Source of the DNA: Cetorhinus maximus | Lineage: Eukaryota | Assembly: GCF_964194155.1 (NCBI RefSeq) | Contig: NC_135902.1 | Coordinates: forward strand, 21,018,001-21,082,000 | Length of the DNA stretch: 64,000 nt | Direction of reading: 5' to 3' | In this document: piece after piece, positions 1-64,000 of the stretch | Numbering within the stretch: the stretch's first letter is position 1 | Layout: the number at the start of each line of letters is the position of its first letter | The notes under the pieces: model-generated | Told to the model about the DNA's origin: nothing | The model's database searches: none | Seen by the model: only the letters and a program-made list of their open reading frames with translations | Program-made: the position numbers and the translations under genes

Positions 1-426
1 TGGTGGGGGATTCAGCGATGACAATGCTGTTAAATGTCATGGGGAGATGGTTAGATCTCTGTGCCCAAGTGCAATAGAGTGATAGCATGACACTGTACCC
101 CAATATTATAAATTGACAGACCTGATTGCATGAACAACATATTCACTAATATTTTTTCAAGTGCATGGGTCCTTTAATTTTTTTGTGCAGCTTTGTGGTA
201 ACTTGAAGGGGGCAACTTGTAGTCAGCCTGCACGAGAAACTTTGGGTTGGTGTGCGGCCGTGCAGCTTACAGGAACATTGCCCACCAGTCCCACACCTCA
301 GTGTTATACAGTGATAGACTTGCACCCAGTGGTACTGTACCCGAGTTATACAGTGACAGACCTGTATCCACCAGTACTGTATCCCATTGTCATGAGACAG
401 TGACAGATCAGTAGCCAGCAATATTG

Positions 427-1660
427 GAACTAGAGATAGTTTAAGTAAGTTGTATTTGTATTGGTGGGTGTTAGGAATAAGCTATAGGTTTAAGTTTAAT
501 TTATATTTCTGTATTTGTGTGTTAAGGGAACCTGAGTTTTAGTTTCACTTTAATCTGATGCCTGCAATTCTAGGGGGTTTGTATACCTGCGTTCTAATAA
601 GGTTTGATGGGAAAGGTTTTAAGGAAAAACTATGTTGTTGCCTAGCAACAGGGGGGCCTAGAGACACAAAATAGCAGTTTTGGTTCGGTTGGAAGAAGGT
701 GCCAGAACAGGCAGGACATGAAAAGGGACAAAGAACAAGTCCCAAACTAAAGAAGCAGGTTCCAAGAGCCAGGCAGGGACAGGAAAAGGTCCCAAGATGA
801 CAGCTAAGTCAAGGAATAAGGACAGGGATCCAGAACAGATCCTGTTCAGTGAATTTAAAGTAAGGAGCAGAGGAGAAGGCTCCAAATGAAAGAGAGAGCG
901 CCGCTGGAAGCAGACTTAAAGTAAAATAGGCACGTGAGAAGCCAGAAGATCCAAGGAGACAGCCGAAGGTCTATAACTCTTTACTATGGGCATGTGAAGC
1001 AGTGGTGGTCTGTTGACACAGCTGAGTATCTGAGAGAGAGTGCTTGGAAGGTGAAGCTTGTTTGCACATGGCAATCCAGGGAAGAGGAACATTGGAAGGA
1101 GATCAGAACCCTGGAGGTGGACCCTTGTGGAAGGCATCTGAGAGAAAGCATCATTTGGGAGAAGATTCCAAAGCGAGTTCTTTGAGAATGGAGATTGGAA
1201 ACCCTTATGTGAAAGTCGGAGTTCAGTGAAAAGTTTGACTCATGGTGTGACAAGCATCTGGGGGGAGCTGATGAGAGATCCAGAACAGCTGTTTGGGGTG
1301 GCTTATTGTTACCTGGTTTTAGTGTGCTGTGTCTGACCACAGATCTCATTTTGGTTCACATGGGCTGTGTACTTACTGTGAACATTAGAGCTTAAGATAG
1401 CTTTTGCAACTTGTGTTATCCTAATTAATTTGTATACATCTGTAAAGGTATAGTTGTGGGTGAGGGAGTATTGTAATATAGTTAACCTTTTGTTTAATAA
1501 ATGTTTTATTCTTTTGTTAAAAGTTCATCAGCTGACTCCTGTGACTGCGTTCAGTAGCCACCCTCCATGTTTCTAAACAAAAAATAAAAGTTAGGATCTA
1601 TCAAGCCAGGTTCCACCCTGGGATCTGACTTGTCCAGTAGTATCAATTGGGATCGTAACA
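427..1660 (+). mobile_element. Solo-LTR-like sequence (LTR retrotransposon remnant)
   Basis: Non-coding insert that splits the minisatellite; AATAAA near the 3' end; terminates in ...GATCGTAACA; the 5' TG end is not clear. Confidence 0.5.
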
Positions 1661-1874
1661 AGAGTGACAGACCTGTACCCAGCAGTATTGTCCCCCAGTG
1701 TTATATAGTGACAGATCGGTACCCAGCAGTGTTGTCCCCATGTTCTATAGTGACGGACCTGTATCCAGTACAGTACCAGTGTTACATAGTGGCAACCTCT
1801 TCCCAGCAGTACATCCATGTTATACAGTGACAGACCTGTATCCCAGTGTTATAGTGACAGAGCTGCACCCAAGA

Positions 1875-2690
1875 TGTTGCTGGCTCAGCCAGCATTTATT
1901 GCTCATCCTTAATTGCCCTTGAGAAGGCTGTGGTGTGCTGCCTTCTTGAACCGCTATAGTCCATGTAGTGTAGGGACTGTAAACCCACAGTGCTCTTAAT
2001 AAGGGAGTTCCAGGATTTTGACCCAGCAACAATGAAGGAACAACGATATAGTTCCAAGTCAAGATGCTATGTGGCTTGGAGGGGAATTTACAGGTGGTGG
2101 TGTTCCCATGCACCTGCTGCCCTTGTCCTTCTAAGTGATAGAGGTTGTGGGTTTGGAAGGTGCTGTCAAAGGAACCTTGGTGCAGAGCATCTTGTAGATG
2201 GTAGACACTGCTGCCACTGTGCGTCAGTGGTGGAAGGAGTGAATGTTTAAGGTGGTGTGGATGGGCTGCCAATCAACAGGCTGTTTTGTCCTGGATGGTG
2301 TCAAGCTTTTTAAGTGTTGTTGAAGTTGTACTTATCCAGGCAAGTGGAGAGTGTGAAGATGGGACTTTGTTTCCACAAGAATTGTGCAGAGGTCACTCCT
2401 ACCACTGCTGTCATGGACAGATGCAGCTGTGACAGGTAGATTGGTGAGGATGAGGTCAAGTAGGTTTTTCCCTCTTGTTGGTTCCCTTATCATCTGCCGC
2501 AGACCCAGTCTAGCAGCTATGTCCTCTAGGACTCGGCCAGCTCGGTCAGTACTGGTGCTACTGAGCCCCTCTTGGTGATGGACAATAAAGCCCCCCAACC
2601 CTGATTACTTCTTATGCCCTTACTACTCTCAGTGCTTCTTCCAATCAGCTGGTCAAGGGGTGGGGGGTAGGTGGTAATCAGCAGAAGGTT
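1875..2690 (-). mobile_element. Degraded CR1/L2-group LINE fragment
   Basis: Endonuclease-like peptide MIREPTRGKNLLDLILTNLP; 3' end shared with 35390-35935, 52990-53080 and 63830-64000. Confidence 0.75.
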
Positions 2691-4212
2691 TTGTTATACA
2701 GTGATAGACCTATACCCACCAGTACTGTATCCAGGTAATACAGTTGTACCCAAAAGTATTGTACCCAGTGCTACATAGTGGCAAATCTGTACCCAGCAAT
2801 ACTGAACCCAGTAACTTACTTGTACACAGCAGTACTATATCGGTGTTGTACTGTAATAGACCTGTACCACCAGCTCGGCACTCGTGTCATTAAGTGACAG
2901 ACTTGTACCCAGCAGTCCTATACCAGTGACTGAAAATAAAACAAAGTGCTTGAAAAACTCAGATCTGGCAGCATCTGTAGAGAGAGAAACAGAGTTGACG
3001 TTTCAAGTCCAAAATGACTTCAGAACATCTCTAGCATCTGTAGTGCTTTGCTTTTATACAGTGACTGACCTGTACCAAGCAGTACTGTACCCCAGTGTAC
3101 ACAGGCACAGATCTGTATCCAGCAGTACTGTAACCCAGTGTTATATAGTGACTGGCCTGTATCCATGAGTACTGCATCCCAGTGTTTTACAGTGATAGAT
3201 CTGTACCCAGCAGTAACGTATTATAGCAGTAACAGTGATAGACCTATACCCACCAGTACTGTATCCAGGTAATACAGTTGTACCCAAAAGTACTGTACCC
3301 AGTGCTACATAGTGGCAAATCTGTACCCAGCAATACTGAACCCAGTAACTTATCTGTATTATAGAGATCCAAATGACCTCGACAACAAAATGCAAATTTG
3401 GAAGTACAAGACCTAGACTTAGAACCATAGAATACTACAGCACAGAAAAACAGGCCATTCGGCCCTTCTAGTCTGTGCCGAAATATTATTCCGCTAGTCC
3501 CATTGACCTGCACCCAGTCCATAACCCTCCAGACCTCTCCTTGTATGGCTGTATTGCATATTTTGAACTGGCACAGTTTGAAATTTCTGTAAATACAGCA
3601 TAACACTTCAGTGGCAATACTGAGTAGTTTAATCATCACATCATTGTCTCAAAAGTACAGTGACCCAATGAGAAAGAAAAAAACATTAACAAGATTTGTG
3701 AAATTTCACATAATTAAGTGTTTACTCAATAATTACAATACTGTATCCTTCCCCTCCCCTCAAAACCCACCTTAAAGTCACTGAGTGAAATCCATGCACA
3801 CAATGGTCCATAGGAAGAACAGAAAGGAATTCTCACAAAGCAGACTCAATAAAACAACCGTGGCTCTGCTTCCTCGTCACAAAGGAATGAGCAACATCGC
3901 AGGTCTGTTAAAGGCAATTAAATACATTGGTTGAATATATATACATTACACAACAACAAACCATAACACAGGGAGATTTGGCAGCTTTTACACTTAATTC
4001 TTGAGAGAAGAGCTGTGAGCCTCTCATAGGCTTCAAGCGAAAGGCAGAGAGGTTGAGTTCTTCAGTAAAATGAGCCCACTGATCAAGGAGGCTCATGTGA
4101 ACTGAAAGCATCGAGGCCAGTGTCAGAGTATGGCAAAGGTTTGGTGTCCCCAGCAAGTGGAAGATTCCTCTTCAAGGTTCAGAATGTAAATAGCAATTAC
4201 GATCCAGTAAGG

Positions 4213-4242
4213 TCACATTCTCGAGCCTCGCTCTTGCAGAAT
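4213..4242 (-). CDS. KCTD2: KCTD2 coding exon 6 (terminal)
   Basis: AAACAG|ATTCTG...ATG TGA; ILQERGSRM* is the conserved family C-terminus. Confidence 0.93.
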   Translation of the reverse strand: MLQERGSRM

Positions 4243-7200
4243 CTGTTTCCAAAAATAATATCAGGAGACAAGTTCATTAGAATTTTTTAGGAGTAGGAAA
4301 AGGTTGGTAGGTCAAACAAACCCAACTGTTTTGGTAGATCTCAACCCCACTGTGTCAAAATATTCCCTGATCGCTTCTCTCCAGGGGTCCACCTATCTCC
4401 ACATTTGTATGTTCCACATTCTAACCAGTAACAACAAAACGCAAAGAATATCTCAAACTGCCTCAACTTGACTGCATGAGGTTGGCATGTCTTGCGATGG
4501 CGAGAGCAAGCGGGTGAGAGAGAATTAGAGGTGAATGGAGGGCAGAGCGATACCTTGGCTTTTTCACTGGGCTCTATGACAATTCCATTGGTCGAGTTAT
4601 TCAGTTCCCTGGAGACAACGCAAAGGAATTCAGCCTGATCTTCGTTGCCATAGTTATAGGAGGATCCAATGCTAATGAGCTGAGAGACAACGCAGAATTT
4701 AAATTAGCAGCAATAGGCACAATAGGGTACCAGGTACAATTACACACTTTTATTACAGTCTTTCACTGCATGGAAGTTTTCTCCCACAATGTAATTAGAT
4801 ACCACAACCATCTGAGTGGAGGATCTCTCCAGACATAGCGACCTCGAGACTTGAACACAAAATTCAGGCCAGCTCTCCCATTTCAGTAGAGGGAGAGCTG
4901 CACTGTCGGCGGTGCTCTCATCAGATGAAACATTAAAGCTTACCCATGGTACGAACTAAGTAGCTCACAAACACTGCTTGCTCGCACATCGAATGTGACA
5001 GTAGATGGTATGGGGAAGCTATGATTTTGTTGCAGACATGCCAGAAAAATCCCACCAAGAAGTGAAGGTCCTACACACTACAAAATGGGATAAGAATCTT
5101 CTGGTTATTGTAGGAAAACCAGAAACATATTCAGTTTCTCTGCTCACGGCGACCAGTGGAACTCTCCCACAGAGGGCACAGATCTGAAAGAAAGCATTTC
5201 AAAACTGGCACATAAAAATAGTTGTGGTTCCAGTGGATGGAAAGTTTATTCTACTGGCAGTTCCCAACCAGCTGGTGTATAACACAAAGCCACCCATTCA
5301 GCAACATGCTGCCTATAAATGATCTCATCCACACACCATGGGATCTGTAACTACACACTGTAATACACTGGTGAAATCACACTATATGATATCAGCATTT
5401 ATTCACTTGCTAATATCACACAGCATGATTTGCCCTGTAGTTGCTATGTGTGGATGAGCACTTGTGTCCAAATTTGCTATACCAAGGCATTTAGCACCAT
5501 TTATAATAAACATCCTCTTTAATTAAAATAGCTGGGAGGAATTTCTCATAAGCATACCTGCCTGTTAATATCACATTGCAGAAATGCATCCCAATACTAT
5601 CCACACAGCAATAAACTGAGTGAAGAACATTATTCAAGGGTTTATATGAACACAGGTTATAGGGGACTAGAATGACCTGGGCAACTCCCATCCTACATAT
5701 CAGGATGTAGAGGGATAAAAGCCAATTCCCACCTTACATAACACAGGGATGTAGGGGCCACAGAAGCAGTCCTCACTGACCGTTCCAACAAACCCAGGCT
5801 ATACTCTGCCTCACATAGCCCCCAACTGCCCTTTTCACCAAAAACCTACCCCATTTCCATTTGAATTTGCTGATTGTCCAGCAAGATAGTGGAGAGTGAA
5901 CAATCTGTTGCACATATTCCCCACCCTCTGTCAACTCCATTCTGTTTATCCGCCCTCTTCTGTGTTTTAAGCCAGAGACCCCTAGTCAGGGTTTATCTCC
6001 ACTTTTTCATTATTTAAGTCAAGCTGTTTCCCTTAGAATCCTGACACCTCAAACAGCTCCACTCAGTTTAAATATTTGCTATGATTCCAATTCCCAGTAT
6101 TAGTTTGGTTGCCTTCAACGTACTGTCGCAACTGTGGTTGCACAGTTTGCTGATGGTTTCAACAGCTACCCAGCCAATACCACAGATCCCTAGTTAACAT
6201 TAACTGATAATTAAGGTGGTACCTGCTCAAATTTCCAACCATCCGACATTGTAGAAACCATCTGGGTTAGTTCCTCCTCCTGACATTGCAGGACACGGTA
6301 AACGTGTTTAACTGGACCCTGTAGAGGACATCACACAGTTAAATACACTAGCATTGTAATTCTCATTAATGCAAAAAGCAGTCAGAGACAAAAAGAGACT
6401 AAACCGCCACTTCTCTTTCCTCCTTTGCTCAATGCTTTTGGTCATCTGCCCTAATTATAGGGCTGAGTGTCAAATTTTGTTTGATAACACTCTATGAAGC
6501 ACCTCGGGACTTTTTACTACATTAAAGGTGCTGTATAAATACAAGTTGTTGTTGCTGCTACTAGTCACACCAAGCTTGAATATTATTCAGGTCTTGCTGC
6601 ATGTAGGCAAGGACTGCTTCATTATCTGAAGAATTGTGAATGAAACTGAACACTGTACAATCATTAGCAAACATCCCCATGATTCACCCTGTTGCTATGT
6701 GTGGATGGTAAAAAGAAAGCAGCTGAAGGTAACAGCGATGGCCTGGAACTAAGATGATTGGCTTCCAACAATCATCTTCCTTTGTCCTTGGTATGACCAG
6801 AGTCAATGGTGAGTTTTCTCCCTGATCCCACTGACCTTAGACTGGTTTTCAGAGAGTTGTCAGAAACCCAGGCTTTCAGTACTCGGCTTTTGATGAAATA
6901 AATGACCAAACAGTCAATGCCGGACAGGCGCTCACCTGTGAGGTCCTATTTTCCAGGTCCCTAATGCGTTCTTTGACCAATCGAACAAGTAATGCAATGT
7001 TATAAAACTCAGCCTCCTCCAGCACTCCTAGAAGTATAGAGCAGAGATTAGAAAACACTTAGCCAGGGCCTGACTTCACCAGCAATAGGATCACAAGCTC
7101 AGTGACTACTTGGCATCAGTTCAAACATTGCCTCAAGCATAAAATTCTACCAAAAAGACAGTTTTCCCCAGCTCTAATTCTGCCATGGCGTGCACAGTGC

Positions 7201-10200
7201 AGAGATGTCCAATGTCCAAAAAATACTCAATACCCAACCTCACACCGGGCCCAACATTCAACTTCATTCTGGGTCCAATACCAATCTCACTCTGTGCCTG
7301 TGGTGGTTTCCAGTAGAGCCATGACTATTCTTATGTGCCAGTTTTGAAATGCTTAGGCTCAAGCCTAAGGTAGAACTACTTCACCAACCAGTCGGAGGTG
7401 GACTAATTCACTATTGGGCGAGGTTTTGCTTGGAGATGAGGGAAAAGAGTACAACAAATTTTATTTGGGTGGATGGAATCCATCTGGCATACTCAAAGTG
7501 CAGCCTTCAACTTTCCTTGTCTTATCAGCAGGATAACTGACCAGCTTTCACACTAAGTGACACAGCTGTCTAATTCAGGTATTGGACAGACTTCACAGGC
7601 CGACTTTTCATCTGGGCTCGGGAAAATTCGACCTGCTCACTTTCACAGCTTGCAAAATGCATACCCAACCCATGTGTAACTTTATGAGGGGTTTTCACAC
7701 AGGAGTCAGGTCCACTGGGCATTCTGAAAGCCACATTTGAGTGTGTGAAGAGTGTGGGGGTGCGGAGGTGGGCCAGTTAGATGGTCCGCCCAGGTTCTTC
7801 AACACAGCAGCCCAGCTCCTAACATCGTTTATCCCTCCAATGCCACCTCTACACTCCCCCAATGCCACCTCTATGGCCCTCATGTATCCTCCATAGTCAC
7901 TTGCCCAGTTCTCAGGAGCCATGCAATAGCAATGAGAATTATTTTTAAATTACTGGAAAACTATTAAACCTCTAACAATCTAAGAAAACCTTGAATTTAA
8001 ACTTAATATCAATGATACTGGTCCAAAAAAACTCAAGGGAGAAGGAAGTTGTAATCCTTTGAGTGTTGATTAGGTTAGGTTAAGAAAACAAAAATACATA
8101 ATCTGTTATTATAGGCTCATAAAAGTTTAAATAGTCCTTTGATCAATAAGACCACCCGCTGAGCTGAAACTTTGAAACCCAGCCAAGCATTCATAACGGA
8201 ACAACAATGGAATAACACAAGCTTCCAGCTCCACTGACAGAACAGACAGTTATTTCCATTTCAAAGGACGGTACCTGTCAATTAATGGAGGGGAAGCATG
8301 TGCAGGCCATTTTTTCCACCTTCAGTAGCAGGGTTTAAAAAAAAACAGCCAGATCTGCCAGTCCAATTAATCAGAGCACAAAAAGCTGAAAGCAGAGGAC
8401 ATTTTTTAATACATTATGGTACTTTCTCCTTTGGAAAAGTACTGTAATGCATCTGAACAATTACAAAATGCTGTTCAATGTAAGGGTCAGCTTACCTTTG
8501 TCGGACAGATCCCCATGATGGGTCACTGCATTAAACACACATCTATATTACAGTACAGCATCTAGTGACATCTGAAAGTGTGTAAACATTTCACACTTAC
8601 CTTTCAGAATGTTCCTGACACCTTAGCAGGCTTTCCATTTTCTTCATGAACTCTCAAACCTGGCGTGTTTTTAATGATCTTCCAAAACCCCGCACCACCA
8701 GACAAAAATGGCATGCGGGAGGAAATCTGATTTTCGAGCCTCATTTAAAATGGGGAACCCAACCTCAGCGGGGGCAGGAGTGCATTTTGCACACTAGCCA
8801 TTCCCAACCTGCAAATAGGCCAGAGGAAAATGGCGCGGGGTCAGGAATGCAGAGAAAGATCTGATTTTTTTTGGAGGAAATCCAAGTGTGTCATTCACAG
8901 ACTGAAACCCGTCTCTGCACCCAGATGAAAATTCAGCCCCATGTTTACTTCAGATTGCTGCAGCAATCTTCACCAGTGCCTGTGTACCATATCTGATGCA
9001 AATGTCATTTTAGCTGTTTCAGATCATCCTCTGCAGCAGCCTAGGCAAAGTATGGTCAGCCCCACTGACATTAGGGATTTAGAAACCCAAATCAAGTCCC
9101 ACACATCCAAAATATTACTGGTTTCAGTGGGCACTAATGACACCCCAAATCGATCATTCGCCTTGGTTATAAGCAACTGCTGTGTGTTGGGATAGAGGTT
9201 TTTTACACGATTCTTCAATTTCGACACATATTTCAGCTAAATTTATAACACACTAAGGCACAGCTGACCATGACATTTAGAATAACATTTCTAGGGCAAA
9301 TGTTTTTCTGTTACTTCTGCAATCAAGTCTTGACCTCATTGACAACCCCTCAAGATGCAATCTCCTAGAGGACTGGGTTTATCAATCAAACCTCACAATC
9401 AACTCACTGCTCTAGATCCTACCTTACTAAGTATTTTGTGTGTTTATCAACGTGAGATTGTTCATGCTGGGTGATGCAGCACTTTTCATTTCAGGCACCC
9501 AGTGTCAGCGTCATTGAATCAAAAGCAGCCCGTTGGCCTACTGAACCAACCAATTTTCAGTGTGGCAGCCCCATACCAATTATAATCTGCTTTTTCTCTT
9601 AACATTTAAGGTTATGCATTCAATGTCCAACATGCCTCCATCCTCCTACACCAGATTTACAGGCCATTTGCTGTTTGTAGGATGCTGGAATGTGCTCCAG
9701 CATCCTACAAATCAAAATCCTGCATCAGCTGTGGCTCAGTACTTACACTCTTTCCTCTGCTTCAGAAGATTATGGGTTCAAGCTCCACTTTAGAGACTTG
9801 AGGCCCATAATCCAGGCTGATACTCCAGCATAGTACTGAGGGAGTGCTGCACCATCTGCGGTGCTGTCTTTTGGATGTTAAATCAAGGCCCCATCTACCC
9901 CCTCAGGTGGGTCGAGTCCTGACCAATATTCATCTCATAACCAACAATCACTAAACTAAATTATTTGATCATTATCTTATTGTTTGTGGGAGCTTGCTGT
10001 GCACAAACTAGCTGCCACATTTCTCTACACTGAAGTACTTTGGGACATCCTTAGGTTGTGAAAGACGATATATAAATGAACTTTCTTAATCACTAAACAG
10101 TAATGCAAGATCCAAAAATTCAGCCTGGCTAGGATTCTAATTGTACTAATTTAGTAATTGTCACCAAATTCAGCAAGCCCACCATAGGCCTAAAGTCCTA

Positions 10201-12763
10201 ATCAATGTCAGGGCCAAAGTCTAACACAGTACTCACCTGAAATGTTCACATCAGTGGGCGGGAATCAGAAAGAATTCCAATCATCTGAAATGAGGGCTTG
10301 TTAGTGTGCTGTATCAAACTTTTTTCTGAGTCCATCAGGGAGAATGTGGACATAAGAGGGGTGCCAATCCCAGGCAGTGGAGGCATGCAGGTCAATGCCT
10401 CCCTGTACATGGACAAAATCATCGTTTTTTGCTCAGATCCGCTGTCGGTGCGCAGACTGATGAGCATCTGTGACTAGTTCAGACAGGCTTCAGGAGCCAA
10501 AGTAAATTATGGCAAGAGCGAGGTCATGCTCTTTGGCAGCTGGACCGATCGATCCTTTATCCCCTTCACTGTCAGATCAGACAACCTGAAGGTACTTGGG
10601 ATATATATCGGAGGGGCCAGGCATGCACCAAAAATGAGAAGGAGCATGTAGCAAAGGTAAAAACAAAAACTCGGCATGTGGAGCCTCACTCTCCAGATAG
10701 GAATTTGGTTATAAGGTGCAGGATGCTCTCAGTGTTGCTGGATATGGCAGGTCCAGCCCATACCCAACTCCGGCATCATAGCTATCATACTAGCCATCTT
10801 CCACTTCGTCTGGAGGTAGAAAATGGACTGTATCCACAGGGCCACAATGTACAAATCTCTAGACAGGGAGACTATTGCTGAGATTCTATCTGTTCCTGGT
10901 GTTGCAAAGGATGGGTCGGATATATTGCCGCAGAACACTCCAGCCAGTTGGACCACCTATCCCCCATGGAAAAGTTTATGCAGAAAAGCGCCGTTCACTA
11001 CAAGTCCATCAGATAGTGATCCGCATTTAATGTCCTCGAGTCCCTGCATGAAAATGAGATGGTTCCCCGAGCAGACGGTAAAACTCATTTGTAAGAATGC
11101 CTCATCGTCAGAGCTTTCAAACAAGCACCAAGTTTGGCTGGTGGTAAGAAAGGCCCTCCCCATCAGATCCTTCCTGCACACCCAGCATCTCACCCACTCT
11201 GCACGCTGCCCTTGAGGCAGCTGCAGTGGGAAGAGACCATTGCCCACCTCCACGTTGAATGCAGTGGTTTTTGTTGAGGTTTATCTTGAGCAGCTCTGTG
11301 GGCTGTTCTCAGGGATGCACAGAGATAAACATCAACTCAGTGAAAGACACTCTTTGGTCTGTCCGAAACCTGTTGGTCTTCTATTGTAAAGGGTTGTGCA
11401 TGACCGAGTGTTGCAGACTAGCAAATTTCAAAGTCCAGGACTATTTGCTGAGGGATGCACTAAAGCTTGGGGCTGCCGCCGCAAAGTTCAATGGGGAAAG
11501 GACACTGTCTGAGGTCCACCTGCTATTGTATACCGAGGGACTGGAAACTATGTAAAACCCCATAGTAATATCTTTGTCATGGATATTGTAAATATCATAT
11601 GTAATTGCAATTGTTTTGAGGCACCTCTATATGCCACATGCTGTATGCAAAGAACTTGAACTGTATTGCACTTCTGGTAATATCCAATTTGAACTGTTAT
11701 GTAATGTACTGATACAATTTTTAATGAAAAGTCTATTCTTGGGAAACAAAACAATATCTGGATTATTCTCATTTCCCATGCCCAGTCAACCCCTATGACA
11801 ATATTTTAATGTCAATCCCTGACAGTGTGGCGGGTTATGTTTTAGCAGGTTTTCAGCTCTCACCCTCCTCTGCCAAGTCCTTGTTAATGATCAGCTTGCC
11901 ATGTCGCAGGTAGTTAAGGATCGGGCCAAAGTAACTCGGGTCTCTGTCTATAAGATAGGCACCAGTTTCATCCTGTAAAACATGGAGAGAAAACAAAATA
12001 CAGAAACTACAACACGAAAGGACCTCACACAAACCAAAGCCAAGTTTTGAATGTAGTATGGTAGCATGTGAGCACTGGTTATGTATTTTTTCAATTATGA
12101 CACGCAGATCCTGTTTGTAAACCTGGTTTGGGGCAGAAAGGGTGCATGGTGGGAACAGCAATGCCTCCTTGCAGGAATTGCCTGTCTTTTACCAGGAACC
12201 GAGGAGGATCCGGAACATGGTCACCTCCAGCCAGAGCTCGCTCCCATCAGGAGTGGCAGCTACAAAATCCCGACCCCTATAAGCATGGGCGTAAGTGGCT
12301 GATGGGCAGCATATTGTAGTTGGCGAGGTGACCAGAGTTGGGGGTTTATTGGATGGCAGATGGAACAGGCTGGATTTTGCCGGAGGAATTGGTACAGCTT
12401 GTTTCCTGCCACTGCATCTGGTTCGCAGCCACTTGGTCTATCCAGGTGATTCCCATCCGAACTGACACCTGTTCAGACGGAATTTCTCACCGAAGGGATG
12501 ATTGATCACCATACAGACATTGGAATAATTGGTCACCATGGAGACGGGTTGGCCACCATTACCTTATCCGAGTCCAGGTCCGGGTCCTCCTGGCACAGGC
12601 GGCACAGGAAGGATTTAGGGTCCCTGCACAGGGTTTGCTTAGTGCTGACAAAATACGTTCCGCCCACGTTCAGCCGAACCCATTTGTTGGCCGTTTTGTC
12701 GCCGGACCCGGGAGTACTGGCGCCATTACCGCCCGGAGGCCCCGAGTTTTGCAGCTCCGCCAT
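4213..12763 (-). CDS. KCTD2: BTB/POZ domain-containing protein KCTD2; 6 coding exons (12563-12763, 11864-11972, 6936-7027, 6223-6318, 4554-4679, 4213-4242), 654 nt = 217 aa
   Basis: Spliced translation MAELQNSG...[41 protein letters not shown]|[37 protein letters not shown]|[30 protein letters not shown]|[32 protein letters not shown]|[42 protein letters not shown]|ILQERGSRM*. All introns are GT-AG with consistent phases. KCTD2/5/17 family; head-to-head position with ATP5PD favours KCTD2. Confidence 0.96.
4554..4679 (-). CDS. KCTD2: KCTD2 coding exon 5 (126 nt)
   Basis: CTCAG|CTCATT...AAG|GTATCG; [29 protein letters not shown]. Confidence 0.95.
6223..6318 (-). CDS. KCTD2: KCTD2 coding exon 4 (96 nt)
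   Basis: CTACAG|GGTCCA...GAGCAG|GTACCA; [32 protein letters not shown]. Confidence 0.95.
6936..7027 (-). CDS. KCTD2: KCTD2 coding exon 3 (92 nt)
   Basis: TAG|GAGTG...CAG|GTGAGC; [21 protein letters not shown]. Confidence 0.95.
7597..8939. mobile_element. Non-autonomous DNA transposon (PIF/Harbinger-type) in KCTD2 intron 2
   Basis: Terminal inverted repeats AGGCCGACTTTTCATCTGGG and CCCAGATGAAAATTCAGCCC; possible 3-bp TSD CAC/CAT. Confidence 0.6.
9727..10090 (+). mobile_element. tRNA-derived SINE (DeuSINE/SacSINE1-like)
   Basis: A/B-box-like GTGGCTCAG...GGTTCAAG head and a core GTACTGAGGGAGTGCTGCA...GTCTTT-GGATG; further copies at about 26165, 33985 (minus), 41652 and 51866. Confidence 0.7.
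10245..11755 (+). mobile_element. Degraded Tx1/L1-clade non-LTR retrotransposon 3' fragment in KCTD2 intron 2
   Basis: SLYMD RT-like motif near 10400; C-terminal [15 protein letters not shown]...RCP...ETIAHL zinc knuckle; A-rich tail; frameshifts and stops. Confidence 0.7.
11864..11972 (-). CDS. KCTD2: KCTD2 coding exon 2 (109 nt)
   Basis: TTTTACAG|GATGAA...GAGG|GTGAGA; [27 protein letters not shown]. Confidence 0.96.
12563..12763 (-). CDS. KCTD2: KCTD2 coding exon 1
   Basis: ATG at 12763-12761; BTB start [11 protein letters not shown]; donor AAG|GTAATG. Confidence 0.95.
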
Positions 12764-12860
12764 TAGGCCGCCATTTCCGGAAATACCGGGTCAACACCGC
12801 ACTTGCGGTCTGTTTCCGGGGTCGAGGTGATGTATTTCCGTTTCTGCATCGCCATCTTGC
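12764..12860. promoter_or_regulatory. CpG-rich bidirectional promoter shared by KCTD2 and ATP5PD, with ETS/GABP-like and YY1-like motifs
   Basis: Palindromic TTTCCGGAAA at 12774-12783, TTTCCGG at 12813-12819 and ATTTCCG at 12834-12840; YY1-like CCGCCATTT at 12768-12776 and CGCCATCTT at 12850-12858; local CpG enrichment. Confidence 0.8.
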
Positions 12861-12896
12861 TGCCCTTGGTGGATTCAGGAGCCGCTGTAGGGACAG
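12840..12896 (+). other. ATP5PD: ATP5PD non-coding exon 1 (5' boundary approximate)
   Basis: Strong donor CAG|GTGAGG at 12896/12897; the ATG lies 9 nt inside the next exon, which requires an upstream non-coding exon. Confidence 0.7.
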
Positions 12897-14020
12897 GTGA
12901 GGTGCTTAATGGGGAAGGGGAAAGGGAGAAAATCCGAGGCGGGGGGCAGTGGGGTTATCCGTTAGCCCAGGGATGGGGTTAAGGGGGAGCAGGAGGAAAG
13001 CCTCAGCTATTTATAATACGTATTGTGATTTAGATGAAGAGACAGAGAGCAATGTATCCGAATTTACTGACAATATAAAGTTAGGTGGAAATGTAAGCTG
13101 CGAGAAGGAAGTAGAGAGTCTGCAAAGAGATATAGACAGGTTAAGTAAGTGGGCAGCGAGATGATAGATGGAATTTAATGTGGGGAAGTGTGAGGCTATT
13201 CATTTTGGTCATAAGAATAGAAAAGCAGAATATTTTTAATAAAATGTGAAGCTTCCAAATGCTGAGTTCAGGGACCCTTGGGTGTGCTCATACAAGCAAC
13301 GCAACATTTAGTGGGGAGGAGGGCTGTGGGGGGGGTAAATGAAGGACAACCAGGGCAATGGGAAAGGGAATGAAGTTTGTACCATGGTGATTTTTAAAAT
13401 ATTCACCTAAAAGTATCGATAGTATAAAGAGAACCAATAAAGGTCATCGAAGGGCTTAACTATATATCAAAGATTATTTGGAGTAACTTGCAGGGTAGGG
13501 GAGTAGAGACCATGTTATGATATCAAAGGATGGGCTATGATTGGGCAATTCATAGAATCATTTAGCCCATGGAGCCATGTCAGCTCTTTGGTAGCCTATC
13601 TAATTTATCCCATTCCCTTGTTCTTCTCCTTAGTCCTGTAATTTTTTACTTTTCAAGTAAGGGTACTGGAAGGGTGAGCTGTGATTTGAGAATGATACAG
13701 ATGTTAAAGATCAATGCAGGTGCCTTTTTTTGAAATGTTTGTGAGTTGCATTGCAGTTGTTGGTCTCATTCCCAGTATTGCTACTCTGGTGCAGCAATTA
13801 GATAATTGCAATTTCACAATTAAGTCCATGGGAGAGGCAAAGAAATTGAACAGACGATGCTCCAGATGCTGTCACCTCGAAAGGCAGCTGCAAGCCATGC
13901 TGTTAGCACAGCAGCGCTTGTGTTTGAATGTGCCATTGTGGGTGATCCTTCAACACTATGACCTGTTGCTCTGATTTCCCTGATCTCAGTTTCTCTGATC
14001 TGTTTTTCCAGACTGCAAAG

Positions 14021-14142
14021 ATGGCCACTCGGCGGGTTGCCATGAAAGCTGTTGACTGGTTGGCGTTTGGCGAGCGGATCCCACCCAACCAGAGAGCTAT
14101 GTTTAATGCACTGAAAACCCGAAGTGATGCTCTATCTAGCAG
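14021..14142 (+). CDS. ATP5PD: ATP5PD exon 2 (first coding; exon starts at 14012)
   Basis: TTTTTCCAG|ACTGCAAAG ATG GCC; donor AG|GTCAGT. Confidence 0.95.
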
Positions 14143-17100
14143 GTCAGTGTCTCTGACCCCCCACCCCTGCCAATCTTAGTTACTAAGCACACTGTCAGTA
14201 CAAGAATGTGGTCTGATGTAAATTCATAGCAGGTGCATCCAGATCTTTGTCAACAAAGATACTTTTGTACTTTCCCCAAACATTGCTTGTGCTCATCAAA
14301 GTGAAGAATATTAGTGTTGAGGTTGGAACATTTTCCATTTCAGGCACCCAGCGCAAACATCGAACACTCCCGGGGCATTTTCAGCACAGGGTGGATATGT
14401 AGACTACATAGCACGGAAACAAACCATTCAGTCCAGCCAGTCCATACTGGTGTTAATGTTTCACTTGAGCTTCTCCCTATCCTTTCTCATCAACTCTATT
14501 GGCACAGCCCTCTATTCCCTTCTCCCTCTTATGCTTATGTAGCTTCCCCTTAAATGTATTTATCGTATTGACCTCAACTATACTCTCTGGTAGTGAATTC
14601 TACATTCTCACTGTTCATTGGAAGTTTTTTCTGAATTTCCTACTTGAACATATTGATCAGAGAACTGTTACAGCATAAAAGGAGGCCATTCGCTCCATCA
14701 TGTCTGCACTAGCTGTCCAAATGAGCATTTCACTTAGTGCCATTCCGCTGCCTTCTCCTCTTAACCCTGCACATTCTTCCTTTTCAGATAACTGTCTTTT
14801 GAATGCTTCAATTGCACCTGCCTTCATCATACTCTCTGGTGCATTCCAGACCTTAACCAGTTGCTACATGAAAAGGTTTTTTCTCATATCGCTTTTGTTT
14901 CTTTTGCCAATTACTTTAAATCTGTGCCCCCTCATTCTCGATCCTTTCAAGAGTGGGAGCAGTTTCTCTCTATTTACGCTGTCCAGCCTTTCATGATTTT
15001 GAATACCTCTATCAAATCTCTTTCCATCCTTCTTTTCTCCAAGAAAAACAGTTCTAACTTCTCCAATCTATCTTCATAATTCCTTATCTCTGGAACCATT
15101 CTCGTGAATCTTTTTTTCACTCTCTCCAATGCCTTCACATCTTTCCTAAAATGTGGTGCCCAAAACTGGATGCAATACTCTAGCTGAGGACAAACTAGTG
15201 TCCTATACAAATTCAAAATAACCCCTTGCTCTTGTACTCTATGCCCCTATAAATAAAGCCTAGGATACTGTATACTTTATTAACCATGCCCTCAACGTAC
15301 CCTGCCACCTTCATACATCCATGTCCCACTGCTCCTCCACCCCTTTAAGTTGTACCCCTTATATTGTTTCTCTATGTTCTTTCTGCCAAAATGAATCACT
15401 TCACACTTCACTTGCCACCTGTCCTCCCATTCCACCAACTTGTGCATGTCCTTTTGAAGTTCTACACTATCTTCCTCACAGTCCAAAATGGTTCATTTTG
15501 TATCATCTGGAAATTTTGAAATTGTGCACTGTACACCAAGGTCTTGATCATTATATATCAGGGAAAGCAAGGGTCCCAACACTTGCCCTGGAGGACTCCA
15601 CTACAAACCTTCTTCCAGCTTGAAAAACATCCACTAGCCACTGCTTCCTGTTTCCTTTCACTCAGCCAATTTCGTATCCATGCTAATGTCTCTTTTATTC
15701 CATGAGCTATAACTTTGCTCAGAAGCCTGTTGTGCGGCTCTATCAAATGCCTTTGGAAGTCCATGTACACCACATCAATAGCATTGCCCTCATCAACATT
15801 CTCTGTTACCTCCTCAAAACAATCAAGCAAGTTAGTTAAACTTGATTTTTCCCTTGAGAAATCCATGTTGGCTTTCCTTAATTAATTCTCATTTGTCCAT
15901 GTGACTATTCATTTTGTCCTGAATTATTGTTTCTAGAAGTTTTCCCACCACTGAAATTAAACTGACTGGCTTTTAGTTGCTGGGCTTATCTTTACACCCT
16001 TTTTTTTGAACAAGGGTGTAATATTTGCAACTCCCCAGTCTTTTGATACCACTCTCAAGTCTAAGGAAGACTGAAAATTCCACTCCCAGTTTCCTCAGCA
16101 TTGTGAGATGCATCTCATCTGGTCCTAGCGCCTTGGCCAGTTTATGTACAGACAGCCTATCCAATACCACCACCACCTCAATTTTAAACCCTTCTAGTAT
16201 CTGAATTAGCTCCTCTTTCACCATGGCCTGGGTAGCATCTTCTTCCTTGGTAAACTCAGATGCAAAGTATTCATTTAAAACCTCAGCTATGCCTTCTGCC
16301 TCAATGCATAAATCCCCTTTTGGTCCCTAATTGGCCCTACTCCGTCTACTAACCTTTTACTATTTATGTGCCTATAGAAGACTTGGGATTCCCTTTTATG
16401 TTAGCTGCTAGCCTCTCTTCATATTCCCTCTTTGCTTCTCTTATTTGCCTTATCACCTCCCCTCTGAACCTTCTATATCCAGCTTAGTTCTTGATTGTAT
16501 TTTCTACCTGACATGTCATAAGCACACTTCTTTATCTTAATTTCTGTCTCTCTGATCATCAAGGGAGCTCTGGATTTGTTTACCATACCTTTCCCCTTCT
16601 TCTCCTCTTTGAAGGTAGCCCTTTGATCGGCTACCATTGTTCCCACCAACCTTTGACTCCAATTTATTTGGCCCAGATCTGTTACCGCATTGAAGTTGGC
16701 TTTCCTCCAGTTATTTATTCTTACTCTATACTGTTGTTTGTCCTTTTCCATAGTCAGCCTGAACTTTATGATACAATGATCGCTGTCACCTAAAGGTCCC
16801 CTACTGACATTTGATCCACCTGGCCAACCTCATTCCCAAGAACCAAGTCAGCAGTGCCATCTTTCTTGTTGGACTGGAAACTTACTGCTGTAGAAAGTTT
16901 TCCTGAACATACCCTAGGAGCACTTGGCCCTCTCTGCCCTTGACACTACTACTATCCCAGTCTATATTTGAATCACCTCGCACCCAGGAATATTTAACAC
17001 CTAATCCTGCCCTTCTTTGAGCCAGGTCCCTTTTATAGCCACAACATCGTATTTCCATGTGGCAATCTGTGCCTTGTAACTTGCCAATCTTATTTACACA

Positions 17101-20100
17101 CACCATGCATTTACATACATGCACAGTAACCCTGATTAAGACTTTAATATGTTCTCCCTTACTCTGATCCTACCTATTAACTTAATATTCCTTATCCTAG
17201 TGCTATCTGTTTCTCCCAGTATTCTGTGTACCTTGGTATTCTCCTCTGATATTACGTCCTGATTTTCACATCCTTGCCAAGTTAGTTTAACAGTAGCTTT
17301 AGCAAAACACCCCACAAGGAACTCAGTCTTGGCTCTAGTTAGGTGCAACCTCTCCAGTCTGTACAGGTTCTATCTTCCCCTGAGCTGTTTCCAAAGTCCT
17401 AGGCATCTAAAGCCCTCCCTCCTGCACCATCTTTCCAGCTACGCATTCATCTGCTTTATCCTGCTCTTTTTATACTCACGTGTGGTACTGGGAGTAATCG
17501 GGCGATTACTACTTTTGAGCTCTTGCTAATTTCCTACCTAGCTCTCTAAATTCTGACTGCAGGACCACATCCCTCTTTCTGCCTATGTCACTCATACCAA
17601 TGTGGACCACGACTGCAGACTGTTCACCCTGTCCCCTAAAGCTCTCAACCTCACTGATGCACCACAATGACACCAGTTGCTCAAATTCTGAAATCCGGCG
17701 CTCAAGCTGCTGTAACTGACGACACTGCCTGCATGAATGGGAAGCCTCCTGGAGTTCTCACATAGTGCAGGATGTGCATCCTAGAGGTCAGAGCAGTCCT
17801 GCCATTTCTCTGATTATTCGTTAACTTTGCTAATGATAATAAACCTTACTAATACTGAAATAAAAGCAACATCCTTCCTGCCCTACAGAACTCATTTCTT
17901 CCCATCTCGATTCCATTCTCTTTTCCCTTTACAGTCTTTTCCCACCTACATTCGCGATTCCTCTGATGTCCTACATTATATCAACATTTTCCAATTTCCT
18001 GGCCCGAACCACCGCCTCTTCCTTATGGACGTCCAGGCCCTCCACACCTCCATCCTCTGCCAGGAAGGCCTGAGGATTCTCCGCTTCTTCCTTGAACAGA
18101 GACCCGAACAGTCCCCATCCACCACCACTCTCCTCTGCCTGGCTGAACTTGTTCTATCAACGGACAAAAGCAGATTATGAGCTCTCTCCTCCAACTTGAC
18201 CCCTTTTTTAATTCAATTTGCCCCTGACCCACAGTGCCATCTGTCACTTGTTTTTATGTTTTGCTTTCATAGAGTGCTGACCCTTGTTTTGCAATTAACA
18301 CCTTCTGCTATATTACCTTTGTGCCACTCTCAGTACCTTCTTTAGTCTTTAACACTACCATTAACACTCCCTTTGTCTTGTGTCCATGAAATCTTTGTCA
18401 AATCTCTCCTGAGGTCCCACCTATACCTGACCTTCTATTTTGTTCCACCTGCTTCACCCCCTCTTATACAGTATAAAATCCATCACGTTTCTACCTCTCT
18501 TCGGTTCTGAAGAAGAGTTATACGGACTTGAAATGTTAACTCTGTTTCTCCCTCCACAGATGCTGCCAGACCTGCTGAGTTTTTATTTCTTATTAATACA
18601 CTGATACTGATCTATTGTTTTGCTGGAAACACTGAATAAAGCTCTCTACACCGCTTATTGTCTACTCCAAGGGCAGGTGCAGCCCTGGTTAGATACAGAG
18701 TAAAACTCCTCCATTATCCCATCAAACTCTTGCAAGGCAGGTGATCAATGAGACAATGAGAAGGCGCTTTACTGTTTTTCAAACCCCTGCTGTATCTGAG
18801 CTAAATCCTAACAGTGTGTCTAAATGGAAAGTGCTCCATTCCAAGCTCAAATATGAACAGAAATACTCAACCCATAGTAGGTTAGGCAGCATCTGTGGGA
18901 AGAGAAACAGAGCTAATGTTTCAGGCTGGTTATCCCTTGAGCACAAAATTCACACAAAAAAGCAATAGATTCTCTCCTGGTGGACAGGTCTCTAAAGATG
19001 GGGTAAGAGGGGTATCTGTGTGGGGACTCTGGTCAGTGATTGTAGCCTGCTGTTTCTGCTTCCCCACAGGTTGACTTCGCTTCCTGAGAAACCTCCGGCC
19101 ATTGACTGGAGCTATTACCGGAAAGTGATTGTGAAGGCCGGTATGGTGGACGAGTTTGAAAAGAAGGTGACAGAACAGCTCCACATGTGTTTGGGTGGGT
19201 GGGGAGTTCAGAACAGGCAGGGAAAGCACAAAGAATGGCTTGTGTGTGCTCTCTTTAAACCTGAACAACTCGAATGCTTTTAAAAGGGAGTTAGTTGCTT
19301 AAAAAAGAATAATGTTACAAGGTATGGAGAGTGAGTAGCATTAGACGGAGATATAAAAGGGAATGGAAAGTAAGCAGGAGTCTGGGATTAGATTGGATGT
19401 GACATAATGAGGGTGGGGGGGGTGTGTGTGTGTCGGTGAGGGGTAGATATTGGGACCAGACTAGGTAGCTCATGTGGAGAAAAACACCAGCCTAATAGCC
19501 TGTTTCTGTGCTGGAATATTGTCTGCTCTGGTATTTGTTGTGAGTTTTGTATCTCCGTCTCTGTAGGAAGGTAAAAATCAAATCAGTAACTGAATGGTGA
19601 TAACTCACCTCTCCGGATGGATTCTCTCATCTCCCAGTGATTACGAAGCTGCAAAGAGCAATACTTGCCTTTATTGGAGGAGTACTTTGCAGAACAGGTT
19701 CAGTTCTATGGGTGCCAGGCACTTGCGCCTGAGCCTGGACCACAGTGAGCATCACAGCCACATGCTGCTGATGTTCATAAATACTTGCAGGCCAGCCAGA
19801 GTTACTGGATGGTGATCAGGCATGGGAGCCCCAGCTGGGTTTTCTCCTGTCAAGCCTGGAAGCTGAGGCAGTCTATCACTGGTGGGACCAGATAATTCTG
19901 CACCAGTGGGAATTGAAACTGCTGCCTTGAGGTGTGAATGACTCTGCGTTTACACAGTTGTGATTCTTGATTGACAGTTACCAAAATATTTGCTGCAGAT
20001 AACCAACTGTAGTCTCCTAATATGTTACAAACATACCGAAATGACATGTAGGTAAAGACCCATTGGTCCTTCAAGATTACCCCACACTCGTGTAGCAAAA

Positions 20101-21940
20101 TTATTGTAGGTACCCCTACCTTGCCACCCAACCCCCAACCCCAGCAGTCATGTAATCTGGAAGAGACAAAAAAATAATAAAAACCTAGGCCTGAAAAATG
20201 GTGGAAAAAAATCTGGAAAATTCCTTTTTGATTTCCCCAGGCATTCAAAACCTTAACAGTTAACACTGACTCTGCAGTTGTAAACTGTTAATCCGCTCAC
20301 CTATATGTTCTAATCTCTGCCAGTCAGGAACTTGCTCAGCTCCCTGTTGAAGGCTTGGAGAGTGTCAGTACCCACTACAGCATCCAGTAACATGTTCCAA
20401 TGGTCCACTGCTCTATCTAAATGCATTTATTGAGAAGGGGCTGGATAAACGCATGAGAGAGAAATTAATAGAAGTGTATGTTGATAGGATTAGATGAAGG
20501 AAGGTAGGAGGAGGCTTGTGCAGAATATAAACAGCATGTGGACCTGTTGGGCTGAGTGACCTGTTCCTGTGTTCTAGAGTCTATGCTTATTCCCACTTCT
20601 GTGTGGTTTAAATGCTTGTCCACTAAATTTCACAGGATTGAGAATTTCATACAGTACTTCTTGGTATCTAATTTAGTAAACAGACCAGTATCAGATTTCT
20701 CGGTGGAACAGTGAGTAATTGTAATCCAGGTCCTTTCATAGGATGGGGAGTGGGTTGCAGGAAGAGTTGTGACTGATAGTTTCATTTTATAATTTCTGTC
20801 TTCTCTCCACCCCTTTTCCTCCCCCAAATAGTACGAAGTGTTGAAGATTCCAGAACCTGTTGACACACAGAAGGAGAAGATCAACACCCAGGAGCAAGAG
20901 GCTGTGAGTAACAAACCCTTTTTCTTGAAATTGACACAGGTCTATCATGTGGTACAGTCAAATCGACTCTTGGAATGCAATGGGTCTACATTCAATTAAT
21001 GTTTCCTTTTTATTCAACAGGATAAGAGTGCTCAGTCCTACGCCCAGGCTTCAAAGGAGCGGATTTCCAAATATGAGAAAGAGGTATTAAAACTGCATAT
21101 GGTACCAGCTGGTCCTGTGGGCACTGACCCTAGCTGGGCCCTGGGTCCTGTGGGCCCTTTGGGTGCTGACCCTAGCTGAGTCCTGTAGACGGGTCCCTTG
21201 GGCACAGATTGTTCTCTTTAACATTATGGGTGTGGCCATTGAGTGAGTTCCAGCCTGCTGTCTGGGGGCTTTACTGCAGCATTTGACCATGTCATCATTT
21301 GACAGTTACATGTGTATTTCCCAGCAGGAGTCTCTGAATGACATGAACCCTGGATGCTTTTACCTCCCTTATCATGACCTGAGTTGTGAAAGCAAATTTC
21401 TACCTTCTGAATCCTGTTAATTCAGCACCCCGTGATTGGAAATTTGGTTCCTTCTGGTCTGTAAGGCACCATTACATGTTGGCTTTACCACTGACTCCCT
21501 GGGAGAACTTAACCAGGTTTCACTGGACTAGTGTGTAACCATCACAGCCAAGTCCAACTCAGTCCTGTCCCCACCCAATATATATGCTCCTGGGAAGAGT
21601 AAAAAGTAGACTCAACAAGAACCTGCTCAGAGCCCAGTACTAATGAGGAGGGGGCTGTGTATTCGGTGGGGTCTGCAAGGTGGCTTTATATGATTAGGGT
21701 GGGAGAAATGGGTGTGAGTCCCTGGAGGGCAGATCTATATCCTCTGGTCACCAATATGCTGTAATGTGTACATTTATTAATTTGTTCTGCTCATTTGCTG
21801 TTTTCCAGCTAGCCAAATTCAAAAGCATGGTCCCATTTGACCAGATGACCATTGAGGATTTGAATGATGCTTTCCCTGAAACCAAACTGGACAAGGAGAA
21901 GTATCCCTTCTGGCCGCACAAGCCCATCAGTGAGCTGTAA
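14021..21940 (+). CDS. ATP5PD: ATP synthase peripheral stalk subunit d (ATP5H); coding exons 14021-14142, 19070-19166, 20832-20903, 21021-21083, 21809-21940; 486 nt = 161 aa
   Basis: Spliced translation MATRRVAMKAVDWLAFGERIPPNQRAMFNALKTRSDALSSR|LTSLPEKPPAIDWSYYRKVIVKAGMVDEFEKK|YEVLKIPEPVDTQKEKINTQEQEA|DKSAQSYAQASKERISKYEKE|LAKFKSMVPFDQMTIEDLNDAFPETKLDKEKYPFWPHKPISEL*; GT-AG introns with consistent phases. Confidence 0.97.
14660..17800 (-). mobile_element. Degraded near-full-length CR1 LINE in ATP5PD intron 2
   Basis: Fragments SLTNLLDCFEEVT...DVVYMDFQ, LYRTLVCPQLEYCIQFWAPHFRKD and ALGPDEMH; many frameshifts. Confidence 0.85.
17930..18590 (+). mobile_element. Penelope-like element fragment (RT piece plus terminal region)
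   Basis: PTYIRDSSD...LFLMDVQALHTSI...LAELVLS RT motif; hammerhead-like motif near 18503-18541. Confidence 0.7.
19070..19166 (+). CDS. ATP5PD: ATP5PD exon 3 (97 nt)
   Basis: CCCCACAG|G...AAG|GTGACA; LPEKPPAIDWSYY. Confidence 0.95.
20832..20903 (+). CDS. ATP5PD: ATP5PD exon 4 (72 nt)
   Basis: Polypyrimidine tract then AATAG|TAC...GCT|GTGAGT. Confidence 0.93.
21021..21083 (+). CDS. ATP5PD: ATP5PD exon 5 (63 nt)
   Basis: CAACAG|GAT...GAG|GTATTA. Confidence 0.93.
21809..21940 (+). CDS. ATP5PD: ATP5PD exon 6 (terminal coding)
   Basis: TTTTCCAG|CTA...CTG TAA; PFDQMTIEDLNDAFPETKLDKEKYPFWPH. Confidence 0.96.
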   Translation, partial: LAKFKSMVPFDQMTIEDLNDAFPETKLDKEKYPFWPHKPISEL

Positions 21941-21991
21941 CTGTCTCCTGCTCCAGCCTATGCTCTCTACAAATGTAACTGTCTCTTGTAA

Positions 21992-21997
21992 AATAAA
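21992..21997 (+). terminator. ATP5PD polyadenylation signal
   Basis: AATAAA about 50 nt after the stop, followed by GT-rich sequence. Confidence 0.75.
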
Positions 21998-24599
21998 AGT
22001 GTTGCATGAGTGTTCCCTCTGACCTCCCTCTCTTGGTGTGTTACCAGGAGCTGTACAACTGGCAACTTCTCCACTCAACTTAAATGAAACAAAATATTGC
22101 ACAAAGGGAAGGTGTATCTCCTTCACTTTTTCCTTCTCATCCTCTCTTGAAGAAGCTGACCTATTCTAGAGTACAGATCCGTGAGACTGCATGTTCCCCA
22201 GTATCTCATCCAGATGGTATTCTGTGAGATTCTAGAGGGTGTTAACAAACTATTTGGTGATGGGGGCATCACATAACTTGATTATCACTACAGAAATCAC
22301 TCAATGGAAGCAGGCATCCTGGTTGATTTACTCCCCTTCTGTCTGTTACCATTTGACATCAGTTTCTTCATCCAGTTTCAGTTAAAATAATGTTCTGGCT
22401 TCATCTTTTCTCTCCTGCTTGTACCTTGTACTCTGGTAGGCCCTCTTTCAATCTAAAGAGTTCTGAGTTTTGCTACTCTGTGTTCTGGGATCAACCAACA
22501 TCACTTAAAAATAAAGGCAGATTATATGGTCATTATCTAATTACTGTTTGTGGGAGCATGTGCATAAATTGACTGTAAACCGTTTTTGGCCATCCGAAAC
22601 TGGAAGGCGTAATATAAATAGAATTATTCCTCTTGTTGTGGATAAAAAAACCCAGTTACTGGAATGGCGTAAATACAGTGCAATACTTGTAATGACCCAC
22701 CCATGCTGATGTCGGTGGGGTTAAGTGCTTCAGACGTGACTCTAGGTTGTCAGTCTGCACCCCAGCAGGGGCTGCTGCAATATCTGTTTTACTCTTGCAT
22801 CTCTTTGTGTTGAAATCTGGGATTGTCTTTGACTAGGGGTTGATATTTATTACAGTGAAGGAGCTGTTCTGTGCAGCCACAGATATAAATCTTTGGCACC
22901 ACCTGCCAAATGTAAATGTTTGTTTGTAGTTGGCCATTTTATGCTTTAGTAAGTTTTTTTCTCTCCTGTTCCTCAACCAAGTGGTCATGCTACCTCTGTT
23001 AGACTGTAGATGCTGATGATCTGTTCCAGTGGAGTGGAATCGCTGCCTGATTTAAAAAGAAAAAATCCTTCCCTCACATCTATGTGAGGGACCAATGGTA
23101 TATCTATCACTGCCCTGGCTGAGATTACCTTACTCTGCAGAAGATGGGGGTTGAATTTAGGATCTAATGGTTTGTCTTGCTTGTTGCTTCAGCCCCTTGA
23201 GGCACTGGGGAAGGTTTTGTATGAATATTTGAAAAGATTTTTCTCCTGTTATAAATGATCTAATTATATAGGGTTGTTTCCCCTTTGCTTCAGGCATTCT
23301 TCTGACTAGAATGAAGTGTAAATGATGCTGCAGGACCAAATCACTCACTGGCTTCCTTGCTGCAAAATCGTGGGGAGTGTTCGGTTAGCTCCCGCTTTAC
23401 CAAACCAGCTCATGCAAGGAAGGAACTCCAAAGGGCTGAGAAATTTTCTGACTCAATAAAAGAGCAAATTGTACTGCCCAGTCATATAGGTTAGTAGCCA
23501 GTGAATGAGTTCAAATCCTGAATTCAGGTTGAAATATCTGGAATTAAAAGCTGGTGTCAATAAAAGTGATTATGGAGCTAAAAGCAAAATACTGCAGACG
23601 CTGGAAATCTGAAATAAAAACAAAATGCTGGAAAAACTCAGCAGGTCTGGCAGCATCTGTGGAGAGAGAAACAGTTAACGTTTTTGAGTCCATATGTAGC
23701 CTTCAGAGTTGATTATGTAGCTGTTGGATTGCCTTAAAAACCCAACTGGTTCAGTGTCCTCACCAATGTGATTGATTCTTAACTGACCTCTGAAGGGGTA
23801 TAGAAAACCAGCTAGTTGTTTAAAGTTGTTGCTACCTTCTTGGGACAGCTAGAGATTGGCAATAAATGCTGACAGTGCCAGCAATGCCCACTTCCCAAAC
23901 ATCTTTGTTCTTTCATGGAATGTAGGTGTCGTTGGAAAAGCCAACATTTGTTGCCCATCCTTAATTGCCCTTGAACTGTGTGACTTGCTAGGGCAGTTAA
24001 GAGTCAACCACATTGCTGTGGGCCTGGAGTTGCATGTAGGCCAGACTAGGTAAGGATGGCAGATTTCCTTCCCTAAAGGACATTAGTGAACCAGATAACT
24101 TTTTATGACCGATAGTTTCATGGTCACCATTACTGAGACTAGCTTTCAATTCCAGATTTATTAATTGAATTTAAATTCCACCAGCTGCCCCAGAGGATTA
24201 GCCTGGGACTCTGGTTTACTAGTCCAGTGACATTACCATTATTCCACTTTCTTCCTAAAACATAACTAATGTTGAGAGGGCCGAAGGACGTGGTGTTCGT
24301 AGTTCCCCATTCTGCCCTATTCCGCCCTTTAAAGTGAACTCAAATTCTTGCAGCCTTGGATCAGCCTGGAGAAGGAACTGCCCCAAGACTTGAAACACCT
24401 GGGTAGGCTGTTATAAGTCCTAGTGATGAGTTTGGAGGCCACGCTTCAATTTTGCTGGCTGTTGGCCCATGGTATATTGGCAATAATACTTAGAAAGGTC
24501 CCAGTATGGCTGTCATAGGGTCAGGAATTATGTCTCACTGGTGTAGTTGGAGCAGAGAGAAGGTGGGATGTTCTGTGGTTGGAACTATCACCTTAATGT

Positions 24600-24830
24600 G
24601 ACATTGTAGGGGAAATGTTGTCAAATGCTATACCCGATGGGAGTGTTTGGGCAGTGTAGAGGGAGCTTTACTCTGTATCTAATCTGTTCAGTACTTGCCC
24701 TGTGAGTGATGAAGCAGTGTGGAGGAAAATGTTACTCAATATCTAACCAGTGCCTTGCCTGTCCTTGGTGCGATTGGGACAGTGACGAGGAAGTTTTACT
24801 CTCTAACCTCTGCTATATCTGCCCTAGGCA
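24600..24830 (+). repeat. Degenerate ~65-bp satellite-like repeat (GAGGGAGCTTTACTCTGTATCTAAC...GGGAGTGTTTGATGGGACAGTGTA)
   Basis: 3-4 degenerate units; related units at about 18600-18800 (minus), 37160-37320 and 50050-50170. Confidence 0.6.
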
Positions 24831-25489
24831 TGTTTGACCAAGTGTGCTCCACATTCACAGTATCCAACTCTCCCTGTGACCATCTGACCCATTCCTGGTA
24901 TTTGGTCATCAGTTGTTTGCTCAGAGTCCAAGCTGCGGGGGCAAAATGCACTTTTACATACAGTTGTAACCTGGAGCTATGGATAGTGATAGTAGAAGCT
25001 CCAACATCCTTTCCATCACATGGCTGACCAAGAATCTTTCCCACTCTTCACTACCTGTCATTGGACTATGTAGGAAGAATTTGCAGGTTGATACTCAACC
25101 TGTTTGACAGCATTATAAATGCATCTTCTTTGGACGTCAAGTCCAAGGGAGGAACTTGAAACTTTCTGGTTCAGAGACAGGTACGCCATCATTGTGCCAC
25201 TAGACCGACCTAGGAGTGTTTGATTAGAACACTGGGTTGGAAAGTTTTCACTAATACTGTATCACTAATTGATAAAGCACAATATGTAAAAACAGCTGAG
25301 CTATTTAAACTCCTGATGCTGATCTTGGAAGGTATAAAACTTTGTTTTGACCCCTCAAAGCTTTTATACACGTGCAGCATCCTCATCCAGAGGTTGTGAT
25401 CCTACTGAGGTCCATGTGAGCAGTCAATTCTCTGTTGCGGGCTGGGGCAAGGGTATATCTGTCTCAGTGAGCCGAGGTGGCGAGTGTTC

Positions 25490-25603
25490 CTTTAAGAAGC
25501 TGGACCAGCGGGTGACGGGTGACTTGTCTCTTTAAAAGGGGCGGGGCAGCATCAGTCGCTGTCGATCCTTTTCCAGACGCTTCTCTATCAGTCTGGTGGG
25601 GAG
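25490..25603 (+). promoter_or_regulatory. Putative promoter/5'UTR of WBP2-like copy A
   Basis: TGACG half-CRE, TTTAAAA and GGGGCGGGGC GC-box upstream of the ATG; CpG-rich. Confidence 0.55.
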
Positions 25604-26164
25604 ATGGCGATCAACAGGCCGGGGGAGCCCGGTAACCAGAGGTAACCGGGGGCTTGTGGGGAGAGGGGAGCCAGGCCAGGCTCGGCTCAGGCTGCAGACA
25701 CGCAACTGGGCCCGGCTGGGAATTTACTAATATTTATTAATCAAGTTGATTATAATACTTGTATTAATTTAATCTATTAATGTGAATGATACTAACTGTA
25801 TTTATAAATTATAATATAGAATGATAACAGTATAAGAGGAGGCCGTTCGGCCCACAGTGCCCCTGCCAACTCTTTGAAAGAGTCCAGTTAGCCCCACTCC
25901 CCTGCACTTTCTCCATTCGCTTGCAATGTTCTCCCTTCAAGTGTTTATCTAATTCCCTTTTGAAAGCCACTATTGAATCTGCCTCCTCCACCATCTCAGA
26001 CACCACATTCCAGATCACCATGCTGTGTAGAAAAAAAAATCTTTTTTCCTCATGATAGCTCTGGCTTTTTTGTTAATTACCTTAAACCTGTGTCCTCTGG
26101 CTACTGACCTGCCTGCCAGTGGAAATAGTTTCTCCTTAGTTACACTATCATCTATAATTATTGA

Positions 26165-26530
26165 GTGTCAGCTTTGATATCACTCTTATCTCTGAGTTAG
26201 CACGTTGTGTGTTCAAGTCTCACTCCAGAGACTTCAGAACAAAAATCGAGGCTGACACACCAGTGCTGCTCTGTTGGAGATGCTGTCTTTTGGATGAGAC
26301 GTTAAACCAAGTCTGCTTTCTCAGGTGGCTGTAAAAGATCTTGTGGTACTTGTTCGTAAAAAATCAGGGGGGGACTTCTCCTCAGCAGCCTGGCTAATAT
26401 TTAGCCTCAGTCAAAATCACTAAAAAGCATATTATCTTATTATCACATTGCTGTTTGTGGGAGTTTGCTGTCTGTAAATTGGCTGCTGTGATTCCCACAT
26501 TGGTTGTAAAGCACTTTGGGATGCCCTGAG
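26165..26530 (+). mobile_element. DeuSINE-like SINE (counterpart in unit B at about 51866-52690, interrupted there by a CR1 piece)
   Basis: GTTCAAGTC-CACTCCAGAGAC head and GTCTTTTGGATGAGACGTTAAAC core. Confidence 0.7.
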
Positions 26531-27156
26531 AAAGGAAAAAGAAAGATTTGCATTTATATAGCACACTTCATGACCACCAGACATCTCATAGCACTTTAAA
26601 GCCAATAAAATAGTTTTTGAAGTGTAATCACTGTGGTAACATAGGAAAGGTTGCGAAAGTTGCTTTGTGAATGAAAGATTTTCTTTTTTAACTCCTTGAT
26701 CAAATCTCTTAACATTCTCTAAGGAGAACAGTCCCAGCTTTTGCAGTCTCTCTGCATAACTGAAGTCCTTCATTCCTGGTATAATTCTAGTAAATCTCTT
26801 AATTATATTCTGTCCAAGACCATGACTCCCTTCCTAAAGTGATGTGCCCACAATTGATCACAGGACTCCAGCTGAGGCCTAACCAGTGTTTTATAAAGAT
26901 TTAGTATAACTTTCTTGCTTTGGTACTCTCTGCCTCTGTTTATAAAGCCAAAGATCCCATAAGTTTCTTAGCAACCTTCTCAATTTTTATTCCACCTTCA
27001 AGTATTTGTGTATGTGCATCCCAGACCTCTCTGTTCCAGCATCCCCTTTCAAGTTTATATCGCCTCTCCTGATTCTTTGTACCAAATTGTATCTCTTCAC
27101 ACATCTCTGCATTAAAATCCACCTGCCACGCATCTGCCTATTTCATCAGTCTGTGT

Positions 27157-30100
27157 CAGGGGTGGGCAAACTTACTTAAGAGCAGCGCACGAGAATGTTC
27201 ACATATTCGAGAGCCGCAAGACATGGACAAACTTTACACAGGCTAATTGCTCCTAGTAGTAAGGCCTTGTGGGTCTCCATCCTGGCTGTAAGTCTTTGAA
27301 AATCTGGCTGATGTATTGTCAAGGCTCTATGAAGAAGCTCTGTCAGGTGTTGATTTGCAAGGACTGCAAGGTGTTTCGATTTTACAAACTTCAATACGGA
27401 GTACAGCGATTCACAGCAGTATGTTGTACTGAATCATGAACGGGTTTACAAAAAATGGTGAAGCAGGATCTCAACTTCTGCAAGTCATCAAACCTGGCTT
27501 GAAAATGATCAAACAATCCTCGTAATTTATCCCTGTGTTCTTCGAGTTTGTGACCTTTTGCTTCAAATCAGGGAACATGTTTACCCTCCTTTTGACATGG
27601 GGAAAGTGGTTTAAGTTTCTTGACAAGTATATCTCTTTGCAGAAGCCTTACTTTATTCTGGAAACTGAAAACTGTCTAAGGTCAGAAATAACCTTATCCT
27701 TCACCTGGAGTGTCAAATTGAGAGTTTGTAGATGCTGCATAATATCAGTGAAAAACATCAAACCCTGCATCCATTCGTTATCTTCCAGCTGTGGATAGGA
27801 TCTTTTCTTCAACAAAAATAATGATTGGCTCCAACAGTTCCACAAACCTATTCAAGATATTGCTGGTTGACAACCTCCTCACAATGCAGTAGAAAGGGAC
27901 TTCGTCAGATTTGTCTTTGAGATCCAGCTGTTCAGTAAAATTTTTGAACTGTCGGTGAGTCTTCCCATTTGAGCGGATGAAATTGACAAAGACTGTTTTC
28001 ACAACATTTTTGTATTTGAAGTATCTGGCTGCTAGATGTTCACGATAAATGCTGCAATGAATAGGGAGAAACTCTGGAAATTTGGGAGCATTTTTCAAGA
28101 GTGCAATTAGGTCTACATGTTTCCCCAACATTGAAGATGCTCCATCCGTTGCAACACTGACAAGTTTATCTAGTGATACTTTGGCATTTCTCAACGTTCT
28201 GTCAAGTGTATCTTTTATTTCAACACCACGAGTTGTTTCTTTTAGCGCCACTAAGTCCAACATTTCTTCTTTCACAAATACATCTGAGGAAACATAACAA
28301 ACAAATGTCGCCAGTTGTGGGTTGTCTTGTAAGTCTGTGGATTTATCAAGAACTAAGCTGAATGCTAACGAATTGCATCTTGCTTGCAACACCAGCACTG
28401 ATCTAGGAGATGCACCTCTCCGTAGTATGGTGTGAAATTGGAATTTGTGTTATTAGTCACTGAAGTTTTGTGTTCTTTGGATCTAAAACTGCAACAACCT
28501 CAGCAATATTCTTCTTATCAAATTCTCCATCAGAGTATGGGCGTTTAGCACGAGCACAATTCCATGCCATAACAAAGCTAGCTTCGGTTGTTGTGTCAGC
28601 TTCCTTATTGAACATTGAGAGTAGTGTCTGCTGACTATTTTGGGATGATTTTAAGATGGTTAACTTGTTTTTCTGTAATTCTGATTTAGGAGGATAGTCA
28701 GATGAAAAGTTTTGTGATTTGTTTCGTAGTGGCATTTCAAGTTACTGGCTTTATAGTGAGTGAGTGATGCATTGCAGATAAGGTATATAGGTTTCCCACC
28801 TTTAACGGTGAATGTAAAATCTTCCTCCCATTCTGGCTTAAAACTTCTGTTTTCATCTTCATACTTTTGTTTCTTACAATTTTGACAATGTCATTTTCGT
28901 TCAGGAAGTTTACACGGGGTTAACAGTTTTTTTCCTCCTTAACCTTCCAGGCTTCAGAAAATGGCCACTGAGAGTCACTTGGGGAAACTACACAAGAAAT
29001 CTCGCGACAATGTTGGAACGAATCGGTAAATAGGGGAATAGGAAATCGTGAGATTTCTTTTATAGTTCCCCCTTGGTCCTCCATAGGGCCACGTGAGTCT
29101 GTGATACGAGTGTATTTAACAACAAAGGATGTTGTTTTGGTCATTTCTGTTCGGACTCACTACACAATCTTCAAATGTTACATGGTTGGTGAAGTGAGCC
29201 CTGTAAACTCAAGAGAACTTCAAAATACACCTTTTTTTAAAAAAAAACTTTTAATAGGTGCCCTGGTAACTTCTCTTTGCCACGGATTTAAAAAAAAACA
29301 TCTTTGGAACTGAATCTGGAATTTTTTTGTTTGACATTAAATTTGAAACAAGCAGCAATGAAAGCACCCAGAAGTGTTTATTTTAAAATGGAATTTTATA
29401 ATAAAAATTGGGTTCCTCCTTTCTTTGATATTGTCAGGGGCAATAAAAATAGAAAAACCAAAAAGGTCCAATTATTAATCTGGCCTCTGTCATCTGCCCT
29501 CAGGGTGAGCAGGTAAGAGTAAGGTGGAATGGATGGAATGTTAAAAGTTAAGTGACTGGCAACAGAGCAAGAGGAAAAATTTCCATTTTCAATATGGTCA
29601 AAACACCCGGCCAAATTTTAAGTATCAAACATTCACTCCCTGTGAACAAACCCTTTCTAATCCCCCTCCCTTGCCTGTAAAAGCCCCCCTCCACCTACCC
29701 CAACGAGCAAATTGCTTCCCAGCTATCTAATTCTGTACTCAAAGTCTAATTTCCTCTCCCCATGAACAGACCCCTGTCTAAATACCCCCTCCCATGAACA
29801 GACCCCCCCTATCCAAGAACTCCCTGAGAACAGATGCTGAGCTAGACTTTGACTTAGTGTAATCATGCAACCTGGGTGTTTGTGAACCAACTGTCCAGAA
29901 AATGTGAAGAAACAGCTAGAAACATGGAGAGAAGATAGAGATAGAGTTGCCTGCGGGTCTTTTACCTCCAAGAATCACCCAGACCCTGATCCTTGTAAAA
30001 ATTCTACAGACTGCCTTAAACATAGATGACTCCCCTCTGTCCCTCTCCCATTCACTGCCGCCCACCGACCCTCCCCACCCCCACGCCACCCGTACCCACT

Positions 30101-31211
30101 CAGTCCACGATTGGTGTTGTTTGTACATTAAATATTAACAGCGAACCTTCCACTTGTAGCACAGTTCGTCTCTCTCTCTCTCTTTCCTCCCCTCCCTCTC
30201 TCTCTTTTCCCCCCCCTCCCTCTCGCTCTCTTTTCCCCCCCCTCCCTCTCTCGCTCTCTTTTCCCTTCTCACTCTCTTTCCCCCCTCCCCCATCTTAAAC
30301 AGAGTAGCACATTAAGAGCTCAGGATACACGCTCTCAATTACGCATTCTCCTCATAACATTTCAATAGAGAAAAAAAACTCAGTTATAAGCTAGAGGCTT
30401 AAAAGTTTGAGACACAGTTGCGTCCACCTTTATGTAATATCTCACTCTGTGTTTCTTGTTATCTCTCTCTTTGTATCCTGTCTCTCAGTTCCTATCTCTC
30501 CCCTGTTCTTTCTCGTTCTCTCCATTCCTATCTCATTTGCTTCTTTTTAACAAATTGTCATGTTTTTAATTTGTCATGTTTTTAATTTGTCATGTTTTTA
30601 ATTAATAGAGGGAGTTAGAGAGTGGGCTAAAGGGGGATAGAGAGACAGAAACAAATCCCCCCACCCCTCAGATCCTCAGTAAACTGAATTCAAAAGGCCA
30701 CCATATATCTCATTTAGCCTTTACACAGATTCAGGACATTAATTTAAAGCCCTTCCAAGTGTTTTGAGGATATCTCCCCTTGCTCTGTTGTCCATTGCTT
30801 CACCTTCCATCCATTCCACTTCACTCTTACCTGCTCACCCTGAGGGCAGGTGACAGAGGCCAGATGTCCGCTCGTGTTCATCCTAAATCTATTTCTGTCC
30901 TCCTCTTTTATCTATTTTCTTCAAATGAAGGCTTTGTTTGCTTTCACAATTCAGCTCACTTGCTTTGCATTAAATAAATATAAATATGTTGGGAAAAGTT
31001 ATACTATCTGCTATTTAACAGCGTGTCTCTTTCTTTCTATCTCAATCTGTCTGTATTGTGTTGTGAATGGAATAGCTGGGATTTTTAATCAAAGTGTTAA
31101 AGCTCCCCTTCAGTTTGATGTTACCTCCTCCAAAGCGCTATTAGCCAGCTATGCAGCACAGGGGAAGAGCTGCACTCTATGGATTGGCAAACTGCATTTT
31201 GGCCACTTCTG
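27157..31211 (-). mobile_element. hAT DNA transposon (Charlie/SPIN/GTF2IRD2-like transposase pseudogene at about 27250-28895) in intron 1 of WBP2-like copy A
   Basis: TIR CAGGGGTGGGCAAACT vs ATTTTGGCCACTTCTG (12/16); 8-bp TSD GTCTGTGT/GGCTATGT (6/8); peptides ENRSFKPEWEEDF...LIC...SNLKCHYETNH, FSLVLDKSTD, SVATDGASSMLG and IHCSIYREHL; absent from unit B. Confidence 0.88.
30168..30293 (+). repeat. Pyrimidine-rich (CT/CCCT) low-complexity tract
   Basis: Almost pure C/T run. Confidence 0.8.
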
Positions 31212-32399
31212 GGCTATGTCCTCTTGATGTCTGTTATCATTTCCCCCCAACTGTTTACCACGTTTTCGAGTTGTATCATCAGTGAACTAAATTATTACTT
31301 CCATACCCAATAGTCTGCCCAATACAAAGAAAGTGTAGAGGGCTTTTTGCTCACTGTTATTAAAGAGTTAATTGGACAGCAGTCTCTGGCAGAAGCACAT
31401 TCACATTTAAATGTGGAAATTAGAAGTTGTTGTTGCAAGAGATGCCACAGGGTGTGCTCATCAGTCCTCACTAATAGACTCAGCATTTTAAGACATGCAG
31501 TGGTGTGAACTTGGGTAATGCCCGCCAGTTTTCCCCTAAAGATGAAATTAAAAAGGCTGTTGCATTCAGGAATGAGTGAATTTTTAATGATGTAACAAAG
31601 AATCTCTCTAGCCCTCAAAATGTAATTTTATAAGTGTGGAGTCCAATTCCTTCAGAAGATTTGTTGAAGATTTAAAAAAAAGATTTAAATGATATTTACC
31701 TTTTTTGTCTGTCTCTCAATCACATCTGTCTTCCCTGATCTTTATTCTGCTTCTTGTACATGATTTAAATCTAATTTATGTTCCGGCTTTATACTTCCTA
31801 GTTTAGACTCTGCATGGCTTTGTGAGGATTCTTCAATCTGATTGATTGAGCAGCCTTGCTGTTGCTTGCCCTGCTCACAAATGCCCTGTTGTGGATTAGA
31901 GTTTGTCTCTGCTCAAAACCTCACTAAAACGTGGGTAGTGTTGGCAAGGTGAGCAATCTCCTTTCCCGGGTGGCCTATGAATCCAAACTCCCCTTTTAAT
32001 TTTTATTCAATCCAATATCACTACTGCTTCCTCCTACTTTGGCAGCATCGTCTTCGCTAGTGAAAACAATGCCTCATTTAGTGTCTCAACCATACCCTCT
32101 GTCCACAAAGCCTTTTTGGTTCTTAATTACCCCCACCCTTCTTTAGCTACATTTTTACCATTTATATGTTTATAAAAGACTTTTGGGTTCCCTTTTACAT
32201 TAACCTTTTTACATTAACCTTTTTACATTAATCCGTTCTTATACTCTTTTAGCCCCTCATTCCTTTTTTTAAGACCTCCTCTATTTTCTACATTCAGTTT
32301 AGTTCTCTAATGTATTGAGAACCTTACATTTTCTGTTTATTATATTAATCTATAATTACAGAATTTTACATATATTAATTATTTATATTCATTATATTA

Positions 32400-33960
32400 T
32401 TAATAATGACTACATGGTATATGCAGCACCGAAATAGGCCATTCTGCCCAATCAGTTCATGCTAGCTTTTATGCTCCATTTGAGCCTCCTCTTATCCTTC
32501 CTCATCTATCAGTACAATTCTCTATTCTCTTCTCCCTCAAATGTTTGTCTTGCTTCTCTTTAAATGAATCTGCACTATTTACCTCAACCACTCCCAGTGG
32601 TAGCAAGTTCCGCATTCTCACCACTGTTAGGGAAGTCAGAAGAAACATCTTTATGCAAATTGATTTCTTGGTGATTATCTTCTATTGGTAATTCCTAGTT
32701 TTGCCCTTCCCCATAAGTGGAAACACTCTGTGTCTATCCTGTCAAAATATCTCAACTTCAAGGACCTCTATTAGATCACCCCTCATCCTTCTTATTTCAA
32801 GAAAAAAGAGACCCAACCTGTTCATCCTTTCCTGATGGATATAAGTTTGCATTTATAGTATCATCCTAATAAATCTTTCTTGCACCCTCTTCAATGATTT
32901 TGTATGCTTTTTATAATACGACAACAAAAGCTGTTCACAGTATTCCAACTGTAGTCTAACCAAGTTCAATACAGGTTTAGCATAACTTCTCTACTTTTCC
33001 ATTCTATCCTTCTAGAAATAAACCCTAGTGTTTGGTTTATAAGAAAGCAAATAGGAGCATGGGTAGGCCATTAAGCCGTTCAAGCCTGCTCTGACATTCA
33101 ATTAGATCATGGCTGATCTTGCATCTTGCCTTCACCTTCCTGCACTAACCCCATATAGCTTGATTTTCTAATATTCTAAAAAAATGTAGTGGTCTCTGAC
33201 ATGGATATACTTAACAACTGAGCATCCACACCTCTCTCTGGTAGAAAATTCCGAAGGCTCAAAACCCTTTGAGTGAATAAATTTCTCTCTTCTCAGTCCT
33301 AAAAAGCTGACCTTTATTCTGAGATTATGGCCCCTATTTCTAAACGCTTCAGCCAGGGGAACCGTCCTCCTAGTACCTACCCTGTCAAGCCCCTTAAGAA
33401 AGTTATATGTTACAATAAGATCACCTTTCCATTCTGCTAAACTCTAGGGAATATAAACTTAGTCGACTCACTTGCTCATGATAGGACAATGGCCACATCC
33501 CAGAAGTCAGTATCATGAACCTTCGTTGAACACTTTCTAAAACAAATATATCCCCACTTTGGTAAAGAAACTGCAACTGTAAACAGTACTCCAATTGTGC
33601 TCTCACCAAGGCCCAATACAATTGCAGTACGACTTATACTAATATTCAAACCCTTTTGTAACATACCATTTGTCTTCCTGGTCCTTTGCGGTACCTGTAT
33701 GTTAACTCCCTATGATTCATGTACAAGGACACCCAGGTCCCTCTGAATATCAACGTTTCCCAATCTCTCACTGTTTAAAAAAAATATTTATTTTATTTCT
33801 GTTTTACTAAGCAAAGTGGATAACTTAATATTTCATATTTGTTCAATGTACTTGCCCACTTGCTTAACCTGTCTATATTCTTTTGCAGCCTCTGTGTCCT
33901 CCACACAGCTTACTATCCCGCCTAGCAGCAAACCTGGATATTTCATATTTGATCTCCTCA
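32400..33960 (-). mobile_element. Cluster of CR1 LINE 3' fragments
   Basis: LVRAQLEYC...LESVQRRF peptide; repeated AGGCCATT...GCC CR1 3'-UTR motifs. Confidence 0.7.
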
Positions 33961-34729
33961 TCTAAATCAGAAAGAAAAATGAAAGACTTGCATTTATATA
34001 GCATTTTTCATGACCACTGGACATCTCAAACTGCTTCACAGACAATGAAGCACTTTTAAAGTGCAGTCACTGTTGTAATCTAGGAAATGCAGCAACCAAT
34101 TTGCACATAGCAAGTTCCGACAAACGGCAATGTGATAATAACTAGATAATTGTTTTTGTGATGTTGATTGAGGGACAAATATTGGTCAGAACAGTGGGTA
34201 TAACTCTCCTCTTCAAAATAGTGCTGTGGAATATTTTACGTCCACCTGAGAAGGTCCTCAGTTTAGTGTCTCATCAAAAGACAGCATTGCGGATAGTGCA
34301 GTATATTAATTGTGAATAGGTGAGGCCCAAGCAGGTGCCTCACTAACTCCAACCCGAAAATGGTCTGTTTATTCTTTCTCTGTTTCCTATCCATTAACCA
34401 ATCCTCAACCCCTGCTAATATACTACCCCAATCCCTTTTGTTAAGGCCTTATTAACTTCCATCACAACTTAGTGATTTGTGTATCTGTACTCTCAAATCC
34501 CTTTGCTCCTCGAGTGGTTAGGATCTTGAACGCATTGCCTGAAAGTGGCAGATTCAATCGTGGCTTTCAAAAGGAAATTCAACAAGCAACTAAAGATGGA
34601 AAATTTGCAGAGTGATGAGAAAAGAGAAGGAAAGGGGAGTGGGACTAGCTAAGTTGCTCATGCACAGAGCCGGTATGGACATGTTGAGCTGAATGGCCTC
34701 ATCCTGTATTGTAAACATTCTGATTCCAT

Positions 34730-35385
34730 ATCTCCAGCGGCAGCATGGAAGGAGCAAGACATATAAGTTAAGAGCCACGGTCACCTTGACATCCCCAGTC
34801 AATGCTGCCCTTGCCCTGCTTTGAGGTCGCAGTTGTGGCTGCAGCAGATGGCAAATTTCAGTCATCACCTCTTTTGTGACGTGAAGCCGTCTCGAGCATT
34901 GGTCCATGCTGAAGTTGAGGTAAGAGAATTGCTCCTTAAACACCCTCTGTGGATATGGCCCACTACTGAGAGCCTTGCTCTCTCCTTCTCCTCCTCCTCC
35001 CTCTTTTAGTGGCTTGTCCTGCTCTGTATGTCTCTCTGTTCATTCAGTTATGCTGAATTCCTAGAGGAAGGCCAACCAGGCACCCATGTCTGCAAGCAAC
35101 CTGTTTCAACACAAGCTTTTAAATACATGAAATTTCAGTACCAGCTGGACCATTCCTCTAGACAATTCAAACTTTGCCAAGTATAGGAAAACTGCAACAG
35201 CCAGAAGAGCAACTAACCTATAAGTAGTTCATGATCCCTTTAAATAACGGTACTGGGAGGCCCCGCATGCCATTTAACATGCTTTCAGCATAGGCCGGAG
35301 TGTGGAGTTCAAAACTAATTGATGTCATAACCTTCCTGCTCTGCATACTGCCTGCTCTTGGTTTTTGCATGGATGCACCCAACAT
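34730..35385 (-). mobile_element. PIF/Harbinger transposase (HARBI1-like) fragment
   Basis: SYLNFSMDQCSRRLHVTKEVMTEICHLLQPQL...VKVTVALNLY resembles the Harbinger DDE nuclease N-terminal region. Confidence 0.65.
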
Positions 35386-35953
35386 TTTTTCTTGTTGGGA
35401 TGTGGTCATCACTGGCAAGACCAGAATTTATGGCCCATTCCTAATTGCTGTTGAGAAGGTGGTGGTGAGTCACCTTCAACCACTGCAGTCCATGTGGTGT
35501 AAGTACACCCACAGTGCTGTTAGGGAGAGAGTCCCATGATTTGATCCCGCGACAGTGAAGGAACGGCGATATATTTCGAAGTCGGGATGGTTTGTGACTT
35601 GGAGGGGAACTTACAGGTGGTGTTCCCATGCATCTGCTGCCCTTATCCTTCTAGGTGGTAGAAGTCGTGGGTTTGGAAGGTGCTGTGGAAGGAGCCTTGA
35701 TGATTTGCCGCAGAACATCTTATAGACAATACTCACTGCTGTCATGGTGTGCTGGTAGCGGATGCTTAAGGTGGTTGATGGGGTGCTGAACAAGCAGGAT
35801 GCTTTGTCCTGGATGGTGTTGTGTTTTTGGAGCTTCACTCAACCAGGCAAGCAGAGAGTATCCCATCAAGCCCCTGATGTGTGCCTTGTAGATGGTGGAC
35901 AGGCTTTGGAGAGTCAAGAGGTGAGTTACTTGTAGAACTCTCCGCTCTTGTGT

Positions 35954-35989
35954 GTATATATATATATATTATATATATTTATATATATA
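35954..35989. repeat. (TA)n microsatellite
   Basis: Imperfect TA run. Confidence 0.8.
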
Positions 35990-36049
35990 GTTGTCTCGCT
36001 AAGTCTTTGATAAATGATAACCCCAATTTCAAACAGTATCTGTTTCCCT

Positions 36050-36225
36050 GTCAAAAACAGAACCAGAAATACCTGGAAAAACTCAGCAGGTCTGGCAGCA
36101 TCGGCGGAGAAGAGCACAGTTGACGTTTCGAGTCCTCATGACCCTTCAACAGAACTAAGTAAAAATAGGAAAGGGGTGAAATAGATGTTTTGGATTTCCA
36201 GCATCCGCAGTTTTTTGTTTTTATC
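36050..36225 (-). mobile_element. Penelope-derived terminal fragment with a hammerhead-like motif
   Basis: CTCAGCAGGTCTGGCAGCATC...GTTGACGTTTCGAGTC family; other copies at about 2931, 18500, 18860, 23580 and 50250. Confidence 0.65.
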
Positions 36226-36806
36226 TCTGTTTCCCTGTGCTCCTCCCCCTATTCCACCTCTGTATCTTTTGATCTGCAGCCACTGATAGATATTTAAGGG
36301 GTAGGCTTCTTCAATCTTCATTACCAGCAAATGTGTCAGAAATCAAAACACAAGATTCCCTCAACAGTTGTCACAGAATAACACTGAGTAATGCACACCA
36401 GCAGGTGCCAGGCACTTTTTCAAGTGTGTGCTGGTCTCAGCCAGGGTGCTATAATAGTTCACAGCTTCATAACATTGTGTAAAAAGGATTCTCCTACTCT
36501 CTGCCCCAAAAACCATATTTAAATCTCTGCCCCTTCAATCATTCCTGGTTGCTCTCCAGTGACTCCTGCCAGAAAGTACATGGATGGATAGCAGGTACCC
36601 AATAGCCCACTGGCGTTCACTATCTAGGCTGTTGGCCTGAATGAGGTAGTGGAGAAGTGCATGTGAAGCTGTCCTCTAAACCTCATGAGTGACAATCCCA
36701 CTCAAGGTGATCAGGGGGAATCCGCTCAGTTACAGGGCAGTGTAAGAGGTAGGTGCCCCTATTTGAATGTGATGTAACATTGCACCCCTGTTTCCTGTGC
36801 TTGCAG

Positions 36807-36915
36807 CTTGCTGATGTTTTACGACCATGTAGAGCTGTCATTCAGTCATGGGAACGCCATATTGGAGGCTTTCAAAGGCTCAAGGAAGGGAACTGTTTAC
36901 TTGATGCCATACCCA
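36807..36915 (+). pseudogene. WBP2-like copy A exon 2 (109 nt)
   Basis: TTGCAG|C...CCA|GTAAGT; YDHVELSF...[11 protein letters not shown]. Confidence 0.88.
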
Positions 36916-37429
36916 GTAAGTAACATTGCCCCTTCCACATCTGAGAAATACTGAAAAGTGCTCATGTTCATTCCTTCATTTAATAAACATATAGGCTTTT
37001 TATTTTCACGTACATCACCCAACAGTCACCACTTATCAGTATAAAAGTTAGAATGGAAATTTACCTTTCACTCCATGTACCAGGGTTCAGATCCAGACTA
37101 GATTAATGGCATGAAACTCTCCTGGCTTCTTACAGCATGGATTAGATGCAAAGTAAACCTTCTATAGTGTGAGTGTTTAATGGAACAATGCAAAGGGAAC
37201 TTTACTCTTTAACTAACCCATGCTTTACGTGCCCTGGGAATGTTTGAATAAATTGTAAATGAAAGCGTTATTCTGTATCTAACCTGTGCAGTGCCTGACT
37301 TGGGAGTGTTTGATTCTGATATTGGATAATTTATTCCTCAACAATAATGTTTTTCACCCCGAGAATTGGTTGGGGGGTGGGGGGGACATTCTGTACATTT
37401 TTGCAGTGTGATGACCTTTCACCCTGATA

Positions 37430-38345
37430 CATTACAGAAAGGAAAATTTGTAATTTTTTTAATGTTTGTGGAATCTAATTATTTTTAAGAATGTTTGAGT
37501 AAGAACTATTAAGAGTTTATATCAATTGGAAAAGGATAATTTGTAATTTTCCTGGATATTAAGAAATACTCGTCCACGTGTAACCTGGCAACCCTTGACC
37601 TGGAAGCAGTACCAAGGGGAAGAAAGTTAAAATACAGACGCTATCTGGCCAGACACTAAGGAAGAGCTATAAGCAGAGGAGCTAGAGGGTAATGGCCCAG
37701 ATGCAGACACAAAGAGAAAGGAGACAGAAAGAGGAACACAGAGAATTAGGAGAAGTGAATCACACTCAGGAAGAGGTCAACTTTTCTATTTGACAGAAAC
37801 GGAGACAGGAGCTCTCTGAGGTACTGTGCAAGCTGGCTAAGGTCTAAAACATGGAATGGCTCAGAGATGCTAAAGAGCTGGGTTTTTTTCCAAGAAGCTG
37901 CCAAACTTTGAACTGGGGTGTTATTGGTTGGTCGGTTGAAAGGGAATTCTGGAATGCTACACCATTAGGACTGTCGTAACCTGAGAGAGAGAGGGTTTGG
38001 AGAAGTGTGCCTTGCTGATGATAATTGTACCCATGAAACTCGAGGGTGAAAGTTGTCGGATAGGACTCCCGACCTATCCTGTGTGAATAAACAACTGCAT
38101 ATTGTGGAACTGTAGTGCCACATTTGTGTGGGGAGCGATGCGAATGCTTGTAGTAGTGTAAAATGTATCTTTTGTTGTATTGATTACTTAAAGTGAAGTT
38201 TTACTTTAAGCGTCATTTGCCTGTTAATTCATGTGTAATTTGTGTTGGTTCTGGTTCATGTTAAAATAAAAGCTACAAAAAGTGGAATCTTGTTGGCAAT
38301 TTCTTCATTTGGGTGTTATTCAGTAAATGTCATTATTTTTATGGT
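37430..38345 (+). mobile_element. LTR-like insertion in intron 2 of WBP2-like copy A
   Basis: Absent from the paralogous intron in B (674 vs 1646 nt); TATAA at about 37668 and AATAAA at about 38265; termini uncertain. Confidence 0.4.
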
Positions 38346-38561
38346 TCCCCTACCTGTACCCACCAGTTCTGTACCCCAGTGTTATACAATGATGGACCTA
38401 TACCCACCTGTACTATAGTCCTGGGTTACCCCCAGGATTAACACACATACTGTGTTAAAGTAACCCTGCCCCCAGCAGTGATAGAAATGTACATATGTAA
38501 CTGGATGCATTTGTTTCTCATATTCTATGCCATAATCCTCTCCTGCTCCTGTGCTTTGCAG

Positions 38562-38702
38562 GTAGTCTTTGTGTCAAAAGATAGCAGAAAGGCACTGAAA
38601 TCCTTCGTAATGCCATTTTCCCTGATGAAGGGCTGTAAGATCAAACAGCCAAAAGCTTAGGGCAAGCTACATTCAAAGGAACCATTGATGCTGAGCCAAA
38701 TG
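38562..38702 (+). pseudogene. WBP2-like copy A exon 3 (141 nt, frameshifted)
   Basis: TTTGCAG|GTA...AATG|GTATGC; 2 nt longer than the copy B exon; in-frame TAG. Confidence 0.85.
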
Positions 38703-41325
38703 GTATGCGGGAGTAAAGAGAATGTCCCAGTGGTCCTCCTGCGTGTGTTACCACAAGTAGAGGCAGAAGTGAGTGATGATCAACAGCTGATCACAGAGTT
38801 GCTTTATTGGGTGAGGAACTTTGAGGTCCTGCTTTTTCATTTCCTTCTTAAACTCAACTCTCTTCCTTCCTGTTGTTGGTTCTGACATGGTTCATGACTT
38901 CTGACTTTTCACCTTTCCCCTGCAGAATGTTCTGCACCCTCTGCATGGTGTTCCTTACCCTGGCATCAGAGAGGCAACATATCACATGGGACCCATGCTA
39001 ACGGTAGCAGAACTGCTTCCGCCCCCACCTGACTATCAAATCCCCAATTACTTCTGCATTCTGACACTTTGTAGTACACCCTGTGCAATTCTCTGTCTCG
39101 TGGTGCCAGGCTCCTTCAAGGTGTCGTCATCCTCAATGGTATTTAATGTTGAATATTGATTTGAAAATGCTACACTCCCAAGGGATTCCTGCAATTCCTA
39201 CCTCTTCCAAGCCTTACAGATGACCACCCACTTTCTAATCTGAAATCAGTCTGGTGTGATCATTTCCTGAAACCTGTGATTCAGGAAATAGTCAACCACC
39301 ATATATCCTGCAGTGAATCCAGCTGCCCCTTGAGCTTAGAAGCCCTCAGCATGAGTTTGAGCAGCTGGAGGCATTTCCTGCAAAGTTGGGCCTCTGGGAC
39401 ATATGAACTGTCCTGAAGTTCCCACAGGTGCAGGAATTGCAGGTCAAAGGTGCACCTGACCCTGCAACTTAAGATGGGACTAAAAAAAGGCAGAAAGTTG
39501 GCAGTTTGTGTCTGGGTTAAAGGGAAGCCTTGTGAGGAAGCCTGGCAGAAAACAGCTGAACTGATGGCCCACCATCCTCACTGACAAATAAATCCACAAG
39601 TTCTTCATGTTCATGATGTTGAAGGTCAGGGGACCTTGCGGGGGAGTGGTTTAAATAGATGATTAATAGTGGAGAAAAGAAGCAGAGGGTTTTCTTTTAT
39701 CTGCAGGTGATCCTGGAGTTGTAAGCAGAGTTGATGAGGAGGATGAGGCCAGATAGCTCTTGATGTACTCCAGCCAGTTGACAAACCAGTCATTCCAGAA
39801 AGCCAGTTGGTGAAGGACAGCCAACATTTAGTCGCTTTTCTATTTATTTAGAGTTCCACATTACAAATATACACCTCCTAACTCACAGCCACAATTTTTA
39901 CCTGTCTCTAAAGGGGGCTAAAGTGAATGTCTAGTTAATGATCACCACCAGCATACAATTAATTATAATTAATATACAATTAATATTATGGGCCAGTGGT
40001 TTAGCCACCTGCCAGACCTCCCCAAGTGCTACTTGGCCTCATTATCTTCTGTACACCTCTTGGACTTAGGCGATTGTAGATGGAGCCATACCAGGGGAAT
40101 GACTAGGGTGGGATCATAGATTTTCTGGGAACAGAGGCAGGAAAAAGGAGCCGGGGTTGTTCTTGGGTCAGAACTCTCTTCCGGACAGGAAACGAATTAA
40201 AGTTAAGATTTTCATGTGGGTGACGATGTGGCGTGAAGACTACTAAGGATAGTGGGTGGGCTCTTGAAATTTGAGGGCCAATCGAAGGTCTTTCTGCTTC
40301 AGAGGAGCACCTGGCTACAGTACAAGATAAATAACTGAGAGGGTGCCTCAACATGAGAGCGTCCTCTCAGTGAATTTTTAAATGAAAAAAAGACAAAAAG
40401 CAGTCAGGCCTCCACTGTGGCAGAGTAGGGAGCCCCTCTACAGGGCAGCCTTTGGGTGCTCCCCCACCTGTAGACCTGCCAGGAGCTCTAGCCCTTGGCC
40501 TGCTCATGGCACCTGCTTACAGGCAGTTGATCTGCCCCCAGTTGCATTGGAGAAACTGGAGGTTGACTTGAAAATACCAGTTGGCCTCCTAAATGCACCT
40601 TTATCAAGGCTCTTAAAGAGGCTAATTGCCTACCCGCTTTGTGGGGGCAGACAGCCTTCCCGCCTCCCCCAAAATGGTCGGTGCCAGGAATGTTGTCTCC
40701 ACCAGCGCCAGTATTTTCAGTCCCCCCCACCTCCATTTCCCGACATCAGAGGGCCTGAAAATTCAGCCCAAGCTATTTTCTGAGGCTAAAATTGTAGCAT
40801 GTAATCATATTGAAAGGATTTGCTAACACTGATTGTTCCCTGTGGTGAATAATCTCGTGAAGCCTTTTCATCAGACTGGGTTATTAGGGGTAAATTAGCG
40901 GAAGGAGACATTGACCAGATAGTGTCAGTGGTATCCAGACATTTGAACAGGATAGAAGGAACTGATGAGAGGGTGGGTAGGAGGGGGATTTGGGATACGC
41001 TGGTAGGGTGGAGATGAAGGATATGGGGGAGTGTAACTGGGAGTGAGGGATAAGCTGAGAAGGTGACTAAATGAGATTGAGGAGTGAGGGATTTGGAGAG
41101 TGGGTGAGGGATATGGTAGGAGGGTGGGTAAGTGGAAATGAGAGATGTGGTGAGATGACCTCTGAAATATTGCCAAGTTTATTGGGCCTTTCCTGCTCTT
41201 AAATTTGCTTCCTTTTTAAGGGTGTAAATGTTCTTAAAGGCCTAGAACTTAGTCCGAGGGAATCAGAGTGGCTTTGAAGAATTCCTGTTTTTTCACTTCA
41301 TTCTAACCCTCTTTTTCTTCCACAG

Positions 41326-41418
41326 GAGGATGGGAAGGTTCTGCAAAATTTAGACTTACTTTCACCATTGGAGGAGCCATTGAATTTGGACAGCTGATGT
41401 TACGGTCGGTATCACAAG
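41326..41418 (+). pseudogene. WBP2-like copy A exon 4 (93 nt)
   Basis: CCACAG|GA...CAAG|GTGTGG; GGWEGSAKFRLTFTIGGAIEFGQ. Confidence 0.88.
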
Positions 41419-41651
41419 GTGTGGCTTCACTCACTCGCCCTGCAGGCTTCCGCTCTGTCTCTCATGGCCCCACAGTCCTGACCCCACTCACTCTCCATGC
41501 TTTTTTTTTCTCCTTTATTCTTTGTCCCCGTATTTCTCAAAGCTGCTGATTCTTGCTGGGGTTCTGGTTGCTGTTGGGAAAGTTGTCTGTCCAGATGCTT
41601 AATGAGGCAAACCGTGGGGATGGACTACCCTTTACACATCCACTTATAGTG

Positions 41652-42080
41652 TCAGTCGCGACTCATTGGATAGCTCTCTTGCCTCCAAGTCAGGAGGTTG
41701 TAGGTTCAAGTCCAACTCCATAGACCTTTGCACATAATTCAGGCTGACACTCCAATGCAGCACTGAGGGAGTGGTGTGCTGTCAGAGGTTCCGTCTTGCA
41801 GGTGAGATGTTAAATTGACGCACTGTCTGCCCCCTGAAATGGCTGTAAGTAACCCTATGGCACTATTTCGAAAAAGTTCTCCTCTTCATTCTGGCCAACA
41901 TTTATCGCTCAACCAACATCACTAAAAATAAGATATTCAGTCATTTATCATATCGCTGTTTGTTGGACTGTAGGCAAAATAGCTGCTGTTTTTCCTACAA
42001 GTGACTACAATTCATTGACTTTAAAGTGTATTGAGACATCCATGGGTCGTGGAAGCTGCTCTATAAATCTAAGCTTCTTC
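41652..42080 (+). mobile_element. DeuSINE-like SINE
   Basis: GGTTCAAGTCC B-box; GCTGACACTCCAATGCAGCACTGAGGGAGT core. Confidence 0.7.
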
Positions 42081-42594
42081 TTGAGAGCATTGTCCCCTGG
42101 GATCACTTGGTAAGCAACACTAGGAAATGTTTGGGTCCAAAGTCAATCATTGGTCCATCACAAAGAGTGGGTACTGGAAAAGGAGGGATTTATAACTTTT
42201 GGTTCATGGTAACTGATGAATCTGGAGTTCCTGATCTGTCCGGTACCCATAACTATTCATGTGCTGAGGGCTGAGGTTATTAACTGGTTTCTTTCAGCAG
42301 TGCGATCGAATTTGTTGACTGGAGTTAAATGGCTGCCTCCCATTCCTATGTTTCTTCTTATATTTCAGTTGTGCGATATTGGTCTGTGACCAACTGATCC
42401 AAGTTTGGCTGAATATTGGATGTGGCCCATTTCGTGGACCCTCAGGATTGGCTTATTACCAGCTCAGGGTTCATTTCACATTGACCTTCGGTGATGAAAC
42501 CATTTGAATTCGTTTTTACTCTAACATTTGGCCAATGACCCCTAGTGTCTCCCAATCAAAATGAAATATGGAATAACTCAAGGTCTCATCATTG

Positions 42595-42798
42595 GGGGCA
42601 CAGTACTGGTGGGGACTCTGTCACTGCAAAACACAGAGGTATAGTACTGGTGGGTATAGGTCTATTGCTGCATAACACAGGGGCATAGTACTGGTGGGTA
42701 TAGGCCTGTCACTGTATAACTGTAGTACGTTACAGGTCTGTCACTCTGTAACACTGAGGTACAATACTAGTGGGTACAGTCTGACACAGTATAACACT
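42595..42798 (-). repeat. Same ~44-bp minisatellite in reverse orientation, abutting the duplication junction
   Basis: CAGTACTGGTGGGTATAGGTCTGTCACTGTATAACAC-like units; weaker copies at about 38350-38420 and 58170-58260. Confidence 0.8.
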
Positions 42799-45700
42799 AA
42801 GGAGTGGATTTCCAAATATTAAAAGGAGGTAATGCAACTGAGTGTGTACATATGGGTCCCTCAGGCATAAGTCCCTTAGCTGCTCACCTTAACTGGGGTG
42901 CAGGTTCCACCAGCACAGGTTGCTGGCTAACAATTATGGGAGTGGACATTGTTCAGTGAGTGCTAGTTGACTACTAAATTGTGGGAGCTTTACTGCAGCA
43001 TCTGACATTGTCCTCACTTGGCAGTTACTTGTATATTTTCCAGCAGGGGTCACTGGATGGTATAATTTTGCCTCCCTTACCTAGACCTGGGTTGTGAAAG
43101 CAAATTTCTACTTCCTGAGATCTGCCAATCCAGCATGTCCCACAAATCAAACCTTCGCCCTTCTGGTCTTTAGGGCACCATTACATGCTGGCTTTGCCAC
43201 TGACACCCTAGGAGAACTTAACCAGGTTTAAATGGACTATTGTGTAACAGTCACAGCCAAATCCAATCAGAGAGCCTGGAGGTAAGGAACATTGACCTGC
43301 ATTGTGGGCAGAACAGAGCAGCCAGAAAGGATTAAAAGCAAGATCCTGGGAGTAGACCTCAATTAGAGAGCCTGCAGGGGGCGCAAGCATCAGCCAGTAA
43401 GATTAAAAAGAGCTAAAGTGATGTCAGCACAAGAGAAGGTGTTGATTAATGAGTAGCATGTGAGCTTTTTAAAATAATTCTTCAGCTTACTTTGGTTAAG
43501 TTTCGTTAGTCTAATAAATAGAGACTTGGGAATGCACCTCAGTCTTGTGGAATGCACATCCTGTTCCACGTGGGAACCCCGGGATACTTCTTGTGTCCTG
43601 GGAAAACATACAGGAACTATCAGCCAGAGGAGCTCAAGATGAGAGCTATGTGGGTAGTAGGTTTCTAGAGATGGTCACCCACAGCTTAAAGGTGTGCAGT
43701 CAGAGAGAGAATGGGTGACTGTCAGACAATCAAGACCAGGCAGGTAGTGGGGGTCCTTGAGTGCATCTCATTCTTAAACGTGTATTCAGTTGTGAATACT
43801 GGAGTGGTTTCTGTGTGGAGTATGGAAGATTGAGGAAATGATGGTTAAAAATAGACAACAAAAGAGTTGTTCCATGATTAATGGTATATACTTCAATGGA
43901 AGGAGCCTAGTGAATATGAAGTTGAGCTGAGGGTACAGATAGACACTTGGAAGAATGAAATCATAGCTTTTTTTTTTCTTTCATGGGATGTGGGTGTCAC
44001 TGCTAAGGCCAACATTTGTTGTCCATCCCTCATTGCCCTTGGCTGAGTGACTTGCTGGGCCATTTCAGTGGACATTTAAGAGGCAACCCCATTGCTGTGG
44101 GTCTGGGGTCACATGTAGGTCAGGCCAGGTAAGGATGGCAGATTTTCTTCCCTAAAGGGTATAAGTGAACCAGATGGGTTTTTCCCAACTATTGGTAACG
44201 GATTCATAGTCACTATTACTGAGATTAGCTTTTATTAAAATTCCAGATTTTCCTGTTAATAGAATTTAAATTCCATCAGCTGCCATGGTGGGATTTGAAC
44301 CCACCTCCCCAGAGCATTAGCTTGGGTCTCTAGATTACTAATATTACCATTACACCATCATTCCCCCATTACTGCAACGTGTCTTAAAGGAGGACAGGAA
44401 TGACAGTTCACCTCTGGTTACAGGGGACTGAATTTTTCACAGGGACAGGATCCCCATCCCCCTGCCGTAAAAGTAGGAGGTGAGCCCGCTTGCACTTGGC
44501 CAGCTTGCTCCGCAGCCATTTAATGGCTGTCAGGCCTTTAATTGCCTTAAGACAAGACTTCTGCCCCCATCAGAGAGGAAGTCCCACCTCTGAGCTGCTG
44601 GCCATCAAATAGTTGGCAAATCTCTTGTCCCATCACTGCTACCAGGAGCAGAGGCCACTGCTGGTATTATATTGAGTCGCTTGAAGAAGAGGAGCCTGGA
44701 ACAAGGTGAATCCAGGGTTTCGCTGGGGCCAGTCTGGCAGGCCCTGGCGACCAGTGGGGTGGATAGGGCAGAGGGGGAATGGAAACGTAAGGAGTGGGGG
44801 GGGGGTTCCACCAATGGGATCAGGGTATCTAAATCTTGAAGTGCTCCTCCACAGCTCCCTGGTAGCAGGACAGGTTGATGAAATAGGTAAGGCAGTATAT
44901 GGGATACATTCCTTTATTAACCATGGCCTAGAATATTAAGAGTAAGGAATTATGCTAGAATTGTATAAAGCACTAGGTAGACTGCAGCTGGAGTACTGCG
45001 CACAGTTCTGGTCAATATATTACAGGAAGGATATGATTGTGCTAGAGAAGGTACAAAGGAGATTAACAAGGATGATGCCAGGTATGTAGAATTTTAGCTA
45101 TGAGGAAAGTTCTCTTTGGAACAGAGGAGGCTGAGGGGAGATTTAATTGGGAGGTATAACATTTATGAGGCGCCAAGATTGAGTGGATAGGAAGTCGTAT
45201 TTCCCTTAGGCGAGAGGTTAATAACCAGGGGCATAGATTTGAAATAATTGGTAGAAGGGTTAGAGGGGAGTTGATGTGAAATGTTTTCACCTAGAGGGTG
45301 GTGGTGGTCTAGAAATCAATACTGGAAAGGGTGGGAGAGGCAGAAACCCTCATCACATTTAAATACTCAATATGCACTTCAGGTGCCATAACCTACAGGA
45401 CCGGCCAAAAAGAGTTGAAAAATGGCTTTAGGCTGGATATCATTTTTTCAACCAGCATGGACAGGATGGGCTTCCTGTGCTGTATGTATCTATGTTTCAA
45501 TCCTGATCCCATTTCTGACCCCACCTGATGCATATAGTACTTAGAAGCATGACCAGAACCCAGCTCAGAACCCAGCTCAGAACCCAGGACTACTGAACAA
45601 AAGGAAACGAGTTTGCATTTGCCAGGATCGACAAGGAGGTTATATGTGGTTGAGGGGGAAAGTGGGTGTAGATTCCAAGAAAGCAGATCTGTACCACCTG

Positions 45701-45946
45701 TTTACTAGTGTGCTGTAACATGTATGTTTACTCATTGTTCTGCTCATTGTTTTCCAGCTGGTGAAATTCAAAAACATGGTCCCATTTGACCAGATTACCA
45801 CTGAGGATCTGAACGATGCTTTCCCTGAAACCAAACTGAACAAGGAGAAGTTTTCCTTCCAGTCACATAAGTCCATCAGTGAGGTGTAACTGTCCCCTGC
45901 TGCAGCCTGTGCTCTCCACAAATGTAATTGTCTCTTGTAAAATAAA
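42799..45946 (+). pseudogene. Partial duplicate of the ATP5PD 3' end: truncated exon 5 (42799-42828, in-frame TAA), intron 5, exon 6 copy (45758-45889) and AATAAA (45941-45946)
   Basis: AAGGAGTGGATTTCCAAATATTAAAAGGAG|GT aligns to 21054-21083; exon 6 copy LVKFKNMVPFDQITTEDLNDAFPETKLNKEKFSFQSHKSISEV* with 18 of 132 nt different; intron homology 42930-43268 to 21220-21560. Confidence 0.9.
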
Positions 45947-46456
45947 ACAAAGTTCAGTGTTGAGTGCGGTGCTCCCTCTGTGATTTCCCTCTAATGGTGC
46001 CTTACTAGGAGCTGTGCAATTGGCAACTTCTTCACTCAACCTAAATGAAGCAAAATATTACACAATGGGAAATTACTCAGTGTTCTGTCACTGAGGACCA
46101 GCTGCCATCACTTTAAAAGTGTTATCTGGTCTTTATCTAGTTACTGTTTGAGGGAGCATGTGTGCAAATTGACTACCATGTTTCCTACATTACAGCAGTC
46201 CCAACATTTCAAAAGTACCTAATTGGCTATAAAGCACTTTTGGACATCCTGAATTTGCAAAAGGTGCTTATAAATATAAATTTTTCTCTGCTTATGCATA
46301 AAAAGCCAAATTACTGGAATGATAGAGATACAATGCAATACTTGGTGTATGACTGAATAATTCATGATTACACACCCATCTGATGTCAGTGAGTCAGCCT
46401 TTCAAAGATGGCTGTTGCAGAATGTCAGTCTCCATCCTGGCAGGGACTGGTACAAT

Positions 46457-47072
46457 GGGCAGATTTTACGTTCCTCTGCTGGTGGGTTTGTAGACGGGGC
46501 TGGCCGTAAAATTTTTAGGATAGCCTTCCTAATGGGCTACTCCCACAATGACCTTTTCGAAATTTTACATTGGGATAGGTTGGTCTGCCCTTGCCCCAGT
46601 TGAGGCCCTTGAGCCCAGTCTCAATTTTTAGGTTAGCAGGAGGAGTTCTGGAGCAGTGGGGGGAAGCCTGAAGAAAGTAACCCTGCACAGGCCTTGGGCA
46701 GGATGGAGAGGTGGGGATGGCAGGGGAGGAACGCCTCCATCAGCAGCCTCCTTTTAACATCGGGCGCCCACCCAAGTGGTCTGGTCTCTGCAGATCTTTC
46801 CTCCCCCATCTCCTGTCCTTTCCACCAACAGCCCCACCCCTCTTTGGGACCCCCAAAGCTTACATGATCCTGGACTCCCGGGACTTAGACTCTGGGGGCT
46901 GCTTGTTCTGGCCACTTCCCCCTGAGTGAGGGGTGGAAGTCCTGCCTCCAGCCAATTAACGCTTGTTGGAGTGTTAAATGGCTGCAGGGCAGGCAGTATC
47001 GGCGGGGATGTGTTATCCGCTGACTCCTCAGATGGATGGAAGGGAAACCCCACCATCCTAAAAATTCTGGCC
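46457..47072. mobile_element. Harbinger-type MITE with AAT target-site duplication
   Basis: TIRs GGGCAGATTTT and AAAATTCTGGCC, flanked by AAT on both sides; empty site in unit A at about 22779. Confidence 0.75.
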
Positions 47073-48311
47073 AATGTGTGTTTTTTAACCTTCCACCTCT
47101 TTTTGTGATTTGGGATTATTGATTTGGGATTAATATTTGTTGCAGTAAAGGTGCTGTTTTGTGCAGCCACAGATTAAAAAAATATCTTCAGCTCTGATTG
47201 CCAAACCTGTAAGTGTCTGGAAACGTTTGTTTGCCTTTGGCCATTTTGTTTTGCAAGTTTTTCTGTTTTGTCCTTCAACTAACTGGGCACTGTTCCTCTG
47301 TTAGACAGACAATGGTTGCTGACAGGCTGTTTGACCAAGGGGGCCTTAACAGGAAGATCTGACTCGTCGCTTTTCCAATGATTGAGAGTGGAATTCCTGG
47401 CTGATTTATTTTATGCCCCTTTCTCGCCGACAGTTATGGACCATTTGTAAATATCTCTATCATTACCCTAATGGAGATCAGCTCACTCTGGAGAAGCTGT
47501 AGATTGAACTTGGGAGCTTATGGTTTGATTTTCCGTTCAGCTACTTGAGGTACTGGGGAAGGCTTTGTATGAACATGTGAAAAGGTTTTCCCATTAATAA
47601 CTAGTCCAATTATATAAGGCTGTTTTGCCCCTTGTTCAGACATTCTCTTAACAAGAATGAAGTATAAATGGTGTTTCAAATCCAAATCATTCTCCAGTTT
47701 TCTTGCTACAAAATTTCAGGAAGTGTTCAGTTAGCTCCCACTTCACCAAACCAGCCTGTGCTAGGAAGGAACCAAAAAGACTGAGAAATTTTCCCTTTCA
47801 ATGAAGGGCAAATTATAGTGTCCCTGGAATATATACTAGTAATCCAGTGGCTTGGGCTAGTTATCCACTGAATGTGAGTTCAGATTTCATTATGGCAGTT
47901 TGAGAATTAGCACTTAGGTTTAAATGAGTTGGCAGTAAAAGTGGTCATGAAGCGTTAGTCATAAAAAAAACTAAACTGATTCAGTAATATCCTTCAGGGA
48001 AGGTAGCCTGCTGTTCTTACCTGCTCTGAACTTTATGTGACTTTAGTCTCTACACTAAAAAGGTTGACTCTGAACTGGCATAGAAAACCAATCAGTTGTA
48101 TTAAGCAGTATGGTAACTTCTCAGGACAACTAATGATGGGCAATAATTGCTGGCCTTGTCAGTGACACCCAAGAATAAATAAAACATAATATCATAGAGG
48201 GCAGAAGAGTGTGCGGTTCCCAGTTCTGAAATTCTTGCAGCCTTGGGTCATCCTGAACAGGGAGCTGCTCCAAGACTTGAAGCACCTAGGTAGGCATTTT
48301 ATAGATTCTAG

Positions 48312-49911
48312 GAGGTGTTGGGCGTCTTGAAGAATATTAAGGTGGATAAGTCCCCAGGGCCAGATGAGATCTACCCCAGAGTACTGAGGGAGGCAAGGGA
48401 GGAGATTGCTGGGGCCTTGACAGAAATCTTTGTATCCTCACTGGCTACGGGTGAGGTCCCAGAAGACTGGAGAATGGCCAATGTTGTTCCATTGTTTAAG
48501 AAGGGTAGCAGGGATAATCCAGGAAATTACAGGCCGGTGAGCCTTACGTCAGTGGTAGGGAAATTATTGGAGAAGATTCTTTGTGACAGGATTTACTACC
48601 ATTTGGAAGCAAATGAGCGTATTAGTGAGAGGCAGCATGGTTTTGTGAAGGGGAGGTCGTGTCTCACTAACTTGATCGAGTTTTTCGAGGAAGTGACAAA
48701 GATGATCGACAATGGAAGGGCAGTGGATGTTATCTACATGGATTTCAGTAAGGCCTTTGACAAGGTCCCTCACGGCAGACTGGTACAGAAGGTAAAGTCA
48801 CACGGAATCAGAGGTGAGCAGGCAAGATGGATACAGAATTGGCTTGGTCATAGAAGACAGAGGGTAGCAGTGGAAGGGTGCTTTTCTGAATGGAGAGCTG
48901 TGACTAGTGGAGTTCCGCAGGGATCAGTGCTGGGACCTTTGCTGTTTGTAGTATACATAAATGATTTGGAGGAAAATGTAACTGGGCTAATTAGTAAGTT
49001 TGCAGATGACACTAAGGTTGGAGGAGTTGCAGATAGTGAAGAGGATTGTCAAAGGATACAACGGGATATAGATCGTTTGGAGACTTGGGCGGAGAAATGG
49101 CAGATGGAGTTTAATGCGGACAAATGCGAGGTAATGCATTTTGGAAGGTCTAATACAGGCAGGAATTGTACAGTAAATGGCAGAACCCTTAAGTGCATTG
49201 ATGGGCAGAGGGATCTGGGTGTACACGTCCACAGGTCACGGAAAGTGGGAACACAGGTGGATAAGGTAGTCAGGAAGGCATATGGCATGCTTGCCTTCAT
49301 TGGCAGGGGCATTGAGTATAAAAGCTGGGAAGTCATGCTGCAGCTATATAGAACCTTGGTTAGGCCACACTTGGAATATTGCGTGCAATTCCGGTCGCCA
49401 CATTACCAGAAGGATATGGAGGCGTTGGAGAGGGTGCAGAGGAGGTTTACCAGGATGCTGCCTGGTCTGGAGGTTATTAGCTATGAAGAGAGGTTGGAGA
49501 AACTCGGATTGTTCTCACTGGAGCGACGGAGATTGAGGGGCGACTTGATAGAAGTTTACAAAATTATGAGTGGCATGGACAGAGTAGATAGAAGCTTTTT
49601 CCCAGGGTGGAAGAGTCAATTACTAGGGGACATAGATTTAAGGTGAGAGGAGAAAACTATAGAGGAGATGTGCGGGGCAAGTTTTTTACGCAGAGGGTAG
49701 TGAGTGTCTGGAATTAGCTGCCAGAGGAGGTGGTGGAAGCAGGTACGATAGTGGTGTTTAAGAGGCAGCTTGACAAATACATGAATAGGATGGGAATAGA
49801 GGGATACAGACTCCGGAAGTGCAAAATGTTTTAGTTGATGGGCAAGATGATCGGCGCAGGCTTGGAGGGCTGAAGGGCCTGTTCCTGTGCTGTACTTTGT
49901 TTGTTTGTTTG
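48312..49911 (+). mobile_element. Young 5'-truncated CR1 LINE with a 443-aa open RT frame (48315-49646)
   Basis: [31 protein letters not shown] and KFADD motifs; 3'UTR ends in (TTTG)n; TAG on both flanks; empty site in unit A at about 24421. Confidence 0.93.
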
Positions 49912-50588
49912 TAGTGAATATTTTTGGTGGCCACACTTCAATTCTTTCAGGTTCTTGGACCATGGTATCAAATTGGTAATAATAATCAGAAAGGCCCCAT
50001 GATGACTTTTGTGGGAGCAGGGATAATGCCTCGCTGATGCGTTTTGGACAGAGCTGAGGAGGGTGTTCAATGGGGACTTCGTGAGGTGGTATAGAGGGAG
50101 CTTTATCCTGTAAACAGTTGCTGTGCCTCACGGTCCCAGGAGTGTTTGATGAGGGCACTGTATAGCTGAACTGGAAAGTGTTCCTTTTGCTATCACCAAT
50201 ATCTCCTTTTAGTAAGCACATCATATAAAACAGGTAAGTTTTTTTTTAACTAAAAGCAGAATGTGCTGGAGATGTTCAGAAAGGTTCTGACGACAGATCT
50301 GCACTGAAATGTTAACCCTGTTTCTTTCTCCACTGATGCTGCCTGACCTTTTATGTTTTTATTTCAGATTTCCTGCATCTGCACTATTTTGATTTTGTCT
50401 CAGCATTTTAGCTCTTGATGATTATCCTGGAAGTAAAAACTTTGTGTTGACCCCCTCAGACATTTTATACACTTGCAGCATCCTCATCCAGGGGTTGTGG
50501 TTCAGTTGAGGCCATTGAGCAGTCATTGCCCTTTTGAGGCGTGGGCCAAGGATATTTCTGTGTTAGAGAGCTGGGGTAGTGAATGTCC

Positions 50589-50701
50589 CTTTAAGAAGCT
50601 GGACCAGCGGATGACGGGTGTCTGTCCCTTTAAAAGGGGCGGGGCAGCATCAGTCGCTGTCGATCCTTTTCCAGACGCTTCTCTATCAGTCCGGCGGGGA
50701 G
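50589..50701 (+). promoter_or_regulatory. Putative promoter/5'UTR of WBP2-like copy B
   Basis: Same motifs as copy A in near-identical sequence. Confidence 0.55.
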
Positions 50702-53700
50702 ATGGCGATCAACAGGCCGGGGGAGCCCGGTAACCAGAGGTAACCGGGGGCTTGTAGGGAGAGGGGAGCCATGTTCAGGCTGCGGACACTCAACTGGGCC
50801 TGGCTGGGGATTTGCTCTTATTTATTAATTAGATTGGTTATATTACTCCATGTATTAATTGTATTTTTATCAATTATATTTATTGTTGATATTATTGTAT
50901 TTACCAATTATAATGTAGAAATGCAGCACAGGAGGGTTAGGGTTAGGGCCATTTGGCCCATCATGCCCTTGCCAGCTCTTTGAAAAAGGCCAGCTAGTTC
51001 ACTCCCCAACTCCTTTCCCATCGTTTGCAATTTTCTTCAAGTATTTATTCAATCCCCTTTTGAAAGTTACTATTGAATCAAAAACAATTGTTGGCTCACC
51101 TAGGTCTGTGTCCTCTGGTTCTCTTGGCAGTGGAAACAGTTTCTCTAGAGTAAACAGGAGGATATGGAGTAGTTAGGAGGAACAGAGGGACCTTGGAGTG
51201 TGTGTCCACAAATCCCTGAAGGTAACAGGACGGGTCGATGTGGTTGAAGACATACTGCCATATGCCTTCTTATTCGAATATAAGAGAAGGGAGGTGATGC
51301 TAGAACTGTATGCAACACTATTTCGATCAAAGCTTGAATAATGCGTACAGTTCTGGTCACCACATTACAAGTAGGATGTGTTTGCAATGGAGTGAGTGCA
51401 GAGGAGATTTATGAAGATGTTATTAGTACTGGAAAATTTGGCTATGATGAAAGTTTGGGTAGGCTGGGGTTGTTATCCTCTGTTCCAAGGATACTGAGGG
51501 GTGACTTAATTGAGGTATATAAAATTATAAAGGGCCTAGAGTAAATAGGGATGACCTATTTACCTTAGAGGGGTCAAACACTATCGTCTATACCTTTTAA
51601 AGTAGTTGGTAGAAGGATTGAAGGGGAGATGTGGAAACATTTAATCACCCAGAGGATGGTAGGGACCTGGAACTCACTGCCTGAAAGGGTGGTTGAGGCA
51701 GAAATTTTTGCCATGTTTTAAGAAGTACTTGGACGTCTACGTGAAGAGGTGTGTCCTGAAGGCTACAGACCTAGCGCAGGAAGGAGGGATTAGGCTAAGG
51801 AGATTTCATGATTAGCATAGGACATGATGGATCGAATGGCCTCCTTGTTGTTCCATCATTATTAAGTGTCAGTTGTGGCTCAGCTGGTATCATTCTTGCC
51901 TCTGAGTTAGAGGGTTGTGGGTTCAAGTCCCATTCCAGAGCCTTGAGCACAAAATCCATGCTGAGGCTCCAGTGTAGTAATGAGAGAGTGCTGCACTGTC
52001 CGAGGTGCTGTCTTTTGGAGAGATTTGGATAGATGATAGATGTCCTGCTCTTTCAGGAGGATGTTAAAGATCATATGATACCAGTTTGAAAAAAAGCAGA
52101 GGTGTTCTACCTGGTGTGCTGGCCAATATTTACCCTCAATCAATACCTCTAAGTACAGATTATCTGGTCATTATCAAAGAGTAAGAGGTGATTTGATTGA
52201 AACCTTCAAGATCCTTGAGGGTTCTTGACAGGGTGGATATGGAGAGGATGTTTCCTCTTATGGGAGAATCTAGATCTAGGGGTCACTTTAAAAATAAGGG
52301 GTTGCTCATTTAAGACAGAGATGAGGGTATGAGTCTTTGGAACTCTTCAAAAGGCAGTGGAAACAGTCTTTGAATATTTTTAAGCAGAACTAGATAGATT
52401 CTTGATTAAGGGGGTGAAAGGTTATTGGAGGTATGTGGGAATGTGGAGTCGAGGCTACAATCAGATCAGCCATGATTTATTGAATGGCAGAGCAGGCTCG
52501 AGGGGCCAGGTGGCCTACTCCTCCTAATTCATATGTTCGTACATTGCTATTTGTGGAAGCTTGTTGTGTCCAAATTAGCTGCTGTTTTTCCTTAATGCAA
52601 CAGTGACTAACATTTCAACAGTATTTCAATGTTTGTGAAGTGTTTTGGGATGTCCTGAGGTCATGAAAGGTGCTATATAAATGCAAGATTTTCTTTTTGA
52701 GCACCTCTAGCAAATCTCTTGGCTTTCTCTGCTCTAAGGAGAGCAATCCTAGCTTCTGCAGTCTCTCTTCCTTTACTGAAGTTGCTCATCTCTGGTACCA
52801 TTCTAGTAAATATGCCCTGCACCCTCTCTGAGACATTGACACCCCAGAATTCATTATGATATTCCTGCTGAGGCCTAACTAGTGATTTATAAAGATTTAG
52901 TAACTTCAATGCTTTAGCACTCTGTGCCCCTATTTATAAAGCCAGCCAAGGACTCCATCTGCTTTTTATTTATTATTCATTCATTGACAGGATGTGGGCT
53001 TCGCTGGCTGGGCCAGCATTTATTGCCCATCCTTAGTTGCCCTTGAGAAGATGGTGGTGAGCTGCCTACTTGAACCATTGCATTTTGGCTTGCGAGGGCA
53101 TTTCTTTTTTTAAAAAAAAAGTCAGCCACATTGCTGTAGGCCAGACCAGATAAACAGATTAGGTTTTTACAACAATGATTTCATAGTTTCCAGATTTTTA
53201 TTGAATTCAAATTCAACCTGGGATTTGAACCCTGGTGCCCAGAGCATTACCTGTGTCTCTGGATTACTAATCCAGCGACAATATCACTATGCCATCACCT
53301 CAGCTATCTCAACTTGGTTTTGCCACCTTCAAGATTTGTGTACACTCCGGGACCCTCTGTTTCTGCATCTCCTGATTTTTTTTTTGTACCAAAATGTGTC
53401 ACTTCACACTTCTCTGCATTAAAATCCATAGGCGATGTGTCTGCCCATTTCAAACGTTTGCCTGCATTGTCCTAAAATATGTCACCATCCTCCTCTTTGC
53501 CCTGGTATACTTAAGCCTAGGTTCTTACTGAAAAAGGAGACATGTCGAAGCTGATCATCTTGCATTCATCAGGACACGTCGCCAGAATACCAATATAAGG
53601 AAAAAAACAATAATTTATACTGATGTGAGAAGAGTGCTCATTGGTCGAGGTGTTGCCATGGAGAATGCACCAGTGATGGTGACCGACAGTTAACTGCCAA

Positions 53701-56700
53701 GCATTGTTTGAAATTTAAACCAGGCAGCTTGACCCTGATTGGTCAAGGCATTGCCCTGAGGAATGAGTCAGTGAATGGATATCACTTGTTTAGCTGAAGC
53801 AGGCGCAATGCGTGTACATGTTCTTTCTGTCTGCAAAGAACAGGGCCCTGTGTATTAATATATGTAGCTTCCAGTACACACACATGCGCCACACAATGAA
53901 TCTGACTGACAATCCTAAATTGGTTGTCAACATAATTCTTAGCACACTGAAAATTATTTAGCAAATGTTGTCCAATCGCGGAATCACATCTAATGTTGGA
54001 CACTGCTTTGAGTTTTGCAAGCGCAGGCTTGCTGGGTATACAGTCTCTACCTTTCCCATTGCGAACAGTGGAAGGGACGTGCTGTTTGATACGATCCACC
54101 AGTTTTTGGGACATACGGCCTACATACCTAGCTTCGCACTGACATCAAAATCATATACCACATTACTCATTTGTGTGATAGGCAGAACATCTTTTTGGCT
54201 TGACGGCAGAATCCTGATAGTGGTGAATACTGCTTGTGTTTCTACTGTAAAGAAGCAGTGTGGAACAGCTAGCTTCACCTGTTGCTCAAATTTTTGAGAT
54301 ACCTTGTCCTTCCAGGGTGACCTGAGGTCGACTGGGCACATTTCAGGCCTGAAAGTGATGGCTTTAGGCCCATATGTGAGTTTGCATGACATGCAGGATG
54401 CTGCCATCAAGCCAAAAAGACATCCTGCCTATCACACAAATGAGTAATGTGGTATGTGAATTTGAGTGCCAGTCCTGATACACCACTTCCATATCTAAAG
54501 AGGATTGAAAGATTGTAGCCAGAGTCTTCACAATTTCCACCTTTATTTCCCTCAGCAACTTGGGATGCATCCCATCGAGACTAGGTAGCTAACCCACCCC
54601 AAGTACTGCCAATTTTTTTCAGTAACTTGTCCTGGATTTTGTTTTAAAATAACAGTGAGACTAATGGTGCTCATCATTATTATGGAGTAAATTGATACAT
54701 ACACATTTAAATGTGGAAATCAGAAGTTCTTGTAAGAGATGCCACAGTCACCCACAGGGGTGTGCTATATCAGTCCTCACTGATGGTGTGAATTTGGGAT
54801 ACTGCTACTAGCTCCACACTAAAGGTGTCATTAGAAGGTTGAGCTGTTTCACTGAAGACTAAGTGAATTTTTTAATGGCATACCAAACAACCCCTCCTGC
54901 CTTGAAATTGCATCTTTTTAAGTGTGATGTCACTTTCCCCCAGAAATTAATTTTTGTTGGAGACTTAAAAAATTTAAATTTTTTATCTGCTCCCCCTCCT
55001 AATCTCTTTATATCGCCATTTCTTCATGCCATCTGTCTTTTCTGATCATTACTTTTTGTATGATTTAAATCTAATTCATATTCTTCCTAGTTTAAACTCT
55101 GCGTGATTTGGTGAGGATCCTTTAGTCTGGTTGAGGAGCCTTGCTGTTGCTTACCTTGCTCACATATGTCTTGTTTAGAGCATGTCTCTTCTCAAAATCT
55201 CTGCAAAACTTTCTGGGCAGCTGTCAGTGAGGTGAACAATGAGAATCTCCTTTCCCAGATGATCTAAGAATCTAGGCCCACCTCTTTATTTTTAACCTAC
55301 CTAATATTGTTACTGCCTCTTTTACCACTACATTGGCAGCATCCTCTTTAGTGAAGACAGATGCAAAGAACTCATTCAATGTTTCAGCCATGCCCTCTGC
55401 CTCCACAAGAAGAGCCTGTTTGGTTCTTAATCAACCCCACCATACTTTAACTGCTCTTTTACTGTTTAAATGTTTATAAAATATTTTTAGTTCCTGCTAA
55501 TCTATTCTCATGCTTGCTCCGTCTTATTTCCTCTTTGTTTTTTAGACCTCCCCTGTGCTTTCTACATGTAATTTGGTTCTCTAATATATTAAGGACCTTA
55601 CTGTTGTTACAAGCCATTTTTTTTCTGTTTATTATATTAATTGCATCTAATTAACATTAACCTAATTATCATTTGGTACATGCTGCAAAGTGGATAACTT
55701 CATGTTTCATATTTCTCCATTACATTCCATCTGTCATATTCTTGTTCACTCATTTTAACTTGTCTATATCTTTTTGCAGGCTCTTTGCATCTTCCGCACA
55801 TCTTGCTTTCCCATGTTGCCACAAACATGGATGCATTACACTGAGAACCCTCAACCTAAGGCACTGATAAACATTGTAAATAGCAGACTCCAAGCACTGA
55901 TCCTTGTGGTACCCAACTAGTTGCATCCTTCCAACCTGAAAATGACCTGTTTGTTCCTTCTCTGTTTTCTGTCATTAACCAATCCTTAATCCCTGCTAAT
56001 ATATTACCTCTCTTTTGTTATGGCTTTATTAACCTCCGTCACAACTTATAGTGATTGTGTATCTGTACTCCTAGATCCATTTGCTCCTCTACCCCATTTA
56101 GATTTTATTTTCTAAATAATGTGACCTCCTTGTTTTTATTACCAAAATGTAATGCCTCACACTTACATTGAGATTCATTTGCCCATTCTGCAAGTTTGAA
56201 TGTCATATTGCAATTTATTGTAGTCCTTATCAGTGTTGATAATCCACCTCAATTGATGTTGTCCACAAGTTTAGAAAATGCGTTTTTGATTCCAAAGTCT
56301 ATGCTAAAATGTGAAGAACACTTTACCAATTAATTATTTCTCATTATTTAAGGTGGACTGCTTCAGATCTTTATTTTTCTCAAAACTTATAAATGAAGAC
56401 GTCTCAGTTTGTTTTACAGCTCCTGGGAGAGAGGGAATCAGCAAATCAGCTGGAAGTAGAATGCAAATTTTTTTTATCAAAAAAAGTGGAATGATCCAAA
56501 TTTCAAATTAAACAACACAAAGCTGCAAATTGGCAGTTTAGTAATTAAAATTAAAATGATATGCTTTGAACATAGCAGTAGATTATTGGGAATGTTCCCA
56601 CTAATTAACAGCACTGAGCAATTAATGAAAAGTTTAATACCAATATAAAAATATTTTATTGAACAATAATGGAAATAGTGGCAATAAGTGATTATACTCT

Positions 56701-58555
56701 GCAACAGTTGTTAACATTCTCAGTGATAACTGATTTGTAATACCCCTGGCATTAATCATAGAAACAGCTGGTAATATTCCTCCCAGAATAGCTGTCAATA
56801 ATAGATTGTTACAATAGCTGATAATACTCACAATAACTAGTAATAAATCTAGCAATAACTGATCATATCTCAATAATAACTCAATAATAAATCCAACTTT
56901 GAGGGAGGGAGTGGAATCTCTCTCAGTTCACAAGTGGCACACGCAAGGCAGTGCATGTGGTATTTGTGGAGCTGCCTTCTACTGTTAGTTGTTTAATTGT
57001 CCACCAGGATTCGTAACTGCATGTAGCAGGACTGCAGAGCTTAGATCTGATGCATTGGGTGTGGGATTGCTTAGCTTTGTCTATTACATACTGCTTCAGC
57101 TGTTTGGCATGCAAGTAGTCCTGTGTCTTAGCTTCACCAGTTTGACACCTCATTTTTAGGTATACCTGGTGCTGTTCCTGGCATGTCCTCTTGCACTGTT
57201 AATTGAACTGCATGATGCCCCCGGTTGATGGTATTGGTAGAGTAGGGGATATGTCAGGCCATCTTCTCATATCCCTTTCCTTTAGCCACCTATCTAACCT
57301 ATACTTCATTACTGACATGTTCGCTCTGCCCCAAACCTCTCATTTAATATCTATGCCCCCTCAATCATTCCTGGTTGTTCTCCATTGACCACCATCAAGA
57401 AGTGCATGTGTGGACATCAGGCCTTTGTGTTGAACAGCCCACTGACATTTACTGTCTAGGCTTTTAGCCTGAATGAGATAGTGGAGATGTGCATGTGAAA
57501 CTATCCCCTAAACCTCACTAGCGACAATTCCACCCAGGGTGGAAAGGTGGAATCTGCTGGGTCACAAGGCATTGTAAGAGGCAGGTGCCCCTATTTGAAT
57601 GTGACATTACACTGTTGTTTCCTATGCTTGCAGCTTGCTGATGTTTTTTGACCACGTAGAGCTGTCATTCAGTGATGTGGACAACATGCTGGAGGCTTTC
57701 AAAGGCTCAAGAAAGGGAACTGTTTACCTGATGCCATACCAAGTAAGTAACATTGCATCTTCCACACCTGAGAACTGCTGAACAGAAGCTTGTGTTCATT
57801 CCTACATTTAATAAACACATAGGCTTTTTATTTTCACGTACATCACCAGCTGTCATCACCTGTTAGAATAGAAAAAACTATCTTTCACTTCATGTACCAG
57901 GGTTCAGCTCCAGCCAAGATTACTGGCATGATGGTCTCCTCTTGCTTTGAAACTGGCTGCTTAACAGCACGATATGCTGTATTCAGTGACCGACCTGTAC
58001 CTGGGTGTAATGTTCCCTCTAAACTGCGCAGCAGTCCTAAATTTCTGTACAGGCTGCACATAAGTCTTAAGTTACCGTGCCTGTGTGGCCAAACAAAAAT
58101 AAAACAAAAGGCCTGCATTCTTAAATGCCACCCATGCATGACTAAATAAAAATTATAGGGTATGTTGCCCACCAGAACTGTACACCAGTTATATACAGTG
58201 ATAGGTCTGGACCCGCCAGTACTCTACACAATGTTAGACTGTGCCCACCAGTGTATGTACCCTATTGTTGTAGAGTGACCCCAGTTGTGACAAACATAAC
58301 CGTGAAACAGTAACCCTGCCCCAGTAGTGACAGGCCTGTACATGTATACCTGGATGTATTTGTTTGTGCTTGTTATATCCAATGCCACATTGCTGTCCTA
58401 TTTCTGTGCTTTGCAGGTAGTATTTGTGGCAAAAGATAACAGAGAGGCGCTGAAATCCTTCACAATGCCATTTTACCTGATGAAGGGCTGTGAGATCAAA
58501 CAACCAGTGCTTGGGGCAAATTACATCAAAGGAACCATCAATGCTGAGCCACATG
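50702..58555 (+). CDS. WBP2/WBP2NL-like gene, copy B; exons 1-3 (50702-50739, 57634-57742, 58417-58555), continues beyond the window
   Basis: [13 protein letters not shown]|[36 protein letters not shown]|[46 protein letters not shown]; open frame, canonical splice sites, phases 2/0/1. Confidence 0.88.
53520..54472 (-). mobile_element. Penelope-like element 3' fragment (GIY-YIG endonuclease region) with an inverted segment
   Basis: [17 protein letters not shown]...[20 protein letters not shown]; segment about 54136-54216 inverted at about 54393-54472; hammerhead relic at 53542-53577. Confidence 0.8.
57634..57742 (+). CDS. WBP2-like copy B exon 2
   Basis: TTGCAG|C...CAA|GTAAGT, 109 nt. Confidence 0.9.
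58417..58555 (+). CDS. WBP2-like copy B exon 3
   Basis: TTTGCAG|GTA...CATG|GTATGT, 139 nt; [23 protein letters not shown]. Confidence 0.9.
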
Positions 58556-59599
58556 GTATGTGGGAGTAAAGAGGGCATTCCAGTGGTTCTCCTGTGTGTA
58601 ATATGAGAGAAACTAAAATTCTTCAACTCTTTTATATGTAACAAGTGGAGGCAGGAATGAGTGATAATGAGGTCCAATTCTGGGTTAATGTGTTGTACTA
58701 TCGCTCGATCCAGTAATGGATTAGCACACCACCATCTACTGGATTCTACACTCTATTAGCATACTGGTTTCACTAAATCCAAAGCTAGATTAATGCACTG
58801 CCTCGCACTGGATTCTGCACTGGGTTAGCAACTGACCGTTCACTGGATTTCGTCTTGGGTTAACTGGAAGTAATTGCACCTCCTCCAATGTTAGACCAAC
58901 AAGCTGACAACATAGAGGCAATGGAGAGGTCAGCAGAGTTGGTGGAGAGAGAGAGCTGGATATCATTAATATATATGTGGAACCTGACTGCTTATCTTTA
59001 GATGATGTTACCACGGGCCAACATGAAGGTAAGGAAGAGGAGGATAGATTCTTGGGAAACTTGGAGGTAATAGTGTGATGAGAAGCCATTGTAGGAGATG
59101 CTGTTGCTATGACTGGACAAATAAGAACAGAACGAGTTTCAGACAGTTCCACTTACCTGGATAAGAGAGAAGAAACGTTGGAGAAAGATGTTGTGGTCAA
59201 CTGTGGTGAAGACTGCAGAAAGGTCGCGAAGGATGAGGGGGATTAATACAGCATTGTTAGAGGATGTCATTTTTTAAAATCCTGGTCAGGGCTGTACTGG
59301 TGCTGTGACAGGCGAATAAACATGGCTGGAGGGTTTCAAACATGGAGTTGAAGAAGAGGTGGTCAGGGAATTAGAAGGGGACAGTGTATTCGAGGGCATT
59401 TTTGAAGGTGGGAAGGTGCTGTGTGGTGGTGGTTTTGAAAAGGAGATGGGTCCTAAGAAAAGGGTACCAGTTCCTGACATTTAGCATGGAGACTTGGAAG
59501 GGAAGTTGGGTTGTCAGCAGTTTAATGGGGTTGGTGTCCAGGAGGCAGGAAGTGTATCTGCTGGACAAGATGAGCTCAGAGAACCTAAGGGGAGATAAA

Positions 59600-62500
59600 A
59601 TCATAGAAAAATACAGCACAGGAGGAGGCTTTTTGCCCCATTGAGTGTCTTTTGAAGAATAATTCATTTAGTCCCACTCCCCCTCTCTTTCCTCACATAC
59701 CTGAAAATTTTTCTCCTTCAAGTATTTATCCAATTCCCTGTTGCAAGCTACGATTGAATCTGTATCTACCATCCTATCAGGCAGTGCTTTCCAATCCTAA
59801 CCATTCACTGGATAAAGTATTTTCCCTCGTGTTTTCCTCTCTTTGCTAATTACCATTAAATCTGCTCCCTCTGGCTATTGACACTTCAACCATTGGAAAC
59901 AGTTTCTCTTTATTTATTCTATCTAAATCTTTCTTTAATTTTAAAGACCCCTAACAAATTTCATCTTGGCCTTCTCACTAAGGAGAACAACCCCAGCTTC
60001 TCCAGCTCTCCACATAACATCAATCCCTCATACCTGGAACCATTCTCGTAAATCTCTTCTGTGCCTTCACCAGCACCTTCACATCCTCCTTAAAGTTTGG
60101 TGCCCAGGATTGAAAATAGGTACTTCAGCTGAGGTTTTTGTACCCTCTGCCTCTATTTACAAAGTCCAGAATCCTGTATGCTTTACTAACTGCTTTGTTA
60201 ACCTGCCCTGCCATCTTCAAAGAATGTCCCTCCCTTCTTGCACATCTTTTAGCATTGTATCCTTTAGCTTGTATTGTCTCTTCTCATTCTTCCTACAAAA
60301 ATGTATCACTTCACATTTTACTGCATTGAATTTCATCAGCCATGTGCCTGCCCATTCCAATATCCTCTACCCTTTTGAAGTCTATTGCTACCTTCAATGC
60401 TTATTGCACTTCCAAGTTTAATGTCATCTGCAAATTTCAAAAGTGTGCCCTGTACCTCCCAAGTCCAAGCCATTTATGAATATCAAAATCTTTTTTCTAT
60501 TCCCCTCAAAAACAGCAGAACTCCACATACCTCCCTCCAGTTTGGGGGAAAAACAACCATTCACAACTGTTTTCTATCTCTAGGTCAATTTTGCAGCCAT
60601 ACTGTTAAGTTAACTTTTTATCCCATGGGCATCAATTTTTCTAATCAGCCGTTTGGAAAACCATATACACAACATCATCAACGTTGCCATCATCCACTTT
60701 CTCTTATGTAGGACTTAGAAGCAGGAGTAGGCCATTTGGCCCCCTGAGCCTGCTCCACCACTCAATAAGGTTGTGGTCTCAGCTCCTCTTTCCTGACTGC
60801 ACCCCATAACCTTGACTCCCTTGTTTAACAAAAATCCATCTAAGTCAAAGACCCAACATCCACTACCTTCTGGGGAAGAGAGTCCTACACGCTAATGACC
60901 CTCTGAGAGAAAAGAAATTCTAATCTTTTTTTTGAAAAGGGAGACCTCTGTCCCTGAGATCTAGTTTCCTCCACAAGAGAAAATGTGCTCCTTGCATCCA
61001 CCCAATCTATTCCCCTCTTGATCTTGTTTGTTTAAATTTAGATCACCTCTCATTCTTCTAAACTCCAATGGGTACAGGCCTAACCTGTTCAACCTTTCTT
61101 CTTAAGATAAGCCTTTCATCTCAGGAATGAGTCAAGTGAACCTTCTCTGAACTCCTTCTAAAACAATTATATCTTTATATATTTTTTTCTCTCATCAGAA
61201 AAGTCCGTCAAATTAGCCAAACATAATTTTCCCTCCACAAATCCATGCTGGCTCTCTGTTAGTCCATGCTTGTCCAAATAATAATTTTCTCCCCAGATTA
61301 TTGCTTCTAAAAACTTCCCCACCACTGAGTGCCCTGTAGTTTATCATTCTAAACTACTAGGTTTATCCTTACACACTTTCTGAACAAGGGTGTAACATTT
61401 TCAATTCTCCAGTCTTCTGCCACAGCTCCCTTTAAGAATGTAGAATTGGAAGAATGTATTCAGCACCTCTGCAATTTTTATCTTTGTTCCCTCAGCAACT
61501 TGGATGCATCACATCTGATGGGGTGATTTCTCCACTTTAAGTCCTGCCAGCCTTTTTTTTTGTATCCCTGCTTTATCTATTTTTATCTCATCCAATATCC
61601 TAACAACATCCTCACTTACTGTAGCTTTGGCAAAGTTGTCTTCCTTCGTAAACACTGATGCAAAGTCCTCTGATAGATCTCCATTTTGGTCCCTAATCAG
61701 CCCCGCCAATCCTCTGACAACTCTTTTATTATTAATGTCTGCAGAAGACCTTTGGATTCCACTTTGTTAGCTGACAATCTATTCTCATACTCTCTCTTTG
61801 CCCTTCCTTATTTCCTTTTTCATTTCTCTGTGCTTTTTACATTCAGCCTGATTCTCCCTTGTATTATGAAGCTGAAATCTGCCAAACGTTCCCTTTTTCT
61901 TGCTTCATTCAACTCGCTAACCTTGTCATCCAGAGAACTCTAGCTTTAGTTGCTCCCCCTTTCCCCCTCATGGAATGTACCTAGACTGTCCCCAAACAAT
62001 CTCCTCTTTAGAGGCCATTCATTGCTCCATGTGATTTCTGCCTGCCAGCCTTTGACACCAATTTACCTAGGCCAGCTCTCTACTCAATTCACTGAAATTA
62101 GCTCTTCTCCAGTTAGTATTTTTATTCTAAAATTGCTTCAACTTCCCCACAACTAATCTAAACCTATGATCACCTATTCCCGAGATGCTCCTGGACTGTC
62201 ACTTTCTTGACTTACTCGACCCACTTCATTCCTCAGGTCTAATCCAATAATGCGTTGTCTTTCCTCATTTGGCAGGAAATTTGATCAAGAAAATTCTACA
62301 CAATCTCTTCAGAAATTCCTCCCCTTCTCCGCCCTTAACATAATTAATATTAGAAAAAGGGAGAATGAGCAATTTTCTTGCAGTCTGCTTCTGCATTGTT
62401 TTTGCACTATTTGGTGGCTATTAGTTGATTAGCTTCTTCTATTGTTTCTTAACTGCAAATAGATTGTGTTTTTGTTCCCTCAAGGGCATTCTCTCAAGCA

Positions 62501-63520
62501 CAGTAACACTTCTGTTAATCAAAAGTGCTACCCCTCCTTTTTTCCTTCCTGAACACTTTGTACCTGAAATATTGACCATCTAATCTCCCCTTCTTTGAGC
62601 CATTACACCACATTCCCACGTAGCTGTTTGTTCCTGCAGCTCAAAAACCTTATTAATCATACTTGTGCATTTACACATGTGCAGTCCAAACCTAACTTAG
62701 ATCTCTTGATATTTTCCATGGTCCCATCTGATTCTATATTATTTCGAACTCTAATTGTCTCCCCTAGTCATCTATGCACCTTTTTTCTACTTTTAAATAA
62801 TACTTCTTGGTGAACGTGTCCCAGTGCTGCAAAAATCTGAAACCTTCCCTTCCCTACTGTGTCTCTCTCTCTCCACGCATTAACCTCCTATTTCTAGTCT
62901 CCATAACGCATGGCACTAGAGGTAATCAAGAGGTTATATACTTTGAGGTCCTGCTTTGAACTTCCTCCCTAGCTCCTTAAACTCTGATTGCAGGACCTCA
63001 GTCCTCTTCTTTCCTGTGTTGTTGGTTCATGACATCTGGCTCTTCCTCTTCCCCGACAATATTCTACACCATCCCTTACCCTGGCACCAGGGAGGCAACT
63101 TCCCATAAGGGTCTCATATAGGTGGTAGCAGAACTGCCTGTAAGTCCCCTTGATTATCAAATTCCCAATTACTACTGCATTCCTACACTTTGTTGTACCA
63201 CCCATGTAGTCCTTTGCCTCATAGTCCTAGACTTGGGTTTGCACCCCATCAAAGGTCATTGCACTCAGCCACACTCAGTTCTGAATATGGATTTGAGTGA
63301 CGCATCTGCTGGAGGATTCCAGTATTGCCCGTCTCTTCCAACCCTTATGGCTGCCCACTTTCTATTCTGATCTCTGTTTGTGGGGGTGACCACTTCCTAA
63401 AACCTGTGACTTGCAAACAGTCAGCCACCATATGTCTTGCAGTGAATCCAGCTGTCTCTCATGCTCAGAAGCCTTCAGTGTAAGAGTGGCTGGAGGCACT
63501 TCCTGCAAAGATAGGCCTCA
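59600..63520 (-). mobile_element. Degraded long CR1 LINE including an ORF1 SGNH/esterase remnant, in intron 3 of WBP2-like copy B
   Basis: VVIGNLIIKG...CLPGARVRD ORF1 motif and [12 protein letters not shown]2 motif; a paralogous ORF1 remnant is at about 38800-39470 in unit A. Confidence 0.8.
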
Positions 63521-64000
63521 GGGACTGATGGGGCTGGATTTTACAGGGCACTGAGGCTCCTGACCCCAAGCTGAAATGTCAGCAGGAGCCTACCCAGTTG
63601 AGGTATGGCTGCCCTGCAGCTATTTAATGTCGATTGGCCATTAATTGGCTGGAGACAGGACTGCTGCCCAACAGGGACAGGAAATTCCACGTCAGAGCTG
63701 CTGGCCAATCAGAGGCTGGCAGCTGCCCAGTACCAGCAATGCCACTGAGCAGTGGCCATTGCTAGTACTGCACTCAAGCAATGAGGAGACGAGCTGTGCC
63801 GGATCATGTAAGTGCATTTTTTGGTTCATTTATGGAATGTGGGTGTTGCTGACTAGGATAGCATTTATTGCCCATCCCTAACTGCCCTTGAGAAGGTGGT
63901 GGTGAGCTGCCTTCTTGAACCATTGCAGTCCCTGAGGTGTAGGTACACCCACAATGCTGTTAGGGAGGGAGTTCCAGGATTTTGACCTAGTGACAATTGA

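Follow-up and report, generated by a model that had tools for sequence, protein, structure and literature searches.

A tandem duplication in Cetorhinus maximus joined part of WBP2 to part of ATP5PD and probably founded a chimeric shark gene

What remains when the two ends of a tandem duplication fall inside two different genes, debris or a gene? The question is raised by the window studied here, the whole stretch of 64,000 nucleotides taken from contig NC_135902.1 of Cetorhinus maximus. The original prediction, made from the sequence of this window, was a segmental duplication whose junction cuts through exon 5 of ATP5PD, with homology running collinearly through both units. Self-BLAST of the window confirms the collinearity: 17 of the 91 listed matches fall on a single ascending diagonal that starts at 21202/42913 and ends at 38888/63023. 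The blocks on it are 67–87% identical, and a few of them fall in repeats present in both units. When the window is extended by 200 kb downstream, the diagonal continues to 42595/72941 (extended coordinates). The locus is a tandem segmental duplication, consisting of two adjacent collinear units on the same strand with one junction:

21054..42798, + strand: duplication unit 1, 21,745 bp, from the end of ATP5PD exon 5 to WBP2 intron 4.
42799..64000 in the window, + strand: duplication unit 2, 30,233 bp in total, extending to about G000:C25:21091030, ~9 kb past the window.
42596..42801, + strand: junction, where a minisatellite-like repeat belonging to WBP2 intron 4 gives way to ATP5PD exon 5.
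42799..42828, + strand: remnant of ATP5PD exon 5 with a GT donor, no acceptor and, read in the frame of ATP5PD, a stop codon; it now lies within an intron.

No further unit was found in the 200 kb downstream of the window, which leaves two copies in 264 kb, and genome searches gave no additional copy of exon 3 or exon 4 on C25 among the best candidates scored. Compared with the final 30 nt of ATP5PD exon 5 (21054-21083), the remnant is identical at 26 of 30 bases, with an E value of 4e-4 against 264 kb, and GT comes next, as predicted. ATP5PD exons 2–4 do not recur upstream of 42799; neither these exons nor the exon 1 region has a second copy in 264 kb, the best other matches having E values of 0.49–0.93. 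The other breakpoint, which had been missed, is WBP2 intron 4. The breakpoints lie inside two different genes of parallel orientation, as expected of a chimeric gene formed by tandem duplication. The bases AAG (42799-42801) form a 3-base overlap common to both parents at the junction, and the join may have been made by microhomology of these three bases; next to a repeat, such an overlap is weak evidence for the joining mechanism.

Both parent genes remained intact after the duplication, and their exons are as follows:

14021..21940, + strand: intact ATP5PD, 161 aa, with GT–AG exons that give an open frame and AATAAA at 21992.
14021-14142, 19070-19166, 20832-20903, 21021-21083 and 21809-21940, + strand: ATP5PD coding exons.
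50702-50739, 57634-57742 and 58417-58555, + strand: exons 1–3 of the full-length WBP2-like gene.
G000:C25:21087240-21099726, + strand: exons 4–8 of the full-length WBP2-like gene, beyond the window.

The Pfam Mt_ATP-synt_D family matches ATP5PD exon 6. The downstream WBP2-like gene has eight exons, and its spliced translation equals P0001 (284 aa), with a GRAM domain and a proline-rich tail carrying two PPPY motifs. Midpoint-rooted trees place it with neither human WBP2 nor WBP2NL for certain; an NL-type (WBP2NL) exon is located on C30. WBP2 and ATP5PD are presumably linked on human 17q25. Of the gene content first proposed, the single intact ATP5PD stands, but the upstream WBP2 copy holds only exons 1–4 of 8 and is not a second whole gene. 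The 'orphan' ATP5PD tail is likewise present, but its exon 6 is the terminal exon, with poly(A) signal, of a chimeric gene:

25531..25673, + strand: CpG-rich promoter and exon 1 tract, near-identical to its paralog at ~50630-50771.
25604-25641, + strand: coding exon 1, WBP2-derived.
36807..36915, + strand: exon 2, WBP2-derived, open, ending in phase 0.
38562..38702, + strand: exon 3, with two 1-base insertions (38651, 38672) and a stop at codon 82.
41326..41418, + strand: exon 4, the last WBP2-derived exon, ending in phase 1.
45758..45946, + strand: terminal exon, the duplicated ATP5PD exon 6, with its acceptor retained and AATAAA at 45941.

The two breakpoints would have set the WBP2 promoter and exons 1–4 before the second ATP5PD exon 6. 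Splicing of exon 4 to exon 6 would read ATP5PD in the +1 frame, giving at birth a GRAM domain followed by 10 residues, with the stop of the newborn frame inside the last exon. The duplicated exon 6 holds 43 codons open in the ATP5PD frame and 10 residues in the shifted frame, and is the 3′ end of a chimeric transcript rather than mere debris. In this species the two insertions in exon 3 break the long form; they occur in X1 and are absent from X5 and X7. Organism B has a break of its own, a stop, and exon 3 is open in organism C. A shorter form made of exons 1, 2 and 6 retains the frame of ATP5PD and in this genome remains open over 92 codons; a 92-residue protein of this form was not found among the matches listed in protein searches, 17 in one search, of which 12 were examined.

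The frameshifted exon 3 and the stop in the exon 5 remnant could be read as marks of a WBP2 fragment and an ATP5PD tail that were dead on arrival, the one broken and the other unused, or of an error of assembly. We give this reading hardly any credence. The junction at 42799 is bridged by contigs from four of four runs (X1, X5, X7, X8) in three organisms, in agreement with the original view that it is no artefact; the X1 contig bridges it with 0 differences, although X1 may be the source of the assembly, and contigs of organisms B and C bridge it as well. Open orthologous frames in another order and a spliced, poly(A)-tailed retrocopy also contradict it.

This retrocopy, L029, begins at G000:C21:15721914 (positions 415 to ~768 of L029), on a contig other than that of the locus. 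Exons 1, 2 and 6 are fused in it exactly at the splice sites and followed by a poly(A) run, so that it carries the marks of a processed pseudogene: no introns, a poly(A) run and a dispersed location. Its flanks hold a possible 8-base repeat with one mismatch, weak as a target-site repeat. In exon 2, L029 agrees with the upstream WBP2 copy at 9 of 13 diagnostic sites, and in exon 6 with the duplicated ATP5PD exon at 13 of 22; it clusters with the chimeric copy in a five-row tree (support 99/97). Splicing in cis is possible in one order only, from the upstream WBP2 copy to the duplicated exon 6. The retrocopy shows that one spliced, polyadenylated transcript of the hybrid crossed the junction in the past. 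The splice recorded is that of exon 2 to exon 6, not exon 4 to exon 6; no retrocopy holding exon 3 or 4 was found among the best candidates scored in the genome searches.

Splicing of exon 4 to exon 6 is supported indirectly by carpet sharks. Gene models of the whale, zebra, bamboo and epaulette sharks, which are the source of all carpet-shark proteins discussed here, encode this form, with a GRAM domain and a new tail read from ATP5PD in the shifted frame. Among 37,421 AG sites, the acceptor at 45758 gives the best fit to the tails of P0258, P0181 and P0257, with 3–4 changes in 27 nt against a null mean of ~13; six registers were allowed at every site, the null included, and exon 4 of the carpet sharks is two residues shorter. 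With a fixed register, no match was obtained for P0163 and P0089. P0258 ends in PDDH, like the +1 frame of ATP5PD. In these sharks the first stop would have disappeared and a unit of 11 codons would have been amplified two or three times, so that the tails now have 26–37 residues. The chimeric proteins have neither the proline-rich region nor a PPxY motif. GRAM scores exceed the Pfam cut-off in all eight proteins scanned, and the predicted structure of P0163 (seven strands followed by a terminal helix; modest confidence, pLDDT 60) matches PH-like folds, with which it is consistent and no more. Short WBP2-like models and the full gene lie on contigs of equal length in Mustelus, Hemiscyllium, Chiloscyllium punctatum and Stegostoma. 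The Mustelus model begins within exon 2, and nothing can be learned from its tail of 4 residues, which 983 sites fit equally and WBP2 exon 5 fits better.

The copies of the carpet sharks, Mustelus and this genome form one clade (100/96; 99/97 without exon 1) in trees that left out NL_Panthera and, in the tree without exon 1, also ray_Narcine. Six derived residues (S54, K59, S69, K75, K80 and R82) are shared by this copy and at least four of the five other chimeric copies, and occur in none of the full-length shark genes. Because the chimeric copies make up one clade, we infer a single origin before the split of Orectolobiformes, Lamniformes and Carcharhiniformes. An older origin is not rejected by the tree (p-AU 0.30). 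A duplication private to this lineage was considered and rejected (p-AU 0.022). No chimeric model turned up in Scyliorhinus or Chiloscyllium plagiosum, though their full genes were found, and none appeared among the matches from squalomorphs, rays and chimaera, in word-limited searches that for many sharks also failed to recover the full gene.

The event had been called old, and the divergence of the units agrees: paralogous exons are 86–90% identical, except WBP2 exon 1, which is identical. Since the copy is common to three shark orders, the event appears older than exon identity suggests. The private transposon insertions that had been proposed are borne out by an RT-bearing LINE in unit 2 (48312 to ~49912), whose counterpart site in unit 1 is empty, and by a DNA-transposon-like block in unit 1 (from 27158), whose DUF4371 score is just below the cut-off. 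The promoter tract differs from its paralog in only 3 of 143 columns, compared with 58 of 473 in exons and 851 of 4654 in non-coding blocks; the next most similar window of 140 columns has 14 mismatches. Its CpG observed/expected ratio is 0.65 vs 0.24 for the window. This exceptional similarity and the kept CpGs would suit selection on a regulatory unit, the duplicated promoter and exon 1 serving full-length WBP2 as an additional first exon further upstream, or as an enhancer, while the frames ride along; the upstream exon 1 also ends in a phase that would allow splicing to exon 2 of the full gene. Such a transcript must however pass the poly(A) signal at 45941, and the kept frame of exons 2–4 in carpet sharks is left unexplained. 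In Stegostoma, both copies have identical derived exon 1 residues, which point to gene conversion over parallel constraint, provided that exon 1 is rightly assigned in the models. We regard the regulatory account as very improbable.

A transcribed pseudogene throughout its history deserves more weight, though we still think it unlikely: the copied WBP2 promoter would yield a hybrid mRNA whose protein never mattered, and frames would survive by chance in slowly evolving sharks. Along the branch leading to this genome, changes affect 20 of 107 residues, a rate near neutrality (0.187 vs 0.198 under neutral drift), and chimeric copies change two to three times faster than the full gene. Changes avoid conserved columns weakly (p 0.04–0.14 in four tests). 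The separate breaks in this genome and organism B, the 5′-shortened Mustelus model and the lack of a catshark model among those found fit this reading too. Against it, the long ancestral branch has 0 breaks where 4.5 are expected (P 0.012), and the three of three breaks, in this genome and two relatives, lie on terminal branches (P ~0.015). The frame is kept in four carpet-shark genera over at least 29 residue changes, with 5.5 breaks expected if neutral (P 0.004), in statistics that are biased because the models were found through their open frames; counting nonsense changes alone gives P 0.12–0.24. Only frame-preserving length changes are visible in the carpet-shark proteins, and GRAM scores are as high as those of the full gene.

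We consider it likely that the tandem duplication made a chimeric WBP2–ATP5PD gene that was transcribed and spliced; carpet sharks probably still produce its GRAM-only protein, and the genome studied here carries a broken long form. The roles of the PPxY motifs and GRAM domain of WBP2 are treated in PMC8625973. A variant without PPxY, as predicted here, would be unable to bind partners with WW domains, for example YAP/TAZ or ITCH, and might compete with or modulate full-length WBP2 via the GRAM domain. We know of no binding partner of this domain. A bolder version is speculative, and we doubt it as a whole: a Mesozoic shark-specific gene would encode a PPxY-less WBP2 antagonist, its C-terminus made by reading an ATP-synthase exon in an alternative frame and then extended by a 33-base repeat, selected in carpet sharks as a Hippo/YAP regulator, while this lineage would make the 92-residue WBP2–ATP5PD fusion peptide in the other frame, from a promoter that gene conversion keeps matched to the parental one.

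Few chimeric genes of such age are known in vertebrates whose history can still be read. Here the junction, the intact parents, the mRNA fossil, the growth of the tail and the separate recent losses can all be read in public data, and gene birth, elaboration and death are testable in one locus. Should the GRAM-only protein be produced, it is a naturally occurring deletion variant of WBP2 and could reveal the role of a poorly studied domain. The junction and the number of tail repeats offer clean presence/absence markers for shark phylogeny. Databases label these models 'WBP2-like', and their ATP5PD origin is missed. In the literature searched, with subscription journals and genome-paper supplements outside that search, we found no prior description of a shark WBP2–ATP5PD chimera; the mechanism is already known and the gene is apparently undescribed.

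Drosophila surveys (PMC4069613) contain chimeric genes from tandem duplications with both breakpoints in same-strand genes, which likewise fuse the 5′ portion of the downstream gene with the 3′ portion of the upstream one and leave the parents whole. Those chimeras are young polymorphisms, whereas the shark chimera is fixed across three vertebrate orders, has a donor exon used in two frames and left a retrocopy. In the RCCX module, the junction of a tandem duplication also leaves two truncated pieces, TNXA and STK19B, with gene conversion between units; these are described as truncated and non-functional in PMC8362596, whereas the shark pieces share one strand and have been spliced together. 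With the WBP2/WBP2NL family, characterised by GRAM plus a PPxY-rich tail (PMC8625973), the chimeric protein shares GRAM (PF02893) only and no PPxY. Also similar are the 3′-truncated human segmental duplicates SRGAP2C, ARHGAP11B and the NOTCH2NL–NBPF fusions (PMC6169893; see also PMC5142801), which keep the promoter, lose 3′ exons and gain a new terminal exon or C-terminus, and whose domain-lacking proteins are proposed to act unlike their parents. The human duplicates are human-specific and recent, some with tested function, while the shark event is Mesozoic and the role of its product a prediction. Unlike theirs, the shark tail arose by overprinting of a housekeeping exon and was lengthened afterwards by a 33-base repeat.

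Self-BLAST of the window (G000:C25:21018001-21082000, in a 4.0 Gb genome) gives the proposed collinear homology as a single diagonal, made up of 17 of the 91 listed hits by manual count, and the diagonal runs on for 9 kb past the window end at 64000. The two tandem copies are as follows; extended coordinates take in 200 kb downstream of the window.

21054-42798: duplication unit 1
42799 to about 73031 (extended coordinates): duplication unit 2

As predicted, the end of ATP5PD exon 5 is copied at 42799-42828, with 26 of 30 bases alike and the GT kept, and a second copy of exons 1-4 is absent from the 264 kb. Left of the junction lies WBP2 intron 4 sequence, alignable with intron 4 of the downstream WBP2-like gene until a minisatellite-like repeat, and AAG at the join is present in both parents. 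These three bases beside a repeat suggest, and only suggest, microhomology-mediated joining. Contigs from four of four sequencing runs (X1, X5, X7 and X8) span the junction, which confirms that it is not an assembly artefact. The X1 contig, possibly from the assembly's own source, shows 0 differences; those of two relatives, organism B (X5 and X8) and organism C (X7), show about 97% identity.

The units differ in 851 of the 4654 non-coding columns aligned (JC 0.21, a minimum, since the blocks are BLAST-selected) and in 58 of the 473 exon columns. Private insertions were found in both units: a young LINE (48312-49912) in unit 2, missing from unit 1, and a DNA-transposon-like block (27158 to about 29080, minus strand) in unit 1. 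The LINE has a 444-codon open RT frame, ends 3' in a simple repeat and is flanked by a 3-base target repeat; the block has a 223-codon frame with a DUF4371 match just below the cut-off. Two inverted repeat pairs, 29478-29544/30799-30865 (92.5%, enclosing 1.3 kb) and 54138-54216/54394-54473 (88.8%, enclosing 0.2 kb), are possibly non-autonomous DNA elements. The minisatellite-like family is dispersed (296-430, 1663-1871, 2692-3358, 38352-38417 and 42596-42798) and of very high depth in run contigs, and one array forms the left junction edge.

The original prediction counted two WBP2-like genes and an orphan ATP5PD tail. The downstream gene has all eight exons and, when spliced, gives protein P0001 exactly, but the upstream copy is limited to the promoter and exons 1-4, the exons all with GT-AG ends. 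A 30-base remnant of ATP5PD exon 5, which lacks an acceptor, lies 3' of upstream exon 4. The duplicated ATP5PD exon 6 is indeed present, but with its acceptor and AATAAA it fits the 3' end of a chimera and not an orphan. The order of promoter, WBP2 exons 1-4 and ATP5PD exon 6 is almost certainly the anatomy of a chimeric gene. A duplication with breakpoints in two same-strand genes would place the WBP2 5' part ahead of the second ATP5PD exon 6 in this way. The phase 1 end of WBP2 exon 4 puts exon 4-6 splicing (the long form) into the +1 frame of ATP5PD, and in this genome that frame closes after 10 residues, within the last exon. With the phase 0 end of exon 2, splicing from exon 2 to exon 6 (the short form) stays in the ATP5PD frame, a form still open here over 92 codons. 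The intact ATP5PD lacks several bases after AATAAA (21992-22010) that the duplicated exon and all retrocopies have, seemingly through a recent small deletion close to the cleavage site. A minus-strand BTB/POZ exon (12560-12769), presumably of KCTD2, lies head to head with ATP5PD across a CpG-rich promoter; in human, WBP2 and ATP5PD are linked.

The chimera was once transcribed, spliced and polyadenylated. Exon 6 has five matches in a genome search, one of which (L029:415-768, G000:C21:15721914 onward) is an intronless join of WBP2 exons 1 and 2 with ATP5PD exon 6, followed by the 3' UTR and then a run of poly(A), a processed pseudogene of the exon 1-2-6 mRNA whose joins fall exactly on splice sites. 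Its exon 2 agrees with the upstream WBP2 copy at 9 of 13 diagnostic sites, derived ones included, and its exon 6 with the duplicated ATP5PD exon 6 at 13 of 22, with which it also clusters in the tree (support 99/97). It carries its own stop and differs from the present-day chimera at 32 of 343 bases; its age would be roughly half that of the duplication. Since the retrocopy was inherited, germ-line transcription at that past time is implied. Other retrocopies derive from ATP5PD: a near full-length one on C19 (L002:1238-1770, 89.5% over 544 columns), about 450 bases ahead of a CpG-rich, gene-like start; a 5'-truncated one on C9 (L028:558-805, 93%), beginning in exon 5; and one on C10 (L037) of the 3' UTR alone. 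WBP2-family exon 3 has extra matches at L025 (G000:C30:111431-111556), WBP2NL-type, and, more divergent, at L027 (G000:C15:94892911-94893042).

Searches for short relatives recovered 'WBP2-like' models of 85-161 residues in five sharks.

Mustelus asterias
Hemiscyllium ocellatum
Chiloscyllium punctatum
Stegostoma tigrinum
Rhincodon typus

The short model and a full WBP2 gene are apparently on one contig in all of these except Rhincodon, where they are on different contigs and the full gene's, of 50 kb, holds only part of it. All six chimeric copies group together as a clade (support 100/96 when exon 1 is included, 99/97 when it is left out), and a duplication private to the Cetorhinus lineage is rejected (p-AU 0.022). 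The clade spans three shark orders, which diverged in the Early to Middle Jurassic (bioRxiv 10.64898/2026.02.13.705779), so the duplication is at least that old, in line with the predicted old event. We infer a single Mesozoic origin of the chimera; an origin predating the squalomorph split fits too (p-AU 0.30).

ATP5PD exon 6, read in the +1 frame, appears to be the source of the carpet-shark tails. In a flexible-register test, acceptor 45758 was the single best fit among 37,421 AG sites for the tails of P0258, P0181 and P0257, one of four best for P0163 and one of 12 for P0089. The tail in Mustelus has too few residues to discriminate among sites. The carpet-shark tails are built of 11-residue units; whale and zebra shark have three of them, bamboo and epaulette shark two. 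P0258 terminates in PDDH, exactly at the second stop of the +1 frame. As read from the protein models, the first stop would have been lost and a 33-base tandem repeat gained, and carpet sharks would use the exon 4-6 form.

In this genome the long form has very probably been lost. Chimeric exon 3 has two 1-base insertions, both also in X1, and a stop at codon 82. X5 and X7 (one contig each) are without both; X5 has its own exon 3 stop at codon 78, and exon 3 of X7 is stop-free. All three breaks fall on terminal branches (P about 0.015), and the long ancestral branch is free of breaks (P about 0.012), values that use rough neutral weights; this suggests that the frame was preserved until recently. 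On the branch to this genome 20 of 107 residues are replaced, near the neutral expectation; replacements between copies (pairwise dN/dS 0.098/0.176) are mostly on the chimeric side, and chimeric changes avoid conserved columns weakly (p 0.04-0.14), which together count against a constrained protein. In the carpet-shark crown the frame is intact through at least 29 replacements, with 5.5 breaks expected (P 0.004; nonsense changes alone, P 0.24), statistics biased in that models were detected because open. GRAM scores of the chimeric proteins are on par with the full gene, and the predicted P0163 structure (pLDDT 60) adopts a PH-like fold, with its end helix continuing into the new tail. Selection on the protein is reasonably probable in carpet sharks. 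The PPxY motifs of WBP2 bind WW-domain proteins and mediate degradation by ITCH (PMC8625973); a GRAM-only form from the same promoter, free of both, could compete with full WBP2, a role that we predict only tentatively.

Around exon 1, a CpG-rich tract of 143 bases has only three positions that differ between units (binomial 1e-5 at the exon rate, for a tract picked post hoc; next best window 14/140). Gene conversion is the likelier cause, by a modest preference; constraint, with the tract serving as an additional first exon or an enhancer, comes next and is rather less probable, and a low mutation rate is least likely. Stegostoma has identical derived exon 1 residues in both copies. The retained CpGs suggest a promoter unmethylated in the germ line. 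At residue 46, both copies of zebra and whale shark (P0181, P0258, P0164, P0166) carry L, where other aligned sharks have M, possibly a second conversion tract or a parallel change.

A search of open-access literature records found no earlier description of the locus. The formation mechanism is already known, since chimeras arise from tandem duplications that break within two genes on one strand (PMC4069613), and the record at the shark locus is unusually complete. The RCCX junction is similar, but its pieces are described as inert (PMC8362596). Human 3'-truncated duplicates likewise keep their promoter and gain new 3' exons (PMC6169893).
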